Sequence record: MT446413.1
Length of the DNA stretch: 64,000 nucleotides
Source of the DNA: Escherichia virus TH42
Strand: one strand, 5' to 3'
Part shown: in pieces, positions 1 through 64,000 of the stretch
Layout of the letters: each line of letters begins with the position of its first letter
Position numbering within the stretch: the stretch's first letter is position 1
The notes under the pieces: model-generated
Told to the model about the DNA's origin: nothing
Database searches by the model: none
The model's input: the letters and a program-made list of their open reading frames with translations, nothing else
Position numbers and translations under genes: made by a program

Positions 1-672
1 ATCTCTGTTATCGTCAATACCAAATACATTCTGAACCCATACGTTTTCAGAAAATTCATCAGTTGAACAGACCAGTGGCAAGAATGCGATTGCACTCATA
101 TCGCCAGTAAAATAGGTCGCTGCTGATTCATCATCAGTGTCTACATCATTTGAATAAGACCAACGACCAAAGAAGTTACGACTCAAACCGGCTAAACGTA
201 AAGCTAAGCTGATTCGTTGTCGCTTGAGTAACTCTTCCTTGTCTTGAACGCCTTCCTGAAGGAACTCCATTCCCATAAAATCTCCATCCAGATAACTCCG
301 GAGGGTCATTAATCCAGTAAACACCTTGTCTGCTGGGTGGTCTCGAAGGTTCACGGCAACTGAGTTCACCGAAGTGACAGAGAACATGTTTTTATAGCAA
401 GACATTGAGTTAAAAATGTCTGTTGCTTCAACTAAAGCTCTTTCGATATCTTTAGCTGGTACGCCATAAAAATTGTGAGGCCAGAAGTTAATAACTCCAA
501 TTTCTGAAGTTCTATCACGAAGGCTTGAGAGATTGATACTGTCGCCATTAATGTCTGTAACAGAATACATATGCTGACAGTTGAAAGTACCAAAACAAGC
601 TCGCCCTCTGAACACTGACTCACCAAAGTCCCCTGATGGTGTTACCGGAGCAGTCGATGCGGAGATTGACAT
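1..672 (-). CDS. hypothetical protein, 3' end truncated by window edge
   Basis: Hand translation of minus strand: ATG at 672-670 (MSISASTAPV...), frame open for 224 codons to position 1; absent from track because no stop lies inside the window. Confidence 0.5.
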   Translation of the reverse strand, partial: MSISASTAPVTPSGDFGESVFRGRACFGTFNCQHMYSVTDINGDSINLSSLRDRTSEIGVINFWPHNFYGVPAKDIERALVEATDIFNSMSCYKNMFSVTSVNSVAVNLRDHPADKVFTGLMTLRSYLDGDFMGMEFLQEGVQDKEELLKRQRISLALRLAGLSRNFFGRWSYSNDVDTDDESAATYFTGDMSAIAFLPLVCSTDEFSENVWVQNVFGIDDNRD

Positions 673-680
673 ATTCGCCT

Positions 681-1898
681 CTATTTATTGAAGAATAATT
701 TTTCCAAAATGTTTTCCCACTCTTCTGAGGGACGTACTGTATAATTACTACCTGTCAGTCCATTGGACATACTACTGATAATGTTATACATGTTGTAGCT
801 TCGAGCTGAAGCTGTTTCATTGTTCCAGTTATAACCGAACACAATTTTAGCAAAAGATGTTTCAGATTCAGCCACCTCTCGGATAAATTCAACCAAGAGT
901 GACTTTTCTGTGATGATTGGTCGGGTATCTTCCGACAGATGGCAATATTGAGGCAAAAGGATTGGCAAGAACATCGAATTGTTCACTCGACAATCACGAA
1001 CACCTTCACTGCGATAGATCAGACTGGAGAAGTCTTCATCACGCAGGTGGCCTTCACCTTCAGTGTATTCACACTGTCGCCATTTGGTCTGGCGAGGCTC
1101 AACCATTGTACTACCAACACCCACTGTATACAGAGATGCTTGGAAGATACAGGAATCGTAATCATTCCCTGTTAAAGCAACACGTTCGTTACCGAACACA
1201 TCCACTGAAGAGTTGATCAGTCGGCTGAATGCAAGAGAGGCTAAAGGAGACCAGCCCTTCTTATACATCTTGTTCAACATTTCATACACAGCAGATTTTT
1301 CATCATCTGTATAGAATGTGCGATTCAACATCAGATAGAACAGAGCACGATCAGCGGGACAGCCATCAGTACAAACACCCATGAACCCTACTTCATGCCA
1401 TACCAGACATGAGTCAAGGTCTTTATCCATGAATGCTGCAAAGGTTTCCATAACAACACGATCAGTGATATCAGGACGGTTGTTTTCTTCTGCCCATGTT
1501 TCCACATGAGAAGGAGGACGAGGGTCTTCATTTTCTAACCCTTCACGGAAATACTGAGTAGCGATATATTCAGTATCACCATAACATCTTACACCGTGAG
1601 CTGGAAGATGTGTTCCGGAGTTCCAGATATACTTGATTTCAGACATAGGCAACATATTCTCAAGAACGTTCTCTTCAGCAGTGCCTTGACGAACCATCAT
1701 ATTTCCACTCCACACCTTGATGCGGATATTCCAGCCGAAATTACTATCGTATGTATTATAGTAATCAGGATCACCATCTTCATCTTCGTCATAATCACCA
1801 CCCTGATAGTAACCTGCTTTCAGGAAACCATAACAAGGGGGCCAGACGGTTACAACGTCTTCTGATTCTTTCCAGCTTTGAAGTGTTACAGGGAACAT
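681..1898 (-). CDS. hypothetical protein (405 aa)
   Basis: Long track ORF on the dominant strand of this block, tightly packed with neighbours; no motif recognised. Confidence 0.6.
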   Translation of the reverse strand: MFPVTLQSWKESEDVVTVWPPCYGFLKAGYYQGGDYDEDEDGDPDYYNTYDSNFGWNIRIKVWSGNMMVRQGTAEENVLENMLPMSEIKYIWNSGTHLPAHGVRCYGDTEYIATQYFREGLENEDPRPPSHVETWAEENNRPDITDRVVMETFAAFMDKDLDSCLVWHEVGFMGVCTDGCPADRALFYLMLNRTFYTDDEKSAVYEMLNKMYKKGWSPLASLAFSRLINSSVDVFGNERVALTGNDYDSCIFQASLYTVGVGSTMVEPRQTKWRQCEYTEGEGHLRDEDFSSLIYRSEGVRDCRVNNSMFLPILLPQYCHLSEDTRPIITEKSLLVEFIREVAESETSFAKIVFGYNWNNETASARSYNMYNIISSMSNGLTGSNYTVRPSEEWENILEKLFFNK

Positions 1899-1909
1899 CT
1901 TTTACCTCT

Positions 1910-2272
1910 TTACTCTGCTACCAAAAGGCTCAGAGATTTACGAATGTAGGCAATGCTACGGAAGTTTCGATAGTTCTCTTGGAAGCGCATCTTTTCAAAT
2001 TCTGCTTCCTGAAGTTCTACCTCTGCTGCATTGTATCCTGCCACAGCCAAACTCACCACATCCTGAGGTAAGGTATTACGACGACGAATAAGATATTTAT
2101 TCGCCTTTAGTTTGCTTTGTGCACGAGCCATTTTGGCCTTTGCCGCCTTAATGCCATGAGCAATCCAGAGCAGTTGCTGCTCCAAATCATTCTCGTCCAT
2201 GCCACCCAAATCATTTGCTACTTTATGCAGCGTAGACAGGTTCACATGGCCTTTGATGGGGCGTAGGTTCAT
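1910..2272 (-). CDS. hypothetical protein (120 aa)
   Basis: Track ORF; its ATG overlaps the stop of the upstream small ORF (ATGA-type coupling). Confidence 0.5.
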   Translation of the reverse strand: MNLRPIKGHVNLSTLHKVANDLGGMDENDLEQQLLWIAHGIKAAKAKMARAQSKLKANKYLIRRRNTLPQDVVSLAVAGYNAAEVELQEAEFEKMRFQENYRNFRSIAYIRKSLSLLVAE

Positions 2273-2436
2273 AACTTCTCCTGTTTATCACATTGATTGG
2301 TCAGCCAGTTGTAAGCCCCTCTGTTGTTCTTGCTTAACTCACAAGATGCAAAAGAATAGGTTCTGACAAACCCCACGGTGGCTAAGCAAATAAAGATTGC
2401 TGCCAATAAGAACTTAACTTTCAACTTATTATCCAT
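2269..2436 (-). CDS. small putative membrane protein (55 aa)
   Basis: Hand-translated ORF below track size cut-off: MDNKLKVKFLLAAIFICLATVGFVRTYSF...; hydrophobic N-terminal segment; stop overlaps next start. Confidence 0.4.
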   Translation of the reverse strand: MDNKLKVKFLLAAIFICLATVGFVRTYSFASCELSKNNRGAYNWLTNQCDKQEKL

Positions 2437-2639
2437 ACAACCTCTTCTTTGAACTTAAAAAAGGACTCTCCTAAGAGAGCCAAGCTTTAAGGCCAATTAA
2501 ATAGATATCACCCAATATCTGTGGATAACCTGCTCTTAAAATATTCTATCCGACGGATGTTCGAGGACTATTCCTCTCCCTAGCATCGGCCCCATACGGG
2601 TAAGATTAAATTAAGTTTAGGTTAGTTGAGCCAGAATAG

Positions 2640-2673
2640 CTCACATAGCCCTCTGATACTCACAAGGGCTATA
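2640..2673. repeat. conserved hairpin element, copy 1 (second copy at 8363-8396)
   Basis: CTCACATAGCCCTCTGATACTCACAAGGGCTATA; 8-bp inverted repeat ATAGCCCT/AGGGCTAT; lies directly 3' of the stop of gene 2678..2926. Confidence 0.6.
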
Positions 2674-2677
2674 GATG

Positions 2678-2926
2678 TTACTCTGTGGCTCCGTCAAAGC
2701 GAAGGATTGCTGTTGGAACAGGGATTACAACCATATCAAAATCTAAGCGGAAGAGGTGTCCTGTGCTCAGTTGAACTGCTGTTACAGGCTTAGCAATTCC
2801 TGAGACTTCTGCGGAAGGGATTCTGATAAAGAATTCTCCCGGATACTCAGGTGAATGAAACACTTCTCCCGCTGTCATATTTACCAACTTAATGTCGGGT
2901 ACGGGTTGTTTATTTTCAATTTGCAT
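2678..2926 (-). CDS. hypothetical protein, member of a small paralogous family (82 aa)
   Basis: Track ORF; N-terminal pattern (L..(L/M)..GEVF) shared with 4317..4571, 8404..8628 and 8629..8859. Confidence 0.5.
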   Translation of the reverse strand: MQIENKQPVPDIKLVNMTAGEVFHSPEYPGEFFIRIPSAEVSGIAKPVTAVQLSTGHLFRLDFDMVVIPVPTAILRFDGATE

Positions 2927-3159
2927 TACAGACCCTTCTTGGCACGATCTTTGGCAGTTTTGCCAGTGCGGATACGATGGGAAACATTAACCAGCTCACC
3001 ACCTTCGACGATAGTTACGCTTTTGTTTTTCGCAATATCAAACACAGACTTCTCTGTTCCGCCTAGACGAATCTGACGCGGTTCACTTTGGGTCTGAGTT
3101 GACTTGGACTGGAACTGGAACGGCTGACGGATGGCATCAATTGCGCTAACTTTAGACAT
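2926..3159 (-). CDS. hypothetical protein (77 aa)
   Basis: Track ORF on block strand; start/stop abut neighbours. Confidence 0.45.
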   Translation of the reverse strand: MSKVSAIDAIRQPFQFQSKSTQTQSEPRQIRLGGTEKSVFDIAKNKSVTIVEGGELVNVSHRIRTGKTAKDRAKKGL

Positions 3160-3187
3160 GTTTTTATTACCTTAAATTAAAGAGAGA

Positions 3188-3601
3188 TTAAACAACGAAT
3201 TGGAACGCTTCGTATCCAAACTTATAAGAGAAGTCATGCTTGAATTTCACTACACGACCACGGTCACGGAAAGATTTCAGACGAGTGATGAACCCAGCCA
3301 TCGGCTCAAGGTCAATAGGGCTACGAATCTTCATAGCTACAGAGTGCAGCTTGAAGCGCTTACCAGTGCTACAGGCCATCATCACATACTCCATACGAGT
3401 AGTCCAGATGTTGAGCACCATGCTTGTTTTCTCCGCTGACCAACCAGTCTTACGGGCGATTTCCTTATGGATGTTAAGCTCCAAAGGAAGAGGGAATTGC
3501 TTGTTGAATGAAGCCGGATAAAGTTTGACCAGAAGATCAATGTTTTCTTTATACGTGAGGTAGGCCAATTTTTTGCTTACGTTGGGGAATTTCCCAGCCA
3601 T
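3188..3601 (-). CDS. hypothetical protein (137 aa)
   Basis: Track ORF on block strand. Confidence 0.55.
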   Translation of the reverse strand: MAGKFPNVSKKLAYLTYKENIDLLVKLYPASFNKQFPLPLELNIHKEIARKTGWSAEKTSMVLNIWTTRMEYVMMACSTGKRFKLHSVAMKIRSPIDLEPMAGFITRLKSFRDRGRVVKFKHDFSYKFGYEAFQFVV

Positions 3602-3799
3602 TTTTGAAGCTCCAAAACAGCGCCGAAAAGAGAGGCGTCATAGTAGCTAAAGGGAGGAGAGAAGAGGGCTTATTTACTTGCCTTTTTCTGTCCGTTAATG
3701 TACCAGATAACTGAGCCATCAGGCTGTCGCTGACCAAAGCCTTTCAGGTTAACCATTTCTTCTTCAGAGTAGGCACGTTTTCTCACTGATTTTCTCCTG

Positions 3800-4057
3800 T
3801 CAATAGAAGGTGTGTGTAGAGTCGTCGTTCATAGATAACCAAACGAAGAAGACAATCACACAGAAAGCAATAATACCGAGAATTGCAAGGATTATAGTGT
3901 TAGCTAATGTGATATCTAACACGCTTTGCAGATACATAAAGAACTGTACGACACCACATATCATTAGCACGACACCAACAACAATGAGGAGCCAATATGT
4001 GCAGAGAAGGGCTGCATCCAATAGTGACACATATTTTGGATGATCTTTACGTTTCAC
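3800..4057 (-). CDS. putative membrane protein (85 aa)
   Basis: Track ORF with two long hydrophobic segments (LLCTYWLLIVVGVVLMICGVV; ILAILGIIAFCVIVFFVWL). Confidence 0.5.
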   Translation of the reverse strand: MKRKDHPKYVSLLDAALLCTYWLLIVVGVVLMICGVVQFFMYLQSVLDITLANTIILAILGIIAFCVIVFFVWLSMNDDSTHTFY

Positions 4058-4313
4058 TAACCTTCTCCACTAAATCCAGAGTTGCTGATTCAAATACAAC
4101 ACCAACTGGCATATTAGGTGCCATATTACGAACGTACCCACTCTGCATAGACACGGCTCGAGAGTATTCAGAACCGTTAGAGCTTTTGTTTACTTTCATG
4201 TAAAGGGTTTGTTCTTTATCTTCTTTAAGGGTAAAGAAAGAACCGGGAAGAAGTCCCTGAACGGTTACAGGGATATCTGCAACACGAGTCTTATTGATAG
4301 TAAGGACTGTCAT
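4047..4313 (-). CDS. hypothetical protein (88 aa)
   Basis: Track ORF on block strand, short overlap with neighbours. Confidence 0.5.
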   Translation of the reverse strand: MTVLTINKTRVADIPVTVQGLLPGSFFTLKEDKEQTLYMKVNKSSNGSEYSRAVSMQSGYVRNMAPNMPVGVVFESATLDLVEKVSET

Positions 4314-4316
4314 TAT

Positions 4317-4571
4317 TTATTCCTTAATAATTGCTTCAGCTTTAATAGGAATAACAGCAACATCTTTACGAGGCGCTGTCGCTCGGCCTGTGTTAAGACA
4401 GGCTACAAGTCTATGCTCGTCCGCACCCTTAATGCACAAGCGAGTGGAGAACTCTGTAGAGAGTAAGATGTATAAATCACCATCTTCACTGTTAGGGTAC
4501 ATGAAGCAATCCCCAAGTCGCAAAGCACTGAGGGGTATTGAATTTTTACCTGCTGGCATGTTAACTTTCAT
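4317..4571 (-). CDS. hypothetical protein, small paralogous family (84 aa)
   Basis: Track ORF; LSALRLGDCF motif resembles the 8404/8629 paralogs. Confidence 0.5.
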   Translation of the reverse strand: MKVNMPAGKNSIPLSALRLGDCFMYPNSEDGDLYILLSTEFSTRLCIKGADEHRLVACLNTGRATAPRKDVAVIPIKAEAIIKE

Positions 4572-4848
4572 TTAACCACCTTTAGTTATGGACCAATTTA
4601 TGAGAGAACTCTCGGAAGAATGCTTTCATAAATAGGGGGGAGGGGACGAATCCTCCCATATCCTATTAATTAATGTTGCATGTAAGACCTAACAATCCGA
4701 TGCTGTAGTGGATAGCGTAAAACGCTTACCGGCATTAAACCCAGCCCATGAGGGGCTTATGTGATTAAAATGCTCAACATTGAGCGGTTAGTTGATAGGA
4801 GATCTGAAGTCCTATCTCAAAGGACTCTCGTAAGAATCCTTCACGATA

Positions 4849-5115
4849 TTACTTAGTAATAAAGACTGTCACCTTATCCATTACCCAGCCTATCAACATA
4901 AGTAAAGGTAAGAAGAGGATAAAGATCAGCATAAAAGGCCAGAAGAATATCACCGTCCAAATAGAGTATTCATCAGGCTTACCACTCCATGAGGAATGGA
5001 AGAAGTTGTAGAGTGTATTGGTTTTAAAGCACCATTTAACTACAATGGCTGCCAACCACCAACCAATAACATAAATCAGGAGGACATACGCTGCTGTAAC
5101 CATTGACCGTTCCAT
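4849..5115 (-). CDS. putative membrane protein (88 aa)
   Basis: Track ORF with three hydrophobic segments. Confidence 0.5.
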   Translation of the reverse strand: MERSMVTAAYVLLIYVIGWWLAAIVVKWCFKTNTLYNFFHSSWSGKPDEYSIWTVIFFWPFMLIFILFLPLLMLIGWVMDKVTVFITK

Positions 5116-5330
5116 TGATAGTTGCGAGTTACCACGTTTCCGTGGATAAGGAAGTGCTGGCGGCGAAGGATATCTTTAACGTTGTAGTAGGCAGCGTTAC
5201 CGAGATGGCCTTCTTTGATAAGCCAGCGCAGATTACGAATATCAACCAACAACATGCTTACTTGTTGCTTGCATGAAGTCTGAGCCGCTGTTTCAATCAG
5301 AGATTTCGTATCAGAATAATGACCAGACAT
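5076..5330 (-). CDS. hypothetical protein (84 aa)
   Basis: Track ORF on block strand; 40-nt overlap with downstream gene. Confidence 0.4.
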   Translation of the reverse strand: MSGHYSDTKSLIETAAQTSCKQQVSMLLVDIRNLRWLIKEGHLGNAAYYNVKDILRRQHFLIHGNVVTRNYQWNGQWLQQRMSS

Positions 5331-5331
5331 A

Positions 5332-5631
5332 TCACCACTCCTTACCTGTTGTTGTCACAGAACCACCACACCACAATGCCGTATCAATCACAACCTTGTC
5401 TGGTGTAGACTTCTCTTCGTTGATAGACGGGTTGGCATTAGAACAGGTTGCCCCGTTGTAGCGCATATCAATCTCACCACTAGGAACCTTGTTCCCTGAA
5501 TGCCAGCGAGATACGCACACACCTTCTACCGATAATGCACACCATCCATCAGGACGATGCTGTACACAGCCTGTAAGAGCTACACAGGCGATAAAGATAC
5601 AGGTTAAGGTAATTACACCACCCCAGCTCAT
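5332..5631 (-). CDS. putative lipoprotein, Cys-rich (99 aa)
   Basis: N-terminal signal-like sequence with lipobox-like LTGC, followed by a Cys-rich domain. Confidence 0.45.
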
Positions 5632-5786
5632 GATCCCTCCTGAAGCGCCTTACGGCGGCTATCTCGCCAAGCCATCCATAGGTAGGTTTTAAGTTCTTCT
5701 CTTTCTTCTTCGCTGAACAAAGGAGAAGTAAAGATATCATCGAACCACTCATTAAACTCAGGGGTCATAAACCCTCCTATTTGATT

Positions 5787-5813
5787 TGGTGGACTATCTG
5801 GAATCGAACCAGA
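5787..5813 (-). tRNA. tRNA-like 3' fragment (T-arm, acceptor-like strand, CCA)
   Basis: Minus-sense TCTGG-TTCGATT-CCAGA then TAGTCC-A-CCA; no 5' acceptor partner found by hand within 120 nt. Confidence 0.3.
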
Positions 5814-5911
5814 AGCTCACTAAGAAAGCAATTCCCACTGTTATAAAAGCACTTGCCTCAACAGGGATACACTAACTCTGGTGCCGTACCCATACTAGCC
5901 CTTGTTTAAAA

Positions 5912-5940
5912 TTGGTCGGGACGGAAGGATTCGAACCCTC
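5912..5940 (-). tRNA. tRNA-like 3' fragment (T-arm, 7-nt acceptor strand, A, CCA)
   Basis: Minus-sense GAGGG-TTCGAAT-CCTTC then CGTCCCG-A-CCA; only about 25 nt separate it from the preceding element, so it cannot be a full tRNA. Confidence 0.3.
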
Positions 5941-5964
5941 TTACGTTGATTTAAAAGCTCTTAG

Positions 5965-6043
<79 letters not shown>

Positions 6044-6066
6044 ATTAAGAGCTTTCAATATTTTGT

Positions 6067-6318
6067 TTAACTGAAAATACGCAAGGCCACATCATGACCG
6101 ATATGACCGGGAACTTTGTGCTGCTCTATTTTCAAACAGAGTTTACAAACACGAGACACACGAGACTCTTTCGCTTCGACTGGAGTGTCTTTAGCGTGAG
6201 TGATGTGTAGGTTTTCAGTGATCACCCACTCGTGTTTACATCCAGAATCTTCGGGCTTTTTCTTACGAAAGAACATAATACCCCTTAGATCAGATCTGTT
6301 TTCTTGTGCAGACCACAC
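6067..6318 (-). CDS. small zinc-ribbon-like protein, paralog 1 (83 aa)
   Basis: Track ORF; CKHEW...CKLC pattern shared with the 6285..6449 and 6459..6644 ORFs. Confidence 0.45.
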   Translation of the reverse strand: MWSAQENRSDLRGIMFFRKKKPEDSGCKHEWVITENLHITHAKDTPVEAKESRVSRVCKLCLKIEQHKVPGHIGHDVALRIFS

Positions 6319-6449
6319 ACTTTACAGCGAGAGTAGATACGCAACCCTTGTCGCTCTCTGTCAGTAAGTTTATTTGTGATCGTCAGTTCATAAGTATGAA
6401 GATCTTCCCACTCATGGAAATGAAAGAAACGTTTGAACCATTTAATCAT
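6285..6449 (-). CDS. small zinc-ribbon-like protein, paralog 2 (54 aa)
   Basis: Hand-translated: MIKWFKRFFHFHEWEDLHTYELTITNKLTDRERQGLRIYSRCKVCGLHKKTDLI; below track cut-off. Confidence 0.4.
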   Translation of the reverse strand: MIKWFKRFFHFHEWEDLHTYELTITNKLTDRERQGLRIYSRCKVCGLHKKTDLI

Positions 6450-6458
6450 AATGATTCC

Positions 6459-6644
6459 TTAGATTACATCACGATGACTAACATCACCACACACCTTACA
6501 CTGAATAACGTAACGTGTGCCCTTGTCATTGTTCCCATCTGAATCTGTATAGACCAGAGGACGGGTGTTAATAATCTTCCAATCATGACAATGGAAGACA
6601 CGCTTTAGCCATTTAATCATACTAAGCACACGCCGGTAATTCAA
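6459..6644 (-). CDS. small zinc-ribbon-like protein, paralog 3 (61 aa)
   Basis: Track ORF; MIKWLKRVFHCHDW...CKVCG matches paralog 2. Confidence 0.45.
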   Translation of the reverse strand: MNYRRVLSMIKWLKRVFHCHDWKIINTRPLVYTDSDGNNDKGTRYVIQCKVCGDVSHRDVI

Positions 6645-6912
6645 TTAACTGAGGAGTACGACAAGGGCCATCCTCATACACACCTACTAGTGTTGGCATG
6701 TAAGGCCCAGCGCACTGGTATTCATCGAACAGTTCGTTATAGGTAGGCTTCCACTTCCAAGCCCACACATAGCCCATTCGATCAATGGCAATGTAACGAG
6801 TGTTCAGAGGAACCTGCATCATCACATCACCAACTGCTATTACTTTCGTAATAACTGCTGCTCGGAAGTTTGTCTTCATAGTCTCACCGCTTAACCATAA
6901 ATTGATACTCAC
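6622..6912 (-). CDS. hypothetical protein (96 aa)
   Basis: Track ORF on block strand. Confidence 0.5.
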   Translation of the reverse strand: MSINLWLSGETMKTNFRAAVITKVIAVGDVMMQVPLNTRYIAIDRMGYVWAWKWKPTYNELFDEYQCAGPYMPTLVGVYEDGPCRTPQLIELPACA

Positions 6913-7075
6913 GGATCGAGTCTACGTACTCCAACACCGCAGACTCTAACGTTTCCCACACCGAAGCCGCCCCCTCGCCTACGAGAACCTCCCATAACTC
7001 CGGTGATATCTGCGTTAGTTTTATCGTCGGTTTACCCGCAGCCTTACTCACCCCTAAAATAATTTCTTCCTGCAT
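6884..7075 (-). CDS. hypothetical protein (63 aa)
   Basis: Track ORF on block strand. Confidence 0.4.
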   Translation of the reverse strand: MQEEIILGVSKAAGKPTIKLTQISPELWEVLVGEGAASVWETLESAVLEYVDSIREYQFMVKR

Positions 7076-7101
7076 AGTCTCACCTCTATTATATTCACCA
7101 G

Positions 7102-7410
7102 TTAATCCGACAATGCCGCCATCATTTTATTCATTTTAGCCACACCTTTACGGATAAGTGGCATGAACTCATCGGCCAGTTCAGTGGATAAAAGTTTAAG
7201 ACCACCTGATTTAATTCCATTCACTGCCTTCTCAACCTCATCCGACAGCAATGTCATTGTTAACAATGGGGATTTTATTACCACAGTAAAGCCCGGTTCG
7301 TACCGTGAGTGACTGTAGGTGAACTCTAAGTGAGTGACACCGGGCATCTTAGACATTTGAGCACGGATATCTACATTAGGGTTACAGTGGGTTGAAGATG
7401 AAATTGTCAT
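7102..7410 (-). CDS. hypothetical protein (102 aa)
   Basis: Track ORF on block strand. Confidence 0.5.
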   Translation of the reverse strand: MTISSSTHCNPNVDIRAQMSKMPGVTHLEFTYSHSRYEPGFTVVIKSPLLTMTLLSDEVEKAVNGIKSGGLKLLSTELADEFMPLIRKGVAKMNKMMAALSD

Positions 7411-7658
7411 GGCTTTTTAATCTCAATCTGGACGTTGACAACAAATACAGTATGGTTTGCACTGTACACCGAAGTGCCTATGATTGGTTTGTCATCACTG
7501 AGGATTTCAACAGCGTGCTCAAGGTTAATCTTCAGATGAAGTCGACCTGATTCCATGAAGAAGTCACCAGCACGAATCTCACCAAACTTGGATGGCACAC
7601 CGATAGAGGGTATCAGTATGTCAGTACGACCTTTACGGTCAAATAAACGATTGAACAT
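7407..7658 (-). CDS. hypothetical protein (83 aa)
   Basis: Track ORF; 4-nt overlap with downstream gene. Confidence 0.5.
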   Translation of the reverse strand: MFNRLFDRKGRTDILIPSIGVPSKFGEIRAGDFFMESGRLHLKINLEHAVEILSDDKPIIGTSVYSANHTVFVVNVQIEIKKP

Positions 7659-7667
7659 ATCAACCCC

Positions 7668-7877
7668 TTATGTGATATCAACCTCAAACCAACAGGTAAG
7701 AGCTTTTTCATTGTTGCGCTTTGGTTCAAAGGATTTAGTAACTGATAACACCCGTCGCTGTTGTCCATCAAACCAGATAGTTTCATTTCTTTCAGGAAGT
7801 AGGTTGTGTGCAGCACAAACGATTTCACCTAGCACAACCTGTCTGCCATCTTGTTTACGAACTAAATGAATGTTCAT
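7668..7877 (-). CDS. hypothetical protein (69 aa)
   Basis: Track ORF on block strand. Confidence 0.45.
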   Translation of the reverse strand: MNIHLVRKQDGRQVVLGEIVCAAHNLLPERNETIWFDGQQRRVLSVTKSFEPKRNNEKALTCWFEVDIT

Positions 7878-7920
7878 ATCAACCTCTCTTATTAGTTTAA
7901 GTAAGAGTTATCCCTTAATT

Positions 7921-7952
7921 AAAACAACAAAGGCCACCCCGAAGGGCAGCCT
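7921..7952 (-). terminator. rho-independent terminator-like hairpin
   Basis: Minus-sense GGCUGCCC-UUCG-GGGUGGCC (two G-U pairs) followed by U-rich tract; near-identical hairpin on plus strand at 26184-26213. Confidence 0.45.
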
Positions 7953-7963
7953 CTTATTAATTA

Positions 7964-8101
7964 TCCACCGTAAAACCAATCACCTTGACGTTTACGGATG
8001 TTAGTTGTCAGACGAAGCATGGCAGACTCAATCTTCAGAGCACCATTTGCTACTGCATCCATACGTTCAGGACGGTTCATACGCTTGGTTGACTTCTTCA
8101 T
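7964..8101 (-). CDS. small basic hypothetical protein (46 aa)
   Basis: Hand-translated MKKSTKRMNRPERMDAVANGALKIESAMLRLTTNIRKRQGDWFYGG; followed by terminator hairpin. Confidence 0.3.
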
Positions 8102-8362
8102 AACGTTCTCTCTTTGTTAGTGGAGGCAGGATTGCCAGTTAATATAAAGGGAAGCCCTACACGTTAAGGCTTCCGCTTGTACAAACTGTCGAGAACTCTC
8201 TACCCCTAGATTGTTCTCTATCCCAAACCGATACATACCCCTACATATCGGAATGCCATTCGAAAATTAACAGGTTTTAGTCTATCACCGGATGTTTGAG
8301 ACAAGTCTCGCCCTAGCGGTGAGCCATATGGCACTGAGATTATGGTTAATTGAGGAACACCC

Positions 8363-8396
8363 TCACATAGCCCTCTGATAATCACAAGAGCTATAA
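8363..8396. repeat. conserved hairpin element, copy 2 (first copy at 2640-2673)
   Basis: CTCACATAGCCCTCTGATAATCACAAGAGCTATA, 31/34 identical to copy 1; directly 3' of stop of gene 8404..8628. Confidence 0.6.
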
Positions 8397-8403
8397 GTCG
8401 ATG

Positions 8404-8628
8404 TTACTTGTTGGTCAGTCTAACATTAGGTACACGATATACCTCTGTTGGTTTACGATCAGAGGAACGTTTACCAGTGTAGAGGTTAACAAAATAGGTT
8501 TTGTGTTCCCCATAACACGAAGTACACATGTAGTATTGGGTTTCAGCAGTATTAAACTGGAAGACTTCACCCGGCTCTAAATCACCGAGAGTTACAACCG
8601 CTGGTGTATTGTCGATATCAATCTTCAT
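8404..8628 (-). CDS. hypothetical protein, small paralogous family (74 aa)
   Basis: MKIDIDN...LGDLEPGEVFQF; tandem with paralog 8629..8859. Confidence 0.55.
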   Translation of the reverse strand: MKIDIDNTPAVVTLGDLEPGEVFQFNTAETQYYMCTSCYGEHKTYFVNLYTGKRSSDRKPTEVYRVPNVRLTNK

Positions 8629-8859
8629 TTAACCACCAATATTCGTTACTTGTACATTAGGTACAGAGATAACTTCATGATCTTCAGGTATCTGGAACAA
8701 AGTCCCCTGACCAAGACCAACGACACGGTGCATACCCTGCACATAGGTGTCTGTCTTTAGGTAGAGGTGTTCAGTGTTATTTTGTAATCGGAATACGTCA
8801 CCCGGACGTAACTCACTAAGCTTTTTAGTAACAACTTCAGAGGAGAGATTGATTTTCAT
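8629..8859 (-). CDS. hypothetical protein, small paralogous family (76 aa)
   Basis: MKINLSS...LSELRPGDVFRL; tandem duplicate of 8404..8628. Confidence 0.55.
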   Translation of the reverse strand: MKINLSSEVVTKKLSELRPGDVFRLQNNTEHLYLKTDTYVQGMHRVVGLGQGTLFQIPEDHEVISVPNVQVTNIGG

Positions 8860-9035
8860 TTGATTAACACCAAATCAGTACGACGTTCGAAGGAAGGAGA
8901 GGATTCACCATTCCACTGAACAAGATAACAGAGAACACCATCAATCGTTGTTCTCCGACGAATAACACCTGTTTGAGTACCGCCAACAAGGCGAACAGTG
9001 TGACCAGTGGTAAACTTAACCTTTGAGCGCATCCT
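8856..9035 (-). CDS. hypothetical protein (about 60 aa; start moved to internal Met)
   Basis: Track ORF 8856..9218 overlaps 9016..9321 in another frame; only the C-terminal part from MRSKVKF looks protein-like. Confidence 0.35.
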   Translation of the reverse strand, partial: RMRSKVKFTTGHTVRLVGGTQTGVIRRRTTIDGVLCYLVQWNGESSPSFERRTDLVLIK

Positions 9036-9321
9036 CTGTTTCCTCATTCTGGCGTTTAATTTCTTCAGTGAGTTGCTTATTGAGATCTTGAATACGCTTA
9101 ATCTCCCAACCCAAAGAAGCCAAACGATCATTACGTGCTTCAATTTGCTCCTGCATCTTAACCAATTTGGAACGAACATCAGCATTAAAGACTTCCTCTT
9201 GCTTAAGAAGGAACTCATAACGACGCTTCCAGCTTGCTGACTTATTACTTAAAGCAATAAATCCCAGAGTAGAAATCGTTACAGTGAGTACGAGAAGGAA
9301 CTTATAAACCTCTAAAGACAT
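9016..9321 (-). CDS. membrane-anchored coiled-coil protein (101 aa)
   Basis: N-terminal hydrophobic segment FLLVLTVTISTLGFIAL followed by charged helical sequence. Confidence 0.5.
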   Translation of the reverse strand: MSLEVYKFLLVLTVTISTLGFIALSNKSASWKRRYEFLLKQEEVFNADVRSKLVKMQEQIEARNDRLASLGWEIKRIQDLNKQLTEEIKRQNEETEDALKG

Positions 9322-9384
9322 ATCTTTATCCTCTTAAAGTAAGATATTATAAGAAATATTATTTAGAATTTATTATTTCTAAAC

Positions 9385-9909
9385 TTAATTTCTATCAATA
9401 ATTTTCAGAGGTCTATATACAGTCATTACCTCTGGTTCCGAATCACTACCACTTTTTGCAGAGAAAATCATAAGTAGGTGATTTATAAGGGAATTTAGTT
9501 TGTCAATCTTGGCACCTATGAACCAGTCACGGGCACTATTATTGAACACTAAATCACCACAATACATTGGATTGGTATACCACTTTGGCACCCCTTCGCT
9601 CTTACTCTGAAAGTATGTACCGCTATACAAAGGCACATAGCTTTTCTTCAGTGCACGTCTTGCAAGCTGCTCGCTCTCCCTGATTGACTTCTTTGTCAGA
9701 GGATTATCATCACGAATTAGCTTTACATAACGTTTAAAAGGCTTCTCCTTCTTTAATAAGACGGGTATCCACTCGAACTGGTTTCGTTGTTTTATAACCT
9801 GCTCGGCAGTCAGTTTTCGTTGTGACATTCTGTTTATTACGGTATCCGCTACTAATGCTTTGCAAGCGGTTGGCTGATTCCCTGCCTCATAATAAATAGT
9901 CAATGTCAA
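9385..9909 (-). CDS. cell wall hydrolase, SleB/Hydrolase_2-like
   Basis: N-terminal IYYEAGNQPTACKALVADTVINRM...QFEW resembles the SleB-family signature (..YAEAGNE....K.AVA.VI.NR....QF); recalled consensus, not searched. Confidence 0.5.
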   Translation of the reverse strand: MTLTIYYEAGNQPTACKALVADTVINRMSQRKLTAEQVIKQRNQFEWIPVLLKKEKPFKRYVKLIRDDNPLTKKSIRESEQLARRALKKSYVPLYSGTYFQSKSEGVPKWYTNPMYCGDLVFNNSARDWFIGAKIDKLNSLINHLLMIFSAKSGSDSEPEVMTVYRPLKIIDRN

Positions 9910-9961
9910 AAGTAGCTGGGCTGTCGTTATCAGAACTTACTACCCCCTTGTTTTACGGGCA

Positions 9962-9988
9962 TAAAAAAGCCCCATCCGAAGACGGGGC
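9962..9988 (-). terminator. terminator-like hairpin (1 of 3 in tandem)
   Basis: GCCCC...GGGGC stem preceded on plus strand by A6 (U-tract after hairpin in minus sense). Confidence 0.4.
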
Positions 9989-10041
9989 GACCTGAAAAGT
10001 GAACATGACCTCACTCGTTTAAGAACCCTCTCAAAGACTCT

Positions 10042-10066
10042 TAAAAAAGCGGCCTCATTAGAGGCC
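10042..10066 (-). terminator. terminator-like hairpin (2 of 3)
   Basis: GGCCTC-ATTA-GAGGCC with A6 on plus strand. Confidence 0.4.
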
Positions 10067-10146
10067 CGGTCAAATGACCATCCAATAGGGATTGAACCAT
10101 GCCAATGATTCACAAAGGGCTTTCCCTTTAGGCATCACTAGCTACG

Positions 10147-10168
10147 CAAAAAGCCGCACAAAGGCGGC
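10147..10168 (-). terminator. terminator-like hairpin (3 of 3)
   Basis: GCCGC-ACAAAG-GCGGC with A5 on plus strand. Confidence 0.35.
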
Positions 10169-10228
10169 AGGCACAAAGACGCCCTAGAAGAGCGTCATAG
10201 TAGTTGACTACAGGTGTAGAGAAGAGGC

Positions 10229-10672
10229 TTACTTTACTCTCGCTTCCTTGATAGGGTCTATGTATTTTTCGACTCCCCATTTATGCTGACTATCAGCGTA
10301 GAAAACATCCGGTGCACATTGGCTGGTAGTAGGGAAAGCTTTCGGTGGCTTAGTGCTACCTTTATTCTTCTGCTTACCCTTAGTGCGGCCGTTACAATAG
10401 ATTTCTAAACGTTTCTCTTCTTCTGTTTTCGCTGCACCGTTGGTTAACAAGGAACGTTTATGATCAGCAAGAAGAAGTGCATCAGCACGGTGAACACGAC
10501 GCCCTAACACCTTTGCTACGGTAGACGGTTTATGTTCTTGAGCGGCTTGTTTGATAGCTCTACGTTTAAGGCTACGTTTGCTAACGTGGTTAGTAGCGAC
10601 TGGCTTATCTTTTTCCAGTTCACTCATCGAGAACACACGCCCGCCTTTCATGCTGATTTTAGATTTAGCCAT
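10229..10672 (-). CDS. hypothetical basic protein (147 aa)
   Basis: Track ORF, Lys/Arg-rich. Confidence 0.5.
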   Translation of the reverse strand: MAKSKISMKGGRVFSMSELEKDKPVATNHVSKRSLKRRAIKQAAQEHKPSTVAKVLGRRVHRADALLLADHKRSLLTNGAAKTEEEKRLEIYCNGRTKGKQKNKGSTKPPKAFPTTSQCAPDVFYADSQHKWGVEKYIDPIKEARVK

Positions 10673-10742
10673 TGCTTTATTCCTTTCGCTGATAAATTAT
10701 ATCGTGCAAGCCTTACCACATAGCAAGGCTTAACCAAATAAC

Positions 10743-10952
10743 TTAATCAATCAAACTAAACGACTTCCAGCTACGCGTAATTGCTACCCGTTCGCCATCA
10801 AAGAGAACACTTACAGAGATTAGCTTACCGCGACAACTGGATACCGTGGTAATACGTCCGGTTAGTGCCTTACCTTTATTCAGATAGTGATAGCGGACAC
10901 GACGCCCTAGTAGTCGAGTAGCTTTCTTCTCTAATGTGCTTAAGCTGGTCAT
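10743..10952 (-). CDS. hypothetical protein (69 aa)
   Basis: Track ORF on block strand. Confidence 0.45.
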   Translation of the reverse strand: MTSLSTLEKKATRLLGRRVRYHYLNKGKALTGRITTVSSCRGKLISVSVLFDGERVAITRSWKSFSLID

Positions 10953-11173
10953 TAAACAACCTCTTTATATTGGAGTGATCTTACACGACGATACATTACA
11001 GAAGATGCATTAATCGCCGCTTGTTTTCTTTCGTGCTCATGCTGGTTTTTGTGTATCTTATCCATCTCGGCATCATTACGACGACGCTGTAAGATTCTGC
11101 TACACTTGCGATGGTTATTGTTAGCACGTGCTTTCTTACAGATAGGGCACAAGTGAGATTGAGTTAAGATCAT
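10952..11173 (-). CDS. small zinc-finger-like protein (73 aa)
   Basis: CPIC...H..C pattern near N-terminus; basic. Confidence 0.45.
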   Translation of the reverse strand: MILTQSHLCPICKKARANNNHRKCSRILQRRRNDAEMDKIHKNQHEHERKQAAINASSVMYRRVRSLQYKEVV

Positions 11174-11394
11174 TTTCGCAGTCCTAACTTACGAAGGAAT
11201 CGGCCTAGCTTAGTTTCCTGCGTGATAGTGTAAGTAACAGAGTTTTCAATTAATGCTTGTTCTTGAATCGGTGACGGATACCATTCACCGGTAAGGATGC
11301 ATTTACACTCGATTCCATACTTATCGGTTTTACGATAGGTCATGTTGTTTAAGATATTACGATACATCTTAACTTCTGTTTTCAATTTTGGCAT
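11170..11394 (-). CDS. hypothetical protein (74 aa)
   Basis: Track ORF; 4-nt overlap with downstream gene. Confidence 0.45.
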   Translation of the reverse strand: MPKLKTEVKMYRNILNNMTYRKTDKYGIECKCILTGEWYPSPIQEQALIENSVTYTITQETKLGRFLRKLGLRK

Positions 11395-11449
11395 GGTGTT
11401 TATCTCTTTTTAGTTTCTTTGATTAGTACACTGAATCAATGCACTAGTA

Positions 11450-11482
11450 AAAGAAAAGGCGCTACCCTTTCGAATAGCGCCT
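11450..11482 (-). terminator. rho-independent terminator
   Basis: Perfect 8-bp stem AGGCGCTA/TAGCGCCT with A-tract on plus strand; directly downstream of gene 11503..12405. Confidence 0.6.
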
Positions 11483-11502
11483 TATATGTTCTTTATTGTA
11501 GG

Positions 11503-12405
11503 TTATGCAGCTTGTTGGCGTGCTGCCATGATCTCGGCAGCTTTACGCAATACTTCTTCCTCGTCTGCCGCCGCTTTCTCGTTCGCTTTGACAGTAGAAG
11601 CTGTAGAGATACGACCGCGAAGGTTAGACAATTTTTCAGTCATTTCGTTGATCGCTTTTTCCATTTCATCAGCGTATGAGTCCAGCGATTCAAGCTCTTT
11701 AACTGAGGCATTGATCAGATAGTCATCGCTGATAGATACAGTTGATGCGGTTACTTTCTTAAGGAGTGAATCAAAAGTTTTCTTAACTTTGCCTACTTCT
11801 TCACTCAATGCGATAGTGTTATCAGAAGATGCACCGTTGCGCTCGTCTGCCAACAAGGCCGCTTCAATACGGATGGCAGCTAAACGATCAGTTAGAGCGT
11901 AAATATCCTGATTAAAGTTTTCGTTAACCTTCTGGTTAATCTGATTTGCTACCGGAACGTTGTCGTTGCAGCCTTTATAGAAAGCTGGATTATCGACCTG
12001 TACATCTTCACCTTTAGCAAAGCGTTCGAAGGAGTTAGACCAGCGGGCACGGTTTTGCTCCATTTTGGTTTTAACCTGTTCCGGTTTAGCATCTTCTTTC
12101 GCTTTCGCTTCACCTTCCAGATTAATCCATTTCTTTTTACCGTTCGCCCCGTCGCTGTTGTACTTGATAGGAGTGAGGAAAGAGATTGCAACCGCAATCA
12201 CATCTAAATCACGGTAACGCTCAGTCAGTAAGAAATCTACCGCCCCCTGCAATACATCCAGCTTCTTACCGTTAGCACGGAAGTGCTGCAAATGACCTAA
12301 CAGGAAGTTAGAAACATCTTGCTTAATCGCTGCGTTGTTGCTACGGATATTGTTAGCCAGTGCGTTAAAGCCAGATTCGTTAACCAGATTGAAAGATTTA
12401 GCCAT
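11503..12405 (-). CDS. hypothetical protein (300 aa)
   Basis: Long track ORF with own terminator; first gene downstream of the ORF-poor region. Confidence 0.6.
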   Translation of the reverse strand: MAKSFNLVNESGFNALANNIRSNNAAIKQDVSNFLLGHLQHFRANGKKLDVLQGAVDFLLTERYRDLDVIAVAISFLTPIKYNSDGANGKKKWINLEGEAKAKEDAKPEQVKTKMEQNRARWSNSFERFAKGEDVQVDNPAFYKGCNDNVPVANQINQKVNENFNQDIYALTDRLAAIRIEAALLADERNGASSDNTIALSEEVGKVKKTFDSLLKKVTASTVSISDDYLINASVKELESLDSYADEMEKAINEMTEKLSNLRGRISTASTVKANEKAAADEEEVLRKAAEIMAARQQAA

Positions 12406-13224
12406 GATAATTTACCTTTTAATTAAAACGCTCTATGCGCCGCTCTCTATGAGCTATTCAAGTCACAATGACTTAACACTAATCACTAACTATTAGTAAC
12501 CAGTGGTAAATCAGGCGGACTTATCAGGAGTTAACCTTGCCGCCTAACTTTCCATGATGTTTCATCCGGTGGATTCTATTAATCGCTATAAACGAAGCCG
12601 ATTTGCCAGCGATGATTAATCATCATAATAAGGCAGTGTGCCCATCTCTAATTAGCTAACGTTCTAGCCGATGGTAATGCTGTTTACTTTACGTTCGCTC
12701 CGCGATACCCTTTTATATTAACTCTCTAAGCCGACTTATCACCTACTACGGGAAAGTATATGGCAAAGAGTCACTAACCGCCTGATAGATTGGCGTTTGA
12801 TTATCTCTCTCGCGATTTACTACAGTGCATTGTTATGTACTCACATCTTATTGACGTGTTTCAAACAACTTGCTTAGTAAACACTCACACTTAAACCTTA
12901 TTATTAAATAGCAATTTGCTACTCTTTAACCTTCACACCGTCGCTCGCTATTGAGCGTTAATTCGTCGGGATTGACTACCCTGATTAACGTCTATTACCG
13001 TAGCACTTTACTAGCACCGCCGCCGCTACCCTTTAACCGTAGGTGATTAGCTTAAGCCTTGCATGTACTCGATAACTTCGTTTATCAGTGGCATCGTTTC
13101 CAGTAAGGGAATGTAAAGCGGTTTTCTCTGATATTTTAGAGCGCCTTACATCGTTTTATCTGGCATAACTTGCAATGGTTATTATTGCTCGTTATGTTCA
13201 ACCGATATAGGAAGAAGTTTAAAT

Positions 13225-14393
13225 TGTTAAAGAGCGGTAAATCTATCGAAGTGCTTTCTCACTTCCCGCCACCGTTCGCCGTGGTTTCGCGTTTCACTAG
13301 TTGCCTAGTGAGTGCTCATTATGAATCATCCCGTTTAGCGTGTCAACCACTTTTTTTAAATCTTTTTCTCGTCTATTCTTTCGAATGACCAGTTAATCAC
13401 ACATTGGATTAACAAGATTGTAAGCGGTTGCGCTTAACTTTCTGATTCATATTTTTAAAGAGCGGTGCGGTTTTCATGACTCCGCAAACATTTTCATTTT
13501 GAAGTCTACTTATGCACTAACGGGGCGACTACACCCGACCTACACGCTGCACTATGTGCCACCTTTCCCGCGCTACGTCACTTAGGGGAACTGTTTAGCA
13601 AGTTGCCTTGCTTAGTGAACATTCTAACAGAGTGTTTCACCTTGTCAACTCTTTTTATCATCTTCTTTTATTCTATTCCCTTATCTCGCGTGAATCTTTG
13701 CGAAAGGGCAAGATGATAATTTGTTAAAGAGCGTTAAATCTGTCGCCGTCTTCCTCGGCTTCGTGCCTTGAGTGTTCCCACTCCTTCCAGTTTAAGCCTT
13801 TTTACATGATGCTAATCATCTATCTGGAAGTGTTCTGTACTGCTGAGATCACATCTTATCATAGTGATTCGACGTGTCAACAACTATTTTTCGATTAATG
13901 CATCTTGATAAACTAGCGACCATTGAGGCCGCTAACCTACCTTAGTTCATACGTTTAAAGGTTAAATCTTTATCCGTACTTACCAGCGATAACACCGCGA
14001 TAGATTTGCCATTGTCGGCATCAGCTATCATTTCTTTCGCTTGCTGTAACGTGCTACCGACTATTCTCATAATCATGTTAGTAACGTTAATGCTAGTGCA
14101 AGTGATTTGCGTGTCTTTGCTTGAGAAGGTGTAAATGTTCATGGATAAATCCTCATTATGGCATGGTTGGGAGTTTATCAAGATACACTAATCGAATTTT
14201 TAAAGAGCTAGTAAACAAAGTTTGCCTTGAGAGAATCTAGTACACTGTTAAACGCTGATTTCTTTGAAGTATCGACCTTATAGGCCGCCAAATCCACGCA
14301 TGAAAGAGGAATCGACTAGGATAATCAACTAAGTGCCTTATAGTAATGACGCTTGTTAGCACCACTCCTAAGCAAACCTTGTTTTTAAAGAGC
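13225..14393 (+). repeat. array of six same-orientation TTTAAAGAGC-type motifs in an ORF-poor region
   Basis: Copies at 13225-13248, 13454-13465, 13721-13745, 13954-13976, 14197-14208, 14384-14393; two are near-identical 24-25-mers (TTGTTAAAGAGCGGTAAATCTATCG vs TTGTTAAAGAGCGTTAAATCTGTCG). Confidence 0.6.
13942..14181 (-). CDS. hypothetical protein (79 aa), uncertain
   Basis: Only minus-strand track ORF inside the ORF-poor region. Confidence 0.3.
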   Translation of the reverse strand: MINSQPCHNEDLSMNIYTFSSKDTQITCTSINVTNMIMRIVGSTLQQAKEMIADADNGKSIAVLSLVSTDKDLTFKRMN

Positions 14394-14642
14394 AAGGCTA
14401 AAAGTCTAGCCTATCAGGCTTGTTACCGACTGCATAACTAAACCTGAGATTCAAATATAAATCTATCAAGCAAAGAAAGCAATACCTTTTTCTAAAATAA
14501 TTTCACTTTCTTTTAGGTATAGATGAGCACGCGCACGAATAACATCAGGGGAGGAAGAAAACAAGCCTTATAATCGAAAATAAGGCATACAGGAGGCGTT
14601 CTAACGAGCTAAACAGGGGCAAGATGTGCAATCACCTTAGAA

Positions 14643-14670
14643 ATGAAAAAAGCGCCTCAAAAGGGCGCTT
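14643..14670 (-). terminator. rho-independent terminator
   Basis: AGCGCC-loop-GGCGCT with A-tract on plus strand, just downstream of gene 14690..15031. Confidence 0.55.
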
Positions 14671-14689
14671 AGGAAGTCTTACGGGTTGG

Positions 14690-15031
14690 TTACGGATTGG
14701 TGCAAGTGCCGTTACCGGATGATATTTCGTTCATCGACTCATCGAACAACGTCATACTAGACCGCATCATGTGATCAATAGTAATTTGTTTGCCTGTAGC
14801 TTCGTTAACAAGCATCGCATATTTGCTATCAACAACCTTGTTGTCGTAGTCATTCAGGTCAATCAATACTACCTTGCTGGACTTCTTGCCAGTGTCGTAA
14901 TTTTCCATAAGGTAGGTACATTGCAGGCCATCGAGATTAGCCTCATTGAATACGGCAGCATAAGACACGGAAGAAACAGCGAACAAGGCAGCACATACAG
15001 CTAATTTAATTTTCATAATCCAATCCTCCAA
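14690..15031 (-). CDS. putative secreted protein (113 aa)
   Basis: N-terminal signal-peptide-like MKIKLAVCAALFAVSSVSYAA. Confidence 0.5.
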   Translation of the reverse strand: MEDWIMKIKLAVCAALFAVSSVSYAAVFNEANLDGLQCTYLMENYDTGKKSSKVVLIDLNDYDNKVVDSKYAMLVNEATGKQITIDHMMRSSMTLFDESMNEISSGNGTCTNP

Positions 15032-15143
15032 TACGATTGGGGCAATCCTTAAAAAGAACGTGCAACATAAGAAATCATGTCATAGGTAAATAACATGATA
15101 CAGAAAGCAATCAGGCAATGCAAAAAGTATTTATGAATCACCA

Positions 15144-15392
15144 TTAACGATCCTCGACGGTTAACAGTTCTTCCAGTGATAGACCGGATTTAACCAGCAA
15201 ATCACGATATTCGTTAGCATCCATCGGATCAAGGCCGGACAACCGGGCAATAGTCATGCGTGCATGTGCTGAAGACAAGGAAGCCAAAGCACGGATAGGA
15301 ATCAGTACAAGCCCATATTTACCGCTGATAACCAAATCACCATGCTGGATGCACATATGGGAGTTTATTACGGTTGCAAATGATTCGTTCAC
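15144..15392 (-). CDS. hypothetical protein (82 aa)
   Basis: Track ORF on block strand. Confidence 0.45.
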   Translation of the reverse strand: MNESFATVINSHMCIQHGDLVISGKYGLVLIPIRALASLSSAHARMTIARLSGLDPMDANEYRDLLVKSGLSLEELLTVEDR

Positions 15393-16285
15393 TGGATAGC
15401 CTCACAATTAGCAAAGTTAATAAAGGTTGTATAAACTGCTACACCGTCATTGTAAGCAGTGGTAGCGAGTACAGTTTCACTAACATCACCATAGCTAACG
15501 AGATTAGTCACGAACTGTAATTTCTCTTTCTCAACCTTCTGATATAGAGAGTATGTAACCATGTCATGATCACTATCAGCACGCTTTAAATTAATAACCG
15601 ACTGAATGCCTGATTTCTCACTTAACGGGGTAAGAGTGACACGCACATCTTTTACGGTTACAGAGTTAAAATGCACCTTCCAGAATGAATCATTACCATC
15701 ACTGCCAACGTCACGGCAAGCCATATCAGGAGCATTCTTAAACGTGCTAACAAAGGATTGAAGACCTGTAGAAAGAGAGTCTTTTGCCTGCACATTGGTA
15801 GCGATAGCACTAACACTGATAGCTGCAACCAGCGCATAACTTGCAAGGTTGACAGACTTCATAATCTTACTTGCAATAGAAGGCTTACTATCTTTCTTCT
15901 TCTTGTTCTGAACAGCTTCAACCATAGCAGACAAGCGGGATAATACTGCGTTAACATCGCGGCAAGATTCAGGCCAATCATTCTGAGTCCAACTATCTAA
16001 ATTAGCCTGAATGTAACAGTTGATAGCATCTTGCATATCTGTAAAACCATTCTCTTTCATTGACTGCTCATCTTCACACTGTAAGGCGTTCGCAGCGGAA
16101 TCTATGATAAGACAAGCCAGAATGACAGAGTTTTTAAAGCTGGTGCGAGCTTGCTGGTTATCCATCCATTGAGAAGGCACACCAACGGAAAGACCTAACA
16201 GAGAAAGTACATCATTTGCCTGATTCAAGTATTTAATTGCTAACTTTGACATTTCATTAATCCTTTCGGTTGATGTGAACTGCAA
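15389..16285 (-). CDS. hypothetical protein (298 aa)
   Basis: Track ORF; first gene of the minus block next to the divergent region. Confidence 0.55.
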   Translation of the reverse strand: MQFTSTERINEMSKLAIKYLNQANDVLSLLGLSVGVPSQWMDNQQARTSFKNSVILACLIIDSAANALQCEDEQSMKENGFTDMQDAINCYIQANLDSWTQNDWPESCRDVNAVLSRLSAMVEAVQNKKKKDSKPSIASKIMKSVNLASYALVAAISVSAIATNVQAKDSLSTGLQSFVSTFKNAPDMACRDVGSDGNDSFWKVHFNSVTVKDVRVTLTPLSEKSGIQSVINLKRADSDHDMVTYSLYQKVEKEKLQFVTNLVSYGDVSETVLATTAYNDGVAVYTTFINFANCEAIQ

Positions 16286-16443
16286 ACTACAGTCGCAACT
16301 ATATATTAAAGGAAAAACATGTCAACCACTTATTTTCAAACTATTTCATAACTCATTGAATCTAAAAGGAATTTAATTTACTAAACTTTCTTACTCAGAG
16401 GTACAGCTTACTAACAGAATGTTACTTTATAACGCTTATAGAA

Positions 16444-17038
16444 CGGGTAGCAGATCAACGGTAACGACAGATGGGTAGAACGTGCCGCATAGGTTAGCCA
16501 ATGGGTAAGAAGCCTAACGAGGAAGGGGAAACGGGTAGGATATAATGTAAGTTAGTTACAGGTAACAGGTCAGACCATGCGGGAGTTAATTACCAGTCAA
16601 ATAATTTACTCAAACAACAAAAGAAAAAGACCAACAGCACGCTGAAAAAGAAAAAGATTAAAAGAAAGGATTAACATAATCACTTAAGTAAACAATAACC
16701 AGTCTAAACATACATACATCAATAATCCACTCATAAATAATCACATAAGTTATTACATTCAAACTATGGGGAGTGTGTGGGTTGATATAATTGCATGGTG
16801 TTACCATGTGGGTATCATTAATGTTCTTACTATTAATACCGGTTAGTTATAGTCTTCTATTAGTATGCCTGTACAGTACATCAGAGTCTAGCCTTTCATC
16901 CCTTCTCAACATGAGTAAGAGAAATACGGGTAGGAAATCACTGGTTAGATATACATGGGTAGATTCGCATTACTAGATAATGCTCATGGGTAAATAATGC
17001 ATGTCTAATATCAATGGGTAGGGTATTTATGGGTAGGT
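16444..17038 (+). repeat. iteron-like array of (A/C)(T/C)GGGTA(G/A) motifs in the divergent intergenic region
   Basis: Copies at about 16444, 16471, 16501, 16531, 16926, 16956, 16985, 17013, 17029; more ATGGGT(G/T) copies at 17408-17520; no ORF of 60 aa or more across 16290-17230 on the block strands. Confidence 0.55.
16542..16549 (+). promoter_or_regulatory. ATAATGTA motif (candidate phage promoter element)
   Basis: One of seven (T/A)(G/A)TAATGTA occurrences lying in intergenic or gene-end DNA and oriented with downstream genes. Confidence 0.2.
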
Positions 17039-17233
17039 GTGCCACTGAACGCAGATAGGGCAAGGCTTAGAGCTTAAAGGCTGATTGATTTCCTAAAGGC
17101 GATTGCATTCCCTATAACCCTTTTTTAAATGAGGACTCCCCCTTTTACCAAAACACGCTCGGAGGGGCTAGGTCCACTCGGTCAAATCAGAATTTTAAAC
17201 CCTTATATATAACTATATGCCCCAACGTTAGTT

Positions 17234-17425
17234 GTGGATTTAAGAGTGAGGAACAACTTTATGTGGAAATTGAAGATGATTATCAGGCAGATTAAATGTA
17301 ATCACGAGTACTACCCAATCCGGATATCGAGAGGTGATGAACGGTTACATGCTTATTACAAGAGTACATGGAGGTGTGCAGATTGTGGTAAGGTTAAGAA
17401 TAGTAAATGGGTGGATAGGCCTTAA
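17234..17425 (+). CDS. small zinc-ribbon-like protein (63 aa)
   Basis: C..H....C..C pattern; first plus-strand ORF after the divergent region. Confidence 0.4.
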   Translation: MDLRVRNNFMWKLKMIIRQIKCNHEYYPIRISRGDERLHAYYKSTWRCADCGKVKNSKWVDRP

Positions 17426-17547
17426 CATGACATGGCCTTTATGAAGTCCCCTTTACATCAGCGTACATGGGTTCATACATGGGTGGGCCTTTAGATGAGT
17501 AAGCCTTTATGGGTTGATCACTCTCGTTTATCAGAGGAGATATAAAA

Positions 17548-17796
17548 ATGATTCTAGACTTTTTATCAGAGCTGCTTCCTTACTTCCGCACTGAAAGATG
17601 TGCATTTGTATTTGATGAAGGGGAGGAGGTATTGAGTTGTTTGGGTAGATTAGTAGACCTAGATGACGATGAAGATTTTGATGCTACGATGGATATTAGT
17701 TCATTGGGCTGGTTGTACATGAGATGCTTTGTAACCTACAAGGCTGAGACGTTTAAAGACTATCGTTATAACACGGAAGGAGAGAATGATGAATAA
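17548..17796 (+). CDS. hypothetical acidic protein (82 aa)
   Basis: Track ORF with GGAG-type RBS upstream. Confidence 0.45.
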   Translation: MILDFLSELLPYFRTERCAFVFDEGEEVLSCLGRLVDLDDDEDFDATMDISSLGWLYMRCFVTYKAETFKDYRYNTEGENDE

Positions 17797-18442
17797 TATG
17801 ACAGGAACTAATACACTGAATGCAATCTACGAGAACATGGGATGTAAAGGCGAGGTTGTTTACAATGGTAATCTCCGTCCCTTATCAGAGGACACTCTCT
17901 ATCTGAATCGTGTTCATGAAACCACTGGAGGTAAATCCCGAGTTGAGATGGTAAAACAATTGGCTCATGGTTCTGTGTATGGTCATGCTCCTTCAACCCG
18001 TGAACTATGGGAAAGTTTGATTCCTCGTACAGAAGCTAAAGATGTGAAAGATTATTTTACTGTAGCAAAAGAAGTTAAACGCAAGTGTCCATCCAATTTA
18101 GAAGTTGTTCCGTATGTATCTGACAAACATGCACACCTACCGGATTATGCCCGTGAGATGATTGAGATGATAGAAGAAGCTGAGTATGAAGCTCTGAATA
18201 ATTATTTAAATTCGAAAGATCAGTGGTCACGTAATGTAGTAATTGATGAAGAAGGTAATGAAGTAGTTACGTGGGTACATGCTAGTGAACAAGCTCTGGA
18301 CCCCGAGCTTGAAGAATACAAAAAATTTTTGGCGTCCTCTTCTTTTGATGTAGAGAATGACAAATCTGTTCCAGTGACTTGGGAAGGTGAAACTGTAGCT
18401 CTCCAGACTTTGTTCAACCTACACGTAGGTAATGTAGATTAA
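17786..18442 (+). CDS. hypothetical protein (218 aa)
   Basis: Track ORF on block strand. Confidence 0.55.
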   Translation: MMNNMTGTNTLNAIYENMGCKGEVVYNGNLRPLSEDTLYLNRVHETTGGKSRVEMVKQLAHGSVYGHAPSTRELWESLIPRTEAKDVKDYFTVAKEVKRKCPSNLEVVPYVSDKHAHLPDYAREMIEMIEEAEYEALNNYLNSKDQWSRNVVIDEEGNEVVTWVHASEQALDPELEEYKKFLASSSFDVENDKSVPVTWEGETVALQTLFNLHVGNVD

Positions 18443-18507
18443 TAAAAGGTGTTGCCTCCTCTAGTGGGAGGCTTTTTGTTATAACGATAATGTAGAAGGA
18501 GTATAAG

Positions 18508-18975
18508 ATGTTTGGAGAAAAAGGAGAACTCACGCCTGCACAGGTAGCTGAGGTTACAGGAAGATTACCCGGTGTAACTGATGAATTGGAAAACCGTGGT
18601 ATGGAGCCAAGCACAGGGAAGTTCCAAAAGGGAAATAAGTTCGGACGACCCAAAGGTAGTAGAGGTAAGTTGACACAGCTCATGTTGGACCGAGTTGCTT
18701 CAAGTCATCTGTCCCCTGATGAAGTGTTGATTCAAATTTATGAAGATCCAAATATTCCACCTGATCTTAGATTCAAGGCTGCAAGTAAAGTTGCAGATCT
18801 GGTATATCCGAAGGCAGCTTCTGTTGAGATTAAGATTGAGGAAGAGAATGTAATTAATGAAGATTCATTGAACGCACAAATCAAGGACTTCTTGGCTGGA
18901 GCATTAGGTGCAGATGTGCTACCTCCAGAGGACTCTGAGGACGCTGAAAAGGAGGAGGAAGCGGACGAGAGTTAA
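18508..18975 (+). CDS. putative terminase small subunit (155 aa)
   Basis: Position directly upstream of large terminase, size, acidic C-terminus; call rests on synteny only. Confidence 0.4.
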   Translation: MFGEKGELTPAQVAEVTGRLPGVTDELENRGMEPSTGKFQKGNKFGRPKGSRGKLTQLMLDRVASSHLSPDEVLIQIYEDPNIPPDLRFKAASKVADLVYPKAASVEIKIEEENVINEDSLNAQIKDFLAGALGADVLPPEDSEDAEKEEEADES

Positions 18976-19041
18976 TAGGAATAAAGGGGAGGGTTCTTTT
19001 CGCGAGGGATCTCTCCCTTTTCTATTTTAATTGGAGGAAAC

Positions 19042-20583
19042 ATGTCATTAGATAAAGAAATATATGAAGCACTAACTGGAGACAAACTATCGGTAGAGGA
19101 GAAGAAGGCTCTGCTTGAAATGCTGAAGGATAGAGATCAATGGAGAAAGTATAATAGGATTCTTTCTTTTAAAGCATACCAGTTTCAGAAAGACTTTTAT
19201 GCAGCGGGACTGAAGCATCGCTTTAGATTCCTGTGTGCAGCTAACCGTGTTGGTAAATCTTACAGCGAGGCATACGAGTTTGCTTGTCATGTCACAGGTC
19301 GCTACCCAACTTGGTGGACAGGATATAGATTTAATCGACCCATATTGGCTTGGGCAGTAGGGATTACAGGGGACTCTACAAGAAAGGTATTGCAAAAGGA
19401 ATTGTTTGGAACACCTATCGGAAAGGATACAAACTTATTAGGGACGGGTGTTATTCCTCGTGATGCTATCGTCATTGACACGATAGAACGAGATGGAAAC
19501 AAATTACAGATCGTACAAATCAAGCACCAAAATGCTAGAGGCGAATTTGATGGGCTGAGTACGTTAGAGTTTCGTTCTACCCAACAAGGTGAACACACAT
19601 TAATGGGTGCTACAGTGGATTACATTTGGCTGGATGAAGAAGATCCTTATGAAAGTATGGCAATCTTCTCTCAGTGCGTAACACGTACACTTACTACTAA
19701 AGGTTTAGTTACGATTACAGCTACACCAGAGAACGGATTAACAGAGCTGGTGGACAAGTTTATGAAAGGTGAAGGGGACGAGAACACAGGTTCTCTATAT
19801 TTCCAAAATGCTTCTTGGTGGGATGCTCATGTGGACCTAGGTGGTCACATCTCTGACCAAGATATAAAGGATATGACAGAAGGTATTCCGGCATGGCAGC
19901 TAGAGATGCGCTCTAAAGGTATGCCTCTGTTGGGTTCAGGTTTGATTTATGATGTATCTGATGATTCAATTAAGTGTGACCCGTTTGAAATTCCTGATAC
20001 GTGGAAACGTGTTTGTGCCATTGATATTGGTATTGATCACCCGACGGCAGCTGTATGGTCAGCTTATGATGCTAACACCGATACAATCTACATTTATGAC
20101 TGCTATAAAGAAAGTGGCTTTACTCCAGTGTATCATGCACCAGCTATTAATGGTCGTGGTCAGTGGATTCCAGTCATTCTTCCTCACGATGCTGATAACA
20201 TTGAGAAGGGAAGTGGTGCTTCTGTAGCACAATTCTATAAAAATGCAGGAGTAAACGTACAAAATGATACCTTCCATAACAAGATCGGAATGGATGGTAA
20301 GAAGAACTTCTTTGTGGAGCCAGGAATTACTGATATTCGTGAGCGTATGATGTCAGGTCGATTCAAAGTCTTTAATACTACCGCATGTGCTAAGCTCTTT
20401 GAAGAGAAAGCACGTTACCATCGAAAAGTTGGTAAGATTATTAAAGAACATGATGACCTTATGGACGCAATGCGATATTCAGCTTGTTCTGTTACACACA
20501 GAGGTCGGTCTAAGCATGACGCTAGCTATGGTAGCTCGTCGCTTTATCAAGAAAATATTAACAGATGGAATCAAAGCTACTAA
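19042..20583 (+). CDS. terL: terminase large subunit
   Basis: 513 aa; Walker-A-like CAANRVGKS near N-terminus, acidic nuclease-domain residues in C-terminal half; followed by portal-sized gene. Confidence 0.85.
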   Translation: MSLDKEIYEALTGDKLSVEEKKALLEMLKDRDQWRKYNRILSFKAYQFQKDFYAAGLKHRFRFLCAANRVGKSYSEAYEFACHVTGRYPTWWTGYRFNRPILAWAVGITGDSTRKVLQKELFGTPIGKDTNLLGTGVIPRDAIVIDTIERDGNKLQIVQIKHQNARGEFDGLSTLEFRSTQQGEHTLMGATVDYIWLDEEDPYESMAIFSQCVTRTLTTKGLVTITATPENGLTELVDKFMKGEGDENTGSLYFQNASWWDAHVDLGGHISDQDIKDMTEGIPAWQLEMRSKGMPLLGSGLIYDVSDDSIKCDPFEIPDTWKRVCAIDIGIDHPTAAVWSAYDANTDTIYIYDCYKESGFTPVYHAPAINGRGQWIPVILPHDADNIEKGSGASVAQFYKNAGVNVQNDTFHNKIGMDGKKNFFVEPGITDIRERMMSGRFKVFNTTACAKLFEEKARYHRKVGKIIKEHDDLMDAMRYSACSVTHRGRSKHDASYGSSSLYQENINRWNQSY

Positions 20584-20650
20584 ATATAGTGGGGAGGCTA
20601 GTCCTCCCTTTAGTAGTTTACTCCAAGCTATCAACCGAGGGAGAGATTAG

Positions 20651-22894
20651 ATGGCTAAGAAGAAATTTAGTGAAGATATTTTGGATGAATTACGCGTTGA
20701 CCTTCAACGTCGATTCAATTATGCACAAGGTTATGTAGACCTCGCTGTAAAAGGTTATTCTCGTGAAGCATGGGAATACTTCTACGGAAACTTACCAGCT
20801 CCAGTAACTGCTGGAAGCTCTAGTTGGGTAGATCGTACAGTATGGGAGTCTGTTAACGGAACTCTCCAAGATATCATTAACGTATTCTGTTCAGGCGATG
20901 AAGCGGTGACGTTTGTTGCGGACAACCAAGCAGATTCGGATGCAGCTGATGTAGCAACTAAGCTGGTAAACCAAATCTTGCTTCGTGATAATCCGGGATA
21001 TAACATCATTTCCTCAGCGGCTCAGGAATGTCTGGTTACACGTAACTCTTTTATCAAATACTATTGGGATGAACAAACCTCCACTCAAACAGAAGAGGCT
21101 GAGGGCGTACCTCCAGAAGCTTTGGCTGCATACGTACAAGGTATGGAAGCAGGCGGACTTCAAGATTTAGAAATCTTTACCACTGAAAACGATGATGGAA
21201 CAGTGGATGTTAAAGTAACTTACAAACAAACAGTAAAACGTGTTAAAGTAGAATATGTTCCTTCAGAGCAAATCTTTGTTGATGAACATGCTACCTCTTT
21301 TGCAGATGCTCAGTATTTCTGTCATCGCACACGTAAATCTAAAGATGATTTATTAGCAATGGGCTTCCCTAAAGACGAGATCGAAGCGTTTAACGACTGG
21401 ACTGATACAATGGACACCACTCAGTCTACAGTTGCTTGGTCACGTACTGACTGGAGACAGGACATTGATGCAGACATTGGTGTGGACACTGAAGATGTGG
21501 CTTGCATGGTTTGGGTTTATGAGCATTACATCCGTACAGGTGTATTGGATAATAACAAAGAATCTAAACTCTATCAAGTAATCCAAGCAGGTGAGCATAT
21601 TCTCTCTTGTGAAGAAGTAACTAGCATTCCGTTTGTTACTTTCTGTCCTTACCCTATTCCGGGTTCCTTCTATGGTCAATCCGTGTATGACATTACTAAA
21701 GATATTCAAGACCTACGTACAGCACTTGTCCGTGGTTACATTGATAACGTTAACAACGCAAACTATGGTCGATATAAAGCCATTGTAGGAGCCTATGACC
21801 GTCGTTCTTTACTAGACAACCGTCCGGGTGGTGTAGTTGAAATGGAGCGTCAGGATGCGATTGATCTCTTCCCTTACCACAACCTACCTCAAGGTATTGA
21901 TGGTCTGTTAGGAATGTCTGAAGAGTTGAAAGAAACTCGTACAGGTGTTACTAAACTTGGTATGGGTATTAACCCTGATGTATTTAAGAATGATAACGCA
22001 TATGCAACCGTAGGTTTAATGATGAATGCTGCACAGAACCGTCTCCGTATGGTCTGTCGTAACATTGCTCATAATGGTATGGTTGAATTAATGCGTGGTA
22101 TTTACAACCTTGTCAGAGAAAATGGTGAAGTTCCTTTACAGGTTCAAACCCCTCGTGGCATGGTTGAAGTAAATCCTAAACAATTACCAGCTCGTCATAA
22201 TTTACAAGTTGTTGTAGCTATCTCTCCTACTGAGAAATCAGAACGTGCACAGAAACTGATTAGCCTGAAGCAATTGATTGCTGCTGATGCTCAGCTTGCA
22301 CCTCTCTTTACTCTGGAGCAAGATCGTTATATGACTGCACAGATCTTTGAGTTGATGGGTATTAAAGACACTCATAAATATCTTATGCCTCTTGAACAGT
22401 ATCAACCTCCTCAGCCTTCTCCGATGGAAATCCTCCAGCTCGAGATGACTAAAGCTCAGGTTGAGAACGTACAGGCTTCTTCTCAGAAGATGATTGCTGA
22501 TGCATTCGACCAGCGTGAACGTACTACGTTTGAACAGCAGAAAGCTGCGGACGAGTTCAGCTTACGTCAAGAAGAATTGCAATTCAAGCAAGAGAATGCT
22601 GCTGATCAGATGACTCTTGAAAATCGTAAGGAAGATAACTCAGCTACTCTTGAACAAGCTAAGCATAAGCTTTCTCTCCTTCAGCAACAGGTTCGTCAAT
22701 ATGAATCTATACTGAAAGAACTTCAGATGACTATGAATCATCAGGTTGATCTTGAGAAGGTAGACCAGCAAGCTAAAATTCAAGATAAGACTTTGGAACT
22801 CCAAAAGAAAGAAGCAAATGAAACTAAGAAAGAACAACAAAGTTCTCTCAAAGATTCTAGGATTCCTAATAGAAAGCTTGGTAGTAGAAAATAA
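20651..22894 (+). CDS. portal protein (putative)
   Basis: 747 aa between terminase and scaffold/capsid genes; C-terminal coiled-coil. Confidence 0.65.
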   Translation: MAKKKFSEDILDELRVDLQRRFNYAQGYVDLAVKGYSREAWEYFYGNLPAPVTAGSSSWVDRTVWESVNGTLQDIINVFCSGDEAVTFVADNQADSDAADVATKLVNQILLRDNPGYNIISSAAQECLVTRNSFIKYYWDEQTSTQTEEAEGVPPEALAAYVQGMEAGGLQDLEIFTTENDDGTVDVKVTYKQTVKRVKVEYVPSEQIFVDEHATSFADAQYFCHRTRKSKDDLLAMGFPKDEIEAFNDWTDTMDTTQSTVAWSRTDWRQDIDADIGVDTEDVACMVWVYEHYIRTGVLDNNKESKLYQVIQAGEHILSCEEVTSIPFVTFCPYPIPGSFYGQSVYDITKDIQDLRTALVRGYIDNVNNANYGRYKAIVGAYDRRSLLDNRPGGVVEMERQDAIDLFPYHNLPQGIDGLLGMSEELKETRTGVTKLGMGINPDVFKNDNAYATVGLMMNAAQNRLRMVCRNIAHNGMVELMRGIYNLVRENGEVPLQVQTPRGMVEVNPKQLPARHNLQVVVAISPTEKSERAQKLISLKQLIAADAQLAPLFTLEQDRYMTAQIFELMGIKDTHKYLMPLEQYQPPQPSPMEILQLEMTKAQVENVQASSQKMIADAFDQRERTTFEQQKAADEFSLRQEELQFKQENAADQMTLENRKEDNSATLEQAKHKLSLLQQQVRQYESILKELQMTMNHQVDLEKVDQQAKIQDKTLELQKKEANETKKEQQSSLKDSRIPNRKLGSRK

Positions 22895-22903
22895 GGACAC
22901 TAA

Positions 22904-23140
22904 ATGAATACTAGACAACAATTCAATAAAGAGCATGCCGCCGCTTTGGCGGCTCTCAATCATAACGGCATTCTTGACGCAGCATTAGAGGCATTAAAAG
23001 AAACCCTCATGAAAGACATAGTTTTAACTGATGTGCATGAGTCAAAGAAACGCGAAGAGTGTTATCAAAAGTATAAAATGGTTGGTAGCTTAAAAGAGGT
23101 CATAAAAGCTGCTATCAATAGTGCAGGAGATAATTCCTAA
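22904..23140 (+). CDS. hypothetical protein (78 aa)
   Basis: Track ORF between portal and scaffold genes. Confidence 0.4.
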   Translation: MNTRQQFNKEHAAALAALNHNGILDAALEALKETLMKDIVLTDVHESKKREECYQKYKMVGSLKEVIKAAINSAGDNS

Positions 23141-24219
23141 TGGCAAATGAATTTTTAGACCCAAACGATTTTAAATCATTCCTCCAACTTGATGACTTGA
23201 AAGGATCTTTTAAAGAAGACCTAAGTCGATTAGAATCTGAACAAGAACCAGAAGTGGACATTGACAGTGAGTTTCCAGAAGATACTGGAGATAACTTTGA
23301 CTTTGATTCCGACCTTCTCGGTAAGGGTGATGAACTCACGTTCGAAGATGAAGAAGGATGGGATGATTCAGAAGAGGAAGGAGAAGACGATGAAGGTGAT
23401 TCAGACGACGACTCTGATGAAGTTGTTGAAGATGAAGAACCAAGTGATGTAGATCACGATGATTCTACTGACAGTGAATACGAAGAAGGTGACGCTTTCG
23501 ACGTAGATTATGAAACTGTTATCACCCTTCCTGATGGTCGTGAGATGACTATTGAAGAGTTATCAAATGGCTATGTTACTGGCTCCGATATGACTGAACG
23601 GGAAGCTGTTCTTCAGCGTCATGTTGAAGCTTTTGAAGAGCGTGTAGGTGGTTTAGCGGATGTATTAGAATTAGCGTCCTTAGAAGCAGACCGAGTAATT
23701 GAAGATTATAACGGTTTTGATTGGGACAAGCTAGCAGTTGAAGATCCACAAGCCTATGTTGAAAACAAACGCTTTTTAGAGAAGTACACTGCTCGTCGTC
23801 AGCAGCTTGAACAAGCGCAAGTTAAGATCAAGCAAGATGCAGCAGCAAAAGAACAGCAAGCCTTCCAAGCTAAATGTACCGAATGTGTTAATGTATTGAA
23901 ACGTGAAATTCCTAATTGGGATGACAGTGTTTATCAGAATCTGATGCAATATGCAATTGATCTCGGTGCTACAGAAGAAGAAGTCTTGAAAGAGAATCGT
24001 CCGTCTATTTTCCTAGCTTTGCACAAAGCATACCAATTCGATAAAGGTAAGCAACAAGTAATGGCTAAGATTAAACGTCCGGGTTCTCCACGTAAGGTTG
24101 TGAAGTCCGACTCTTCTAAGTCTCGTACTTCCAATACGCCAGACAACGCTAAGGTTGCCAAGGCATTTTCAGAGGGTCGAATTCGTCACGAAGATGCATT
24201 TAAGTATCTCGTAGATTAA
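23140..24219 (+). CDS. scaffolding protein (putative)
   Basis: 359 aa, long D/E-rich acidic tract plus helical C-terminus, directly upstream of capsid gene. Confidence 0.6.
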   Translation: MANEFLDPNDFKSFLQLDDLKGSFKEDLSRLESEQEPEVDIDSEFPEDTGDNFDFDSDLLGKGDELTFEDEEGWDDSEEEGEDDEGDSDDDSDEVVEDEEPSDVDHDDSTDSEYEEGDAFDVDYETVITLPDGREMTIEELSNGYVTGSDMTEREAVLQRHVEAFEERVGGLADVLELASLEADRVIEDYNGFDWDKLAVEDPQAYVENKRFLEKYTARRQQLEQAQVKIKQDAAAKEQQAFQAKCTECVNVLKREIPNWDDSVYQNLMQYAIDLGATEEEVLKENRPSIFLALHKAYQFDKGKQQVMAKIKRPGSPRKVVKSDSSKSRTSNTPDNAKVAKAFSEGRIRHEDAFKYLVD

Positions 24220-24259
24220 TCGACAAATTATTTTTAAATAGTATAGGAGCTAACATAAC

Positions 24260-25318
24260 ATGGCAAATCCAACTTTATTTGTATCTTACGACCAGAACGG
24301 TAAAAAACTTTCTTTTGCTAACTGGATTTCTGTCCTCTCTCCGCAAGATACTCCGTTTGTGTCTATGACTGGTAAAGAGTCTATCAACCAGACTATTTTC
24401 AGCTGGCAGACCGATGCACTGGCAAGTGTTGATGCTAACAACGCACACGTTGAAGGCTCTCGCGCTGATGACGGTGAAATGCAACCGACTGTTATCAAAT
24501 CTAACGTAACTCAGATCCTGCGTAAAGTAGTTCGTGTTTCTGATACTGCTAACACCACCGCTAACTACGGTCGTGGTCGTGAACTGATGTATCAGCTGGA
24601 GAAGAAAGGTAAAGAGATTAAACGTGACCTCGAGAAAATCTTGCTGTCCGGTCAGGCTCGTACCGACGTTCTGGCTGACCAGTATCTGACTAACTCAGCA
24701 GCTGATCCTGCTCTGGCTGGTCTGAATGACACTCATGCAGCTCGTAAGACTGGTGCTTTCCAGTTCCTGTGTGCCCATGGTGGTCTGTCTGGTAGCGTTG
24801 TTGATAAGACTAAGAACGGTCCTGCTGACCCGGATACCGGTGCAGTAACTGTTAAAGTTGCACAGAACGCATCTAACCCTACCACTAACGTAGGTTTTGA
24901 TGAAGCAGATATCTTTGATATGACCCTTCAGCTGTATACCGCAGGTTCTGAAGCTGATATCATCATGATTAACCCTGCTCACGCTAGCGTTTTCGCTAAG
25001 CTGCAGGAAAACTCTGTTGGTTCTCGTCAGCGTATCTTTGAGAACACTAAACAATTCATCTACGAAGTTAATAGCATCACCGACCCGCTGGGTCAGAGTT
25101 ATAAAATCATCGTTAACCGTTGGATGCCTACTGATGCAGTTTACTTCTTCCGTAGCTCTGATTGGACGCAGATGGTTCTTCGTGCACCGAAGCGTACTGA
25201 ACTGGCTAAAGACGGTTCTTACGAGAAGTGGATGATCGAGATGGAAGTTGGTCTGCGTCACCGCAACCCGTATGCTTCCGGTGTTCTGTTCACTGCTGCG
25301 GGAAAGGTAGCGGCGTAA
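24260..25318 (+). CDS. major capsid protein
   Basis: 352 aa, strong RBS, head-module position, frameshift signal at 3' end. Confidence 0.75.
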   Translation: MANPTLFVSYDQNGKKLSFANWISVLSPQDTPFVSMTGKESINQTIFSWQTDALASVDANNAHVEGSRADDGEMQPTVIKSNVTQILRKVVRVSDTANTTANYGRGRELMYQLEKKGKEIKRDLEKILLSGQARTDVLADQYLTNSAADPALAGLNDTHAARKTGAFQFLCAHGGLSGSVVDKTKNGPADPDTGAVTVKVAQNASNPTTNVGFDEADIFDMTLQLYTAGSEADIIMINPAHASVFAKLQENSVGSRQRIFENTKQFIYEVNSITDPLGQSYKIIVNRWMPTDAVYFFRSSDWTQMVLRAPKRTELAKDGSYEKWMIEMEVGLRHRNPYASGVLFTAAGKVAA

Positions 25319-25339
25319 CAGTTGACAGCGTAACTGTTA
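25300..25339 (+). promoter_or_regulatory. programmed -1 ribosomal frameshift signal
   Basis: Slippery heptamer G_GGA_AAG (X_XXY_YYZ in capsid frame) at 25300-25306, 10 nt before capsid stop; 7-bp hairpin AACAGTT/AACTGTT at 25318-25339. Confidence 0.55.
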
Positions 25340-26121
25340 GCCCTGCGTCAGTGGCAAGTCTACTGACCGGGGCTACCCAACAGTTTACAGCTCAAGCAGA
25401 ACTAAGCGACGGCTCCACATCAACTACTGGCTTTGATTGGTCAGTATCCGGTGGTGGGGCTATTTCTGCTTCTGGACTGTTCACTGCTCCGGGTTCGCCT
25501 CAAACCGCTGATATCACAGTGACTGCTACGCTTAAAGGTGTATCAAGTACTGCCGTTATTTCGGAAATTAAAGCTCCAATCCCTGACCCAGCTTCCATTG
25601 CTGTAACTGGGGGTGGTCTAACTGGTGATACTCTCACCATAACTGTTCCAGATGCTACCAGCCTGACTGCTTCTGTATCTCCTGCTGGTGCACCTCAAGG
25701 TGTTACTTGGGAAATTGCAGATCCGACTAAGGCTACGGTAACAACTGCTGGTCGTGTAACTGCTGTTGCAGCAGGTAGCACTACCCTTACAGTTAAATCT
25801 TCTACTAAACCTTCTGTCACTAAAGTGATTAATGTTGTTGTCAACCCCCAGCCTCCAACTATCGCGGCTAAAGCTGCTATTACTGGAAAATCTGGTGGAG
25901 ACAGTGTCGCTTTTACAGACATGTTTACTGTTCAACGCTCAGCTGCTAGTGACTATAATTTTGTAGTAACTCCATCTGCTGCTGGTACAGTGAATGCTGC
26001 TGGTCAGCTCACTTTAGCTGGTACGGCTAGCGGTAACGTAACTGTTAAAGCTACTCATAAAACTCAGACCTCAGTAACTGCAACTTCTACTATCACTGTT
26101 GTGGAATCAGGGTTACCCTGA
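25300..26121 (+). CDS. Ig-like domain C-terminal extension of capsid protein (-1 frameshift product)
   Basis: -1 frame is open from the slippery site to 26121; Thr/Ser/Val/Ala-rich beta-strand-like sequence typical of Ig-like decoration domains; the Met at 25228 lies inside the capsid gene and is unlikely to be an independent start. Confidence 0.55.
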   Translation, partial: GKGSGVTVDSVTVSPASVASLLTGATQQFTAQAELSDGSTSTTGFDWSVSGGGAISASGLFTAPGSPQTADITVTATLKGVSSTAVISEIKAPIPDPASIAVTGGGLTGDTLTITVPDATSLTASVSPAGAPQGVTWEIADPTKATVTTAGRVTAVAAGSTTLTVKSSTKPSVTKVINVVVNPQPPTIAAKAAITGKSGGDSVAFTDMFTVQRSAASDYNFVVTPSAAGTVNAAGQLTLAGTASGNVTVKATHKTQTSVTATSTITVVESGLP

Positions 26122-26183
26122 GAACTGACCTAGGTTCTACAGTGTTCAAAACTTACACCATTAAATCTGGTGCTTAAAACTAA

Positions 26184-26213
26184 GGCTGCCTTCGGGTGGC
26201 CTTTTCTCATTTT
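26184..26213 (+). terminator. rho-independent terminator after capsid/Ig gene
   Basis: GGCUGCC-UUCG-GGUGGCC followed by UUUUCUCAUUUU. Confidence 0.6.
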
Positions 26214-26234
26214 AAGACCCTTATAAGGAGATAT

Positions 26235-26242
26235 GTAATGTA
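26235..26242 (+). promoter_or_regulatory. GTAATGTA motif (candidate promoter element)
   Basis: 43 nt upstream of ATG of 26278..27024, between terminator and RBS. Confidence 0.25.
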
Positions 26243-26277
26243 TTCTCTTTGTCTATACATAACTAGGAGGACACACT

Positions 26278-27024
26278 ATGGCAATGCCTGAAGTTCAGTA
26301 TCCTATCAATACCTATGGCTGGCTTAAAAAGGCTGTGTCACTCTGGGCCGATAGGGATGATGGTGAATTTGTAGATCAAATTCCAAACTTTATTAACTTT
26401 GCAGAGAAAGAAATCTATCGTAACTTACGAATCCCTCCTCTGGAAAAAGAAGTATATTTAGATATCAAGGATGGTATTGCTTTTATCCCTCCTGACTTTT
26501 TAGAAGCACAGTGGATTATGAGAGCTTCAAATGGAATGATGTTCAGAGTAACCTCTCCTGAAGAACTTGACTGGTTGAAGAGAAATAACTCAGTCAACCC
26601 ATCCAATTGGAATCAAGGGGAAGTTGTTTTTGCTCGTTTAGGTAGTCGGTTTATGTTCTACCCTCTAATTGATGCAGATACTCCTGTTTATCCTGATGAT
26701 GGAGCACCTGAAATCCCTGCTGAGAATGCTGTAGTTTTAAGTTATTATGCAGACCCACCGGAGTTCCACTCTGATGAAGATACCAGTGCTATTCTAACTA
26801 TTGCTCCTGAGCTGCTTCTATATTTTACTCTGCGTCATGCTTCTTTATTCGTTCAAGATGATAATGGAGTTCAAAAGTGGTCAGCACTTGGTAAAGCAAT
26901 CCTTGACGAGATTGTGGAGCAGAGTAAGAAAGCAGAATACTCAGGTTCCCCTCTAGTAATCCCTAATACTATTAGCCGTCTTAATAGCTCACGAGAAGTG
27001 TACGGCATTCGTAGATACAGATAA
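26278..27024 (+). CDS. virion structural protein (248 aa)
   Basis: Position between capsid and tail-fibre genes; strong RBS. Confidence 0.5.
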   Translation: MAMPEVQYPINTYGWLKKAVSLWADRDDGEFVDQIPNFINFAEKEIYRNLRIPPLEKEVYLDIKDGIAFIPPDFLEAQWIMRASNGMMFRVTSPEELDWLKRNNSVNPSNWNQGEVVFARLGSRFMFYPLIDADTPVYPDDGAPEIPAENAVVLSYYADPPEFHSDEDTSAILTIAPELLLYFTLRHASLFVQDDNGVQKWSALGKAILDEIVEQSKKAEYSGSPLVIPNTISRLNSSREVYGIRRYR

Positions 27025-27033
27025 GGAGAACAT

Positions 27034-29667
27034 ATGATCGTTTATAACAACCAAGAACCTACTACAGTAAATAATGTAGGCCAATTTGGTGCAACAGAAG
27101 GCTCTATCGGAGCCTATAAACAAGCAGCTGAGTATGCTGCTGATTCTAAATATTGGGCACTTTTAGCTGAGTCTAAGTTTGGTACAGTTGATGATCTTAT
27201 TGCTGAAGTAGAGAAACTTTATAAGCAAGGTATTCTATTACAGCAAGATATTGAAGATCTGAAACAGGACTTTAAAGATCAAGATGCTCGACTGATGCAA
27301 CTGATTGCACAGACTAACGCAGCTGTTGCTAATGCTAACAACTCTATTGCTTTGATTAACCAAAAACTGATTGAAGTCGATCAGCAACTTGATATCCTGT
27401 TGGCTATGAAAGTTACAGTGACCACTCTTCCTCCGGGTTCTGAAGCTACTGGTTCTTTCAATAACCAAACTGGTGAAATCAAGCTAGGTATTCCTGAAGG
27501 TGAGCCGGGTCGTGATGGTTCTGTAACCGACTTAAACACTGCCCCAACGGGGGTTCCAGAAGCAGGGGATATTGGTTTTTATGTTGACCCTGATGACAAC
27601 AAAGTGTATAAAACCAGCCTCAGTAATATCGCTAACTTAATCCCTTCTGTTCGTTCTATCAAAGTTAATGATGGTCCAGAACAAACTGGAGATGTAGCCC
27701 TTACTCTTGATAAGAACGTTGTTGGCCTAGGTAACGTTCTGAACGTTGCTCAATATAGTCGTCAAGAGATTAATGACAAATTCGATAAACCTATTAAAAT
27801 ATATCAAACTAAAGCTGATGCTGATGCAAATGCTCAATATCGTCAAACAGGCGAATCTGTTATGGTTTGGGAAAACACTCAATATGTTTTCTACACCGTT
27901 TCAGCTAATAAAACACTAATTCCAGCTAAAACCGAAGGTCGTATTATTACAGTTAACTCACGATCTCCTGACTCATCTGGCAACATTGATATTACTATTC
28001 CTACAGGGAACCCTTCTTTGTATCTCGGTGAGATGGTTATGTTCCCATATGACCCAGCTAAGAATATCTCTTACCCCGGTGTACTACCTGCTGATGGTCG
28101 CTTGGTTTCTAAGGAAAGTGCTTTAGATTTAGGTCCATCTTTGGTCAGTGGCCAATTACCAGTAGTTAGTGAAACTGAATGGCAGTCCGGTGCTAAGCAG
28201 TATTTCTCTTGGGGTAAACTGGCTGATGGTTTTACTGATGCAGACTCTAGCAACTTCATCAGCATCCGACTTCCAGATTGGACTGGTGGGGAAGCTATTC
28301 GTGCTCCAGACGCTGACAAAGATTCTCAATATGACGGGTCTGTTCAATCTCAGAAACCTTATGTGGTTACTGTTAACAATCAAGCTCCTGATGAAGCTAC
28401 AGGTAATGTTACTATTTCTAGAACTACTCTAGGAGCTGCTTCTTCTGGTGCAAACTCAGACATAACCTCTATTACAGGACTTACGACTGCTCTCTCTGTT
28501 TCTCAGGGTGGTACAGGTGGTAAGACAGCAACCGAAGCCCGTGGAAATTTAGGGTTGGATAAGATTGATCAACAGGAATCTGAAACTAAGATTTTATCCC
28601 CTGACAAAAGTACTTACATGTTTGTAGATAATGCCGGCTGGGGTTGTTATAATAACACAACAGGAACAGTTGCACTTACTGTAGAACGTGGAGGCACTGG
28701 AGCTACTGATGCTGCTATCGCTAGAACAAATTTAGGCCTTGGCTCAATTTCTACCTTAAGCAACGTCCCTGTTGCTAGTGGTGGTACAGGTGCAACTAAT
28801 GCAGCTGGAGCAAGAACTAATCTTGGATTAGGGAACATCTCTACACTAAATAACGTCCCTGTTGCTAGTGGTGGTACAGGTGCAACTAATGCAGCTGGAG
28901 CAAGAACTAATCTTGGATTAGGCAACTCAGCCACAATGAACACTGGAACAAATAGTGATAACGTTCTTAAGGTAGGTGATTTTGGTATTGGGAGACCTGA
29001 TGGTGCTTTAGTTTTTGATACAACGTCCCAAGACGCCCTTCTTGCATCACTTGGCAACTACGGTCTTAGTGTCTTTAGAAATAACCAACAAATTCCAGCT
29101 CCTTGGGACATATGGAATTATTCCTCAAACCTTTTCTTTAAGGCAGGTGATACGTACAGTATGATAAGTATCCCATTTGAGAGTGCTGGCAAGATAAAAG
29201 TTTTTGGTGGTGCTGAGGGGCAGGGATGGAAAACTTCGAGGACGGTATACGATACCGTAAATACAACTGTTGACGTCAATGGTTTTATTAAAGCAGCGTC
29301 ACCAATAGTAAAAGTGTTTCATGATGGAAGTTTTGAAACAAATGAACAATCAGATGGAGTTAGTGTTAAAAGAATTTCAGCTGGAGTGTATTTAGTTTCA
29401 GGATGCCTAGGTCTCAATTCAGATGCAGGGTGGGGTGGGGTTAATGGTGGTTTTGAGATACCGTGTGATATTAACAAACAAGCGAAAGTATGGCTTGATT
29501 ACGAAGTGAAAGAAGATGGTTCTATTCTGGTAAAAACTTACCACAGAACACATCCTACTTCTCCCGTCTTTGCTCGTAATGAGATTGAAGGATATTCTGA
29601 TGGGGACCCTATTGACATACCGAAAGATACTTTCATCTCTGTTCGTATTGAAATGCCATCTAAGTAA
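27034..29667 (+). CDS. tail fibre/tail protein with internal tandem repeat (877 aa)
   Basis: Repeated peptide VPVASGGTGATNAAGARTNLGLG encoded by a 90-bp tandem duplication; own terminator. Confidence 0.6.
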   Translation: MIVYNNQEPTTVNNVGQFGATEGSIGAYKQAAEYAADSKYWALLAESKFGTVDDLIAEVEKLYKQGILLQQDIEDLKQDFKDQDARLMQLIAQTNAAVANANNSIALINQKLIEVDQQLDILLAMKVTVTTLPPGSEATGSFNNQTGEIKLGIPEGEPGRDGSVTDLNTAPTGVPEAGDIGFYVDPDDNKVYKTSLSNIANLIPSVRSIKVNDGPEQTGDVALTLDKNVVGLGNVLNVAQYSRQEINDKFDKPIKIYQTKADADANAQYRQTGESVMVWENTQYVFYTVSANKTLIPAKTEGRIITVNSRSPDSSGNIDITIPTGNPSLYLGEMVMFPYDPAKNISYPGVLPADGRLVSKESALDLGPSLVSGQLPVVSETEWQSGAKQYFSWGKLADGFTDADSSNFISIRLPDWTGGEAIRAPDADKDSQYDGSVQSQKPYVVTVNNQAPDEATGNVTISRTTLGAASSGANSDITSITGLTTALSVSQGGTGGKTATEARGNLGLDKIDQQESETKILSPDKSTYMFVDNAGWGCYNNTTGTVALTVERGGTGATDAAIARTNLGLGSISTLSNVPVASGGTGATNAAGARTNLGLGNISTLNNVPVASGGTGATNAAGARTNLGLGNSATMNTGTNSDNVLKVGDFGIGRPDGALVFDTTSQDALLASLGNYGLSVFRNNQQIPAPWDIWNYSSNLFFKAGDTYSMISIPFESAGKIKVFGGAEGQGWKTSRTVYDTVNTTVDVNGFIKAASPIVKVFHDGSFETNEQSDGVSVKRISAGVYLVSGCLGLNSDAGWGGVNGGFEIPCDINKQAKVWLDYEVKEDGSILVKTYHRTHPTSPVFARNEIEGYSDGDPIDIPKDTFISVRIEMPSK
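28741..28920 (+). repeat. 2 x 90-bp tandem direct repeat inside tail-fibre gene
   Basis: 69-nt core AACGTCCCTGTTGCTAGTGGTGGTACAGGTGCAACTAATGCAGCTGGAGCAAGAACTAATCTTGGATTA identical at 28762-28830 and 28852-28920. Confidence 0.85.
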
Positions 29668-29677
29668 AACTAAGAAT

Positions 29678-29700
29678 GCCCTCTCTTCAGAGGGCTTTAT
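29678..29700 (+). terminator. rho-independent terminator
   Basis: GCCCTCT-CTTC-AGAGGGC followed by TTTAT. Confidence 0.6.
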
Positions 29701-29712
29701 GGAGGATTATAA

Positions 29713-31890
29713 ATGTCTAGAGAGTTAATGCCCAAGTCTGGGATAATGATGCCTCATGTTGTAGTATCACGAGATGCTGCTGTTGTCGGTGTATCTACTG
29801 TTGATGGTGCCGCTGGCGCTATCGACCTAACTAATAAATATTTACAGAAGACTGCAGCTGAAAACACCTATATGACAAAAACTGAAGGTGCTACTAAGGT
29901 TTATGTTTCAGACTCTATTGCCCCTATTATGGAAGGTGCTCTGTTTAAATCTGATCCTTTTGTAGCTAATGATGTACCATTCCGTGCTGCTGGGGCTAAT
30001 GGTGTAGAGTCTGTCGATATGATTAAAGTTACACCAGAGAACACTATCAAAATCGGTAGCTACGCTTCTTCTGTTCAGGGTGTAGAAGTTCACACTGCTG
30101 GTCGTCTTCAGGTTGTGGATTTGAATGACGGTGGTGTAGAAACTAAATATCCTGTCTACTCAAAACGGTATCGTCCTGAGATTGATGAACTTCCTTTTGC
30201 AGCGATCGGTTCATATGTCAAGGATTCTAAAGGACGCACTATTGGTGTAACTCGTACTGGTATCAACTCTGATATAACTCAGATGACTCAGAAAGTAACC
30301 TTCACACAACCAGTAACTGTTGCAGATGCTGTAGGAGATTATGATGCAGTTACCTACCGTCAACTTAAGAATCAGGGTGGTGGTTCTGGTGGTCCTACCA
30401 TGAGTGGTATCTCCAACTTTGGTATTGGTGATTTCCATCTTCGTGATAGTCGTGCTTTCATTCCTGCATTCGAAGTTGTATCCGATGGTCAGCTACTGAA
30501 TCGTGCTGATTACCCTGATCTTTGGGCTTATGCCCAGCTGTTAACTCCTATCACAGATGCTGCTTGGTTGGCTGATGCACAGCAACGAGGTAAATATTCA
30601 ACTGGTGATGGTTCTACTACCTTCCGTGTTCCTGATAGGAATGGTGTTCAGAGTGGCTCTCTGAAAGAACTCTTTGCTCGTGGTGATGGTGGTAATAGTA
30701 GTAATAATGGAATGGCTTATGATGCGGCACTTCCTAACATCGTAGGTTACACTGCCCACACTCTTTTAACTGCTGCGAGTAATCAAGGACAGGTTGCTAC
30801 CGATGGAGCTTTTACCTCTACAACCTCAACCTCAGGTGTTTGGCCTTTGTCTGGCGGCGGCGGTCTTTATACCAACATTCAGCTTAACGCTAACAACAGT
30901 GATGCTACTTATGGTCGCTACGGAATCACAGCGAATGCTATCCCTCGTAACTTCATTGGTGTTTGGACTATCCGTGCTCATGGTGGGTTTGTAGCAGCTA
31001 ATACTTCTTGGGCTGTTATTAACAGTGATACCTCTCGACCTTCAGCTGGTTCAAAAGCGACTGGTGGTTCTATCTTATCTCAGTATAAAATAGGCTCTGA
31101 TGTAGAAGCTGAGACTTACTTGAAAACTGATGCTTATATCAACGGAACTTACTACGGAGTTATTGGTGTTATTAACAAAACCAAAGGAGTGACTTCTGAG
31201 CTAACCTTTGGTGATGATGGCATCCTAAACTCTAACAAATACAGAGCAAGGCAAGTCTCGGGTTTGAGTTGGAATAATACAGGAGTTGAGAAGGGTACTT
31301 ATGCAATTGAAGATGTTAACATAGGAACTAACTATAACTTCAACAGTATAATCAGTGCTGCACAATCTTCTAATTCTGGTTACAGAACTTCTACTCATAT
31401 CGGTCAAATTCATAATGACGGTGGCTCTTTTGCTCAATCCTGCTGGCATGTATCAGGAGATGAAACTAACCAATATGGTGTTCGTCTTGCCATCCAACCT
31501 AACTATGAAGATATTTATTACTACTTCTGGGCACCAGATGTTTCTCGAACCTACACTCTTCAGAAGAATGCTGTCTCTGATGAACGTCTTAAGCGTGACA
31601 TTTACGATCTTGATGCGTCTAGGCCTATTGAAATTTTGAAAGGTTTGACTTTCCGTTCCTTTGTCTATAAGGATGATGAAAAGCAGAGAACTCGTCGTGG
31701 TGTTATTGCACAGGAGGCAGAGAAGGTAGAACCTCTGTATGTTAAGACGATTAACTTCTATGACCCTGATGGTAGCAAGAAAGATCAGAAACAGCTGGAT
31801 ACAACTCCTATGCTTCTTGATACAATGGCGGTAGTTCAAGACCTCCTAAAACGTGTTGAAGAGTTAGAAGCTAAACTGGCTGCTAAGTAA
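29713..31890 (+). CDS. tail fibre/tailspike with C-terminal intramolecular chaperone domain
   Basis: 725 aa; C-terminal SDERLKRDIYDL...GLTFRSF...RRGVIAQE resembles the self-cleaving chaperone domain of endosialidase-type fibres (recalled, not searched). Confidence 0.6.
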   Translation: MSRELMPKSGIMMPHVVVSRDAAVVGVSTVDGAAGAIDLTNKYLQKTAAENTYMTKTEGATKVYVSDSIAPIMEGALFKSDPFVANDVPFRAAGANGVESVDMIKVTPENTIKIGSYASSVQGVEVHTAGRLQVVDLNDGGVETKYPVYSKRYRPEIDELPFAAIGSYVKDSKGRTIGVTRTGINSDITQMTQKVTFTQPVTVADAVGDYDAVTYRQLKNQGGGSGGPTMSGISNFGIGDFHLRDSRAFIPAFEVVSDGQLLNRADYPDLWAYAQLLTPITDAAWLADAQQRGKYSTGDGSTTFRVPDRNGVQSGSLKELFARGDGGNSSNNGMAYDAALPNIVGYTAHTLLTAASNQGQVATDGAFTSTTSTSGVWPLSGGGGLYTNIQLNANNSDATYGRYGITANAIPRNFIGVWTIRAHGGFVAANTSWAVINSDTSRPSAGSKATGGSILSQYKIGSDVEAETYLKTDAYINGTYYGVIGVINKTKGVTSELTFGDDGILNSNKYRARQVSGLSWNNTGVEKGTYAIEDVNIGTNYNFNSIISAAQSSNSGYRTSTHIGQIHNDGGSFAQSCWHVSGDETNQYGVRLAIQPNYEDIYYYFWAPDVSRTYTLQKNAVSDERLKRDIYDLDASRPIEILKGLTFRSFVYKDDEKQRTRRGVIAQEAEKVEPLYVKTINFYDPDGSKKDQKQLDTTPMLLDTMAVVQDLLKRVEELEAKLAAK

Positions 31891-31896
31891 AGGACT

Positions 31897-31914
31897 GCCC
31901 CTTCGGGGGCTTTT
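31897..31914 (+). terminator. rho-independent terminator
   Basis: GCCCC-TTCG-GGGGC followed by TTTT. Confidence 0.7.
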
Positions 31915-31983
31915 AGAAGTTAAATTAGTGAATAGGTAATGAAACTAATATATCTAAAAGGATAAACACATAGGAGAAAGAAG

Positions 31984-32202
31984 ATGAAATTAATGAAACA
32001 AATCACATATGGACTGGCTTGCTTAGGTACCGGTTTTGTAGTATCTACAGCAATCCCTGTTAGTGCTGTCAGCTCCCATTCAGTTATTGAAGCTCCAGTA
32101 GAAAAACTTAGCGCTGAATGTAAGCAAAGAACTATCCAGAATAATCTCGTAGTTATTTGTCCAGATGCCCAATCTTCAGCGTTGAGAAAAGTTCTACCTT
32201 GA
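31984..32202 (+). CDS. small membrane protein, holin candidate (72 aa)
   Basis: Strong RBS, one hydrophobic segment, immediately upstream of lysozyme gene. Confidence 0.35.
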   Translation: MKLMKQITYGLACLGTGFVVSTAIPVSAVSSHSVIEAPVEKLSAECKQRTIQNNLVVICPDAQSSALRKVLP

Positions 32203-32230
32203 TACAATAATAAAAATAGAGGAGGTCAAG

Positions 32231-32722
32231 ATGGACGCTATCGCATTGCCACCTGTACAGCATAATTTAAGTCCTGAGGGTTTGGAGTTCATTATGAAGC
32301 ATGAAGGTATGAGAACCCGTGCTTATCAAGACTCCGCTGGCATATGGACTATATGTGTCGGAGCAACGCGCGATATGAATGGGTATCCAGTCAGAAAAGG
32401 ATTAACGTATTCTATAGAGGATTGTTTGATATTACTAGATCGTGACACTCAAGACTCTGTTCGTGCTACTCAGAAAAATATAAGGGTTCCTTTGTTTACT
32501 AATGAGTTTGATGCTTTAACCTCTTTCAACTTTAATGTTGGTGGTACAGCTCTCGCTACTTCTAAACTAAGGAAAGTGATCAACGGAGATGTTAGAGGTG
32601 ATGTTTACTCTGAGTTTTTGCGTTGGGATAAAATAACAGTCAGAGGTGTAAAACAACAGAGTCCGGGACTTCACAACCGAAGGGTTGCAGAAGCAGACCT
32701 ATACACCACAGGTAAATACTAA
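32231..32722 (+). CDS. lysozyme (GH24, T4-lysozyme-like)
   Basis: HEGMRTRAYQDSAGIWTICVGAT matches the E...D...T catalytic-region pattern of lambda R / T4 e-type lysozymes. Confidence 0.8.
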   Translation: MDAIALPPVQHNLSPEGLEFIMKHEGMRTRAYQDSAGIWTICVGATRDMNGYPVRKGLTYSIEDCLILLDRDTQDSVRATQKNIRVPLFTNEFDALTSFNFNVGGTALATSKLRKVINGDVRGDVYSEFLRWDKITVRGVKQQSPGLHNRRVAEADLYTTGKY

Positions 32723-32734
32723 TGGAGGTGCCTT

Positions 32735-33538
32735 TTGGCTATTGAAACTACAGCGGTAGTAACTACCGATTTAAACCCCCTGTACCCTCGTGACAGGGAT
32801 TATATTTATGAAGGGGCGGCTCAACTCCGCCTTATCAAACAAGTCTTGATTAACACATTCCCTAACATCACTGAACCAGTGAACCTTTCTTCTGAATCCT
32901 TTAAGGCTTTGTCAGAGAAAATCACTTTTACTGGTGATGCTATGGATGTTGGTAATCTGATGATTAAAAACCTGACTCCGGGCACTGGTGATAAAGATGC
33001 TGTAACCAAAGGTCAGATGGAAGCTTTCATGTTGAATTGGATGCAGAATAAACTATATCGTATTGGTGCTTACTACATCACTGAAGAAGATATTAACCCC
33101 GGTGATTCTAGCTCTCTCGGCTTTGGCTCTTGGGCTAAAGTTACTGGTGTTGTTATGGGTACTGGTGTTGTCAACCCCGATGGGTCTGTTCCTAACGCCC
33201 AACGTGTTGAGTTCCAAGCAGGCGGTACAGGTGGTCGTGTGTTTAATACAGTTCGTACTGAGAATATGCCTCTAACTACAATCAATGGTTCTAGTTTCCA
33301 AGTTAGCTCCTACTCTCACGCACACAACATTACGATGGGCCGAGGGGATGCTAGTGGTCATAACAGCAGCCCTAACTGGTATAGTCCGGGTGGTGGTTAT
33401 ACTCAAGTAACTGACACAAACACTCACTCACACTCAATCTCAGGTTCTGTTAGTTTTGGTTATGATGACATTTCTCGTCAACCTATCAACACATTACCGC
33501 CATTCCGAGCAGCACATATTTGGAGACGTATTAGCTAA
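32735..33538 (+). CDS. putative tail protein (267 aa)
   Basis: TTG start 6 nt after GGAGG; located in tail module. Confidence 0.45.
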   Translation: MAIETTAVVTTDLNPLYPRDRDYIYEGAAQLRLIKQVLINTFPNITEPVNLSSESFKALSEKITFTGDAMDVGNLMIKNLTPGTGDKDAVTKGQMEAFMLNWMQNKLYRIGAYYITEEDINPGDSSSLGFGSWAKVTGVVMGTGVVNPDGSVPNAQRVEFQAGGTGGRVFNTVRTENMPLTTINGSSFQVSSYSHAHNITMGRGDASGHNSSPNWYSPGGGYTQVTDTNTHSHSISGSVSFGYDDISRQPINTLPPFRAAHIWRRIS

Positions 33539-33547
33539 GGAGGTAGC

Positions 33548-36500
33548 ATGGCTCTCTATCCAATTAAATCACTAGGCGCAGTTGGGGTTATCGCTGACCA
33601 AGCACCTACTGACTTAGCACCAAATGCTTTCACTAACGCTATTAATGCTCGGTTTGTTGAGCAGAGGGTCTTTAAGACGGGGGGCAATGCCCCTCTTTCT
33701 TATGTAGACGAAGATAAAGATCTGACTCCTCTCTCATTCCTTTCAATGCCTTTCGACTATTATAGCGCAGGTAATAGCTTTCTTGTGGTAGGTACAGATA
33801 AGAAACTGTATAAACTTACCGACGAGAGTTTAACTGATATCAGCCGTAAGGTTGCTACAGCGACAAAGAAAGCATCAGCGACAATTAAGATTTATCCAGT
33901 AGTCTCAAATATTGTTCCTAAAGAGACTTCTGTATCTATGAATTTTAACCAGACCAAGATTCTCGAAGTTGAAGTCACCCCTACAGATGCTCAAAATGCT
34001 AATCTAGTTTGGGAAGTAAGCAACTCTTCTTACGGCAGTATTGAAGTTGACCCTACTGACTCCAAGAAGGCTACCCTAACTTCTAAGTCTGTTGAAGGTA
34101 ATTTAGTTGTGACAGTGAGCACATCTGATGAATCTATCTCAGCTCAGATTGCAGTTAATATCATTGATGGTGATTCAGGTATCTATTTGAGCCAAGACAC
34201 TTTGACTATGCGTAAAGGTGGTACATCAACCCTTACAGCAATTACAGGCAAACCGTCTGTAACTTGGTCTTCCTCTAACCCATCGTTAGTTTCTGTTTCT
34301 CCTAATGCTAATACAAAGACAGTTGTTCTTACAGCTCTTGGAGAAGGACAGGTAACTATAACTGCTGATAATGAGACAAAGACTGCATCTTGTATAGTAA
34401 CAGCAATACCTCAAATTGATAGCATCACATTAAGTCAGACAGATATTCAAATGAGCCGTGGTACTCAGTACATCCTAACTGCAACAGTTAGTCCAGCTAA
34501 CGCACCCAACCAAACAATCACTTGGACTTCTTCTAATACCAACATTGCTACAGTAAGTGGTACAGGTACAGAAGCTACAATAACTGGATTGCTTGCAGGG
34601 TATACAGAGATTACAGCAGTTACAGCGGAAGGAGGTCGTTCAGCAGTTTGTACTGTACGTGTTGATTTATCTTCTCGTCTGGCAAGTAGGGCTATGTCAG
34701 CAATGACTATCACTACAGAAGCTCCTGTAGAAGAACCAATGGTTGGCTCAGAAGAGGTAACATACTTCGACACTGATAACATTGGTATTGATACGACAGG
34801 AATGGCAGAAGGGAATAACTTCTACGACTACTCTAACGTCATGGACTTGGAAGGTTTTGGTAGAGCAGCAATGCTTGCTAATGATCCACCTTTGACTGGA
34901 GTTACTCTTGATGTTATTGATGCCTCTCTTGATGTAGGTGAAGAGATTGTTATCACAGCTACAGCATCTCCTACTGGAAGCTATACTTACAAGTGGACAG
35001 TTGATAAGAGTGGTTATGTTTCTACTACTTCTACAACTGACTCAACTTTGAAACTTACTGCTATTCGTAAGGGTGAGGTTAAAGTGACTTGTACTGTAAG
35101 CCAGATGGTTCAGAAAGACTATGATGCGTTTGAAGATTATCCTTGGTATCATGCGATCATCTCTAACTGTGCAGTAGCAACTACTCACTACGAAACTCCT
35201 CAGGTTAAGGAATTCGATTCTGAATACTTCACTGATCTTCCGGGATGGGGTGAGCAGACGGTTGTTGATGCAGATGGTAATCCTTCTGTTAAGAAGTATA
35301 ACTGGAAATGTGAACGAGTGAGAGCTTTTAACAATAGACTGTTTGCTCTGAATATGAGAGAGTCTAATGCCTCTGGTGTTACTACTCACTACCCTCTTCG
35401 TTTGCGTTGGTCTAACTTTGCAGAGGAAAACAAAGCCCCTCAGCTTTGGGATGATTATGCATATGACCGAGCAGTGAGTTCTGACCTAGCAGCTAACATC
35501 GTAGGACAGACAGAAGCTCTTGAGAATGGTTATGCAGGATATATTGATTTGGCTGACTCTAATGGTAGTTTGTTAGATGTTCTTCCTCTGAAAGATTATC
35601 TGTTCGTTTACACTGAGTTTGAAACTTATATCGGCTCTCCTACCAACAACACCTATCAGCCTTTGATGTTTAAAAAGCTGTTTAACGATTCAGGAATACT
35701 TGCTCCTGAGTGTGTGGTGGAAGTTGAAGGTGGTCACTTTGTGGTAACTCAGAACGACGTCATTCTACACAATGGTGCTTCTAAGAAATCTATTGCTTCT
35801 AACCGAGTGAAGAACATGCTCATTAATGAGATTTGTCTGGTGAACCCAATTGCTACACGAGTTCATCTTCATCAGGATAAGAAAGAAGTATGGGTTCTTT
35901 ATGTAGGTCCGGGTGAGCCTAAGGAAAGTTTTGCCTGTACTAAAGCAGCAGTATGGAATTATGAGTTCGACACTTGGTCTTTCCGTACGATTCCTTATTC
36001 TTATTGTATCGGTCTTGTTGATCCTCCGGTTCTGGAACGCGGTCCTATCTGGGCTGATTTCCAAGAGATCACTTGGGATGACCCTTCGATTGACAAACTG
36101 GTGTGGAGAAAAGATGCAACTAACTTCCGTCAGCGAGTTACAATCATAGGTTCTTTCTTGAAAGGATTCTACCAAGTTGATATAGGAGCTTTGGATTATA
36201 TCTATGACAGAACAAACGATGTGGTTATAGAGAAGCCTCTGGAAATGAGACTAGAGAGAACGGGGATTGATTTTGATAACGTCACTAATGAATGGAATCA
36301 GAAACACATTAACCGATTTAGACCTCAAGTAACAGGAACGGGGACTTATACTTTTGAAGCAGGTGGTAGTCAATTCTCTAATGAGTATGGACACAACCAC
36401 TCTACTAAAGAGTTTAGGGTTGGTGTGGATCGTCACGTAGCAGTCAGACTGAACCATCCATACCTATTCTATAATGTTATAGATAATGATGTTAACAGTA

Positions 36501-36553
36501 ATGCGTCTATGAATGGTTTAACCATAGAGTTTGCTGTTGGCGGTCGAAGATAA
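33548..36553 (+). CDS. large tail/structural protein with Ig-like repeats (1001 aa)
   Basis: Several Thr/Ser/Val-rich beta-strand repeats in N-terminal third; own terminator. Confidence 0.6.
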   Translation: MALYPIKSLGAVGVIADQAPTDLAPNAFTNAINARFVEQRVFKTGGNAPLSYVDEDKDLTPLSFLSMPFDYYSAGNSFLVVGTDKKLYKLTDESLTDISRKVATATKKASATIKIYPVVSNIVPKETSVSMNFNQTKILEVEVTPTDAQNANLVWEVSNSSYGSIEVDPTDSKKATLTSKSVEGNLVVTVSTSDESISAQIAVNIIDGDSGIYLSQDTLTMRKGGTSTLTAITGKPSVTWSSSNPSLVSVSPNANTKTVVLTALGEGQVTITADNETKTASCIVTAIPQIDSITLSQTDIQMSRGTQYILTATVSPANAPNQTITWTSSNTNIATVSGTGTEATITGLLAGYTEITAVTAEGGRSAVCTVRVDLSSRLASRAMSAMTITTEAPVEEPMVGSEEVTYFDTDNIGIDTTGMAEGNNFYDYSNVMDLEGFGRAAMLANDPPLTGVTLDVIDASLDVGEEIVITATASPTGSYTYKWTVDKSGYVSTTSTTDSTLKLTAIRKGEVKVTCTVSQMVQKDYDAFEDYPWYHAIISNCAVATTHYETPQVKEFDSEYFTDLPGWGEQTVVDADGNPSVKKYNWKCERVRAFNNRLFALNMRESNASGVTTHYPLRLRWSNFAEENKAPQLWDDYAYDRAVSSDLAANIVGQTEALENGYAGYIDLADSNGSLLDVLPLKDYLFVYTEFETYIGSPTNNTYQPLMFKKLFNDSGILAPECVVEVEGGHFVVTQNDVILHNGASKKSIASNRVKNMLINEICLVNPIATRVHLHQDKKEVWVLYVGPGEPKESFACTKAAVWNYEFDTWSFRTIPYSYCIGLVDPPVLERGPIWADFQEITWDDPSIDKLVWRKDATNFRQRVTIIGSFLKGFYQVDIGALDYIYDRTNDVVIEKPLEMRLERTGIDFDNVTNEWNQKHINRFRPQVTGTGTYTFEAGGSQFSNEYGHNHSTKEFRVGVDRHVAVRLNHPYLFYNVIDNDVNSNASMNGLTIEFAVGGRR

Positions 36554-36559
36554 CAACTA

Positions 36560-36580
36560 GGGAGCTTCGGCTCCCTTTTA
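36560..36580 (+). terminator. rho-independent terminator
   Basis: GGGAGC-TTCG-GCTCCC followed by TTTTATTGTTT. Confidence 0.7.
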
Positions 36581-36590
36581 TTGTTTATAA

Positions 36591-37613
36591 TTGGAGGTAC
36601 TTATGGGTGCTGGAGGTTTTCGTAAGAATACTGGAAGAAACAACACCACACTTCCCTACAACGTTGGGTTTTTAAACAATGTAGAGGATACGGATAAATA
36701 TAACGTTGCAGTTTATGATGAATTGCAGAAAGTCAGTACAGCAACTAACCAGATGTTCCAAGCAATCGACGAGATTCATGAAGAAATAGATGTTCGTATT
36801 AAAGCTCTTAATGCAATGAACCTACAGTTTGATGAACTTGAGAACCGAATTACTACAGAGATTGAAACAGCTATTGCTGATATTCAAACACAGATGGGTA
36901 ATCTTTCTACTGAAGACATTTGGGATAGAAGCACTAACCCTCCGACTAAACTGGATGGTACAGTTGCAGGTTTCAAAACTTCTATTGAAGGTAATGATTT
37001 AAAGATTCAGACAGTACAAGGTATTGTGAATGAACAAGGACAAGAGATTGCTTTAGTTCAGACAGAACTTACTGCTCAAGGTACTCAGATTGCTGAAGTG
37101 GATGGTAAGGTTACTACTGTACAGAATTCTCTTTCTCAATACATGAGACTAGATAGTTACGAAGCTACATGGGGTGTCAACTCTTCTATTAATGGTCAGT
37201 ACGCTGGTGTTAAACTAACTAACAACGGCACGAACAGCCAATTCCAAGTAACGGCTAATAAATTTATTGTTGGTGATGGCAACTCTGGTAATACTCCTTT
37301 TGTTTTTGAAGGTGGTAGAGCTAGAATGGAATTCGCTGATATCAAGAATGTCAACATTACAACTGCTCAGATTGCTAATGCTCGAATCCAATTTGCTCAG
37401 ATTGATAACGTATGGATTCAAGATGGACAGATTGCTAACCTTACTGCTAACAAGATTACTGCTGGCTCTATGAGTGGTTCAAACTGGAGACTTACTGTTG
37501 GCGGGGATTTTGTGATGGGTGGTACAGGCGGTTCTCAGTTGTGGATGAACGGTAATAGAATAGATTTTTATGATGGGAGTGGAACTCTTCGTATAAGAAT
37601 AGGGAGTTGGTAA
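36591..37613 (+). CDS. putative tail fibre-like protein (340 aa)
   Basis: Short repeats (QIANARIQFAQIDNVWIQDGQIANL) typical of fibre shafts. Confidence 0.5.
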   Translation: MEVLMGAGGFRKNTGRNNTTLPYNVGFLNNVEDTDKYNVAVYDELQKVSTATNQMFQAIDEIHEEIDVRIKALNAMNLQFDELENRITTEIETAIADIQTQMGNLSTEDIWDRSTNPPTKLDGTVAGFKTSIEGNDLKIQTVQGIVNEQGQEIALVQTELTAQGTQIAEVDGKVTTVQNSLSQYMRLDSYEATWGVNSSINGQYAGVKLTNNGTNSQFQVTANKFIVGDGNSGNTPFVFEGGRARMEFADIKNVNITTAQIANARIQFAQIDNVWIQDGQIANLTANKITAGSMSGSNWRLTVGGDFVMGGTGGSQLWMNGNRIDFYDGSGTLRIRIGSW

Positions 37614-37614
37614 T

Positions 37615-38649
37615 ATGGCATATGGAATATGGACAAGCCCTGTTGGTCCGGGTCCGGCGGCACCTGCTGATATTTACATCGATAGTGGTAGCACGTTTCC
37701 TCAACTCAAGAATAGAGTTAGCGGTAACTTTGCATTTAGTGGAAACATTTGTGACCTCCCTATAAACGGGTGGGATGGAAGTGGTCAAATAGTTATTGTC
37801 CCAACAGGCTCTGTGGTATGGGAAAGATACATACCGCCTAATGTGACCTCGGACGTATACTGGATAGACAACATCTCAGTTATTAATAACTCTACTTTTC
37901 GAGTTACTATGGATTATAATGTTAATGGGTGGGTATTTGATATGGCTTTTAATGTGTATCAGATATGGCCTAGAGCTAATAGAAACTACGGAATTACTTT
38001 TTCTAACACAGCTGATTACTTCTCTATTTCTGACTCTGGCACTGTTGGTCAGTGTATCTGGGCTTGGGAAGGTGACATAAACGGCTCTCTTCAGATACCA
38101 GATATTGGAGGTTTTGATATGAGCCGGGCAACTGTTTATGCAAACTGGAGTCACGGAGGGGCGGGGTTGTTGTATAACCCATCTAACAGGGTTGTTTATG
38201 TGTACCAAAACAGGTCTCACGATAACAGTAACACAAACCAAACAGGATCTATTGGTGGTGTTAGGATTGCTGTTTTCTGCGATGGTTCTGGGGTACCAAC
38301 CCACAACGGTGGCCTAAACATCTTTTCCCCAAATGGGTCTCAGTGCGTATTCTCTACCTATAGAACCCCTTTTAGTGTTGAAGGGTTTATGCCTATGAGT
38401 GGAGGTAATACATCTCTGGCCTATCCAATGATACCACTGTCTTATGGGGCTGGGGCTATACGAGGAAGTGCTAGTGGTTGGTACTTTCAACACACAAGAT
38501 CTCATATGATGAATGGATCTTCTTTTGGGACAGGGTATGGAAGAATGATATACTCTTGGTCAAATCAGTATGATCTCGGTGGTGGGGGTGCTCTAGGATT
38601 AAGTATTCCGGTATTAGACGCCAAGAAGATTTTTAGAAGCATACAATAA
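37615..38649 (+). CDS. virion structural protein (344 aa)
   Basis: Start overlaps preceding stop; module position. Confidence 0.5.
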   Translation: MAYGIWTSPVGPGPAAPADIYIDSGSTFPQLKNRVSGNFAFSGNICDLPINGWDGSGQIVIVPTGSVVWERYIPPNVTSDVYWIDNISVINNSTFRVTMDYNVNGWVFDMAFNVYQIWPRANRNYGITFSNTADYFSISDSGTVGQCIWAWEGDINGSLQIPDIGGFDMSRATVYANWSHGGAGLLYNPSNRVVYVYQNRSHDNSNTNQTGSIGGVRIAVFCDGSGVPTHNGGLNIFSPNGSQCVFSTYRTPFSVEGFMPMSGGNTSLAYPMIPLSYGAGAIRGSASGWYFQHTRSHMMNGSSFGTGYGRMIYSWSNQYDLGGGGALGLSIPVLDAKKIFRSIQ

Positions 38650-38658
38650 GGAGAGGAT

Positions 38659-39453
38659 ATGGATAGGATTTTAGGAGTTTCAGAACTAGATCCACTGGTT
38701 CAACAAGCTGCTAAGAAGTATGGTATTCCTGCTGCTCTTGTTCATGCGGTCATTCAGAGGGAGTCTAGTGGTAAGCCCTCTGCCGCTTCAGGAACAGGGC
38801 CAGTAGGATTGATGCAGATTAGTAAAGGTTTGGCTAAAGATTATGGTTACAAATTAGAAGATCGTCTAGACCCAGCTAAGAATATCGACATGGGTGCTAG
38901 ATATATCAGGGACAACCTAAAAGCGTTTAATGGTGATGTAAGAAAGGCAATGGTAGGTTATTCAGAAGGGACTGGTGGAGCAAAACAAATGTTCGCTGGT
39001 AAGAGAGGGTTTACACCTCAAGCTCTCGATTCTATGAATAATAAAAACTTCCTCCCTTTCTATACAGCCAATGATGCTGCTGGTCAGGTAGCTAATCCGG
39101 TTGGGGCTTTACAGTCAGCACAGCCAGTGAACCAGTTCTCTCCTGAATTGGTTACTAAAGAAGGTGCTGCTAATTCCCCTACTCAAGCTGAGATTGCTGC
39201 TGCTAAGACAGGTGCTCTAGGTGGTTCTCCTGCTGAGTTCTATTCCGATGCTGTAGCAGAGACTGGGGAAGATCAGAAACCACAACAGAACTTCGGTAAT
39301 GCTGCACTAGCTGCTGCTGCGATGTTAGCAGGGAAGGCTCCTAAGTCTCAAACAGTTCAGAGAGCACATGCACCAACTCAAGCAGGTTCTCAATACAGCC
39401 CACAGACACAAGCCGTTCTTAGACGTTTGGCAAGTGTTGGTGTTATTAAATAA
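38659..39453 (+). CDS. lytic transglycosylase domain protein (putative internal virion protein)
   Basis: QRESSGKPSAASGTGPVGLMQI matches the SLT catalytic motif (E-S....A.S..GA.GLMQ). Confidence 0.7.
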   Translation: MDRILGVSELDPLVQQAAKKYGIPAALVHAVIQRESSGKPSAASGTGPVGLMQISKGLAKDYGYKLEDRLDPAKNIDMGARYIRDNLKAFNGDVRKAMVGYSEGTGGAKQMFAGKRGFTPQALDSMNNKNFLPFYTANDAAGQVANPVGALQSAQPVNQFSPELVTKEGAANSPTQAEIAAAKTGALGGSPAEFYSDAVAETGEDQKPQQNFGNAALAAAAMLAGKAPKSQTVQRAHAPTQAGSQYSPQTQAVLRRLASVGVIK

Positions 39454-39465
39454 TAAGGAGGACGT

Positions 39466-40515
39466 ATGTCTTTATTCGGGTCTGCTTCTAAGACTAAAAC
39501 TACAGTGGCTCCATCCTCTCAGGTTGATGCTCTGTTAAAACAGATTGTGGCTAATGCTCAGAATATGAACAGCAATGATGCTGGATTTATTTCTCAGCAA
39601 CTAGCTGGCCTTAACCCTAACCAACAAGCTGCTCTATCTAACTTAGCTAACTCTTCCACCTTGAATCAACTGAGTAATATGTACACTCCTCGGACACAAC
39701 AAGGTCTGGATCAGATGAACACTTTGGCTCAGAGATATCAAGACTTGGCTAATAGTTCAATCAGTGCTAGTGATGTTAACAAGTTCAGTTCTGGTCTAAA
39801 CAATTCTGCACTGGCTCAGGCAACAGGAAAGGCTGCATCTAACGTATCTCTTGGTAATGGTTCTGATTCAGGATCTCTTCGTAGGGCTGCTGCTCAGGGT
39901 GCTGCTTTGAATTCTGCTAATACCAACCTGTCTCGTACTATCTCTGGTAAGAACTTAGGTGTTGACGCTTTAAGATCTAACAGTTCCTTCCAGCAAGGCC
40001 TTCTGAACGCACAAACAGGGTTGGCTGGACAAAACCTTAACCTCGGCTCTCAAGGCACTCAGGCAGCTCAACAGGCTATCCAGAATCAACTTACTGCTGG
40101 TAACTTACAACAGCAGCAAGATCAGACTCAAGCTGACCTTAATTGGCAGAATGCTATTGGTAGTCAACAGTACGGATGGAATCAACTCAACAACCAATTA
40201 AATGTATTAAACTCAGTAAGCCCTATGGCTGGTTATACAATTACTAATAAAGGAGCCTCTCCTAACACATCCCAGCAAATTCTTGGTGCTGGAGTGACTG
40301 GTCTAGGTATTGCTGGTAGATTGGGTGCTTTCACTCCTAGTCAACAAACTCAGAATGCTTGGAACTCTTATAATGCTTCGGGTGGTCAATCTGGTATGGC
40401 TGGTCCTATGATCGGTGGGTCTAACCTATCCAATCAGAGTAATCAGAATAACTGGTTGTCTACAGCTGGGAGTAATATTTTGGGTGGTGTTCTAGGTGCC
40501 TTCGGGGCAAACTAA
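39466..40515 (+). CDS. Q/N/S/G-rich low-complexity virion protein (349 aa)
   Basis: Strong RBS; extreme low complexity; module position. Confidence 0.5.
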   Translation: MSLFGSASKTKTTVAPSSQVDALLKQIVANAQNMNSNDAGFISQQLAGLNPNQQAALSNLANSSTLNQLSNMYTPRTQQGLDQMNTLAQRYQDLANSSISASDVNKFSSGLNNSALAQATGKAASNVSLGNGSDSGSLRRAAAQGAALNSANTNLSRTISGKNLGVDALRSNSSFQQGLLNAQTGLAGQNLNLGSQGTQAAQQAIQNQLTAGNLQQQQDQTQADLNWQNAIGSQQYGWNQLNNQLNVLNSVSPMAGYTITNKGASPNTSQQILGAGVTGLGIAGRLGAFTPSQQTQNAWNSYNASGGQSGMAGPMIGGSNLSNQSNQNNWLSTAGSNILGGVLGAFGAN

Positions 40516-40526
40516 GGAGGTAAATA

Positions 40527-41498
40527 ATGGCAGGTTTATTCGGTGGAGGGGGTAGCTCTTCTACTTCCAAAATGACAAGACCTGAATATATTCAATCCTA
40601 TATTGACCAACTGGTTAATCAGGTGAATAACACAAGTTCAGGCGATTATGTTTATAGAGATAATGTAGGTTTCAATCAGAACCAAACTGAGGCTCTGAAT
40701 AACCTTTCTCAATCAGGAGCACTTGGTGCTCTGTCTTCTCAATATATGGATGCTGCTCAATCTGGTCTGGGATATCTCGACCAAGCCAATTCAGGCTATA
40801 ACAACCTATCTAACTCTGGTCAAATTACTGGTGAACAGATTGGTGCCTTGGCTGGTCAGCTCTATGACGATGAAGCTGTTCAGGCTGCTATTACAGCTAA
40901 CAATGAACAGACACAACAGGATTTGGCTCGTAATGCTCTACCTCAGTTGGCTCAGCAATATGCTGGACAGCAAGGTTCAGGTGCTAGAATGGCTAAATCT
41001 TTTGCTCAAGGTGATGCTCTTAATCAGATGCAGAACACAGCAACCAATATTACCAACAGTGCTTATGATTCAGCTCTTAATCAAGCTCAAAGCATTCTGT
41101 CAGGTAATAGACAATCTCAAGCTTCTGCTCTAAGTGGACTCTCTGGAATTGGTAGTTCTTTATCTAATTTAGGAACCCAAGCAGGTCAACTATCCCAGCA
41201 GCAGATGCAGAATCAGTGGGCAGCAGGTTTGCAGCAACAGCAACAGCAACAAGCTGGTCTGGATAATGCTTATACAAACGCTCAGAATGCAGCCAATTGG
41301 GGCTGGCAAGACATTAACAACCAACTCGGTGCAGCTGGTGTTCTCAACGGTGCTTTAGGTACTACAACTACTAATAAGGTTTCAGGTGGTGGGAGTGGTT
41401 TCTTAGGTGGTGCTATGAGTGGCGCAGCAGCAGGCTCTTCCTTCGGACCTTGGGGTGCATTAGCAGGTGGGGTTATCGGTGGGTTGGCTAGTTCTTAA
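40527..41498 (+). CDS. Q/N/S/G-rich low-complexity virion protein (323 aa)
   Basis: Strong RBS; compositionally similar to preceding gene; Gly-rich C-terminus. Confidence 0.5.
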   Translation: MAGLFGGGGSSSTSKMTRPEYIQSYIDQLVNQVNNTSSGDYVYRDNVGFNQNQTEALNNLSQSGALGALSSQYMDAAQSGLGYLDQANSGYNNLSNSGQITGEQIGALAGQLYDDEAVQAAITANNEQTQQDLARNALPQLAQQYAGQQGSGARMAKSFAQGDALNQMQNTATNITNSAYDSALNQAQSILSGNRQSQASALSGLSGIGSSLSNLGTQAGQLSQQQMQNQWAAGLQQQQQQQAGLDNAYTNAQNAANWGWQDINNQLGAAGVLNGALGTTTTNKVSGGGSGFLGGAMSGAAAGSSFGPWGALAGGVIGGLASS

Positions 41499-41512
41499 TT
41501 AGGAGATTAATT

Positions 41513-43144
41513 ATGCAACAAACATCTTACGCGTATCTTCGTAGTCAAGACCCGCGAAATCAGATTTATGGTGATCGTCAGAGAGGGGTTACGGCCTCTC
41601 CTTACATGTCCAGACCTGCTGGTCCAGCAGCTGACTTATCTATGTATCAGCGTCCAGCTCTTCCTGCTGTCTTAGGAGCTACAGTTGAACAAGCACAGGC
41701 TGACCAAGAAGCTATGATGAATCCGGGATTCAAGCAACGTCTTTATGAACAGCAGGGTATTTCCACTCCTACTAGTTTGGCTGGTATTGATGCTGGCATT
41801 AATCCGGGTGATGAAGGCTCTATGATGCCTGCTGATGTAGCTCCTGCTTCTAGCCCTCTTCCGGTTACAGCTCCTGCTAAACCAATTGAAGAGTCGGATA
41901 AAGAGTTTGCCCCTGAACAAGTACAACAGGCACAAGGTGTCATGAATACTATCGCTTCTGGTGTTCCTCAGGGTGAAGGTATGAGTGGTGCTACTCGTGC
42001 TGCTGACCAAGAACGTGTGAATCAGGATATTCTTAAAGTTGCACAATCTAAGAACCCGGCAGATGCGTGGAAGACTATGCAGAAACAGCCTTTCTATCAA
42101 AACTCTAGTTTCTATACAGGATTGATGGGTGTGGGTCTTTCTATTATGTCTGGTAAATCTCCGATTGAAGCATTCCAGATTGGCTCTGGTATGGCATCTC
42201 AGGATGAAGCTAAACAACAATTAGAACTGAACCGTGATAACCTGATCGAACAAGGTTACTCTCAGGATTCTGTAGCTGCTGCTGTAGCTGCTGGTGACCC
42301 TTCTCTTCTGAAGATGCGTCAGATTAGTCCTCAAGAGAAGATGGCTCTAGCCGCTCAAGATGAAGCTCGTGCTAATCAAGAGTGGGATAGACGTCAACAG
42401 ATTCAAGAGAATTCGATGCGGGAACGTGCTGCTGAAACCCGTCGTGCTGCTGAACAACGTGCTGATGCTCAGTTTGAGAAGCAGAAAGAGTTGATTGGTT
42501 ATCGTGATCAAGTTAAGGCAGACCGTGCAGAACAAGCTGCTCAAAGTTTTAACTTTAACCCGAAAGAAGTTCGTCTTGCTCAGAACACTGCTGAAGGTAC
42601 GGTTGCTAAGCAATGGGCAGAGAAGGCAGGACTGTTTAACCAGTCTCATAAAGACTTGGATTTGGCAGACAAAGCAGTTAAGGATGGTGATTATCAGACT
42701 GCTCGTTCTGCGTACATGCAGGCTATCATGAACTCCGCGAGAGCTGAGATTGGTGCTAACCGTTCTCTGCAAGCTGATGACTTGTCACACTTCGCAGAAG
42801 ACCCATCCATTCTTGTTAAGGTAGGTAACACTTGGTCTCTTAAAGCTGGTTATCGTCCATCCGATGCCGCTCTTTCCTATGCCCGTAAGCAAGCAACTGT
42901 TGGTGCTTCTTCTGCTGAGAAAGGTGTTAAGGATTCTAAGAAAGCAACTATTGAAGCTTATGTTGGTTCTGGTATGGACAAGAAACGTGCAACTGCTCTT
43001 GTTAACCGAGCTATTCCTTCTGCTGGTTTCTATGACCCTCTCGGTGTATTCGAAGCAGAGTCTGAAGCAGCTGTTGGTGGTTCAGCAACCAATCCTAAAC
43101 TTAATGGTGCTTTGTCTTCTAACACTGATTGGATGACTCAGTAA
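41513..43144 (+). CDS. virion protein (543 aa)
   Basis: Track ORF with RBS, module position. Confidence 0.5.
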   Translation: MQQTSYAYLRSQDPRNQIYGDRQRGVTASPYMSRPAGPAADLSMYQRPALPAVLGATVEQAQADQEAMMNPGFKQRLYEQQGISTPTSLAGIDAGINPGDEGSMMPADVAPASSPLPVTAPAKPIEESDKEFAPEQVQQAQGVMNTIASGVPQGEGMSGATRAADQERVNQDILKVAQSKNPADAWKTMQKQPFYQNSSFYTGLMGVGLSIMSGKSPIEAFQIGSGMASQDEAKQQLELNRDNLIEQGYSQDSVAAAVAAGDPSLLKMRQISPQEKMALAAQDEARANQEWDRRQQIQENSMRERAAETRRAAEQRADAQFEKQKELIGYRDQVKADRAEQAAQSFNFNPKEVRLAQNTAEGTVAKQWAEKAGLFNQSHKDLDLADKAVKDGDYQTARSAYMQAIMNSARAEIGANRSLQADDLSHFAEDPSILVKVGNTWSLKAGYRPSDAALSYARKQATVGASSAEKGVKDSKKATIEAYVGSGMDKKRATALVNRAIPSAGFYDPLGVFEAESEAAVGGSATNPKLNGALSSNTDWMTQ

Positions 43145-43164
43145 GACCTAAGTCCTATCTCTTA

Positions 43165-43172
43165 TAATGTAT
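43165..43172 (+). promoter_or_regulatory. ATAATGTA motif (candidate promoter element)
   Basis: 45 nt upstream of ATG of the 1472-aa gene. Confidence 0.25.
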
Positions 43173-43209
43173 ATAGGAGGTAGGACATTTTTATTTATAA
43201 GGAGAAATT

Positions 43210-46200
43210 ATGGCTAACTTAAAACCGTGGGAAGAAGCTTCTAAAAGCCCTGCGTATTTGAATGCCTCCCCTGAGCAACAGTCTCAGATGCGAGAACAGT
43301 ATAAAGCAGCGGGTGGAACGATTCCTGAGGCTGCTCCAGCTCCTAAACAAGAAGAGCAACCGGGGTTGGTTGGTGATTTTGCCCAAGGTGTGTCCAACGC
43401 TATTCAATCAGGTGGTGCAAACATTGCAGCTAGTGCTGCTAGAGGTATTGGTGGATTAGTTGAGATTGGAGAAAATCTAGCTGGTACACAGACAAGTTAT
43501 GGTAAGCGTATTCAAGACAACTCTAAAAACTTACTAGAAGAACGTCTTTCTCAAATCGAAGATGGTGTAGGTAAATCTGTAGGTCAGTATGCTGGCGTTG
43601 CCGCTGATATCGGTCTTACGGTCGCTAACCCAGCTGTAGCTGCTGCTGTTATTGCAGCTCGTGAAACAGGTAGGGCTTATGCGGACCAAACTCCAGAAGA
43701 GGGTGAAGAGAAGTCTGTTCTTGATGCTGGTCTAGTTGGTGGTGCTAACTTTGCAGCTCAGAAGATTCTTCCGGGGATGACAGGAACTGCTTCTACTACT
43801 CTAGGTCGTGTTGGTCAGAGTGTAGCATCTAACGCAGTGGCTGGTGCTAAAGGTGGTGCTCTTGTAGGTGCTGCTGAAGCACAGAACAAATATGGTGATG
43901 ACACTACTCTTGCTAACATTATTGAAGGTGCTGTAGAAGAAGGTGCGATGGGTGCTGCTTACGGTGGGGCTATCGGTGGGGTTCATGGATTGATAAGTCG
44001 TCCTAGTCCTCAAGTCTTTGACCGTACTCCAGAACACGTTAAGACTGACATTGCCGCTGAAGATGAAGCTATTCGCTCAGCTAAAAATGCAGACGAACTA
44101 AGAGAGGCTTACTCTAAAGCTGATAACGCTAACACAGCTTCCGCTCTTAACCTCCTCGATGAGAACGGTTTCCGTGTTACTGATGCTGTGGCTATGGACT
44201 CCCCTGCTGCTCAGCGTATCCTTAATACTGATCAAAGTCGTGCTGAGAAGGCTGCTACTATTCTGGAAGATCGTTCTAATGTTCCGGGTTTAAATCCTCT
44301 TGCTGCTCCTAATAAAAAGCAAGGTAAAGCTAACGCAGACAACGAACATAACCAGAAACAAGCTGTGGCAATGAAAGATGCAATGGCTGATTATACAAAA
44401 GACAACACTAAATCTCTGTCTGATGTTCTGGATAATCTTGATCGTGAATTAACAGCTGCTCGTGCCAGTGGTGATTTTACTGGTAGTGCTATGGACATTA
44501 AGAATCGTACCCAAGCAGATCGTGATTTCATTGATGCTTATAAAACTTTCTATAACGAAGCTAATCGATTCAAAGCTCGTGATGGTGAAGACTTTAATAA
44601 CTTCATAGAGAAAGCTACAGAGCTTCAGAAACTGGCTGATAATGTATCTCCAGAAATGAAAACTGCTATTGGTGGTTTGAAGAAACTTAAAGGAATGCCT
44701 GAAGGTTTCAACCCAATCCAAGATGCTTTCACTCTGAATAATACAGCTAAGTTAATGAGTAATCAAGACCGTGGTTGGACTTCTCTGACTGCTGATGGTT
44801 TTAAAGAAGCTGCTCCTCCAGTTCTGATTAAGAATCCTCTTGGTGCTGCTAAGCATGTTCTTAACCGTTTCCGTTCTGACCGTGCTCGCTCTCAACGCGA
44901 AAGCCAGCAGGCTGCTAACAGTGAAGCTATTCGTTCTCTTGCTCGTAGTGATATGGAAGTAACTCGTGCTCGTGCTCAGGCTGATGAAGCCCGTGCTGCG
45001 ATGGAGAAAGAACCTGAAGTTGATGACATTAAATTTAAGACTCAAAATGACACGGAAATCGAACCGGTTCGGGAGCCTTCTGCTACTACTGTGACGGAAG
45101 AAATTTCCTCTCCAGAAACCTCTCCTTTAACTGCTCGTGATTTGGTCGCACAGAGACGTGCTTTGAAGGAAGCTGAAGCTAGACGTCAAGAAGCCGAAGC
45201 TAATAAGGTTCAGGAAGAACCAACTCCAGAGCCAGTTCCACAAGAACCAGTTACTACCGCAAGGGATTTAGTTGCCCAGCGTCGTGCTGTTGCAGAAGCT
45301 CGTAAACGTCAAGAAGCAGAAGAGGCTAGCAAGGCTGCTGAGAGCGTTCCTGAGGAGCCTACCGTTCAAGCCGAGCCATTACCTACCCGTGCTCCTAAAG
45401 CTCCTGAGATTGAGCCTGAGCCTGTTAAACCAGCTACTGGAATAGAACGTCTAGCTGCTATGTCAAGTGCTGCCCGTCAAGCTACTAAAGATCGTGCAGA
45501 TCGCTTTGCTCGTTCCCTGTATACGGCAGGTGCTAAGGCTAAAGCCACAGCGGAGAATTTCCTTTCTTATAAAGGTGACCCGAAAGAGTTGATGCGTCGT
45601 ATCCGTCAGGAAGACCAAGCTAACAACGCTGAACGTCATGCTGAGATGGCTCGTAACCAGCTTGCTTCTCAACAGGGTATTGCTGCTGCTAAGTCACAAC
45701 GTGTTCGTTCTTCGTTTGCTGATTGGGTTAAGGAACGTGGTCTACCTTCTGATATTGCTACCAAGGCATTACGTGCTGAGGAGAAAGGTATTGGTGGGAA
45801 CGTGACTAGTCTGGATTCACTGAAGCGTAGGTCTGAACGTCTGTATCAGAAACAGCGCGATGATGAATTTAACAAGATGTATGAAGAAGCTCTTGCAGAG
45901 AATAAGAAGCTTGATAAAGCTGATGCTCCTAAACTGGTTGACCAGAAGAAAGAGTTACACAGCGAAATCAATTTACTTCTTGATGCAGAGCCATTACGTC
46001 CAGCTCAAAAAGATGCTATGCGTAAGTTGATGGAAGACTTTGTAGATGGGAAGTTTAAAGCTTCAGAGAAGGCTGGAAGGGAAGATGCTTTGGAAGTGGG
46101 ACAGATGAAGGATATATGGGATGGATTCATTAACACATATAACCGTGAAGTTAACATGTTCAACAAAGCTAATAAGAACTCTCAGTACGAAGCAGCAGCT

Positions 46201-47628
46201 AAACATTTGCAAGCACGTCAAGAACGTCTTGAGACGCTCCGTAACAGAGCTAAAGCTCGTAGTGATGCCAAGGCAGCAATAGAGACAGAAAGACAGTCTC
46301 TCGAGGCTATAGCGGCTCAGAAATCGGAGATGGAGAACCTGTTGAAAGATTTACCAGAGTCGGTACGTGAGTCTCAGGAAGGTCGTACACTGAAACAGTT
46401 AGCAGCTCACCACGATAAGAACTCTCCTGTACCACCGGAGCGTTTCCGTAGTATTATCGAACGTATCCACAACGCAGAAAGTGATTACATTGACCGTAAG
46501 CGTCGTCTCACTGAAGCGGAAGAAGATGCTCGAGAAGCTAAGTGGAATAAGATGTATGAACAGGCGGAAGAGATGAACCGTAAATACGACATTGATTCCC
46601 GTGTACAACGTGACAAGAAGCTCAAAGAAGCTCAGGAAGCAGAGAACGATCGCATGGCAATACAACGCCAACGTGATGACATTCATAAGCGCCTGATGCG
46701 TTCTATGGAGGATAAAGGGATTCCTAAAGAAGATGCAGAAATCTTTGCAGGTTCTTATATGGATAACCGTTACTCTCTTCTGGAGAAACCTATGACTCCT
46801 ACTGAGCACCAGAATGCTCGTTCTCGTATTGAATCGGATATTTCAAAGTTTGCTAAGGATTTTGAGAAGATGACACCAATCGAGAAAGATATTGCTAAGG
46901 CAACTGGTGATATGGATGGGAAGGTAGAGGTGGATGCAGACACTTCGAAAGCTATCGAAGATGCGAAGAAGGTAGATTCTGAGTTGAAGAAACTTCAGGA
47001 TGAGGAGTTGGAAATGGAGAAAGTTCGTTCGGCATTGCCAGAAGATGAAAGATCTCAAGCCTCCTCTGATATACTGGAAAGCATTAAGAAGCAGGAAGAT
47101 GACTTTGCTAACAAAGCAGAGAAAGCTTTTATCGAAGGTAAAGACTTGCAGGAACTGGCTAGTGTAGCAGAGGTTCTAGATAGAGTTCATGGTGCTGACA
47201 AGGCTGGTAACAACCGTCGCTTTGTACGTGCATTACAAACTGCTGCGGAGAACAAGAAACAGTATGGGGATAATCCAGTGGCTTGGTTTAGTGCTGATGA
47301 CTATTCTGCTATTGCTAAACTTGGGGCTGCTTCAGCGGGTGGTAACAAATCTAGAGCACTGGAGAAAATCTTTGGTTCTACTGCTGAACAAGCTAAAGGG
47401 AAACTTTTAGGGCGGGATGATGTAGCGAAGATTAGACGTGTGATTGAAGAGAATCCTGATGTTAAGATCCCTTCTTACAAGACAACTACTCGACAAGAGT
47501 ATTTACAGTTCTTGGAGAAGTATAATGACGAGGGAGAGTTGAAAGTCAAACGTGGTTCTCTGTCTGACAAGTTGGAGAGAAGTAAGCGTCAAGCTAAACT
47601 CCGTGTTAGAGTTCGAGCTAAGGAGTAA
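43210..47628 (+). CDS. very large helical virion protein (1472 aa)
   Basis: Longest ORF in window; Gly/Ala-rich N-terminus then E/K/R/A-rich helical sequence; internal peptide repeat TARDLVAQRRA(L/V) twice. Confidence 0.6.
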   Translation: MANLKPWEEASKSPAYLNASPEQQSQMREQYKAAGGTIPEAAPAPKQEEQPGLVGDFAQGVSNAIQSGGANIAASAARGIGGLVEIGENLAGTQTSYGKRIQDNSKNLLEERLSQIEDGVGKSVGQYAGVAADIGLTVANPAVAAAVIAARETGRAYADQTPEEGEEKSVLDAGLVGGANFAAQKILPGMTGTASTTLGRVGQSVASNAVAGAKGGALVGAAEAQNKYGDDTTLANIIEGAVEEGAMGAAYGGAIGGVHGLISRPSPQVFDRTPEHVKTDIAAEDEAIRSAKNADELREAYSKADNANTASALNLLDENGFRVTDAVAMDSPAAQRILNTDQSRAEKAATILEDRSNVPGLNPLAAPNKKQGKANADNEHNQKQAVAMKDAMADYTKDNTKSLSDVLDNLDRELTAARASGDFTGSAMDIKNRTQADRDFIDAYKTFYNEANRFKARDGEDFNNFIEKATELQKLADNVSPEMKTAIGGLKKLKGMPEGFNPIQDAFTLNNTAKLMSNQDRGWTSLTADGFKEAAPPVLIKNPLGAAKHVLNRFRSDRARSQRESQQAANSEAIRSLARSDMEVTRARAQADEARAAMEKEPEVDDIKFKTQNDTEIEPVREPSATTVTEEISSPETSPLTARDLVAQRRALKEAEARRQEAEANKVQEEPTPEPVPQEPVTTARDLVAQRRAVAEARKRQEAEEASKAAESVPEEPTVQAEPLPTRAPKAPEIEPEPVKPATGIERLAAMSSAARQATKDRADRFARSLYTAGAKAKATAENFLSYKGDPKELMRRIRQEDQANNAERHAEMARNQLASQQGIAAAKSQRVRSSFADWVKERGLPSDIATKALRAEEKGIGGNVTSLDSLKRRSERLYQKQRDDEFNKMYEEALAENKKLDKADAPKLVDQKKELHSEINLLLDAEPLRPAQKDAMRKLMEDFVDGKFKASEKAGREDALEVGQMKDIWDGFINTYNREVNMFNKANKNSQYEAAAKHLQARQERLETLRNRAKARSDAKAAIETERQSLEAIAAQKSEMENLLKDLPESVRESQEGRTLKQLAAHHDKNSPVPPERFRSIIERIHNAESDYIDRKRRLTEAEEDAREAKWNKMYEQAEEMNRKYDIDSRVQRDKKLKEAQEAENDRMAIQRQRDDIHKRLMRSMEDKGIPKEDAEIFAGSYMDNRYSLLEKPMTPTEHQNARSRIESDISKFAKDFEKMTPIEKDIAKATGDMDGKVEVDADTSKAIEDAKKVDSELKKLQDEELEMEKVRSALPEDERSQASSDILESIKKQEDDFANKAEKAFIEGKDLQELASVAEVLDRVHGADKAGNNRRFVRALQTAAENKKQYGDNPVAWFSADDYSAIAKLGAASAGGNKSRALEKIFGSTAEQAKGKLLGRDDVAKIRRVIEENPDVKIPSYKTTTRQEYLQFLEKYNDEGELKVKRGSLSDKLERSKRQAKLRVRVRAKE

Positions 47629-47633
47629 ATGAG

Positions 47634-47672
47634 AAAAGCCCCCAACCTGAAAAGGAAGGGGGCTTCTTTATT
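47634..47672. terminator. bidirectional terminator between convergent blocks
   Basis: AGCCCCC...GGGGGCT stem flanked by A-tract upstream and T-tract downstream. Confidence 0.6.
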
Positions 47673-47786
47673 TCTAGATGTTAGAATCCATCGAATTCAT
47701 CATACATCCCAATTTTCTTCTTGATGAAGGAGGTCTGGACGTTCATCAAACACTCCCCCAATCTTCTTCTTCGATCATAAGACCTC

Positions 47787-48146
47787 CTAGATTAAATCAT
47801 AATACTTAATAATATCAGAGAGCTTAAACTCTCGAATGTCATTCTTGTCATTGTCCCAAGCGGTCATTATCCAACAAGGTTTGCCCCCATTATGATAACG
47901 GGAAGAAGCAACTGAGGTTCGTATAGGAACAACGGAGCGGTCTGCAATTTCACCTCTCCAATTACGATAGCTAAAGCGAAGAACTTGTTTCGTAGATACT
48001 TGATCATAGGTGTTTTCCTTGTTCATAGATTCAAAGACTTCTCTTTCTTCAGGAGTCTCTAGATTTTTTAAATTCTCGTCTTGCATCATTCTCTTCCTTA
48101 GTTTTAATCTTATGACAAGGCTCTTTACACAAGACTTGAAAGCCAT
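47787..48146 (-). CDS. hypothetical protein (start uncertain)
   Basis: Track ORF overlaps the 3' end of the HNH gene; likely starts at an internal Met (MMQDENL, about 48089). Confidence 0.4.
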   Translation of the reverse strand: MAFKSCVKSLVIRLKLRKRMMQDENLKNLETPEEREVFESMNKENTYDQVSTKQVLRFSYRNWRGEIADRSVVPIRTSVASSRYHNGGKPCWIMTAWDNDKNDIREFKLSDIIKYYDLI

Positions 48147-48453
48147 CTACTTCAACCAAAGCTCTCTCGATGATTTCATCCCAAGAAGCTTCATGGTCCA
48201 CTGGAACAATAGGGTTGATATGGTCAACAGCTACCTCTTTGAGAGGAGAGTCATTACCGCACATGGCACACTCATAGTGCATTGCCAGTTTACCAGTTTT
48301 GGGGTTGATCTTACGCTCTGTCTGAGCCTCTTTAAGAGAGTCAAACATAGGCTTCCACTTTCTAGTGAGAGAACGAATCCCTGACTTGATGAAGGAATTA
48401 TATCGTGCTTCAGTCCACTGACCAGAGCATCTAGTTTTCTCAGCTTTCGCCAT
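48049..48453 (-). CDS. HNH endonuclease
   Basis: YECAMCGNDSPLKEVAVDHINPIVP...LCKEPCHKIK = zinc-ribbon plus HNH motif; start moved to internal MAKAEK because the N-terminal 56 residues of the track ORF look non-coding. Confidence 0.6.
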   Translation of the reverse strand: MAKAEKTRCSGQWTEARYNSFIKSGIRSLTRKWKPMFDSLKEAQTERKINPKTGKLAMHYECAMCGNDSPLKEVAVDHINPIVPVDHEASWDEIIERALVEVDGFQVLCKEPCHKIKTKEENDARREFKKSRDS

Positions 48454-48631
48454 AACCCACATCCATGTCAGCATCTTCCCAAATACGTTTGTTAATACGA
48501 TGTGATTCTTTTTCAGCACGAGGGATACGTCCTGTACGACGATCAAATGCTTGGTGTTTAATCTTCTGGTCTTTACGAGACTCACGATTAGAGGAATTTT
48601 CATCATACGAACGATAGTCAAATTTACCCAT
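48440..48631 (-). CDS. hypothetical basic protein (63 aa), uncertain
   Basis: Track ORF between exonuclease and HNH genes. Confidence 0.3.
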   Translation of the reverse strand: MGKFDYRSYDENSSNRESRKDQKIKHQAFDRRTGRIPRAEKESHRINKRIWEDADMDVGYGES

Positions 48632-48641
48632 TATAATATCC

Positions 48642-49487
48642 TTATTCCCAAGATTTATCTAACCACGACCAATCAAAGAGGTCGCCTTCAGCTTGTCCAA
48701 CGAAGAGCAATCGAGCATTTTCTAACATCTTAGCTTCTGCTTCTTCCTCGAACCTCTTATAGTATTCCATTCGTATAATATGATAAAGAGTCCACTTATC
48801 GAATACCTTCTCAATAAGTTTGATAGCAGCTTTGCTACCAATACCCTTACGACGCATAACTAAGTTACCGCCCCACATCATTTCAACTTTCTCACCACAT
48901 CCGGGGATGTTATCTGTACTGTCTCCAATCAACATCTGATAGAAGAAGTTCTGCCATGCTACTTCCTCTGATACGTAATGAGGGGGTACTTCTTTCTGTC
49001 GTTCACCGCAAGCCCAGCGGTAATGCCATCCGGGAGTGATTAACAAATCCTTATCACGAGTACAGATGATTGTGTTCTTTTCTATACGCTGTCGTTCAGC
49101 GAGTGCATCATCTGCTTCTCTACCAAACACCTCAACGTACTGATAATGTTCTTTGATGTAATCACTAACGTTCTGCCAGTGATGTGGTCTTTCTCCCGGA
49201 GGTCGGTTAGCTTTGTAACCTTGTTGCTGAGCAATATCAAATCGGAAGTTACCACCTTCACTAAAATAGAAGACAGTTCTTTCACAACCAGCTCTTGAGA
49301 TGATTACATCAATCTTATGTTGGAGACGTTCAATCAAGAATCCATAATCAACTGGAACACGACCTGTGTCTAGGAAAGGATGCTCTTGTGTAAGAGCACC
49401 AACTTCATACCTAAGAACATCTGCATCCACAATTGCTACTTCAGGATAGATTACATCAGGCATAGAGATCTCTCCGTGTCTGTGCAA
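48642..49487 (-). CDS. 5'-3' exonuclease / flap endonuclease
   Basis: GREADDALAERQ, TRDKDL and GDSTDNIPG motifs typical of the Pol I 5'-exonuclease/FEN family. Confidence 0.75.
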   Translation of the reverse strand: MHRHGEISMPDVIYPEVAIVDADVLRYEVGALTQEHPFLDTGRVPVDYGFLIERLQHKIDVIISRAGCERTVFYFSEGGNFRFDIAQQQGYKANRPPGERPHHWQNVSDYIKEHYQYVEVFGREADDALAERQRIEKNTIICTRDKDLLITPGWHYRWACGERQKEVPPHYVSEEVAWQNFFYQMLIGDSTDNIPGCGEKVEMMWGGNLVMRRKGIGSKAAIKLIEKVFDKWTLYHIIRMEYYKRFEEEAEAKMLENARLLFVGQAEGDLFDWSWLDKSWE

Positions 49488-50052
49488 TACTGTATTCTAA
49501 ATACTCCACCGCCTCTTCTACAGAACAATCATTAAAGAGAAGGTAGGTTGAAAGGTTCGCGCCTTCAATATAGGAACGAGAGTCTCCTTCAAAAGTACAG
49601 CCATCACGATGAATCTGAATTACTCGAACATGGAAATGTTTTTCCAGTTCTTCAACTTCTGCTTTAAATCCACCATCAGAGAATACAATAACATCATTCT
49701 GTGTTGGGATGCGTTGTTGAATACTGCTAACAGCAAGCTTACCCATGCAGGTGTCACCAAACATTGGTTTCAGGTAGTTCTCACTAGTCGCAATCATTAA
49801 ATCTCGAACTGTCTTACCGCCCCATTCAGGACGGCTATATTCTTTCCACTCACGGTCGTTGTATAGCTCCATGAACTCATAAAGAGGAAGTCCTAATGCA
49901 GCAGCAGCCACTCGATACATAGGCTCCTTAAAAGCCTTTACATGCGGTCTAAACTCAGTGTTACCGACGGTCTTCTCTAACCAAGCATTAGCGATTGTAT
50001 CTTTACCACAACCCGGTGGTCCATTCAGAATTACTACTAACGGTTTACTCAT
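49456..50052 (-). CDS. P-loop kinase, putative (deoxy)nucleotide kinase
   Basis: Walker A GPPGCGKDT at residues 11-19; about 200 aa. Confidence 0.5.
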   Translation of the reverse strand: MSKPLVVILNGPPGCGKDTIANAWLEKTVGNTEFRPHVKAFKEPMYRVAAAALGLPLYEFMELYNDREWKEYSRPEWGGKTVRDLMIATSENYLKPMFGDTCMGKLAVSSIQQRIPTQNDVIVFSDGGFKAEVEELEKHFHVRVIQIHRDGCTFEGDSRSYIEGANLSTYLLFNDCSVEEAVEYLEYSIAQTRRDLYA

Positions 50053-50702
50053 TATTGAATCATCCCTTGAAGATCTTCTTTATCAAAGTGCTTCTCTACT
50101 ACAGCTTCATACAGATCACGATTCTCTGCATAACGGCGATAGAAGGTTCCGTGTGAAATTCCTAACTGCTGCTGAATATGATCATGAGGAATTCCAAGGA
50201 AGAGCATAGAGAACATGCTTGCCATTTTCTTGGTATCCATAATATCACTTAAGTCTTGGAAGAAGAAAAAGATTCTAGATTCCAAGAAGGGGTCTCCAGT
50301 AGAGTCATGCTTATCCATCGCAATCTCTAAAGGACTTTCCCATGAGTTCATCTCAGGAGGTCTAAACATATCAGCCTCTGGAATAGAGTAGATACGTCGA
50401 TCTCCAACTGTCTGACGGTTAGAACGAATAGACCAGATGATATTCTTAACACGATAAGTCATGTGTTCAATATCTTTTTCATCAGTGAGCAGAAGTTCTT
50501 CTTGCTTTGCAAACACAAAACGCCAAGCGTTCAGTAACACTTCCTGAGCAACATCCTCTGCTTCGTGATAATCTTTAATGTCATACATGAAATAGCGATG
50601 CACAACTTTCCAGTTCTCTCGATAGAATTCATCGAAGGTTGGATAATATTTAATAGGAATGCCATGAATACGATAGCGTGTGGGTGTTGTCTTCTTCTTC
50701 AT
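50052..50702 (-). CDS. ECF-like RNA polymerase sigma factor (putative)
   Basis: [13 protein letters not shown] resembles sigma region 2; C-terminal [23 protein letters not shown] resembles region 4 HTH. Confidence 0.5.
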
Positions 50703-50726
50703 AAGTCGTCCTTAACTTACTTTGTA

Positions 50727-50951
50727 TTAAACTACACAGAACAAATACATTGCTGTGTCAGGACAAGGGATGGCTGTCTGAATACCACTTACCTTAATCC
50801 ACATATCTTCTTCAGGGTCGTAATAGGCCCAATAGGATTGATCTCCATCTACAAAGAATTTAAAAGTTCGTCCCCAAACCTGATTATTATATTCCCATAC
50901 TGCATGAAGTTGAGTAACACCTTCTGGTATTGTAAGTTCCGCTCTGATCAT
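50727..50951 (-). CDS. hypothetical protein (74 aa)
   Basis: Track ORF; 4-nt overlap with upstream gene. Confidence 0.4.
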   Translation of the reverse strand: MIRAELTIPEGVTQLHAVWEYNNQVWGRTFKFFVDGDQSYWAYYDPEEDMWIKVSGIQTAIPCPDTAMYLFCVV

Positions 50952-51208
50952 TGTATTCCTCTCTCCTTGAGAGCTTTCAGTAAACCATTATGGTTAGCAG
51001 CACAGGTTGTGTAGTTGTCCTGATACCACTCTAATGTTGTTGCAAATGCCGCTCCCTGTGCACTCTGAAGCAAAGGGAGATCAACATCACACTCAGCTTT
51101 TAGGTTTGTTGGTAAGGGCATTAGCTGCCTGCTGTTGTCGCTCGTTGAACAAGCTGACATACTCATCGCTAGCGCACACATTGTAAAAAACTGGCTTAGT
51201 CTTCTCAT
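50948..51208 (-). CDS. outer-membrane spanin (Rz1-like lipoprotein), putative
   Basis: ATG at 51208; signal peptide with Cys at position 20 (MSAC), Pro-rich mature part; start lies inside the i-spanin gene in another frame. Confidence 0.45.
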   Translation of the reverse strand: MRRLSQFFTMCALAMSMSACSTSDNSRQLMPLPTNLKAECDVDLPLLQSAQGAAFATTLEWYQDNYTTCAANHNGLLKALKERGIQ

Positions 51209-51440
51209 AATGCATCTCTTTGTAAACAGTTTCCGTGTTCTTCTTCCAGTTAGTTAAACTGGTTAGAACTTTCTTAGCTACTTCATCAGCAGCCTTAGCT
51301 CTCTCAATCTCAATCTCTTGTTGTTTCTTCTCTTGGTCAAGAGTGTTACTATCATTTCGATATTGTTCAAACTTCATTCCGCCAAAGAATACAAGAGCTG
51401 TAAAGACTAAGAAGCCGATATTGTTTTGAAGCTTTTCCAT
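51093..51440 (-). CDS. inner-membrane spanin (Rz-like), putative
   Basis: Track ORF starts at a GTG (51464) inside the upstream terminator; the ATG at 51440 with GGAG RBS is the likely start; N-terminal TM segment then coiled-coil. Confidence 0.5.
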   Translation of the reverse strand: MEKLQNNIGFLVFTALVFFGGMKFEQYRNDSNTLDQEKKQQEIEIERAKAADEVAKKVLTSLTNWKKNTETVYKEMHYEKTKPVFYNVCASDEYVSLFNERQQQAANALTNKPKS

Positions 51441-51452
51441 TTTAACTCCAAC

Positions 51453-51476
51453 GAAAAAAGCCACCCGAAGGTGGCT
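51453..51476 (-). terminator. rho-independent terminator
   Basis: Perfect AGCCACC-CGAA-GGTGGCT hairpin with A6 on plus strand; between SSB-like gene and i-spanin. Confidence 0.7.
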
Positions 51477-51499
51477 AAGCTATTACAAGGAGAGATTCA

Positions 51500-52240
51500 T
51501 TAGAAAGGGCTGTCATCTTCTTCAAAGGTAGATTGAGGCTCTTCATTAATAGTAGGGATACTTGGAGTCGCGTCTTTCTGTTCAGTGTCAGAAGCGCGAG
51601 TAACTTCACGACCAGCCAGAGGGATGTTTTTAGCATCATTAGCTTGGGTCAGAAGGTTACGTTGGAATGGAAACATAGCTTGATAAGCAGCCAAGTTAGC
51701 GTCAGTTTCAGCATACGGTTCGAAGAAGATCAACTCACTACGAGGAGCACCTACAGCATCACGATACTTAGTTGGGATTGGAGTGATGCTCTTGATAGAG
51801 TTTTTCTTCTCACCAGCTTTGTTGGTGTAAGAGTTAACCAGAATGTTGACAGGCTGACCAAGCAGCATATCTTTGAACCAACCCAAATCACCTTTCAGTG
51901 CTTGAACACTTGGGTCGATCATTTTAATTAGGTTCAGAATACCAGAGTTCTTAGCTCGTGGGTTTACATCGAAGGATTTAAACTGACAAGCAGGACGTGG
52001 GTCCAATGCCTTACCATCATTATCTGTACCAGTTGCGTCAACACCAATCAGTTCAAATGCCAAGTCCATACGGAAAGCTGGGTTCTTAGGAGTAACTGCT
52101 TTGGTCTTAGGGTCAATCCAAGGGTCACGATTGTGAACACCTAAACCTACTACACGAACAATGCGTGCTTCGTACTCGCCATCAGGGATTACATCGTAGT
52201 TGGATTTACGGGATACAGACAGTTCAGGGATCATAGACAT
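51500..52240 (-). CDS. single-stranded DNA-binding protein (putative)
   Basis: 246 aa ending in acidic tail EEDDSPF, like the SSB C-terminal motif DDDIPF; call rests mainly on this tail. Confidence 0.45.
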   Translation of the reverse strand: MSMIPELSVSRKSNYDVIPDGEYEARIVRVVGLGVHNRDPWIDPKTKAVTPKNPAFRMDLAFELIGVDATGTDNDGKALDPRPACQFKSFDVNPRAKNSGILNLIKMIDPSVQALKGDLGWFKDMLLGQPVNILVNSYTNKAGEKKNSIKSITPIPTKYRDAVGAPRSELIFFEPYAETDANLAAYQAMFPFQRNLLTQANDAKNIPLAGREVTRASDTEQKDATPSIPTINEEPQSTFEEDDSPF

Positions 52241-52301
52241 ATTAATATTTCCTTATATAAATTTAAGATTGTTGCTCTCTTTGAGCGGTTGGTATACTAT
52301 A

Positions 52302-52309
52302 TACATTAC
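52302..52309 (-). promoter_or_regulatory. GTAATGTA motif (candidate promoter element)
   Basis: Minus-sense motif 62 nt upstream of the SSB-like gene ATG; same 10-mer ATACATTACA at 10991-11000. Confidence 0.25.
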
Positions 52310-52561
52310 ACCTATACAGATAAGGTTCTATTATACTATAACCTTTTTGGTAGTAGATAACAGTAAGTAGTAATGTATATATTGTATAGCTAGTAAAGCT
52401 ATTGCAGGCTTGTATATTGGGCAATCATCGTAACCCTTGCAAGTACCGAAGGGCAGGAGACACCTGCGAGATAAAAATAGAGAATTAAGGAAACCCTTGA
52501 TTTAGGTTGAGGACTCCTAGGACTTTGATTCTCTATTAAAATCAAAAGAAAACTAATTAAC

Positions 52562-53140
52562 TTACCATTCAATAAACTGATTTAGATTAGTATACTTAAC
52601 TTCTCTCTGAAATTGAAGATTAGATTCTCTCTGTTTAGCAAGAAGGTTAAGTTCTTCTTCCTTTCTTTTCTCAAACTCTTTTCTAATCTCTTGCAGAGAT
52701 ACAGCTCTATAATCAATTTGTTCCATAGAAGTACAAAAATATCTCCAATCTCTGATAGTAGAATTATGAGTATGAGCATAGATATTATATCTTCCTCTCA
52801 TTTCATCAGAGTGAATAGGAATATGAGTTACCCAAAACTCTTTGTATTTATAATCACCACTGATGTGTCTAAAGATTTTCATCATATCAGGGAGAAGTTC
52901 TAATCTGTCATGGTTTCCTAGGACAAGATGTTTCTCTCCTTTTACTTCAGCGATAATATCAAGTGCGTATTTCTCAAACACCCAATCACCTGTAAAGAAA
53001 GTTTTATCGCGTTTAGTAACATGGTCAAAAGCTGCTAGGATAGCTTTGTCGTGTTCTTCAATACTGCTAAACTTCTTTCTAAAATTACAGATGTTACGAT
53101 GGCCTAGGTGACCATCACCTGCAAAATAAACTTCAGCCAT
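52562..53140 (-). CDS. calcineurin-like metallophosphoesterase
   Basis: GDGHLGH, GDWV, LGNHD and AHTHN motifs in canonical order. Confidence 0.7.
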   Translation of the reverse strand: MAEVYFAGDGHLGHRNICNFRKKFSSIEEHDKAILAAFDHVTKRDKTFFTGDWVFEKYALDIIAEVKGEKHLVLGNHDRLELLPDMMKIFRHISGDYKYKEFWVTHIPIHSDEMRGRYNIYAHTHNSTIRDWRYFCTSMEQIDYRAVSLQEIRKEFEKRKEEELNLLAKQRESNLQFQREVKYTNLNQFIEW

Positions 53141-53300
53141 TCTCGTACGTGTCCTCGTAATATGAGTAGTTGAAGGATTCAGCTTTCGTTTCAGCCTCCT
53201 CCCTATCGTCTGTTTCCAGAATCACTCTCCAGCCAGAACCTTCAGGATATTCAGCCCCTTCGTCTAGCCAGACTTTAAACCTTTTAGATAGTACAACCAT
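53133..53300 (-). CDS. hypothetical acidic protein
   Basis: Track ORF 53133..53369 trimmed to internal Met to reduce overlap with 53284..53484. Confidence 0.35.
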   Translation of the reverse strand: MVVLSKRFKVWLDEGAEYPEGSGWRVILETDDREEAETKAESFNYSYYEDTYENG

Positions 53301-53484
53301 CGCAGATATAATCTTCGCTGAGAGACTCTTGTAAGAGTCGGGATTGTTCATCTGACACCAGCTTATCAACCTCTTCTTTCAGAGCCATAAGGTCAACAAA
53401 AGTTAGTAGCTCATTCCGGTCAGCAATCACTTGGTATTTGTAATCACTTTGGGATGCATTCTTTATGATATAGTTATTAGTCAT
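53284..53484 (-). CDS. hypothetical protein (66 aa)
   Basis: Track ORF on block strand. Confidence 0.4.
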   Translation of the reverse strand: MTNNYIIKNASQSDYKYQVIADRNELLTFVDLMALKEEVDKLVSDEQSRLLQESLSEDYICDGCTI

Positions 53485-53744
53485 TACAACAATTCTCTCT
53501 GTTTATTATTGATGACAGTCATCGCTGTGACTGGATTATTTGTTCCGAGATACTCTAGAACAGGTGGGCTACTAGCTGGTTTACCAGCCTCTACATAATT
53601 TTTAACCTTGCCACCTAGAACCGCTAAAGAAGCCTGAGCTTCGGCTTCATCAGTATGAACTCGGTCAACTGTCTTCTTTCCAATCGTGTAAGTGTGAACG
53701 TAAATCATTTTAATCCTTAATAACGAGTGTTGGTACGACTCCAA
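53484..53744 (-). CDS. hypothetical protein (86 aa)
   Basis: Track ORF on block strand. Confidence 0.45.
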   Translation of the reverse strand: MESYQHSLLRIKMIYVHTYTIGKKTVDRVHTDEAEAQASLAVLGGKVKNYVEAGKPASSPPVLEYLGTNNPVTAMTVINNKQRELL

Positions 53745-53902
53745 CCCTCAACGTAACAGCGACCACCTACAAACTTAGTAGGTGCATTAAACTCTTTTGA
53801 GATTCGAGTCTCGCAATCTTCTTTACTATAATCTCCAAGAGCATCCATCACCCAAAGAAATAGAGCAATGACAATAGACCAGATTAGGAACTTTTTCATC
53901 AT
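53717..53902 (-). CDS. small signal-anchored protein (61 aa)
   Basis: N-terminal hydrophobic segment FLIWSIVIALFLWVMDAL. Confidence 0.4.
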   Translation of the reverse strand: MMKKFLIWSIVIALFLWVMDALGDYSKEDCETRISKEFNAPTKFVGGRCYVEGWSRTNTRY

Positions 53903-54132
53903 TTACTTCCTAAAGGAGTTTTAGTGTCTATACCTAAAAATATTTCATATAAACCTGAACTCCTGCCTTTTTTAGAATATGCTTCTTTTTTGAGAGCTTT
54001 GTACCATTTGATTTCATCATCGTGGTGATATCTTCTCCTTTCAATAAGAGCTAGGGATAGAGGAAAGCCTTTTACTTCTTTTCTAACTCTCTCTATGTTT
54101 TTTATATAATTCTGCTTAACTTTTTTCTTCAT
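53899..54132 (-). CDS. hypothetical basic protein (77 aa)
   Basis: Track ORF; 4-nt overlaps on both sides. Confidence 0.45.
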   Translation of the reverse strand: MKKKVKQNYIKNIERVRKEVKGFPLSLALIERRRYHHDDEIKWYKALKKEAYSKKGRSSGLYEIFLGIDTKTPLGSK

Positions 54133-54521
54133 CGTATCACCAGAGGCTCTTCAGAGTACACAGGAGAAGCTATTTCTACTGGAGGTGCTGCTCTAAGATC
54201 GTTAAGTCTTACGCCCTTCAGCATCCCTTCTAGGTGGTCCATTTTAGGAATACCAACAGGGAAGTCATCAATCCAAACATCCACAAAGAAACCTAAGCTC
54301 TGAGTAACAGAATCCTTCTGAACACCATTGCAAAAGATAACCGGGATATCTAGACTAGCAGCATCTGCCAGTAGTTCTTCATTTGTATACCCATTAGGTT
54401 CAGCGAATCGGTAAGTCACGATACGAACATCATGACCACGGGACTTCATAAGTCCTACGATGTGTGTCCACATCTCTTTGTCCGCTGTAAAAGTGTCGTC
54501 ATAATCTAAGCCAATCTTCAT
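54129..54521 (-). CDS. HAD-like phosphatase (putative nucleotidase)
   Basis: N-terminal GLDYDDT matches the HAD DxDxT catalytic motif. Confidence 0.45.
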   Translation of the reverse strand: MKIGLDYDDTFTADKEMWTHIVGLMKSRGHDVRIVTYRFAEPNGYTNEELLADAASLDIPVIFCNGVQKDSVTQSLGFFVDVWIDDFPVGIPKMDHLEGMLKGVRLNDLRAAPPVEIASPVYSEEPLVIR

Positions 54522-54534
54522 ACCAGCTCCTTAG

Positions 54535-54560
54535 ACAAGAAAAGCCACCCGAAGGTAGCT
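54535..54560 (-). terminator. terminator-like hairpin
   Basis: AGCCACC-CGAA-GGTAGCT (one mismatch) with A-rich tract on plus strand. Confidence 0.45.
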
Positions 54561-54802
54561 TATTTATTTTGTGTTTCCAGCTCGATAATACGAACCTTCA
54601 ATCCATTGATTTCTGCATTAGCAGCTTCTAACTTAATCAAACTTTCTTCAGCGTTAGCTTCAATCTGGATAACAGCAGTAGTCAGTTCATACAAAGCTTG
54701 ACGTAAGGTATCCTTACCCATAGAGTGAATCTGTGCAAGGAGATGTTGTTTACCTTCGGTTGTTTCCAGAGTTTCTTTTAATTCTTTAGAGGTTAGAGTC
54801 AC
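54560..54802 (-). CDS. coiled-coil protein (80 aa)
   Basis: Track ORF, heptad-like charged sequence. Confidence 0.45.
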   Translation of the reverse strand: MTLTSKELKETLETTEGKQHLLAQIHSMGKDTLRQALYELTTAVIQIEANAEESLIKLEAANAEINGLKVRIIELETQNK

Positions 54803-54804
54803 TA

Positions 54805-54969
54805 TTAATTCCTTTCGTAGATTTTGAGAACTGTACCACCATCTGCTTCAATCTGAGCAACGACTTCATCGCGCTCTTCATCAGTATAAACCAGTTGGTT
54901 ATGAAATTTACCAGTGGAATCTTGGTAATAGATGTTCCACTTTGGGGCGGGTTTACGAATCAGGTCCAT
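54805..54969 (-). CDS. small hypothetical protein (54 aa)
   Basis: Hand-translated MDLIRKPAPKWNIYYQDSTGKFHNQLVYTDEERDEVVAQIEADGGTVLKIYERN; fills gap between track ORFs. Confidence 0.3.
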   Translation of the reverse strand: MDLIRKPAPKWNIYYQDSTGKFHNQLVYTDEERDEVVAQIEADGGTVLKIYERN

Positions 54970-55153
54970 CATTTAGCTTTCTCCTCTCGTTCTACCCATG
55001 TTTGAAATAATTCACCATAAGCTTTAGCGTCTTCAAAACGACCTTCATCCTGTGCGAGCTTTTGTTGCTTCAAGCACCATTCAGAACTTTTTACTTCTTC
55101 CACTTCCTTGTCTCCTTAAAAAGAACTAATCAATAAGACTAGTTCATTTTCAA

Positions 55154-57001
55154 TTAGTGCGTATGCTGCCAATTCAGTCCAATCTTACAATCTGATGCAA
55201 GAGGGCATTCCATCTTGAGGTATTCACCCGCTTTACGAACACATTCCTCAGTGAGAGTGCGAAGTTTGTTAACATCATCACGATGTACAGTGAACTGACC
55301 TTCATCATGCATGTCGATAACCTTCGCACAACGAACACCATCACGCTCAATCCATTTATTGAGGAATAGCATTGCATACTTCATAACAATCGCCCCAGCG
55401 CTCTGTAAGAGCGTATTTAAGGCTTTGTGTGTCATGACCTTTCCTGTACCGTCACGTCTCATTGTAATACGACGACCGTCAACACCGTAGATGTATCCAC
55501 TTTGTGCTTTCTCTGTCATACGTTCAATAAGGATTGCAATACAAGGGTTCTCTGCTAAGAATCTAGCTCTCATTATAGAACCTTCATCAGCCCCACCACC
55601 AACAATACTACCTAGCTTAGCATCACCAGCTCCGTAGTTGAATGCGTAGATAAACGTCTTAGCATTATCACGGGTAGGCAAGCCAGCAAGTTTCTGGTTA
55701 TGGGAGTGAATATCACCCTGTAAGAGAATATCTCTGTACAATACGGCAGATGCTAAACCGCGTTCAGCTTCTCGTTTCTTAGCTGGGTTATTCTCTTGTT
55801 CTGCCTCTGCCAACATCTCACGACACTCTTTAATAAGGTAGTGAGCCAGCATACGCAGTTCTAACCCTGAACCATCATAACCAAGAAATACTTCATGACC
55901 AGAAGGTATGTAATATTTCAGAGCACCTATCGGTTTGTCTTTCTTGCCCGGTTTTCCCACTTCGTAGATAGTGTTTGTACCTTTTCGTACGTAACACCCA
56001 TCAGGGATATGGTTGGTAATGATGATAGGATTGTGATTACTATCACTTGAGGTACAGTCAGACTGAAATAGACTGCGGCACTCGTGACCAAACAAACCGC
56101 GAGAAGGAATATTAACAACAATACGGTGTTTAAAACGAAATGTCGGAGTAGCGCAGCTATTAGCTTCGGCGGACAACTTACCATCTTCTCGTTCCTTGTC
56201 TATAAGACCATTAATCAAGCCAAGCCTGTGAGCCGCTACAACACGTCTCTTAAGCAAACCTCCCACACCCCCTAGCTCACCCCCAAGACCTTCTTCAAGC
56301 GTCTCCTCGAGGTTTGTAGGAGCTGTAGGCCACTTGTTTGACATGGCTAAAGCTTTCTTAATTTCATCAAAGGTTACAGGCTTCTTCCTGTTCGGATTCA
56401 AGCCTAAACCACTAACGTACGCTTTCATGTAATTGACAGTGTGATAACGGAAGTGTTTATCCAAGAACCGACGAATGTCAGCGTCAATCATCTCAGCTGT
56501 CTGTTTTTCTTTAGCGTTTCCCCGCATCCAAGCAGAATACCAAGCAGCATATGTGCCATACTTCTTCATCGCTTTACGGATTTCGTAAGTATTCCAAGGT
56601 TTCTTGGATGTGTTCCACTCTGGAGGAATAAAGCCTTCGTCCATCAAGGCTTCTTTGATACGTGCATCTTTCGATGGGTCGAAGTCTACATACTCAACGC
56701 AAGTAAACGCCCCACCGATATCTTCCCTTTTAAGACCAACTCTGTCACAATAGAGCTGAGGCCACTTCTGTAAAGAACCTGACTTCTTAAAAGGTTTCGA
56801 ATAAGTTGAACCATCCACCCGCATTTTGGGGAGGAGAGGAATCAGTTCTTTATCAATATTGACAATAATCTCTTTGAGAAGGTGAACAAACCACCGAGCG
56901 TTTCTTCTGTGGAAGTTGACGCCATGCTTCGCCTGCTTTGAGATTATATCAGCGACTGTCATCTCCGTTATGAAAGGTAACTTATCAGGGTTATCCATCA
57001 C
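55154..57001 (-). CDS. DNA polymerase, family A (polymerase domain)
   Basis: Motif A DGSGLELR, motif B RDNAKTFIYAFNYGAG, motif C HDEGQF; no 3'-5' exonuclease motifs seen in the N-terminal 330 aa. Confidence 0.85.
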   Translation of the reverse strand: MMDNPDKLPFITEMTVADIISKQAKHGVNFHRRNARWFVHLLKEIIVNIDKELIPLLPKMRVDGSTYSKPFKKSGSLQKWPQLYCDRVGLKREDIGGAFTCVEYVDFDPSKDARIKEALMDEGFIPPEWNTSKKPWNTYEIRKAMKKYGTYAAWYSAWMRGNAKEKQTAEMIDADIRRFLDKHFRYHTVNYMKAYVSGLGLNPNRKKPVTFDEIKKALAMSNKWPTAPTNLEETLEEGLGGELGGVGGLLKRRVVAAHRLGLINGLIDKEREDGKLSAEANSCATPTFRFKHRIVVNIPSRGLFGHECRSLFQSDCTSSDSNHNPIIITNHIPDGCYVRKGTNTIYEVGKPGKKDKPIGALKYYIPSGHEVFLGYDGSGLELRMLAHYLIKECREMLAEAEQENNPAKKREAERGLASAVLYRDILLQGDIHSHNQKLAGLPTRDNAKTFIYAFNYGAGDAKLGSIVGGGADEGSIMRARFLAENPCIAILIERMTEKAQSGYIYGVDGRRITMRRDGTGKVMTHKALNTLLQSAGAIVMKYAMLFLNKWIERDGVRCAKVIDMHDEGQFTVHRDDVNKLRTLTEECVRKAGEYLKMECPLASDCKIGLNWQHTH

Positions 57002-57014
57002 CCACTCCTTATAA

Positions 57015-57368
57015 TTATTGGTATATTAAATCAGTGAACGCTTGGTTATCCTCGACAATATCTAACTGTTCATAGGATTCCGTTAATTCATCCACATAAA
57101 AGACTGCTGGAATATCTTCTGCTCGCTGTCTACGAGTTTCTCTTCGTTCATTGCTGTTTCTCTGAACCTGTGCAAGTTTCATACCCCACACCTGCTCATA
57201 CAACTCAGGATACTTATCACTAACCACTACAAAGTTTCGAGCTGGTTGGTTTCGGTTAATCTTCGCTGTTAATTCAATAAACTGACGAAACTCTTGAATG
57301 GAGAGGTTGTCATGAATATTGTCCCATTTGAGAACGCAGTGACGTTCTAGGCGTTGAGGTACTGGCAT
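57015..57368 (-). CDS. hypothetical protein (117 aa)
   Basis: Track ORF just upstream of polymerase gene. Confidence 0.5.
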   Translation of the reverse strand: MPVPQRLERHCVLKWDNIHDNLSIQEFRQFIELTAKINRNQPARNFVVVSDKYPELYEQVWGMKLAQVQRNSNERRETRRQRAEDIPAVFYVDELTESYEQLDIVEDNQAFTDLIYQ

Positions 57369-57371
57369 AAC

Positions 57372-57641
57372 TTACTCCACTGTCGGGAAAGGTTTCAGAT
57401 TGTTCATAGCTGTACGAACATCAGCACAGATTTCAAGATCACGATAAGAAAGGAATTTACCATCCTTACCACGAATCATTACATTCGTCCGTGCTGTTTT
57501 ATTAGGTAATAGAGAAATCCCTCCAATAAGATGATTGGTAGGGTGTTGTCCTTGATTAACCTTGTAATCATGAGTCTGAGCGTCACCGTTAAAGAGATGA
57601 TCACGAATTTGGATTAAGCTAATCTTCATATTATGCACCAA
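57372..57641 (-). CDS. hypothetical protein, tandem paralog a (89 aa)
   Basis: NVMIRGKDGKFLSYRD...NNLKPFPTVE parallels the adjacent ORF. Confidence 0.5.
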   Translation of the reverse strand: MVHNMKISLIQIRDHLFNGDAQTHDYKVNQGQHPTNHLIGGISLLPNKTARTNVMIRGKDGKFLSYRDLEICADVRTAMNNLKPFPTVE

Positions 57642-57882
57642 AGTTAGGGAAAGGTTTCAGATTTTCAATAGACTTAGCAATACGCTTAGGAACAGCCTTA
57701 TCGCGGAAGGAGATGAACTTGCCATCAGGACCACGAAGAGCCACGTTAGTACGAGCTGTTGTTGGGTTAAATTGAATCATCTCAACAGAGCTTGTAACAT
57801 TGCTCACGGGGAAGGTGTAGCTTTCAGTTACATCCAGAAAAGGAAAGAAATCAGTTACAGTGATATAAGTTACTTTAGACAT
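57631..57882 (-). CDS. hypothetical protein, tandem paralog b (83 aa)
   Basis: NVALRGPDGKFISFRD...ENLKPFPNFGA. Confidence 0.5.
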   Translation of the reverse strand: MSKVTYITVTDFFPFLDVTESYTFPVSNVTSSVEMIQFNPTTARTNVALRGPDGKFISFRDKAVPKRIAKSIENLKPFPNFGA

Positions 57883-57904
57883 ATTTATTACCTTAGATTA
57901 TATA

Positions 57905-57940
57905 AAAGAAAAGGCCACCCGAAATGGGTAGCCTTATATT
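57905..57940 (-). terminator. terminator-like hairpin
   Basis: AAGGCCACCC-GAAAT-GGGTAGCCTT (one mismatch) with A-tract on plus strand. Confidence 0.4.
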
Positions 57941-58433
57941 AACTTGAGCTTAAAGCATGTCGGATAGCTGTGTGACTTACGCCAAACATCTTACCTAGTG
58001 CTCTTGTTCCATGAGTGGTAGAGCCTTTAACATATAAACTCTTGATCTTCTCCACATCCAATGTGTTGATTTTAGTCATTCCATTAGCATCCCTCTCTTT
58101 ACCAACATTAAGACCTGTTGAAAAAGCATGTTGCATATTTTCATGACCAGTGACCCACTCTAGGTTCTCTAACCTATTATCACTTTTGTTACCATTGATG
58201 TGGTTAATTTGTGGTTTATTTTCAGGGTTAGGTATGAGCACAGAAGCTATAAGTCTGTGAGCTTTCCATCTCCTCCCTTCAAAGTAAACTCTGATATACC
58301 CTTTTTCATCAACAGCCCCTGCCACTTTTCCCGGATGTGATTTATTCCATTTCTTACCTTTAGAGCTAGATTCGGTAAAAATCAATAAACCAGTATCCAG
58401 GTCGTATGACAAGTAGTCGGAAATCGGAATCAT
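57939..58433 (-). CDS. HNH endonuclease (putative homing endonuclease)
   Basis: NHINGNKSDNRLENLEWVTGHENMQHA is a canonical HNH motif. Confidence 0.6.
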   Translation of the reverse strand: MIPISDYLSYDLDTGLLIFTESSSKGKKWNKSHPGKVAGAVDEKGYIRVYFEGRRWKAHRLIASVLIPNPENKPQINHINGNKSDNRLENLEWVTGHENMQHAFSTGLNVGKERDANGMTKINTLDVEKIKSLYVKGSTTHGTRALGKMFGVSHTAIRHALSSS

Positions 58434-58753
58434 TGACTTAGAGCGCCTTTTCTCGATTTGACTCCTCCTGCTGATTTTCCAGCACGATCTCCACTTTTGC
58501 CGCCGTTCGAGCGATTTCCAGAGACTGATTCAACACGTAAGTTACTTGACGCATTAGAACCTCCCGACTTGATTGATCGTTTATGTCCAACATCTTTACC
58601 TCGGACAGCAGCTTTTCCATCGCGCTTTTCAACGATGCGACGTGCACGGTGGCGCTGAGCATCTCCGCTCTTGCTACCAACGCCGGTTTCACCCCTTGCG
58701 ATTGCAGTTCTTCGTTCTTGTGCATAATCACGTTTTGCCTTATCAGTCATCAT
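58430..58753 (-). CDS. hypothetical basic Gly/Arg/Lys-rich protein (frame ambiguous)
   Basis: Start-stop coupled to HNH gene, but 58438..58731 in another frame gives a more ordinary composition; which frame is coding cannot be decided by eye. Confidence 0.3.
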   Translation of the reverse strand: MMTDKAKRDYAQERRTAIARGETGVGSKSGDAQRHRARRIVEKRDGKAAVRGKDVGHKRSIKSGGSNASSNLRVESVSGNRSNGGKSGDRAGKSAGGVKSRKGALSQ

Positions 58754-58797
58754 AACTCCTTAATATATCAGTGTACACTAAGGAGTATACATTATGT

Positions 58798-59535
58798 TTA
58801 GGATTTTTCAGATTCCATTGCTTTAACAATAGCTTTACAGAAACCTGAACGAACAATATCATCTGACTCACCATCAACCAAAGCAGCAAACTCAAACAGG
58901 TTGTGCTTGTCAATGAAGTCAGTAGCCCATTCCAAACCACTCTCACCACGCATGTCATGCTGGTTAGTGTCACCCATACAGAACATCTGAGAGGTTTCAC
59001 CAAGACGAGTCATAATAGAATATGCTTCATCAGGAGTGGTGTTCTGAAACTCGTCAACAATCACAATAGCATCATTGAACGAACGACCACGGAGGTATTC
59101 CAGAGGTACGAACTCAATGTTACCATTACCAATTTGACACTCGTAGAAACCTTTACCGTAACGCTGAGTAATAACATCAACGATTGGCATCAGGTAAGGT
59201 TCGAACTTCTCACGCAATCCGCCGGGAAGTAATCCAAGCGAGTTGCCCATACCAACAGCAGGCCGGCTTAGGATAATCTTTTGAATCTTCCCACTTTTCA
59301 GAGCATCAATAACTGTTGTTGTGATAGCATAGGTCTTACCGCAACCAGCAGGAGCATCCGTAAAGACTACTTGTTTAGTCTTGATAGCATTGAGCAGTTC
59401 GGATTGAAACTGATTCTGAGGGACTACAGGCTTAGCAAGAACAACTTCTTGATACTCACGTTTACCTTTATTAGTCACCTGTTCACCACGACGAGCTGCT
59501 TTCCGTGCTTCTCTACGAGTTTCTCTGCGATTCAT
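58798..59535 (-). CDS. phoH: PhoH-like ATPase
   Basis: Walker A DAPAGCGKTYAITT and downstream DE/ND motifs in PhoH-like order. Confidence 0.8.
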   Translation of the reverse strand: MNRRETRREARKAARRGEQVTNKGKREYQEVVLAKPVVPQNQFQSELLNAIKTKQVVFTDAPAGCGKTYAITTTVIDALKSGKIQKIILSRPAVGMGNSLGLLPGGLREKFEPYLMPIVDVITQRYGKGFYECQIGNGNIEFVPLEYLRGRSFNDAIVIVDEFQNTTPDEAYSIMTRLGETSQMFCMGDTNQHDMRGESGLEWATDFIDKHNLFEFAALVDGESDDIVRSGFCKAIVKAMESEKS

Positions 59536-59713
59536 TTTCTACCTCCAAGTTCTTCATACGTGTAGCTACAGGATTTACACTCTGAACAATGAGTACCTAT
59601 AACCTTAACTTCGACAAATTTCTTATTCTTCCCTTTCGTCGGAGAGCCTTTAGCAAGCTCTCGTATTACTTTCGAGTCCAGATGGAGAAGAGTGGATTCA
59701 CATTTAAAACATT

Positions 59714-60034
59714 TCAGATAGATTTGTCCTTATGTAAACGATATACTTCAGTAGCCATACAAGCAATACGCTCGTCATGAGGGAGATGCATACCAGTAGA
59801 GCCATTCCACCCATTGAACTCTGAATCAAAGAATCCAATAGGCTCAGGATACATCTCTTGCAAAGTGGTTAAGTCATCAGCCACTTGTTGCCATTTATTA
59901 TCAGACCAGATTGGGTCATCCAACCAATAATACAAATAGGAGTGGATAAGCATCTGCGTTCTGTGTCGTTTAATCACTTCAGCAGGACTAATCTCGTTTC
60001 CGTTACCAGTCCTAAATGTATTATCATTAATCAT
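59714..60034 (-). CDS. hypothetical protein (106 aa)
   Basis: Track ORF on block strand. Confidence 0.5.
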   Translation of the reverse strand: MINDNTFRTGNGNEISPAEVIKRHRTQMLIHSYLYYWLDDPIWSDNKWQQVADDLTTLQEMYPEPIGFFDSEFNGWNGSTGMHLPHDERIACMATEVYRLHKDKSI

Positions 60035-60035
60035 T

Positions 60036-60248
60036 TTAAACCTTTTCGATTTTAATTAAATCAACATCAGCCCAAATACCAACAGGTATCAGCTTCTTCT
60101 TGGATTTAAGGGCAACATCATAGATGCTTTGCCAAGGCCAGATAAACACTTCAGAGATAATCTCATAAGGTTCAATCTTGGTGGGGTATGGATTCCTGTC
60201 TGAGATACGGAAAGTAAATCGATGTTTTCCTAATACTAAACCTTTCAT
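60036..60248 (-). CDS. hypothetical protein (70 aa)
   Basis: Track ORF, 1-nt spacing to neighbours. Confidence 0.45.
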   Translation of the reverse strand: MKGLVLGKHRFTFRISDRNPYPTKIEPYEIISEVFIWPWQSIYDVALKSKKKLIPVGIWADVDLIKIEKV

Positions 60249-60458
60249 TTACTTAACCTCAATAATCCCAAGTTTCCAAACATATCCGGGAGAAGAGTCC
60301 TGAACAGCTCCGTATTGAAGAACAACATCACAAGCATCACTACCCATACCATCTAGCATCAGCTGACCACGAGTAGGACGGTCTTTGTAATAAGTTGCTT
60401 TTACTTCTGTGTCGTGAGTCCATTCACTAAAGCATAGACTTAATTTGTAGATTCTCAT
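60249..60458 (-). CDS. hypothetical protein (69 aa)
   Basis: Track ORF; overlaps upstream gene by 4 nt. Confidence 0.45.
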   Translation of the reverse strand: MRIYKLSLCFSEWTHDTEVKATYYKDRPTRGQLMLDGMGSDACDVVLQYGAVQDSSPGYVWKLGIIEVK

Positions 60459-60934
60459 TCCAAAACCCTTTCTTCTAAATCATAAAAGATTTGATTTGTC
60501 CCATTATTCTCAACAAGCACTGTACCATTATCTAACAGAGTAGCAACTTGTGAATAAGGAATGTTCTTTAACATCAGAGCGTTGATGGTTGGCTTATTTT
60601 TGAAGTAAGCGACCGGTTCAACATAGAAGGAAATCCCACGACTCCCTTTGATTGGGGTACTCGAAGACAATACCCAAATTGTTTCTGGCTTGCCCACTTC
60701 TTTTTCAACACCAACCTCAACAAGTGAGTCAGCAGCAAAACCTACAGGTCGCTTAGAAGAGCCAAGCAACCGAACAAACCCCGGCAGTTTTGACATATTA
60801 GACCAACTACCAGTCTTTTCATTAAATACAGGTTTTACATCACCATATACCCAAACTTGATTATCCCAGTCACGGGCTATGTATTTGGCCCAATCAGGAA
60901 CATCATATTCTCTTCCTTCAAAAACAGCTTTCAT
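60455..60934 (-). CDS. hypothetical protein (159 aa)
   Basis: Track ORF on block strand. Confidence 0.5.
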   Translation of the reverse strand: MKAVFEGREYDVPDWAKYIARDWDNQVWVYGDVKPVFNEKTGSWSNMSKLPGFVRLLGSSKRPVGFAADSLVEVGVEKEVGKPETIWVLSSSTPIKGSRGISFYVEPVAYFKNKPTINALMLKNIPYSQVATLLDNGTVLVENNGTNQIFYDLEERVLE

Positions 60935-61129
60935 TTAGATAACCTTGTGCTTATAGATGCTAGGGTTGAAGTAGTGCAACCAGTTTATATACTGTTTCTG
61001 TTCGAGGTAGTGTCTGCAATCATGACAAAAAGCATGACCCAAACCCGTTTCCTCGTTCAGTTTGAAATTGATAAGAAGCTTATGCTTTTTGCATAAGCTA
61101 CATGCTTTAGTGATTTTCACGTAATGCAT
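60935..61129 (-). CDS. small zinc-ribbon-like protein (start moved to internal Met)
   Basis: Track ORF 60935..61243 overlaps thyX by 137 nt; MHYVKITKACSLCKK...CHDCRHY from Met at 61129 reduces overlap to 23 nt. Confidence 0.35.
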   Translation of the reverse strand: MHYVKITKACSLCKKHKLLINFKLNEETGLGHAFCHDCRHYLEQKQYINWLHYFNPSIYKHKVI

Positions 61130-61757
61130 CCCATGAGATTGGGAAAAGTTTACGAAGCTCTTCATCAATAGTTGATGCGAACAAACGCACCTCATACTGA
61201 GCATGGTCTGACAGACGTTGACGACACAACTCTGACCAACCAAATAAAGAACCTGTCCACACCCACTCAGTGATCATGCCCTGAGGCAATACGAACCGAG
61301 CTTGCTCTGGAGCGATAAACTTAATCAATTCATCATACGACTCAAGAGCTGTTTCATATGCTCGATTAATCAGAACTAGTGCAGAGTTTTGTGCTCCTGT
61401 GGTGAGGAGATTCCCCGCACCTGCATGGAGGTCCGAAGGTCTTTCAAAAATCTCTTTAGGGATGAAGAGTTCAACTGCTCCATCTTTATACCGCCGGGAC
61501 ATTTCGTTCCACGAGAATCCAACTTGATGCTTGCCCAACTGTCTCGCAATTGCGATTGGCGCTTTGCATCGGAAGCTAATTGTTGGATGACGGAATGGTG
61601 TGACATGCTTTTCTCTGGCAAGGAACTTGATAAGGCGTTCATCTCGTTCATTTAACTCTCCTTCACGAGTGACCCCAAAGGAAACTCGAGCTGCATTAAC
61701 AACAGATTTATCAGAACCCATTGCTTCGATTAGTGTTGCTTGTAATTGTTCATTCAT
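61107..61757 (-). CDS. thyX: FAD-dependent thymidylate synthase ThyX
   Basis: VVNAARVSF, HVTPFRH and RQLGKHQVGFSWNEMSRRY match the ThyX signature region, with KHQ where RHR is usual (recalled consensus). Confidence 0.65.
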   Translation of the reverse strand: MNEQLQATLIEAMGSDKSVVNAARVSFGVTREGELNERDERLIKFLAREKHVTPFRHPTISFRCKAPIAIARQLGKHQVGFSWNEMSRRYKDGAVELFIPKEIFERPSDLHAGAGNLLTTGAQNSALVLINRAYETALESYDELIKFIAPEQARFVLPQGMITEWVWTGSLFGWSELCRQRLSDHAQYEVRLFASTIDEELRKLFPISWDALRENH

Positions 61758-61771
61758 CCTTGAACTCTTCC

Positions 61772-61984
61772 TTAATAGTAAACTTTTGGTACTACCACAA
61801 AGAAACCAGTGGCTGTCATATATGCACGGTGGATTGAAATCTTCGAATCACGACCTATCTTCTTGAGAGCACGTTTGGTGCATCGTGCAGTTTTACGAGT
61901 AGCGCAAGTAAGAACCCTTGGGTACTCCATCTCTGGATATTTGGAAACAACAGCCCAGAAATACACATCTTTTCCTTGAGTCAT
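61772..61984 (-). CDS. hypothetical protein, tandem paralog (70 aa)
   Basis: FWAVV...RKTARCTKRALKKIG parallels 62000..62215. Confidence 0.45.
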   Translation of the reverse strand: MTQGKDVYFWAVVSKYPEMEYPRVLTCATRKTARCTKRALKKIGRDSKISIHRAYMTATGFFVVVPKVYY

Positions 61985-61999
61985 AACAGCACCCGTTCC

Positions 62000-62215
62000 T
62001 TAATAATGAATCTTTTTATAAATCATGTTGCTTCCACTTTCTGTTTCAATCCCTTTCTGAATTGTAATCTTAGAAGCGCCAGTGTTAGCAATTTTCAAAG
62101 CTCGCTTAAAGCGGCGAGCCTCTCTCCGTGTTGTGTATGAGGAGAAGCTAGGGATTGTGCTATCAAAATTAAACCACTTAACTACCCAAAAAGTAGTCCA
62201 AGGTTTCTTTTCCAT
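62000..62215 (-). CDS. hypothetical protein, tandem paralog (71 aa)
   Basis: FWVVK...RREARRFKRALKIAN parallels 61772..61984. Confidence 0.45.
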   Translation of the reverse strand: MEKKPWTTFWVVKWFNFDSTIPSFSSYTTRREARRFKRALKIANTGASKITIQKGIETESGSNMIYKKIHY

Positions 62216-62216
62216 A

Positions 62217-62492
62217 TTAAATACCTTTCAGAGCCGTGTCTAAAAATGCACGGAGATTAGATTCAGTTTGCATACCTGATAAACTATAATGAGCACCACT
62301 ATTCTTATCAGGGACGACAAAGGCTGGGATACTGCGAACACCATATTCAACGGCTCGCTCTCGACCATCACCTTCAGAGATATTTACTTCTTCAACTTCT
62401 ACACTGTAGTCAGCCACAACCTTCTTAAGCACAGGAGCCATAGCTGCACACGGAGCACATGAATTACTATAAAACTTAATTACTTTACTCAT
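62217..62492 (-). CDS. thioredoxin/glutaredoxin-like redoxin
   Basis: CAPC active-site dyad after first beta-strand (KVIKFYSNSCAPC); start set at ATG 62492 preceded by AAGGA RBS; track ORF extends further from a non-ATG start. Confidence 0.6.
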   Translation of the reverse strand: MSKVIKFYSNSCAPCAAMAPVLKKVVADYSVEVEEVNISEGDGRERAVEYGVRSIPAFVVPDKNSGAHYSLSGMQTESNLRAFLDTALKGI

Positions 62493-62493
62493 T

Positions 62494-62682
62494 CTATTCC
62501 TTGTTAATAAACAGGTTGATATGACGCTGGGTAGCAGGAACAACAATAAAAGATTTATACTGACCTTTTGCTAAGTCATGAGCAATCTTCTTTGTCTGAC
62601 CAAGACCCATCACACAGCCACTAACGATAATGGCATGTGCTTGTAATTCTTCAGGGAGGTTTAATTTCATTATGCAGTCCAC
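62494..62682 (-). CDS. hypothetical protein (62 aa)
   Basis: Track ORF abutting the redoxin gene. Confidence 0.4.
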   Translation of the reverse strand: MDCIMKLNLPEELQAHAIIVSGCVMGLGQTKKIAHDLAKGQYKSFIVVPATQRHINLFINKE

Positions 62683-62891
62683 AGGTGGAGAAGGAAAGGA
62701 ATAACAACAGAGAAAACTACCAGAGCAATGCTACCATGTTTAATAGGTTTGGCATCATTTGGATTTTCTTTAAGCATTTGCTTTTGAGCCAGATAAACAA
62801 TACCACCAACAAGAATTGCCCACACAGACCATACGATTGCTGAAAACATATTCACATCCTTATAAAGAAGTTCGCCCCACCTCTTAAACAA
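62670..62891 (-). CDS. small membrane protein, two TM segments (73 aa)
   Basis: Hydrophobic segments FSAIVWSVWAILVGGIVYL and IALVVFSVVIPFLLHLW. Confidence 0.45.
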   Translation of the reverse strand: MFKRWGELLYKDVNMFSAIVWSVWAILVGGIVYLAQKQMLKENPNDAKPIKHGSIALVVFSVVIPFLLHLWTA

Positions 62892-62912
62892 AGAGACAGG
62901 GCGGAGGTTTGA

Positions 62913-63479
62913 TTAGTAAGACACATCGCCACTAGAGTGGGACATGTTGCTCTTGACGAAGTAACAGAACTTGCCAAGACCTTCATTAATTTCTTGAAGC
63001 ATACTCTGGTCTACTGGATAAGTGCACAAGTCTGAATCAAACTCGTCCATCTTTTCAATGATACACATCAGAGTCATGCACATGTCGGAAAGCATACCGT
63101 CCATGTCGAGATCAGCACTACCTTCTCTGAACCAAGCACAACTAAGATAGCTACTAGCTGTTGCATCCACTTTGATACAGTGATAACGCATTCGCTCAGC
63201 TACTCGGTCTCCTGTTTCACGAGCATAGTCTTCTAATTCATCGAACATACCATGAACACCTTGGAAACCAGCTCCAGAGACGTTCCAGTGGTAATTCTTT
63301 GCTTTGATGTGTAGAAGCTCAAGGTTAGCCTGCACACCGCATAGGATGTGCTCTAGACTGTTACCGCTGATCAGTTTATTCATTCCCTCAAGACGAGAGA
63401 TAGAGGAGTCAGTTGTAGAGAATGGGTTACTAGAACCCACTCGTGTTAGTTCAGGTAAGTCGAAGACATTATTATGCAT
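62913..63479 (-). CDS. Dps/ferritin-like protein (putative)
   Basis: KNYHWNVSGAGFQGVHGMFDELEDYA resembles the Dps N-terminal helix signature (HWNV.G..F..LH...E..Y); recalled consensus. Confidence 0.45.
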   Translation of the reverse strand: MHNNVFDLPELTRVGSSNPFSTTDSSISRLEGMNKLISGNSLEHILCGVQANLELLHIKAKNYHWNVSGAGFQGVHGMFDELEDYARETGDRVAERMRYHCIKVDATASSYLSCAWFREGSADLDMDGMLSDMCMTLMCIIEKMDEFDSDLCTYPVDQSMLQEINEGLGKFCYFVKSNMSHSSGDVSY

Positions 63480-63819
63480 TAGGAGTCTCTCCTTCTAAAT
63501 TGGTTGAATTGGCTACGTTACGAGCAATGTTGTCCATGACCTGCTGGGTAATAACAATGCAATTCTGTGGGTCTACAGACTTAGAACGCCCCATTTCAGG
63601 GTCATAGACTTTGACTCGCTTGGCTGTTGAGCCAGTAACTTGCAACACTTTGAGAAGATAACCTTGATTTCCAATAGACCATGCAACAACATCACGATTC
63701 TTGATATAACGACCAAGCATATCACGATGATAGAACTGCTGCATAACTTTAGCTTTGCTAATCTCTTCAGATGGCGGGGCCACTTTACTCAAATCTAACA
63801 TAACTCTCTCCTGTTTCAT
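63472..63819 (-). CDS. hypothetical protein (115 aa)
   Basis: Track ORF; 8-nt overlap with downstream gene. Confidence 0.5.
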   Translation of the reverse strand: MKQERVMLDLSKVAPPSEEISKAKVMQQFYHRDMLGRYIKNRDVVAWSIGNQGYLLKVLQVTGSTAKRVKVYDPEMGRSKSVDPQNCIVITQQVMDNIARNVANSTNLEGETPNA

Positions 63820-63871
63820 ACAATATTCTTATACTGTATATACATTTGAGAGTTATCATATCTACTACCAA

Positions 63872-64000
63872 CTAGTAATAAACCTTGCTGGATATGAATC
63901 CAGCACTGTTCTGGATATTTTCAATCCAACGATGAATCTCCACCTTTTCAGCGATTCCTAAAGCTTTTGTAGCTTTTATAGTTTTCTTAGCAAGACGAGC
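63872..64000 (-). CDS. hypothetical protein, 5' end outside window
   Basis: Minus-strand frame open from window edge (ARLAKKTIKATKALGIAEKVEIHRWIENIQNSAGFISSKVYY) to stop at 63872-63874. Confidence 0.3.
   Translation of the reverse strand, partial: ARLAKKTIKATKALGIAEKVEIHRWIENIQNSAGFISSKVYY

Follow-up and report, generated by a model that had tools for sequence, protein, structure and literature searches.

The repeated motif in the non-coding island of Escherichia virus TH42, when reverse-complemented, is by its sequence a minus-strand BoxA of the rrn type. The island is likely to be the main early control region of the phage, organised like an rrn operon, in which host RNA polymerase loaded with Nus factors transcribes, and probably helps to fold, a large RNA. 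The window, meaning the whole 64,000 nucleotide stretch of sequence record MT446413.1 that was analysed, belongs to a phiEco32-like podophage. The island corresponds to the "spacer" region of phiEco32-like phages, which carries σ70 early promoters on the minus strand. Three such promoters have been described in the equivalent spacer of SU10 and phiEco32 (PMC4281155).

A sequence-only reading had described the island as ORF-poor, with promoters for small non-coding RNAs among the candidate explanations. It is right that only 13170..13388 (plus strand) and 13942..14181 (minus strand) reach 60 aa, but the minus-strand ORF holds a real, conserved 66-aa gene. Likewise, the island is non-coding regulatory DNA with promoters and a predicted non-coding RNA, but the motif itself is not a promoter.

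BoxA sequences in the island

The consensus GYTCTTTAANA is the gamma-proteobacterial BoxA as used by Baniulyte et al. 2017 (PMC5725501). Five perfect matches to it start at 13235, 13463, 13732, 14208, and 14393 on the minus strand, none of them covered by an ORF. The motif positions given previously for the plus strand are correct to within 1–2 nt, with TTTAAAGAGC found exactly at 13454, 14199, and 14384 and the one-mismatch form of this 10-mer, GTTAAAGAGC, at 13226 and 13723. Six copies had been counted; five of these stand, and the sixth is degenerate, has three mismatches, and fails the consensus. The two copies reported to be extended and near-identical are indeed so, 13220-13248 and 13717-13745 sharing 90% identity over 29 nt. 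The motif had also been called antisense to the flanking genes, which holds only for the strand as written; its reverse complement is sense to those genes. The copies and the hairpin associated with the last of them are as follows, with promoters P1 to P3 being those described in the next section.

14383..14393, minus strand: BoxA-1, GCTCTTTAAAA, a perfect consensus match preceded by T, as in rrn
14198..14208, minus strand: BoxA-2, GCTCTTTAAAA, with the ATG of the 66-aa gene 66 nt downstream (start to start)
~13954-13966: sixth, degenerate motif copy, reading TTTAAAGGTT, within the 3' end of the 66-aa ORF
13722..13732, minus strand: BoxA-3, CGCTCTTTAACAAATTA, ~+115 from the predicted P1 start
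13453..13463, minus strand: BoxA-4, CGCTCTTTAAAAATATGAA, ~+152 from the predicted P2 start
13249..13264, minus strand: predicted hairpin at the place of boxB, AAGUGAGAAAGCACUU, its end 13 nt 5' of BoxA-5; helix 5 of alignment A1
13225..13235, minus strand: BoxA-5, CGCTCTTTAACAATTTA, +77 from the predicted P3 start

Across the whole window GYTCTTTAANA was found 7 times against 0.63 expected, a number reached in none of 100 shuffles. Five of the seven matches are in the island and the other two are antisense within coding ORFs. The plain 10-mer, allowing up to one mismatch, is barely enriched window-wide (13 against 7.5 expected; 5 of 100 shuffles reach 13), and its departure from chance is the clustering, five same-strand copies being packed into 1.2 kb. 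The spacing of the BoxA copies is irregular, at 185–476 bp, and without helical phasing.

BoxA-5 is identical at 16 of 16 bases to the BoxA and spacer of the E. coli K-12 rrnB leader (GCTCTTTAACAATTTA). In Prasch et al. 2009 (PMC2724277), the oligonucleotide to which NusA binds best is an rrn BoxA-spacer sequence; BoxA-5 agrees with it at 16 of 17 bases and differs solely in starting with C, as lambda does. Any transcript of the predicted promoter array must include this copy. Three of the six pairs in the hairpin before BoxA-5 covary, one pair with four pair types, and another hairpin, AGGCTAGACTTTTAGCCT, ends one base upstream of BoxA-1. The energies of local folds upstream of the five BoxA copies are no better than those of shuffles and are not significant. 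The GU-rich boxC (UGUGUGGG) is absent 3' of all five copies. It has been reported that boxC is unnecessary for antitermination (PMC2724277) and that boxB is dispensable in rrn antitermination (PMC2724277, PMC8632103).

Promoters, terminators, and the small-gene cassette

The predicted promoters of the island are on the minus strand and have the form TTGACA-N16/17-TAxxAT, which is distinct from the BoxA motif.

14650..14670, minus strand: intrinsic terminator of the first early operon, a 7-bp GC-rich stem followed by TTTTTTCATTTC
14565-14586: second terminator-like hairpin
14454..14503, minus strand: P0, candidate promoter for BoxA-1 and BoxA-2, -35 TTGCTT (14482-14477), 17-nt spacer, -10 TATATT (14459-14454)
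13853..13880, minus strand: P1, early promoter, TTGACA-16-TAAGAT with TG before the -10, predicted start ~13846, conserved in relatives
13621..13648, minus strand: P2, early promoter, TTGACA-16-TAGAAT with TG before the -10, 11/12 consensus, predicted start ~13614
13318..13346, minus strand: P3, early promoter, TTGACA-17-CATAAT, 11/12, with an A-rich upstream tract, predicted start ~13311

P1 to P3 score 10–11 of 12 against the σ70 consensus and each has a BoxA 77–152 nt downstream. P0 is taken to be a weak, putative promoter because it lies below the threshold of the promoter scan and was picked out by inspection of the sequence; the stretch before it, AAATTATTTTA at 14503-14493, is also present in the rrnB P1 UP element. 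All of the BoxA copies are on the predicted transcribed strand, ~55–152 nt past predicted σ70 starts. The first early operon, with genes of 298 aa, 82 aa, and 113 aa, is read from a promoter at 16325, and a terminator is annotated in phage SU7 at the place matching that which ends this operon.

Between BoxA-2 and P1 is a small-gene cassette.

13890..14196, minus strand: small-gene cassette, a 34-nt inverted repeat around the ribosome-binding site and the 66-aa ORF
14142-13942 including the stop codon, minus strand: 66-aa ORF, ATG at 14142, annotated in SU7 and PAS59

The arms of the inverted repeat, 14196-14163 and 13923-13890, are 85% complementary and the consensus fold of five phages retains this 34-nt long-range stem, the 5' arm of which starts two bases past BoxA-2. 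Compared with phage Bas88, the 66-aa gene has many DNA differences and only two amino-acid differences. It is absent at this place in most relatives.

Conservation among related phages

The 37 related loci contain 132 BoxA sequences in the sense orientation and none in the antisense. Ten of the 11 BoxA positions are essentially invariant across the 132 copies, and C4 and T6, which are critical in the suhB BoxA (PMC5725501), are invariant in the 37 loci. BoxA is kept where the sequence directly upstream is non-homologous between clades. In the relatives P3 is found at ~-945 from the gp124 ATG, and BoxA-4 is the conserved copy at ~-1060 relative to the same codon. The number of promoter-BoxA modules per phage ranges from 1 to 5. 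Alternation of promoter and BoxA was seen in 21 of the 21 cultured relatives examined and also in 9 distant uncultured relatives, obtained by exact-protein look-ups, with gp124 43–68% identical; a protein-anchored IMG/VR scan and one metagenome DNA scan yielded close relatives only. As for the comparison with related phages proposed previously, the motif is conserved, and the leader that follows BoxA-5 shows compensatory changes.

A literature search for phiEco32 or Kuravirus with boxA, antitermination, or non-coding returned nothing relevant; key phiEco32 papers were outside its coverage and a prior description of these BoxA copies is possible. A paper on the svsR small RNA and kuraviruses is unrelated to the island.

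The predicted leader RNA and gene 124

The sequence between BoxA-5 and gene 124 is predicted to be a large structured RNA of ~830 bases that was previously undescribed.

12406..13224, minus strand: predicted untranslated leader RNA, ~820 nt after BoxA-5, 909 nt from the predicted start
12468..12633, minus strand: 3' domain of the leader RNA, three helical elements, the best-supported part of the structure
11503..12405, minus strand: phiEco32 gene 124 homologue, 300 aa, the first gene past the leader
11456-11483: strong intrinsic terminator after gene 124

Leader length, from the proximal BoxA to the ATG, is 825–936 nt in the 37 loci. The leader has at least two domains, each closed by long-range helices, and an inter-domain helix in which 13050-13039 pairs with 12746-12735. 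Its single-sequence fold has a z of -6.2. Alignment A1 has 236 consensus pairs, with 98.9% of cells paired, and there are compensatory changes in 78 of these pairs, compared with 37.9 ± 3.7 when shuffled and 8–12 in slid controls; the covariation score is 0.255, against 0.130 for shuffles and at most 0.062 for slid controls. In the 3' domain (alignment A5) 41 of 49 pairs covary, with a score of 0.636 against 0.217 for shuffles and at most 0.112 for slid controls, and 97.7% of cells are paired (shuffles, 76.9%; slid controls, 33–43%). Covariance model R1 scores this domain at E = 5.6e-31 and detects a single sense-strand copy per locus in 38 phage loci. Because MAFFT does not align the 5' half reliably with the most distant relatives, what is said of structure in this half of the leader is based on the 21 closer phages.

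The structured RNA can be assigned to a strand. G.U cells number 483 in the paired positions of the leader and A.C cells 17, and the consensus folding energy is -248.5 kcal/mol when the sense strand is used but -160.6 when the antisense is used. Both point to the minus strand. The leader alignment contains no conserved ORF, and its variable columns are spread over the three codon phases without periodicity (113/110/115).

The covariance-model search that had been suggested for this region matched no known family to the island, Rfam 15 over 12300-14800 giving nothing above 18 bits at E <= 10 with gathering and permissive thresholds. The only gathering-level Rfam match in the window is the tRNA at 5965-6043, and ARAGORN found no tRNA in the island. 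BLASTN with the leader as query found nothing in 5,426 complete E. coli genomes, which argues that the leader RNA is not host-derived.

The gp124 gene and the leader are both present in the same 97 phage records. No Pfam domain was found in gp124, which matches only a PHROG of unknown function. Its AlphaFold model (pLDDT 80.7) is mostly helical, and the best Foldseek match of the model in the PDB has E = 0.57, which points to no role for the RNA. A tentative reading, somewhat short of probable, is that the 830–930 nt leader represents a new family of large structured phage RNA with a function as RNA, for example as a scaffold, a host-factor decoy, or in anti-defence, possibly with gp124, and that it is made and folded via the host rRNA complex.

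Proposed mechanism

Host σ70 RNA polymerase would initiate at the three near-consensus tandem minus-strand promoters, and possibly at the weaker fourth, such that an rrn-type BoxA would emerge in the transcript ~50–150 nt after the start. NusB and NusE (ribosomal protein S10) would be expected to load on the BoxA of the nascent RNA and, with NusA, NusG, and SuhB, to produce a fast, pause-resistant, Rho-resistant polymerase, as for rRNA. This modified polymerase would then transcribe the ~830-nt untranslated, many-helix RNA, followed by gene 124. That the motif is a BoxA, on which strand it lies, that it follows promoters and is strictly conserved, and that the leader structure covaries are shown by the sequences; the binding of Nus factors at BoxA is inferred from them. 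Its effect may be antitermination, faster elongation, or RNA chaperoning, and the role of the leader RNA is likewise a matter of inference.

The rrn complex is mainly BoxA-dependent; polymerase carrying it is twice as fast, and pausing and Rho termination are suppressed (PMC8632103). The complex also holds the RNA 5' end, delivering it to distant pairing partners (PMC8632103). Retention of BoxA by the complex would keep the RNA 5' end at the polymerase and thus favour closure of long-range helices. In the island, the 5' strands of the long-range helices start directly after BoxA-5 and BoxA-2.

The base composition of the leader is G-rich rather than C-rich (G 23%, C 17%). Being G-rich and highly structured, it would be a poor Rho substrate, therefore BoxA may not chiefly serve to shield it from Rho. 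Antitermination at rrn reportedly acts mainly on Rho-dependent termination and gene 124 is followed by an intrinsic terminator, so read-through into the remaining early operon is not implied. At suhB, BoxA represses translation and promotes termination (PMC5725501). Since BoxA can repress in this way, the sign of its effect is not fixed by sequence.

Alternative explanations

It is unlikely, though less so than any of the other alternatives, that BoxA binds Nus factors but has a main role other than antitermination. It might be a sponge for NusB, NusE, and SuhB, an abundant early RNA with up to five BoxA diverting Nus factors from host rRNA synthesis, or it might repress translation of the small gene. 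Several BoxA could be present on one transcript from the very strong predicted promoters, and the leader is a poor Rho target, which would suit either role. The repression of a nearby start codon by BoxA is documented at suhB (PMC5725501), and BoxA-2 is 66 nt ahead of the ATG of the 66-aa gene. However, that gene is missing in most relatives and BoxA-5, the sole positionally invariant copy, has no start codon within 800 nt, while one BoxA per promoter is the layout expected for loading of the factors in cis. The repeats could instead be remnants of tandem duplication of a promoter cassette, the 11-mer itself being functionless. The modules do look duplicated, as in the 90% identical 29-nt copies, and they differ in number between phages. 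Against such an origin, all 132 copies keep the 11-mer essentially unchanged while the sequence immediately upstream is non-homologous between clades, it equals the host functional consensus, including the flanking AAUUUA, and it never occurs in the antisense orientation, making this explanation very improbable.

A role of the motifs in the DNA, as replication-origin iterons or as operator sites bound by a protein of the phage or the host, is slightly less probable again. Short repeats in the same orientation, in a non-coding A+T-rich region with strong promoters near, would be in keeping with it, and there are transcription-activated origins, such as the T7 primary origin. An iteron origin has regularly spaced direct repeats of ~17–22 bp, with an initiator gene and an A+T-rich element for unwinding beside them. 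Here the conserved core is only 11–17 nt, the spacing is irregular and unphased, and there is no initiator gene nearby, no Rep-like domain having been found in the proteins neighbouring the island. In addition, the orientation strictly follows transcription in the 37 loci, and the motif has the very sequence of a signal that acts in RNA. The iterons suggested in the sequence-only reading are therefore not supported. Its two other candidates, that each plus-strand motif is the promoter of a small plus-strand RNA or that the island is decayed coding sequence, have in their favour the repetition itself and nothing else, and are barely tenable. The promoter scan gave 0 σ70-like sites on the plus strand of the region. 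Rather than several small plus-strand RNAs, the G.U to A.C bias and the folding energies indicate one large minus-strand RNA, and decayed genes are excluded by the pervasive base-pair covariation in an alignment with neither codon periodicity nor a conserved ORF.

Comparison with known systems

The reading preferred here, an early control region that uses BoxA as the rrn operons do, can be set against the systems it resembles. Compared with the E. coli rrn leader, a boxB-BoxA-boxC nut-like site served by the rRNA antitermination and chaperone complex (NusA, NusB, NusE, NusG, SuhB, and S4), the island has the same BoxA core, one copy of which shares the downstream spacer (GCUCUUUAACAAUUUA), with a putative hairpin 5' of BoxA in the rrn order. 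As in the rrn operons, there are tandem strong σ70 promoters with A/T-rich upstream tracts, predicted in the case of the phage, and they lead into a long untranslated RNA in which the 5' strands of long-range helices start just past BoxA. Unlike rrn, the system is phage-encoded, and each promoter has its own BoxA, up to five in all, where an rrn operon has one in its leader and another in its spacer. It lacks boxC, and BoxA usually follows a C, as it does in lambda. The predicted phage RNA is unrelated to rRNA and runs into a protein-coding gene.

With lambda nutL and nutR the island has in common the presence of BoxA on phage early transcripts for host Nus factors, here by prediction, and a first base of C, as in lambda CGCUCUUA. 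The lambda BoxA is one U short, however, and precedes a boxB that binds N protein, whereas the island has the full rrn consensus and the putative hairpin comes first, which is not the lambda-type nut order. The phiEco32-like phage, in contrast to lambda, is strictly lytic and later uses its own sigma factor.

T7 also has three tandem strong host-type promoters (A1, A2, A3) near the leading genome end. There is one perfect BoxA in T7, at 813-823, +64 from A3, in the untranslated leader before gene 0.3. It is a single BoxA in a ~175-nt leader from A3 with an RNase III site, whereas the island has one BoxA per promoter and the ~830-nt covarying RNA. No function of the T7 BoxA was described in the accessible literature.

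The suhB BoxA (PMC5725501) is likewise outside the rRNA operons and has the same consensus. It is 6 nt from the ribosome-binding site, however, and represses translation, leading to Rho termination, whereas the conserved phage copy is more than 800 nt from a start codon.

Large structured non-coding RNAs of unknown function that are tied to phages and prophages include GOLLD and ROOL. The leader resembles these in being several hundred nt long, in its many covarying helices, and in its phage association. It differs in matching no Rfam family at E <= 10 and in being the 5' leader of an early gene in a lytic coliphage, coupled to BoxA.

Significance

The BoxA/Nus complex has so far been associated with rRNA operons, lambdoid nut sites, and a small number of genes, suhB among them. 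If the proposed reading is true, a strictly lytic phage has copied the whole rrn design, with its UP-element promoters, hairpin, BoxA, and long RNA with long-range helices. On the more tentative reading of the leader, it would be the first non-ribosomal large RNA entrusted to the host rRNA antitermination and chaperone complex via an rrn-type BoxA array. The system would also provide a natural test of the rrn complex as a general co-transcriptional RNA chaperone, beyond antitermination. The T7 BoxA, so far unexplained, may be an instance of the same theme. The promoter-BoxA cassettes are compact, strong, candidate termination-resistant expression modules for E. coli. The leader is one more large covarying RNA to join the few big RNAs of bacteria and phages without a known role. 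For the phiEco32-like phages, the reading would explain a ~2-kb region that is un- or mis-annotated in ~100 sequenced coliphages, several of which are phage-therapy candidates.

The repeated motif is read as BoxA

The repeated motif reported in the island (12420-14690) by the sequence-only reading is present. The sequence TTTAAAGAGC occurs exactly at 13454, 14199 and 14384 and with one mismatch at 13226 and 13723, all on the plus strand. The sixth copy proposed near 13954 has three mismatches to this sequence. The two long near-identical copies are borne out, with 90% identity across 29 nt. Only two ORFs of at least 60 aa touch the island, as its description as ORF-poor would have it, but one of these contains a real gene of 66 aa. 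The observation is real, but the motif was read on the wrong strand, as antisense to the flanking genes. On the minus strand, the sense strand of those genes, it is GCTCTTTAA(A/C)A, which on sequence grounds is identified as BoxA, the NusB/NusE-binding signal of rRNA operons.

The rrn BoxA, lambda BoxA and rrn BoxA-spacer given by Prasch et al. are UGCUCUUUA, CGCUCUUA and ugcucuuuaacaauuua (PMC2724277), and the gamma-proteobacterial consensus of Baniulyte et al. is GYTCTTTAANA (PMC5725501). There are 7 perfect matches to this consensus in the window against 0.63 expected, a number reached in 0 out of 100 shuffles. The island accounts for five of these, each on the minus strand, and the remaining two, antisense within coding ORFs, are taken as chance occurrences. 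The copy at 13235, CCGCTCTTTAACAATTTAAAC, shares 16 consecutive bases with the E. coli K-12 rrnB leader (...GCGGCACTGCTCTTTAACAATTTATCAGACAATCTGTGTGGG).

Promoters and layout of the array

Matches to the island come from phiEco32-like podophages (subfamily Gordonclarkvirinae), the top match being Escherichia virus TH34 (97.6% identity). The first early promoter is further upstream of the island, and its operon closes with a terminator. The early promoters of the array are already known, and the BoxA elements are attached to them.

Features of the array and its surroundings
14670-14650, minus strand: terminator of the upstream operon
14493-14503, minus strand: 11-mer AAATTATTTTA, also found in the rrnB P1 UP element, 10 nt upstream of the weak -35 TTGCTT
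14482-14454, minus strand: weak candidate promoter TTGCTT-17-TATATT, 3' of the upstream terminator
14393, minus strand: BoxA-1
14208, minus strand: BoxA-2
13890-14196, minus strand: 34-nt long-range stem around the 66-aa gene, after BoxA-2
13880, 13648 and 13346, minus strand: -35 hexamers of three near-consensus promoters
13732, minus strand: BoxA-3, at about +115 from the first of the three promoters
13463, minus strand: BoxA-4, at about +152 from the second
13235, minus strand: BoxA-5, at +77 from the third
13224-12406, minus strand: untranslated stretch of about 820 nt (the leader), after BoxA-5 and up to the gene 124 ATG
12405, minus strand: ATG of gene 124
11483-11456, minus strand: strong terminator directly 3' of gene 124

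The 11-mer may indicate that a fourth promoter, equipped with an rrn-like UP element, lies here. The first early operon, from the promoter at 16325, contains no BoxA with one mismatch allowed. By comparison with the PAS59 terminal repeat, the promoter-BoxA array is a few kilobases from the genome end, reading inward. Window positions 16330-17540, between the minus-strand early block and the plus-strand block from 17548, are ORF-poor and are the probable site of the genome ends and the terminal repeat; a search of 15500-21500 turned up no long direct repeat.

Conservation of promoters and BoxA

In every relative there is a gap of about 1.9-2.3 kb at the same place with few or no annotations, flanked by a small gene labelled "terminase" and a homologue of phiEco32 gene 124. 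The alternation of promoters and BoxA is found in all 21 cultured relatives examined, with a fixed core of BoxA, promoter and BoxA at about -1060, -945 and -830 from the gene 124 ATG, and the same layout is present in eight metagenome contigs. A protein search located gp124 homologues (43-68% identity) on uncultured-phage contigs, and in 9 out of 9 of those retrieved the 1.4-3.4 kb upstream of the homologue is free of genes and contains TTGACA-type promoters together with one to three perfect copies of BoxA. Four uncultured relatives (L033 1271-4001, L035 982-4001, L037 62-3501 and L040 454-3501) have larger gaps, of 2.7-3.4 kb, in which promoters, BoxA and leader account only for the proximal 1.0-1.5 kb or so.

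BoxA occurs 132 times in sense and 0 times in antisense orientation across 37 loci; 10 out of 11 positions are essentially invariant, and extending the consensus gives C-GCTCTTTAA-M-AAT-N-T-R. The clades share no homology over the 50 nt 5' of BoxA at the -1060 site, yet BoxA itself is retained, as is the AAUAUGAA following it. This argues, from sequence comparison, that the BoxA element itself is under selection, rather than merely being carried with a duplicated cassette.

The leader as a structured RNA

The last BoxA precedes the gene 124 ATG by 825-836 nt in 20 of the 21 cultured phages, by 865 nt in phage LAMP and by 870-936 nt in distant relatives. Leader nucleotide identity is 73-96% in the cultured phages; between the window and phiEco32 it is about 75%, beside about 79% protein identity for the adjacent gp124. 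The leader alignment has no conserved ORF, and its variable columns are evenly spread over the codon phases (113/110/115).

The window leader folds 6.2 standard deviations better than shuffles. For the 21 phages, RNAalifold predicts a consensus of 39 helices with 236 pairs, 78 of these pairs having compensatory double changes against 37.9 +/- 3.7 in column shuffles and 8-12 in slid controls, where the pairing partners are displaced. In this consensus 98.9% of cells are paired (shuffles 92.7%, slid 35-46%) and the covariation score is 0.255 (shuffles 0.130, slid at most 0.062). With distant relatives added, 41 of the 49 pairs in the 3' domain (12633-12468) covary, with as many as five or six pair types at some of them, and 97.7% of cells are paired (shuffles 76.9%, slid 33-43%). 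An inter-domain helix in the wider alignment, AUCGCCCAC with GUGGGCGAU, is changed on both strands in the window clade to AUCACCUAC with GUAGGUGAU (13050-13039 with 12746-12735). Among paired positions, G.U cells number 483 and A.C cells 17, and the sense strand has a consensus fold of -248.5 kcal/mol against -160.6 for the antisense; together these results settle the strand of the RNA as sense.

A covariance model of the 3' domain has exactly one full-length sense-strand match per locus in 38 phage loci (E 1e-35 to 2e-23), and none in T7, the rrnB leader or elsewhere in the window. No Rfam family matches the leader, and none of 5,426 complete E. coli genomes contains anything like it. The literature searched, outside which are the two primary phiEco32 papers, mentions neither BoxA copies nor a structured RNA in these phages. 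The leader is a large, strongly covarying RNA, apparently undescribed so far. The protein gp124 gives no clue to its function.

A perfect 14 nt palindrome, GATGATTAATCATC (12611-12624, minus strand), is present in the leader, and in most relatives a hairpin loop also contains the self-complementary CAAUUG (CAATTG, around 12950, helix 16 of A1, the 21-phage leader alignment). Such sequences might serve for RNA-RNA dimerisation; the wider alignment instead places the palindrome within a long covarying hairpin. Also inside the leader is GCTATTTAATA (12902-12912, minus strand), one base off BoxA, within GCAAATTGCTATTTAAYAATAAGG, a stretch invariant across the 21 phages. Its C-to-A change is that of the lambda boxA16 oligonucleotide of Prasch et al. 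(PMC2724277), and it is predicted to be partly within a hairpin (A1 helix 17).

Neighbouring features

The 66-aa gene has a ribosome-binding site and is an annotated feature of SU7 and PAS59. Between the window and Bas88 it differs at many DNA positions but only two amino acids. Its protein has no Pfam or PHROG match. Not all relatives carry this conserved gene: it occurs in the window, TH34, Bas88, TH43, SU7, PAS59 and one metagenome contig. The 34-nt inverted repeat at 13890-14196 encloses it. The arrangement looks like either a cassette that was inserted or a processing stem of the RNase III type.

The "terminase" of several relatives is a 113-aa protein (14690-15031, minus strand; PHROG 13168), too small for a terminase and with an N-terminus that by eye is hydrophobic and signal-peptide-like. 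The label is probably an annotation error copied from record to record. Bas88 has 98.6% protein identity to the window in gp124 but only 80% DNA identity in the leader, while the PAS59 leader is 91% identical. The ancestry seems to be mosaic, with a recombination joint at or near the gene 124 start (12405). Rfam calls a tRNA at 5965-6043 on the minus strand (36.4 bits, gathering score 29), although ARAGORN finds no tRNA in the entire window.

Proposed role of the array

In the proposed mechanism, sigma-70 polymerase would initiate at the promoter array, BoxA in the nascent RNA would bind NusB-S10, and the polymerase with NusA, NusG and SuhB would form an rrn-type complex. Such complexes depend mainly on BoxA, transcribe twice as fast, and suppress pausing and Rho termination; they also form an RNA chaperone ring, which keeps hold of the 5' nut-like site and thereby brings upstream strands to their distant partners (Said and Wahl review, PMC8632103). 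The chaperone idea suits the phage layout notably well, since the 5' strand of the domain-1 closing helix starts right after BoxA-5 (A1 columns 120-133 with 409-423) and the 5' arm of the 34-nt stem of the small gene starts two bases past BoxA-2. Protection from Rho may matter less for the leader, because of its G-rich composition (C 17%, G 23%) and high degree of pairing. Speed may matter if, speculatively, genome entry is by transcription, as in T7. BoxA is also able to repress a nearby gene, such as suhB (PMC5725501).

In phage T7, a perfect but unannotated BoxA is located at 813-823, at +64 relative to promoter A3 and 100 nt ahead of gene 0.3. T7 therefore shares the design in which BoxA follows tandem early promoters. 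Judged by their sequence, the island motifs are an array of rrn-type BoxA elements on known early promoters, and following the motif has led to a large, strongly covarying and apparently undescribed leader RNA.

Follow-up and report, generated by a model that had tools for sequence, protein, structure and literature searches.

Co-oriented AYGGG repeat arrays in and around the predicted terminal repeat of the phiEco32-like phage TH42: putative protein-binding sites at the concatemer junction

The genome of phage T7 is linear and carries a short direct terminal repeat (DTR) of 160 bp. A 7-bp motif, CCTAAAG, recurs on one strand inside this repeat and in the unique flanks, with copies at 17, 41 and 60 in the left part of the repeat, at 175-355 with a 13-bp period and at 39634-39700. 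These arrays are reportedly the ones named SRL and SRR by Dunn and Studier in 1983. To our knowledge, no function has been assigned to them in 40 years, and a search of the full-text literature for CCTAAAG found nothing relevant. Other phages use short repeated sites for recognition by terminase, namely the TGATCA/G hexamers flanking the cut at P1 pac, R1-R3 of lambda cosB and pacL/pacR of SPP1, and such sites are thought to assemble an oligomeric small-terminase complex. Origin iterons, as in lambda ori, plasmid Rep systems and P4 ori/crr, are direct repeats adjoining an A+T-rich tract; in P4 ori and crr, an 8-bp unit bound by the P4 primase-helicase lies in two separated clusters. Finally, the herpesvirus 'a' sequence is a terminal repeat in which arrays of short repeats (DR2/DR4) lie between the cleavage-packaging signals pac1 and pac2, and the terminase is homologous.

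We analyzed a stretch of 64,000 nucleotides of Escherichia virus TH42 (MT446413.1; 'the window'), a phiEco32-like (Kuravirus) podophage whose assembly is circularly permuted. The initial annotation had pointed to at least nine copies of (A/C)(T/C)GGGTA(G/A) in the same orientation, often about 30 bp apart, at 16290-17530, followed by more ATGGGT(G/T) copies up to 17520. Both observations were borne out. MYGGGTAR occurs exactly nine times in this region, on the + strand without exception and mostly 28-31 bp apart, and four of the looser copies were found. The nine copies form two arrays (Table 1). Array A is found in unique DNA at a distance of 350-450 bp upstream from the predicted DTR, and array B lies within the DTR, its first copy at +36 from the left boundary. 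The sequence common to the copies is only 6-8 bp long, the spacers differ within and between genomes, and spacing between copies is either 28-31 or 13-15 bp.

Table 1. Features at the TH42 junction and in the genes downstream, in window coordinates.
Feature	Coordinates	Strand	Details
Sigma-70-type promoter	16298-16325	-	TTGACA, 16 nt, TATAGT; 11/12 consensus matches; strong
Array A	16443-16538	+	four A(C/T)GGGTA(G/A) copies at 16443, 16471, 16501, 16531; spacing 28, 30, 30
A-rich tract	16600-16760	+	26% GC vs 42% for the window; 53% A; contains CGCTGAAAAAGAAAAAG (16640-16656)
Lone conserved motif copy aaactATGGGGAG	16766-16773	+	between arrays A and B
Predicted DTR	16890-17169		from AGCCTTTC... 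to ...GGAGGGGCT; by homology to phiEco32 ends
Array B	16926-17036	+	five copies at 16926, 16955, 16986, 17014, 17029; spacing 29, 31, 28, 15
Extra 31-bp unit	16954-16984	+	one motif plus spacer; TH42 only; gap in 8/8 aligned relatives
Two tandem 19-bp units with TAAAGGC	17075-17114	-	inverted orientation of the GCCTTTA family recurring in cluster C
DTR core CCCTTTTTTAAATGAGGACTCCCCCTTTT	17118-17146	+	23 bp before the right DTR boundary
phiEco32 gp1 homologue	17261-17425	+	54 aa; C-x-H...C-x-x-C pattern; with ribosome-binding site
Cluster C	17407-17516	+	four looser ATGGGT(G/T) copies at 17407, 17467, 17479, 17509
Candidate small terminase subunit	18508-18975	+	6-homologue profile vs Pseudomonas phage small terminases (6w7t, 7joq), E = 0.008
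Large terminase subunit	19042-20583	+	Pfam Terminase_6N, Terminase_6C; PHROG 2

Shuffles, the density in the window and the closest relative all speak against arrays A and B reflecting a motif of similar density throughout the genome. Over the whole window and both strands MYGGGTAR matched 24 times, compared with 8.9 +/- 2.9 matches in dinucleotide shuffles. Judged by the density elsewhere in the window, 0.15 copies are expected on the + strand of 1241 bp, where 9 were found (Poisson P(>=9) = 8e-14). In an unbiased k-mer comparison between the region and the remainder of the window, ATGGGT, GGGTAG and TGGGTA came first, and A[CT]GGGT reached 10.5 per kb in the region versus 0.92 per kb elsewhere (both strands). 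In the whole 78-kb genome of TH43, the closest relative, the sole AYGGGTA cluster (8 in 600 bp) is located at the array locus, and no other place has more than two copies.

The further claim that the region lacks convincing ORFs stands for 16290-17260 and fails for 17261-17425. In the former, mechanically called ORFs had no PHROG match and are broken by non-triplet indels of 31 bp and 11 bp in relatives; hidden genes were therefore rejected, and relatives have no conserved gene across arrays A and B. An RNA element was rejected as well, since the best Rfam match of the region was no better than E = 0.9. In contrast, the product of 17261-17425 matches PHROG 7696 (E = 2.9e-12), and the annotations of Bas86-88 and phiEco32 include this conserved gene. 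A real small gene is thus present in the right-hand third of the interval, and cluster C lies in an intergenic region of its own, with a distinct repeat family. GCCTT(T)A repeats and the conserved ATGACATGGC (17427-17436) are interspersed among the copies of this cluster. Of 11 GCCTTTA copies in the window, 5 lie in 17075-17509, and the TAAAGGC units resemble the left DTR boundary.

We predict that 16890-17169 is one collapsed copy of a 280-bp DTR, at which the units of a linear genome join in the concatemer. The first 193 nt of the phiEco32 record equal its last 193 nt, and several database records begin at the homologue of 16890 or stop at the homologue of 17169. A fixed measured repeat of 193 bp was rejected because NC-B carries an exact 250-bp repeat at both record ends, with boundaries matching the phiEco32-type DTR. 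DTR length varies with array copy number (193, 250 and 280 bp), and in TH42 the extra 31-bp unit extends the repeat from 249 to 280 bp. Experimental determination of the DTR is reported for phiEco32 and YF01 in PMC9965538, which also describes a 'highly conserved region' of the DTR at ~130-170; the core at 17118-17146 is this already published region. A C-run/T-run element is present at the equivalent position in Proteus P59 and Vibrio Vp_R1, with homology judged by eye and regular expression. Records of close relatives disagree on the ends (SU7, 53 bp; PAS59, 275 bp). In NC-B, the annotation gives the right-hand repeat a length of 194 bp and places its start 56 bp inside the homologous boundary, close to where the SU7 and PAS59 records end; this had suggested a left cut set by distance, an idea later rejected.

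Judged by analogy, the T7 CCTAAAG arrays (SRL/SRR) are the closest analogue of the TH42 arrays. Both phages have a linear genome with a short DTR (in TH42 by homology), a 7-8-bp motif that occupies one strand inside the repeat and in the unique flanks, and inward-facing promoters beside the arrays. However, the motifs are unrelated (CCTAAAG versus AYGGGTAG) and the phages belong to different families, so the likeness is one of kind, not of homology. In T7 the main array is on the right side of the repeat; the largest TH42 arrays are found within the predicted repeat and on its left, and the period is mostly 28-31 bp in TH42, 13-15 bp in the phiEco32 class and 13 bp in T7. The comparison names the kind of element and not its mechanism. 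With pac and cosB regions the locus shares several short sites clustered at or around terminase cuts (predicted in TH42) and close terminase genes. The TH42 sites are strictly co-oriented while lambda R sites are mixed, P1, lambda and SPP1 have cohesive or headful ends instead of the short DTR predicted here, and small-terminase binding in TH42 is putative. A possible resemblance to the herpesvirus 'a' sequence consists of a terminal repeat with a conserved C-run/T-run element and short direct repeats of variable number; that system is very distant and its repeats are tandem and unspaced.

The arrays are strand-specific and genome-unique, lie in and around the predicted DTR, and keep their architecture across relatives. 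Position and strand are held in 14 of 14 Kuravirus-group relatives examined, with the invariant core AYGGG, which over 15 genomes counts 132 copies on the + strand and 4 on the - strand. Array A comprises two to five co-oriented copies in each of the 14 aligned relatives. The first two copies of array B stand at +36 and +65 in all 15 genomes, and the later ones at +79/+92, +81/+93 or +93/+108 in relatives and at +96/+124/+139 in TH42. Among close relatives, 2 of 40 motif columns in array B are variable versus 13 of 71 spacer columns. In both arrays the internal copies have changed in concert: TH42 has ATGGGTA, the phiEco32 class ACGGGGA and Bas92/93 ACGGG(N)A. In 11 of the 15 genomes an AYGGG copy on the + strand is listed at -43 to -124 from the DTR start, and the remaining four have a near-copy, cTGGGG or gTGGGG, at the aligned aaactATGGGGAG site. 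In more distant genera, co-oriented arrays of other motifs flank the conserved DTR core on both sides (ACTATG x12 in Proteus phage P59; AATGATAG, about ten copies, in Vibrio phage Vp_R1), and ATGACATGGC again lies 3' of these lineage-specific arrays. We found no description of GGGTAG arrays in the accessible parts of the accounts of SU10, SU7, YF01 (PMC9965538), Privateer and Korf et al., which do describe the terminal repeat and a CCCTTTTTTA internal repeat.

Copy number and spacing vary, as seen in the extra 31-bp unit and in MN05, NJ01 and O18-011, whose middle array A copy misses the longer 8-nt pattern and keeps the AYGGG core. Such variability would be in line with arrays that have no sequence-specific function and are remnants of slippage or duplication in fast-evolving non-coding DNA. 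We consider this very improbable in view of the strand polarity, of array B copies that are fixed in place at its start in every genome, of a motif that changed in concert in two separate arrays and of distant genera that repeat the architecture with other motifs. Sites for a host factor are still harder to credit. The reverse complement of ATGGGTA, TACCCAT, is a perfect NarL/NarP heptamer (TACYYMT), and the - strand of the region has nine TACYYMT matches. Yet relatives that infect the same host carry ACGGGGA or ACGGGAA at these places, with complements (TCCCCGT, TTCCCGT) that misfit the heptamer, 7-2-7 inverted pairs are absent because the copies are all co-oriented, and agreement of a 7-mer with one of many degenerate consensus sequences is expected by chance. 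NarL heptamers, FtsK KOPS (one match only), Chi, DnaA boxes and IHF sites were rejected on the motif scan and on the non-matching copies of relatives.

The promoter at 16298-16325 serves the leftward early genes and forms the left border of the non-coding junction region. It is the only promoter-like site in 16100-17700, and the SU7 annotation also has a promoter here. With the arrays placed between divergent early transcription units and beside this strong leftward promoter, they could be an operator or enhancer to which a phage regulator, e.g. a small ribbon-helix-helix or zinc-ribbon protein, binds cooperatively; Omega, MetJ and ParR are cooperative binders of short tandem sites. The targets would be the early promoters directed outward from the junction, or else a rightward promoter immediately 3' of array A, where a -10-like hexamer follows the last copy in every relative (TATAAT in TH42, GATAAT/GATAGT in the others). 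In TH42 this hexamer overlaps TAATGTAAG, a 7/9 match to the promoter motif of the phage sigma factor (gp36). Such a regulator seems rather improbable to us, as does either set of targets. The nearest copy is about 120 bp from the sole strong promoter, array B is >550 bp away from it, inside the DTR and with no recognizable promoter alongside, the motif fits neither the sigma-70 nor the gp36 consensus, and phages of the phiEco32 class do not share the gp36-like match. The region contains no sigma-70-like site on the + strand, no TAATGTAT and the single TAATGTAAG after array A; a sigma-70 or gp36 promoter at each repeat was rejected because -35/-10 or TAATGTATA matches do not accompany the repeats. 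The locus is not the mere divergent promoter region that had been suggested but, by our prediction, a collapsed concatemer junction.

A replication origin had been proposed as the alternative. In that case the arrays would be iterons at which an initiator or primase-helicase binds, opens the 26% GC tract and starts replication. The part of this proposal that stands is the presence of direct repeats that share one orientation (nine strict copies and four loose ones, + strand) and of the low-GC A-rich tract between arrays A and B. The element CGCTGAAAAAGAAAAAG within the tract is conserved in all Kuravirus relatives and tandemly duplicated in Bas92, and Proteus P59 has a comparable A-rich CTGAAAGAAAA stretch at the equivalent relative position. 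Moreover, the T7 annotation shows the promoters phiOL and phiOR beside the terminal-repeat arrays, and these adjoining elements are secondary origins of T7. The cumulative GC-skew minimum at about 16 kb would also fit but coincides with the switch in gene orientation and so gives no independent information. We nevertheless regard an origin as unlikely. The 6-8 bp conserved per unit and the spacing of the copies are unlike iterons of 17-22 bp. PHROG and Pfam revealed no initiator-like gene (Rep, O or alpha type) among the neighbors and larger early genes of the 64-kb window; about 14 kb of the genome lies outside it, and many small genes have no assigned function. The published family annotation, in the sections available of PMC9965538, names a T7-like replisome only (polymerase, exonucleases, primase/helicase, ligase). 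The arrays contain no DnaA box or IHF site; the IHF consensus is absent from the region, and the one site in it that resembles a DnaA box (1 mismatch) falls within the gp1-like gene, at 17262. Lastly, with array B inside the DTR, each virion genome would carry such an origin twice.

That the arrays bind a protein, as first proposed, is probably the most reasonable reading of non-random, co-oriented and conserved non-coding repeats. We tentatively favor the idea that they are putative binding sites of a protein, specified by the phage, which would mark the junction for cutting by terminase and for packaging. The putative site, with the consensus cA(C/T)GGGTA(G/A) and the invariant core AYGGG, may, with similar reservation, be part of the cis-acting control region of the junction. 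Cooperative binding to arrays A and B and to the looser downstream copies would build a polar nucleoprotein complex. This complex would mark the junction and position terminase for two cuts at the DTR boundaries, 16889/16890 and 17169/17170, and it may also announce to an incoming packaging motor that a genome unit is about to end. Protein binding, and junction processing and packaging as the process served, are what we infer from several features. Array B begins 36 bp inside the DTR with the terminase genes 1.3-1.9 kb downstream; the cluster is unique in a 78-kb relative and strongly polar; the +36/+65 copies are fixed, motif variation is low and both arrays changed in concert; the same architecture recurs with other motifs in P59 and Vp_R1; and precedents exist in T7 and in pac/cosB-type sites. 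As the arrays are real, conserved, confined to one strand and located in and around the DTR, they would most likely bind a protein that processes genome ends, a role that the T7 short repeats may share, and not be classical iterons. Among the points against a role in packaging, array A is 350 bp from the nearest predicted cut site, and we know of no demonstration that the T7 arrays are necessary for packaging.

The product of 18508-18975, as a candidate small terminase, is a candidate binder of the junction elements. Its profile match is weak, is confined to the oligomerization part and comes with DUF5681; gp3 of YF01 is likewise assigned as small terminase (PMC9965538). Identity between TH42, NC-B and phiEco32 amounts to 128-130 of 140 residues, with no clear co-variation with array class. 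With Bas87 included, 127-130 of 140 residues are identical in five of the six pairs, and Bas87 and NC-B share 139 of 140. Positions 5, 33 and 36 alone set phiEco32 apart from the three phages with window-type arrays, in a comparison of four sequences whose genes are linked to the arrays. The most conserved segment (GRPKGS...) is common to genera with different array motifs, which better fits recognition of the DTR core than of lineage-specific arrays, and the 20-mer bound by the PaP3 small terminase has only CCCCTTT in common with that core. Given the weak match and the lack of convincing co-variation, we rejected the small terminase as a proven binder and retain it as a lead only.

The one-strand polarity could also indicate that what reads the arrays is a machine traveling along the DNA and not a static binder, which we consider a speculative and quite improbable variant. 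In one version, a cosQ-like 'end is near' signal would slow or re-program the packaging motor as it nears the DTR from the left, so that the cut lands exactly on the right DTR boundary. In another, the copies would be preferred priming sites that fix the last lagging-strand primer near the genome end, leaving the DTR single-stranded for concatemer annealing. The complement of the 13-bp T7 unit CCTAAAGACCAGA carries TGGTC, a recognition site of T7 primase. If true, either version would also supply a function for T7 SRL/SRR.

Even for T7, there is only a partial understanding of how a short DTR is recognized, cut and duplicated at the concatemer junction. The phages compared here offer a natural series in which phages of E. 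coli, Proteus and Vibrio share one junction architecture. A conserved core is combined at each junction with co-oriented arrays, the motif differs by lineage, and copy number alters DTR length; a motif that varies by lineage on a constant architecture makes the junction question testable. Phage-therapy collections make use of phiEco32-like phages, and public records are inconsistent in how they annotate the ends of these genomes. When these genomes are engineered or rebooted, the junction elements must stay intact.

An array of GGGTAG-type repeats in a single orientation had been noted at 16290-17530, and counting bears this out. MYGGGTAR occurs nine times in the interval, always on the + strand, where the motif density outside 16290-17530 predicts 0.15 + strand copies in 1241 bp (Poisson P ~8e-14). 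In an unbiased comparison of the interval with the remaining window, ATGGGT, GGGTAG and TGGGTA were the top-ranked k-mers. Across both strands of the 64-kb window we counted 24 matches versus 8.9 +/- 2.9 in dinucleotide shuffles. The motif is not spread genome-wide either: in the complete 78-kb genome of phage TH43 the junction is the sole cluster, a 600-bp stretch there having 8 copies and no other place more than two. The nine copies form arrays A and B, and looser copies form cluster C within 17407-17516.

Features of the junction region and neighbouring genes (window positions)
Feature	Position	Strand	Remarks
Strong sigma-70-type promoter	16325-16298	-	drives leftward early genes
Array A	16443, 16471, 16501, 16531	+	four copies; spacing 28, 30, 30
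A-rich tract	16600-16760		26% GC; between arrays A and B; contains conserved CGCTGAAAAAGAAAAAG
Isolated motif copy ATGGGGAG	16766		between arrays A and B
Array B	16926, 16955, 16986, 17014, 17029	+	five copies; spacing 29, 31, 28, 15
Two 19-bp tandem units carrying TAAAGGC	17075, 17094	inverted relative to GCCTTTA	in the repeat, after array B
Repeat core CCCTTTTTTAAATGAGGACTCCCCCTTTT	17118-17146		within the terminal repeat, after the TAAAGGC units
gp1-like small gene	17261-17425		right of the repeat; 54 aa; PHROG 7696, E = 2.9e-12
Looser ATGGGT(G/T) copies	17407, 17467, 17479, 17509	+	four copies
Candidate small terminase	18508-18975		see also PMC9965538
Large terminase	19042-20583

The initial annotation placed the repeats in a divergent switch region, a description that does not stand in that form: by homology to the ends of phiEco32 and NC-B, the region is the concatemer junction of a predicted direct terminal repeat (DTR). 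Megablast of 16200-17600 matched 73 phage records. Every one is from a phiEco32-like coliphage (Kuravirus, Gordonclarkvirinae), and TH43 came out top with 88.9% identity. Many of these records start or stop within the query, so the interval spans physical genome ends. In phiEco32, whose ends are reported to have been mapped experimentally (PMC9965538; PMC4281155), the initial and final 193 nt are identical, and alignment to these ends delimits a DTR homologue of 280 bp at 16890-17169, from AGCCTTTC to GGAGGGGCT. Phage NC-B, which carries arrays of the window type, has an exact 250-bp repeat at both record ends with the same two boundaries. Judged by both comparisons, the window is a circularly permuted assembly in which the two repeat copies were collapsed into one. 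Array B lies inside the predicted repeat, its first copy 36 bp from the left boundary, and array A lies 350-450 bp upstream of the repeat, within the unique sequence of the right genome end.

Both predicted boundaries, 16889|16890 and 17169|17170, fall within a similar short sequence, (G/T)CT|AG(C/G)(C/T), which may be the terminase cut-site consensus (gtGCT|AGCC and cgGCT|AGGC in phiEco32; tCT|AGCC and gGCT|AGGT in the window). The left boundary (16890-16897), with the sequence AGCCTTTC, shows 79% complementarity to 17069-17082. End annotations clash among close relatives: SU7 (NC_070980) lists a repeat of 53 bp whose end falls at the homologue of 16942, PAS59 (OQ921332) one of 275 bp ending at the homologue of 16956, and in NC-B (MK310183) the right repeat is annotated as 194 bp, though both ends share 250 identical bp. 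The ends at the homologues of 16942-16956 are either annotation artefacts or a second preferred break between array B copies 1 and 2.

We compared the window with 14 Kuravirus-group relatives (Bas86, Bas87, Bas88, TH34, TH43, BS3, MLP3, phiEco32, SR02, MN05, NJ01, O18-011, Bas92 and Bas93). The arrays keep their place and strand in all 14, and over the 15 genomes the AYGGG copies listed number 132 on the + strand versus 4 on the - strand; a + strand copy near the position equivalent to 16766 is listed in 11 of the 15. In every genome, counting from the repeat start, array B copies 1 and 2 stand at +36 and +65, followed by copies at +79/+92 (+81/+93 in Bas92/93) or +93/+108. In this phage the later copies are at +96, +124 and +139, owing to an extra 31-bp unit of one motif plus spacer (16954-16984) seen only here among 9 aligned genomes. 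The homology-defined repeat length tracks such insertions (192-193 bp, 249-250 bp, and 280 bp here as a result of the extra unit); array copy number therefore sets repeat length. Among close relatives, 2 of 40 motif columns of array B vary versus 13 of 71 spacer columns, which is modest evidence of constraint given how close the compared sequences are.

Internal copies of both arrays are altered in concert: where this phage has ATGGGTA(G/A), the phiEco32 class has ACGGGGA(A/G) and Bas92/93 have ACGGG(N)A. The first copy remains ACGGGTA(G/A/T), which leaves AYGGG as the invariant core. The same variation makes it exceedingly improbable that the arrays are NarL sites: relatives in the same host carry non-matching copies, so the NarL match is a coincidence of the ATGGGTA variant. 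On the right side of array B (17016-17037, GGGTAGGGTATTTATGGGTAGG), the + strand carries closely spaced G-runs; at the equivalent spot, runs of GGGG or GGG separated by 3-12 nt occur in the phiEco32 and Bas92/93 classes. This is a possible G-quadruplex-prone stretch, probably incidental because G-runs are absent from the Proteus phage P59 and Vibrio phage Vp_R1 loci.

The initial annotation also saw no convincing ORFs here. That holds up to 17260, left of which mechanical ORFs gave no family match and are disrupted by 31-bp and 11-bp indels in relatives; it does not hold beyond, where the gp1-like gene is real and homologous to phiEco32 gp1. In its product (MWKLKMIIRQIKCNHEYYPIRISRGDERLHAYYKSTWRCADCGKVKNSKWVDRP) the pattern C-x-H...C-x-x-C hints at a zinc ribbon; the gene adjoins the repeat here, and the equivalent position in P59 and Vp_R1 is without it. 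Cluster C occupies the intergenic region after this gene, where its copies are interspersed with those of a second repeat family, GCCTTTA/TAAAGGC, of which 5 of 11 window copies lie within 17075-17509, two inverted in the terminal repeat and three direct in cluster C. The A-rich element CGCTGAAAAAGAAAA (16640-16656) is conserved across the Kuravirus group and tandemly duplicated in Bas92 (locus 940-1010); P59 has a similar A-rich CTGAAAGAAAA stretch at the same relative position (locus position 2424).

Could the arrays be an operator array for junction promoters? A conserved -10-like hexamer follows array A and here overlaps TAATGTAAG, a 7/9 match to the promoter motif of the phage sigma gp36. 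Yet a long distance separates the arrays from the strong leftward promoter, the one promoter-like site that our scan picked up, and array B has no promoter beside it, which makes this reading quite doubtful. TAATGTAAG (16543-16551) resembles the gp36 motif TAATGTATA, as does TAATGTAGA (18488-18496) just upstream of the candidate small terminase gene; the first of these could drive late transcription that runs rightward into the terminal repeat, in a manner recalling T7 phiOR, and its match is not conserved in the phiEco32 class. An iteron-type origin also seems unlikely, although the repeats are direct, a low-GC tract lies next to them and the GC skew has a minimum, all of which speak for it. 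The skew tracks gene orientation, the conserved unit is just 6-8 bp, DnaA and IHF sites are absent, gene searches of the neighbours and the larger early genes found no initiator gene, and the accessible part of PMC9965538 names only a T7-like replisome.

Homologues of the candidate small terminase reach phages of Proteus, Salmonella, Cronobacter, Aeromonas and Vibrio. In four loci (Proteus P59, PKM.Lu.22.1, Aeromonas LAh_8 and Vibrio Vp_R1), 1.7-2.7 kb upstream of this gene carries few or no annotated genes. P59 has twelve co-oriented ACTATG copies, and Vp_R1 about ten of AATGATAG, likewise co-oriented, of which seven recur every 11 bp; the PKM.Lu.22.1 and LAh_8 loci showed no clear arrays. 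In both P59 and Vp_R1 the copies flank an element matching the C-run/T-run core of the Kuravirus repeat (locus 2968-2983 and 3083-3092) at the same relative position as CCCTTTTTTAAATGAGGACTCCCCCTTTT, and ATGACATGGC, present in the window at 17427-17436, comes after the right-hand array. Because these arrays differ in motif around the same core, the junction architecture appears to be old and the motif lineage-specific, which fits a cis element co-evolving with a phage-encoded binder. That the arrays have no function at all is very improbable, as it fits poorly with their polarity and deep conservation.

The array system is thus conserved, polar, unique and embedded in the terminal repeat and its flanks. 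We infer that the arrays bind a phage-specified protein acting in junction processing. Terminase recognition regions such as P1 pac, lambda cosB and SPP1 pacL/pacR consist of short repeated sites; for this reason, and because the terminal repeat alone must carry or abut the terminase cut sites and array B sits between the two predicted cuts, we tentatively favour a role in packaging and maturation. The strict one-strand polarity fits a directional process. Against this role, the candidate small terminase is nearly identical across phages of different motif class, and its most conserved segment is common to genera with differing arrays, a pattern that fits recognition of the conserved core better than recognition of arrays. 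A weak lead is that the homologous candidate small terminase may read the core CCCTTTTTTAAATGAGGACTCCCCCTTTT, the published 'highly conserved region' of the repeat (PMC9965538). The 20-mer bound by the PaP3 small terminase, GCCGGCCCCTTTCCGCGTTA, which opens the PaP3 record, has only CCCCTTT in common with this core. A 113-aa early protein (14690-15031, - strand) matches PHROG 13168, labelled 'terminase' (E = 2e-41), and gave no match in a Pfam search; its gene lies within the early genes, a long way from the packaging module, and the label looks doubtful.

The closest analogue, checked directly on sequence, is T7, a likeness of kind and not homology. Three CCTAAAG copies lie in the left part of its 160-bp terminal repeat, about 12 follow just right of the repeat at 13-bp intervals, and there are a few to the left of the right-hand repeat, on one strand only. 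These are the SRL/SRR arrays, reportedly described by Dunn and Studier, for which we know of no proven function. The complement of the 13-bp unit CCTAAAGACCAGA (NC_001604, 280-340) carries TGGTC, one of the T7 primase recognition sequences. This site is on the strand that has its 3' end at the left terminus, a short way inside the terminal repeat. The arrays in our phage are real, conserved and ordinary in kind, being short co-oriented repeats at a terminal-repeat junction. The Kuravirus papers searched (on SU10, SU7, YF01 and Privateer, and Korf et al.) contain no description of GGGTAG arrays, which are apparently undescribed for the family. As a comparative system, these junction arrays are well suited to a long-standing question.

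Follow-up and report, generated by a model that had tools for sequence, protein, structure and literature searches.

The window analyzed here, a 64-kb stretch of the ~77-kb genome of Escherichia virus TH42 (MT446413.1), belongs to a phiEco32-like coliphage that is 93-98% identical to phages TH34, TH43, and Bas88. It carries a gene for a homologue of the phiEco32 sigma factor gp36, seven sites with a gp36-type promoter sequence, and, downstream of one of these sites, a conserved noncoding region. The features are collected in Table 1, together with two copies of the motif that we do not regard as promoters.

Table 1. Features of the 64-kb window, with putative promoter elements and predicted transcription start points (+1).
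Feature	Position	Strand	Upstream box	Element	Predicted +1	ATG	Remark
Background copy	10992-10999	-		GTAATGTA(TC)			Inside ORF 10952-11173
Background/unsupported copy	16542-16549	+		ATAATGTA(AG)			Genome-end noncoding region
P6-type late promoter	18465-18503	+	TGGGA, 18465-18469	TAATGTAGA, 18488-18496	~18503	18508	Orthologue of phiEco32 P6
P13-type late promoter	26213-26251	+	TAAGA(CC), 26213-26219	TAATGTATT, 26236-26244	~26251	26278	Orthologue of phiEco32 P13
P26-type late promoter	43142-43180	+	TAAGACC, 43142-43148	TAATGTATA, 43165-43173	~43180	43210	Orthologue of phiEco32 P26
Sigma factor gene	50052-50702	-					gp36 homologue, 216 aa, 81% identical to phiEco32 gp36
P40-type middle promoter	52293-52331	-	TAGAA, 52331-52327	TAATGTATA, 52308-52300	~52293	52240	Orthologue of phiEco32 P40
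PX, seventh gp36-type promoter-like site	52348-52386	+	(T)GGTAGTAGATA, 52348-52359; 11-nt spacer	TAATGTATATA, 52371-52381	~52386		Divergent from P40
Conserved noncoding region	52386-52545	+					Candidate RNA, ~160 nt, downstream of PX
P58-type middle promoter	58779-58817	-	TGGAA, 58817-58813	TAATGTATA, 58794-58786	~58779	58753	Orthologue of phiEco32 P58
P68-type middle promoter	63832-63870	-	(T)GGTAGTAGATA, 63870-63859	AAATGTATA, 63847-63839	~63832	63801 (likely)	Orthologue of phiEco32 P68

The original prediction held that a recurrent 8-mer, RTAATGTA, marks phage promoters read by host RNA polymerase with a phage sigma factor. The seven copies on which it was based all exist (8-mer starts at 10992 and 52302 on the minus strand and at 16542, 18487, 26235, 43164, and 52370 on the plus strand); most coordinates were exact, and two required small corrections (43165 to 43164 and 52372 to 52370). 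The list was incomplete, as RTAATGTA is also found at 18231, 18429, 27071, 40660, and 44639 (plus strand) and at 58788 (minus strand), and the variant cAAATGTATA is found at 63839-63847 (minus strand). With both strands of the window taken together, RTAATGTA occurs 13 times, compared with 5.4 ± 2.2 occurrences expected from dinucleotide shuffles, and none of 100 shuffles reached this count; the enrichment over shuffled background, a check set beforehand, was thereby borne out, although the earlier chance estimate of about one copy per strand (~2 rather than 5.4 for both) was too low. The form TAATGTAT is present in 8 copies versus 2.7 expected. The shorter core TAATGTA is weakly enriched (17 copies versus 10.9 expected; 4 of 100 shuffles reached 17), and sense-strand Markov models predict ~6 copies. 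The excess of RTAATGTA is fully explained by six copies at conserved promoter positions. The seven remaining copies are close to the background level of about 5.4; the majority are mutated in phiEco32 (five of the six that could be tested by alignment), and none has the upstream box described below.

These counts bear on whether the motif is simply a functionless by-product of chance, AT richness, or codon or strand bias. Such an explanation accommodates the weak enrichment of the core and the 7 of 13 copies that behave as background, at about the number given by the Markov models. It does not accommodate an 8-mer count above that of all 100 shuffles, nor the fact that seven sites lie at orthologous intergenic positions, keep the 9-mer although flank identity is only ~80%, and have a common upstream box in fixed register, with matrix scores at least 18 bits above the rest. 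As a general account of the motif, chance is thus extremely improbable; it is refuted for the seven sites and holds for the other copies.

In phiEco32, host RNA polymerase with the phage sigma factor gp36 uses the element tAATGTAtA, which is found upstream of genes 6, 13, 26, 40, 58, and 68 (PMC8948821 and its Table S3, PMC4331800, PMC4281155, PMC12276001). Transcription starts 6 to 8 nt downstream of the element and requires the gp36 holoenzyme. For the phiEco32 promoter positions we relied on later papers, by the Pavlova 2012 mapping group and others; P6 is given there as TAATGTAgA (Table S3 of PMC8948821). Flanking alignment and gene order showed that all six mapped positions are matched in the window. 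The 9-mer of P6 is kept in phiEco32, TH06, and TH43, and the AATGTA core of P13 is kept in the same three genomes; P13 is slightly off consensus, since its element is TAATGTATT here and TAATGTACT in TH43. The 9-mer of P26 is identical in 7 comparator genomes, the P40 element does not vary among 15 genomes (alignment A1), and the P58 9-mer is kept in 6 comparators, with a downstream leader identical to that of phiEco32. All seven sites carry TAATGTA(T/G)(A/T) or AAATGTATA. The 5' extension (T/A)(G/A) originally assigned to the motif is not conserved; conservation extends instead to the 3' side, as in tAATGTAtA.

This alignment changes the membership of the set. Although dismissed at first as too near its ATG, the copy at 18487 is orthologous to the mapped late promoter P6 of phiEco32, where the ATG follows after the same gap of 13 nt. 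True sites at 58786 (P58) and 63839 (P68), both on the minus strand, had been overlooked, the latter because it has A at position -15. The best-conserved site of all is the antisense copy at 52371, which had seemed inconsistent with the others. The statement that four copies lie 40 to 62 nt upstream of an ATG is roughly correct for 26235, 43164, 10992, and 52302.

Beyond the element itself, the seven sites have an upstream box in common. A-34 and a purine at -36 are present in 7/7, and G-37 is present in four (P6, PX, P58, and P68), with A at this position in P13 and P26 and T in P40. The combination of a purine at -36 and A-34 occurs in 7/7 sites versus 4/31 other AATGTA sites (hypergeometric probability, ~3e-5). 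Two flavors of the box could be distinguished in the evidence from two genomes, GGTAGTAG (P68 and PX) and AAGACC (P13 and P26; TAGAACC in P40), and GGTAGTAGATA has exactly two copies in the window, at PX and P68. With a position weight matrix, the seven sites scored 24 to 29 bits, the next best site scored 5.9 bits, and maxima in shuffled sequence were 6.6 to 16 bits, a gap that is inflated because the matrix was trained on the sites that it then ranked first. A cryo-EM structure of the open complex on phiEco32 P68 (PDB 9m7y; Xu et al. 2025) shows gp36 reading the element, with AATGTA centered at -11.5 and with G-37 and A-34 contacted by gp36; G at -37 and A at -34 of P68 in the window agree with these contacts. 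What was supposedly a single-element promoter appears to have an upstream box, T-38 R R n A-34, in agreement with the 2025 structure.

Two of the copies originally listed as promoters, at 10992 and 16542, are missing the -35-like box or the 3' tA, receive low matrix scores, and have no alignable phiEco32 counterpart. In the former, -34 is G instead of A and TC replaces tA; this copy falls outside the 25 highest matrix scores and aligns solely to the close relative TH43. The latter scores 2.6 bits versus 24 to 29 for the real sites; it adjoins the fourth AYGGGTAR repeat.

The window encodes an apparent cognate sigma factor, as the original prediction of a phage sigma candidate had supposed. Its product matches phiEco32 gp36 (PDB 9m7y chain F) with E = 5e-119, and in the alignment the published DNA-contact residues (E79, H80, Y83, R84, W90, S91, S94, N95, Y186, and R187) are unchanged, as are the clamp-binding acidic residues. 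The match to Pfam Sigma70_r2 is 20.3 bits, below the cutoff of 24; “ECF sigma factor” is the label that database annotators use for gp36. In phiEco32, gp79 is a co-activator and also shuts off sigma-70 transcription. No gp79 homologue was found inside the window; in the nearest relatives, Bas88, TH34, and ECBP2, gp79 homologues (80% identity) lie ~5-6 kb past the window end, where the gene is likewise expected in this phage.

An alternative is that the sites are host sigma-70 promoters, with the TATA-rich TGTATATA serving as an extended -10-like element and no phage sigma factor needed. The SU10 genome paper suggests that some middle genes may be read by both holoenzymes, and the copy at 16542 overlaps a perfect TATAAT. 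However, when we scanned for TTGACA and TATAAT separated by a 16- to 18-nt spacer, no consensus-like promoter was found at P6, P13, P26, P40, or P68, and only weak matches (9 of 12) were found at PX (52354-52383, plus strand) and P58 (58811-58784, minus strand); strong matches (10 to 11 of 12) lay elsewhere, in the early region (13346, 13648, 13880, and 16325, minus strand). Moreover, published work attributes these sites to the gp36 holoenzyme and reports the shutoff of sigma-70 transcription by gp79, and gp36 uses E79 and H80 to read the invariant G at -11. We therefore regard sigma-70 recognition as highly unlikely.

The sequence of the element, the orthology of position, the conservation, and the intact contact residues of the sigma factor lead us to conclude that the motif is very probably the -10-like element of phiEco32-like middle and late promoters, read by a gp36-type sigma factor. 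It is an already published promoter element, rediscovered from sequence alone. Promoter activity, start positions, and firing times in this phage would, by orthology, follow those in the phiEco32 literature. In the proposed mechanism, E. coli RNA polymerase core would pick up the gp36 homologue, whose N-terminal domain would read A-14, A-13, T-12, and G-11 of AATGTA, with DNA melted from -11, while the C-terminal domain would contact the upstream box; transcription would start ~7 nt past TAATGTATA. P6, P13, and P26 would serve late structural and lysis genes, P40, P58, and P68 would serve middle genes for replication and nucleotide metabolism, and PX would face the opposite way in the gene 40/41 intergenic region. 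The predicted start at P6 would leave a leader of ~5 nt before the gene 6 ATG, which we counted against this explanation; the distance from element to ATG is the same as in phiEco32.

Four copies had also been described as lying just after a terminator. This is true of 26235, which is preceded by a hairpin (26182-26203) followed by a T-run. At 43164 the motif is instead within a terminator-like hairpin (43152-43186; fold, -21.2 kcal/mol; z = -4.6), with the P26 -10 element in its top. For 52302 the description holds only loosely, because the hairpin is ~170 nt upstream, and for 10992 it fails, the closest terminator-like site being ~460 nt off. P6 follows a terminator hairpin at 18454-18472. 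Since the majority of sites are just past or within terminator hairpins, each would restart transcription in a sigma-dependent manner.

PX is absent from the promoter lists consulted here, which come from papers later than the Pavlova 2012 mapping study. It is present in phiEco32 at 36704 (plus strand), both of its boxes are invariant in 15 to >20 genomes while the spacer and flanks vary, and its matrix score equals those of validated sites. The motif copies at 52300 and 52371 could be the arms of an inverted repeat, forming an operator or replication-origin element for a dimeric protein rather than two promoters. The arms (repeat I1) are 17 nt long, 88% complementary, and 60 nt apart, and they lie within an unusually conserved 320-bp noncoding region. 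However, five other promoters have the 9-mer as a single copy, each of the two arms is accompanied by a separate upstream box, spaced as in the promoters, myPSH2311-type genomes keep both arms despite an insertion of ~130 nt between them, and P40 is a mapped promoter in phiEco32. This makes an operator or origin element improbable as a replacement for two promoters.

The region transcribed from PX if it is a promoter is more conserved than the neighboring genes: ~90 alignment columns are nearly invariant, indels of 1 nt occur, and no ATG-initiated ORF is present. Its predicted fold opens with hairpin H1 (52386-52402) at the 5' end; next come a middle module that occurs in two interchangeable types (A and B), hairpin H3 (GCAGG/CCUGC), and the long hairpin H4 (~52476-52537). 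Read on the minus strand, H4 precedes a T-run and would therefore terminate transcription of the upstream middle operon. In H1 there are compensatory changes, along with G-U pairs that can form on the plus strand only; 99.2% of its cells are paired, a value equaled by 0 of 500 shuffles, and the consensus fold is also more stable on the plus strand. The candidate RNA would thus have a covarying 5' hairpin, a middle module swapped by recombination, and an almost invariant 3' half. Rfam gave no match for the region downstream of PX (sub-threshold noise only for 52150-52650); a tRNA (5965-6043) gives the sole gathering-level match in the window.

We tentatively propose, at somewhat less than even confidence, that PX is a gp36-dependent promoter, antisense to the middle operon, that makes a conserved structured RNA of ~160 nt. 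If so, three roles are conceivable for the RNA or its transcription: control of middle transcripts through their 3' ends or stability, insulation of the P40 unit, and priming or activation of DNA replication. Rather less likely, in our judgment, is that PX binds the gp36 holoenzyme without yielding a functional RNA, either as a roadblock or collision site that aids termination of the middle operon before P40 or as a neutral duplicate of the P68 promoter. In its favor, transcription from PX would run head-on into the minus-strand terminator H4, which lacks a good U-tract on the plus strand, and we found no complementarity of the candidate RNA to trans targets above chance; against it, the transcribed region is conserved beyond the level of adjacent genes, and H1 covaries, with G-U pairs specific to the plus strand.

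The window can now be annotated with transcription units, a sigma factor, and temporal classes, and a corrected list of seven sites replaces seven that were partly wrong. PX and the conserved region offer a lead, in a well-studied model system, to a regulatory RNA of the phage or to a transcript associated with the origin. Among more distant systems, T4 late promoters (TATAAATA) are read by gp55, a highly diverged phage sigma factor that acts on host core with a phage co-activator. The likeness lies in a short AT-rich -10-type element read by a phage-encoded sigma factor; the sequence differs, no sequence relationship links the sigma families, the place of a gp79-type protein is taken in T4 by the sliding clamp and gp33, and gp36 contacts the -35 region as well. 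Two domains (sigma2-like and sigma4-like) are found in bacterial ECF (group 4) sigma factors as in gp36, but the GGAAC -35 and CGT -10 motifs of ECF promoters are absent here, where the -10 element is AATGTA. Salmonella phage 7-11, a related podovirus, has its own sigma factor (gp47) and late promoters at equivalent genome positions. The upstream half of its consensus, GTAATG, resembles gTAATGta, but the consensus is bipartite, GTAAtg-(16)-aCTA, with a downstream aCTA element, and the promoter classes of 7-11 and phiEco32 do not cross-match, according to the literature; its sigma factor is ~15% identical, and it has no gp79 and no middle class. The closest system is phiEco32, although the window phage is of a different lineage (closest to ECBP2, Bas88, and TH34, with ~80% nucleotide identity to phiEco32). 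P13 differs, with TAATGTATT in the window phage, and P58 here directly follows the phoH gene instead of a gene 59. PX is common to both genomes, the DNA-contact residues of the sigma factors are identical, and the element, its six gene positions, the P68 -35 box, and the layout of an early sigma-70 region followed by middle and late units behind terminators are the same.

The motif that the original prediction took for a phage promoter element, (T/A)(G/A)TAATGTA, was correctly recognized in substance, since it belongs to a promoter class mapped in phiEco32 and visualized by cryo-EM. The phiEco32 protein gp36 is a diverged sigma factor, and six gp36-holoenzyme promoters, preceding genes 6, 13, and 26 (late) and genes 40, 58, and 68 (middle), have been found experimentally; they are described as having a common single element, tAATGTAtA, with transcription starting 6 to 8 bp downstream (PMC8948821, PMC4331800, PMC4281155). 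In phiEco32 this element reads TAATGTAgA at P6, TAATGTATA at P13, P26, P40, and P58, and aAATGTATA at P68 (promoters are named by downstream gene), and gp36-type promoters have been predicted in NJ01, ECBP2, KBNP1711, SU10, and 172-1 (PMC8948821, Table S3). In the 2025 cryo-EM open complex on P68, AATGTA occupies positions -14 to -9; gp36 residues N95, S91, S94, E79, and H80 read A-14, A-13, T-12, and G-11, stacking at the fork involves W90 and Y83, and the C-terminal domain contacts G-37 and A-34 through R187 and Y186 (PMC12276001).

Judged by sequence, the window is that of a phiEco32-like podovirus of the subfamily Gordonclarkvirinae, and its gene order is the same as that of phiEco32. The structural block is 92 to 96% identical to those of TH43, Bas88, and TH34, 88% identical to that of ECBP2, and ~79% identical to those of NJ01 and TH06; for the replication block, the values are 96 to 98% (TH34, Bas88, and TH43) and ~80% (phiEco32-like Kuravirus records). 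All six phiEco32 promoters have an orthologue in the window at the same position relative to the same gene, and the names are reused here; the functions that we ascribe to these sites are predicted from orthology and conservation. The original prediction lacked the P58 and P68 sites and set aside the copy at 18487 as too near its ATG to be a -10 element; however, P6 of phiEco32, a mapped late promoter, has the identical 13-nt geometry (TAATGTAGAaggagtataaaATG). The P6 transcript would be nearly leaderless for gene 6 and would, we infer, mainly serve the downstream terminase and portal genes.

Gene blocks, promoter elements, and middle-module versions (window coordinates unless a locus is named)
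Feature	Position	Strand	Sequence or length	Basis or genomes
Early genes	1-16285	-		phiEco32-like gene order
Long noncoding genome-end region	After early genes (1-16285)	Not applicable		phiEco32-like gene order
Late structural and lysis genes	Up to 47628	+		phiEco32-like gene order
Middle replication genes	From 47787 on	-		phiEco32-like gene order
P6 element	18488-18496	+	TAATGTAGA	phiEco32 orthology
P13 element	26236-26244	+	TAATGTATT	phiEco32 orthology
P26 element	43165-43173	+	TAATGTATA	phiEco32 orthology
P40 element	52300-52308	-	TAATGTATA	phiEco32 orthology
P58 element	58786-58794	-	TAATGTATA	phiEco32 orthology
P68 element	63839-63847	-	AAATGTATA	phiEco32 orthology
Type A middle module	52405-52445		~40 nt	Window, phiEco32, SU7
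Type B middle module	ECBP2 locus (L007) 9674-9855	-	~66 nt, own hairpin	ECBP2, MN05, myPSH2311

Counting against a background model confirmed that the motif is in genuine excess. RTAATGTA occurs 13 times on the two strands of the window, compared to 5.4 ± 2.2 copies expected from dinucleotide-preserving shuffles, and 0 of 100 shuffles attained 13; the chance level assumed originally, about one copy per strand, was too low. TAATGTAT has 8 copies (2.7 expected), and the bare heptamer TAATGTA is weakly enriched (17 copies versus 10.9 expected). All seven copies listed originally exist, but two positions need a shift of 1 to 2 nt (43165 to 43164 and 52372 to 52370), and the list omitted six further copies, one on the minus strand (58788) and five on the plus strand (18231, 18429, 27071, 40660, and 44639). 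A crude ORF-based gene model gave intergenic-enrichment P values of 0.014 to 0.07; these are conservative because the model misplaced an ORF over the region of 52241 to 52561, and we do not rely on them.

To separate promoter sites from background, each copy was aligned to phiEco32, TH06, TH43, TH34, ECBP2, KBNP1711, and NJ01. In these alignments, the 9-mer is kept at all promoter sites despite flanks of only ~80% identity. The copies at 18231, 18429, 23889, 27071, and 44639 are altered in distant relatives, whereas the copy at 40660, located in a coding region, is kept; one kept copy in six is unremarkable at such divergence. Its 9-mer, TAATGTAGG (40661-40669, plus strand), lies within the gene 24 homologue and is kept in phiEco32, TH06, TH43, and TH34 despite a flank identity of only 73%, and it is probably under coding constraint because it is without the A at -34. 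The copies at 10992 and 16542, both originally counted as promoter copies, can be aligned only in the near-identical TH43. A position weight matrix was trained on seven sites each of the window and phiEco32, i.e., the six mapped promoters and PX, a gp36-type promoter-like site at 52348-52386 (plus strand) that is divergent from P40. The seven window sites scored 24 to 29 bits, which is circular in that they are the matrix's own training sites; the next-best window position reached 5.9 bits, no higher than chance (shuffled-sequence maxima, 6.6 to 16 bits), so nothing else in the window resembles the seven sites. The copy at 16542 scored 2.6 bits, and that at 10992 fell outside the top 25. The functional candidates are thus 6 of the 13 RTAATGTA copies plus P68, and the remaining seven copies are close to the background expectation (~5.4). 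A sense-strand Markov model predicted ~6 TAATGTA copies, compared to 10 nonpromoter copies observed; a sense-strand bias of the background copies (10:1) was rejected as not significant against this composition-based value, and the ratio in phiEco32 is 5:5.

The sites are further distinguished by an upstream box. All seven carry a purine at -36 and an A at -34, and most have a T at -38; the purine and the A occur together at only 4 of 31 other AATGTA sites (hypergeometric probability by our own calculation, ~3e-5). The box has two flavors, each kept in phiEco32: TTGGTAGTAGATA at P68 and PX, with exact GGTAGTAGATA found in the window at these two sites only, and TAAGACC at P13 and P26 (TAGAACC in P40). 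This box fits the -35 contacts of the 2025 structure but not the older "single-element" description.

The sigma gene of the window (50052-50702, minus strand) encodes a 216-amino-acid protein that is 81% identical to gp36 and whose sole PDB match is 9m7y chain F (E = 5e-119). Read from alignments, all 10 published DNA-contact residues are unaltered, as are the acidic clamp-binding residues D44, E47, E49, D50, and E54; with the DNA contacts unaltered, promoter specificity should be the same as that of gp36. The small protein gp79 activates transcription by gp36 and turns off that by sigma-70 (PMC12276001, PMC8948821). A search for a gp79 homologue within the 64-kb window found none; such a homologue is encoded by 97 phiEco32-like records, including those of Bas88, TH34, and ECBP2 at 80% identity, and in these three phages the gene lies ~5 to 6 kb past the point corresponding to the window end.

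Several of the promoters lie behind terminator hairpins, a position originally claimed for four copies. P6 and P13 (listed as 26235) are each preceded by a hairpin with a T-run (18454-18472 and 26182-26203, respectively), and P40 (52302) is downstream of a long hairpin with a minus-strand T-run. P26 (43165), in contrast, is not after a hairpin but inside one: its -10 element is located within the upper part of a terminator-like hairpin of 15 bp (43152-43186, plus strand; -21.2 kcal/mol, z = -4.6) followed by AUUUUUAUUU, a U-run, and the stem is kept in phiEco32 via G-U and compensatory changes. RNA started at the predicted P26 +1 would be without the 5' arm of the hairpin, so the hairpin could not form and termination is not expected; in effect, the terminator and the promoter overlap. 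Given their positions behind terminators, these sites look like sigma-dependent restart points.

At 58753-58786 (minus strand), the Shine-Dalgarno sequence of the gene that P58 precedes, UAAGGAG, is paired with CUCCUUA in a hairpin of 13 bp (z = -3.8; -15.1 kcal/mol), and phiEco32 has the identical sequence. Transcription from P58 is predicted to start within the 5' arm, at 58779; thus, read-through RNA would mask the ribosome-binding site and P58 RNA would expose it. This predicted arrangement is similar to the one regulating T4 gene e.

The antisense copy that had seemed out of line with the set (listed as 52372) is PX. Its element (52371-52381, plus strand) is TAATGTATATA, and the P68 -35 box GGTAGTAGATA precedes it at 52349-52359 with spacing exactly as in P68; the same arrangement is found in phiEco32 at 36704 (plus strand). 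Both boxes are invariant in 15 to 20 distinct genomes and metagenomic contigs, in which variation is seen in the flanks and the 11-nt spacer, and both P40 and PX are kept where ~130 nt are inserted between them, in myPSH2311-type genomes (L015, ~690-820, and L009) and several metagenomic contigs. When metagenomes and IMG/VR were scanned for the bipartite pattern GGTAGTAKAT-N12-WAATGTATA, only phiEco32-like contigs and unrelated chance matches were returned, and a wider distribution was not observed. PX is not listed in the gp36-promoter literature accessible to us, to which the primary 2012 mapping study does not belong, and a literature search returned nothing relevant on phiEco32 antisense transcription. 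We conclude that PX is probably a real gp36 promoter.

Downstream of PX, the region from 52386 to 52545 is noncoding, with no ATG-initiated ORF and with 1-nt indels between relatives; a coding reading of the wider interval, 52241-52561, was likewise discarded, as it offers only TTG-initiated ORFs, again with 1-nt indels among relatives. Conservation of the noncoding region exceeds that of the neighboring genes (~90 nearly invariant columns). The predicted hairpin H1 starts at the predicted PX +1. Two of its pairs show double compensatory changes, and a G-C/G-U alternation pairs on the plus strand only, with 119 of 120 cells paired on the plus strand versus 109 of 120 on the minus strand; pairing in 99.2% of cells (92.5% in shuffles) was attained in 0 of 500 shuffles. 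Support for the H1 structure is moderate, since only about three independent events account for the changes, and predicted pairs outside H1 never vary and are uninformative on structure either way. The consensus fold is stronger on the plus than on the minus strand for both type A (-39 versus -29 kcal/mol) and type B (-49 versus -41 kcal/mol) sequences. Single-sequence folding of the PX region gave modest z-scores (-2.1 on the plus strand and -1.75 on the minus strand). These types are two unrelated versions of a middle module, distributed as a mosaic across lineages; because the versions are out of step with overall relatedness, the pattern implies exchange by recombination. The PX region matched no Rfam family at gathering or E-value thresholds, and a search for trans-targets of a putative PX RNA gave chance-level 11- to 12-mers only.

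Other features of the early and genome-end regions were also recorded. Nine co-oriented AYGGGTAR repeats (16443-17036, plus strand) form two phased clusters in the long noncoding genome-end region, one at 16443, 16471, 16501, and 16531 (period, ~29 to 30 bp) and the other at 16926, 16955, 16986, 17014, and 17029; the whole window holds 20 copies (4.7 expected), and packaging or replication proteins may bind the repeats. The motif copy at 16542 adjoins the fourth repeat. The part of the phiEco32 genome past position 50,000 (50001-77554, 27.5 kb, mostly early) contains no TAATGTA on either strand (~4.9 expected); avoidance, if any, is not general, because the early region of the window holds four copies.

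Four near-consensus sigma-70 promoters (TTGACA; 16- to 17-nt spacers) lie on the minus strand at 13318-13880 and 16298-16325, three in the 1.5-kb noncoding spacer 12406-13941 and one where the early cluster begins, in agreement with the four early promoters of phiEco32 and SU10 (PMC4281155, PMC8948821). Rfam called a tRNA at 5965-6043 (minus strand; 36.4 bits) and ARAGORN called none; a tRNA-Arg is present in the early region of phiEco32. With regard to the gp36-type sites, potential novelty is confined to PX together with its conserved noncoding region; the promoter class is already known from mapping in phiEco32, from prediction in ECBP2 and other relatives, and from cryo-EM.
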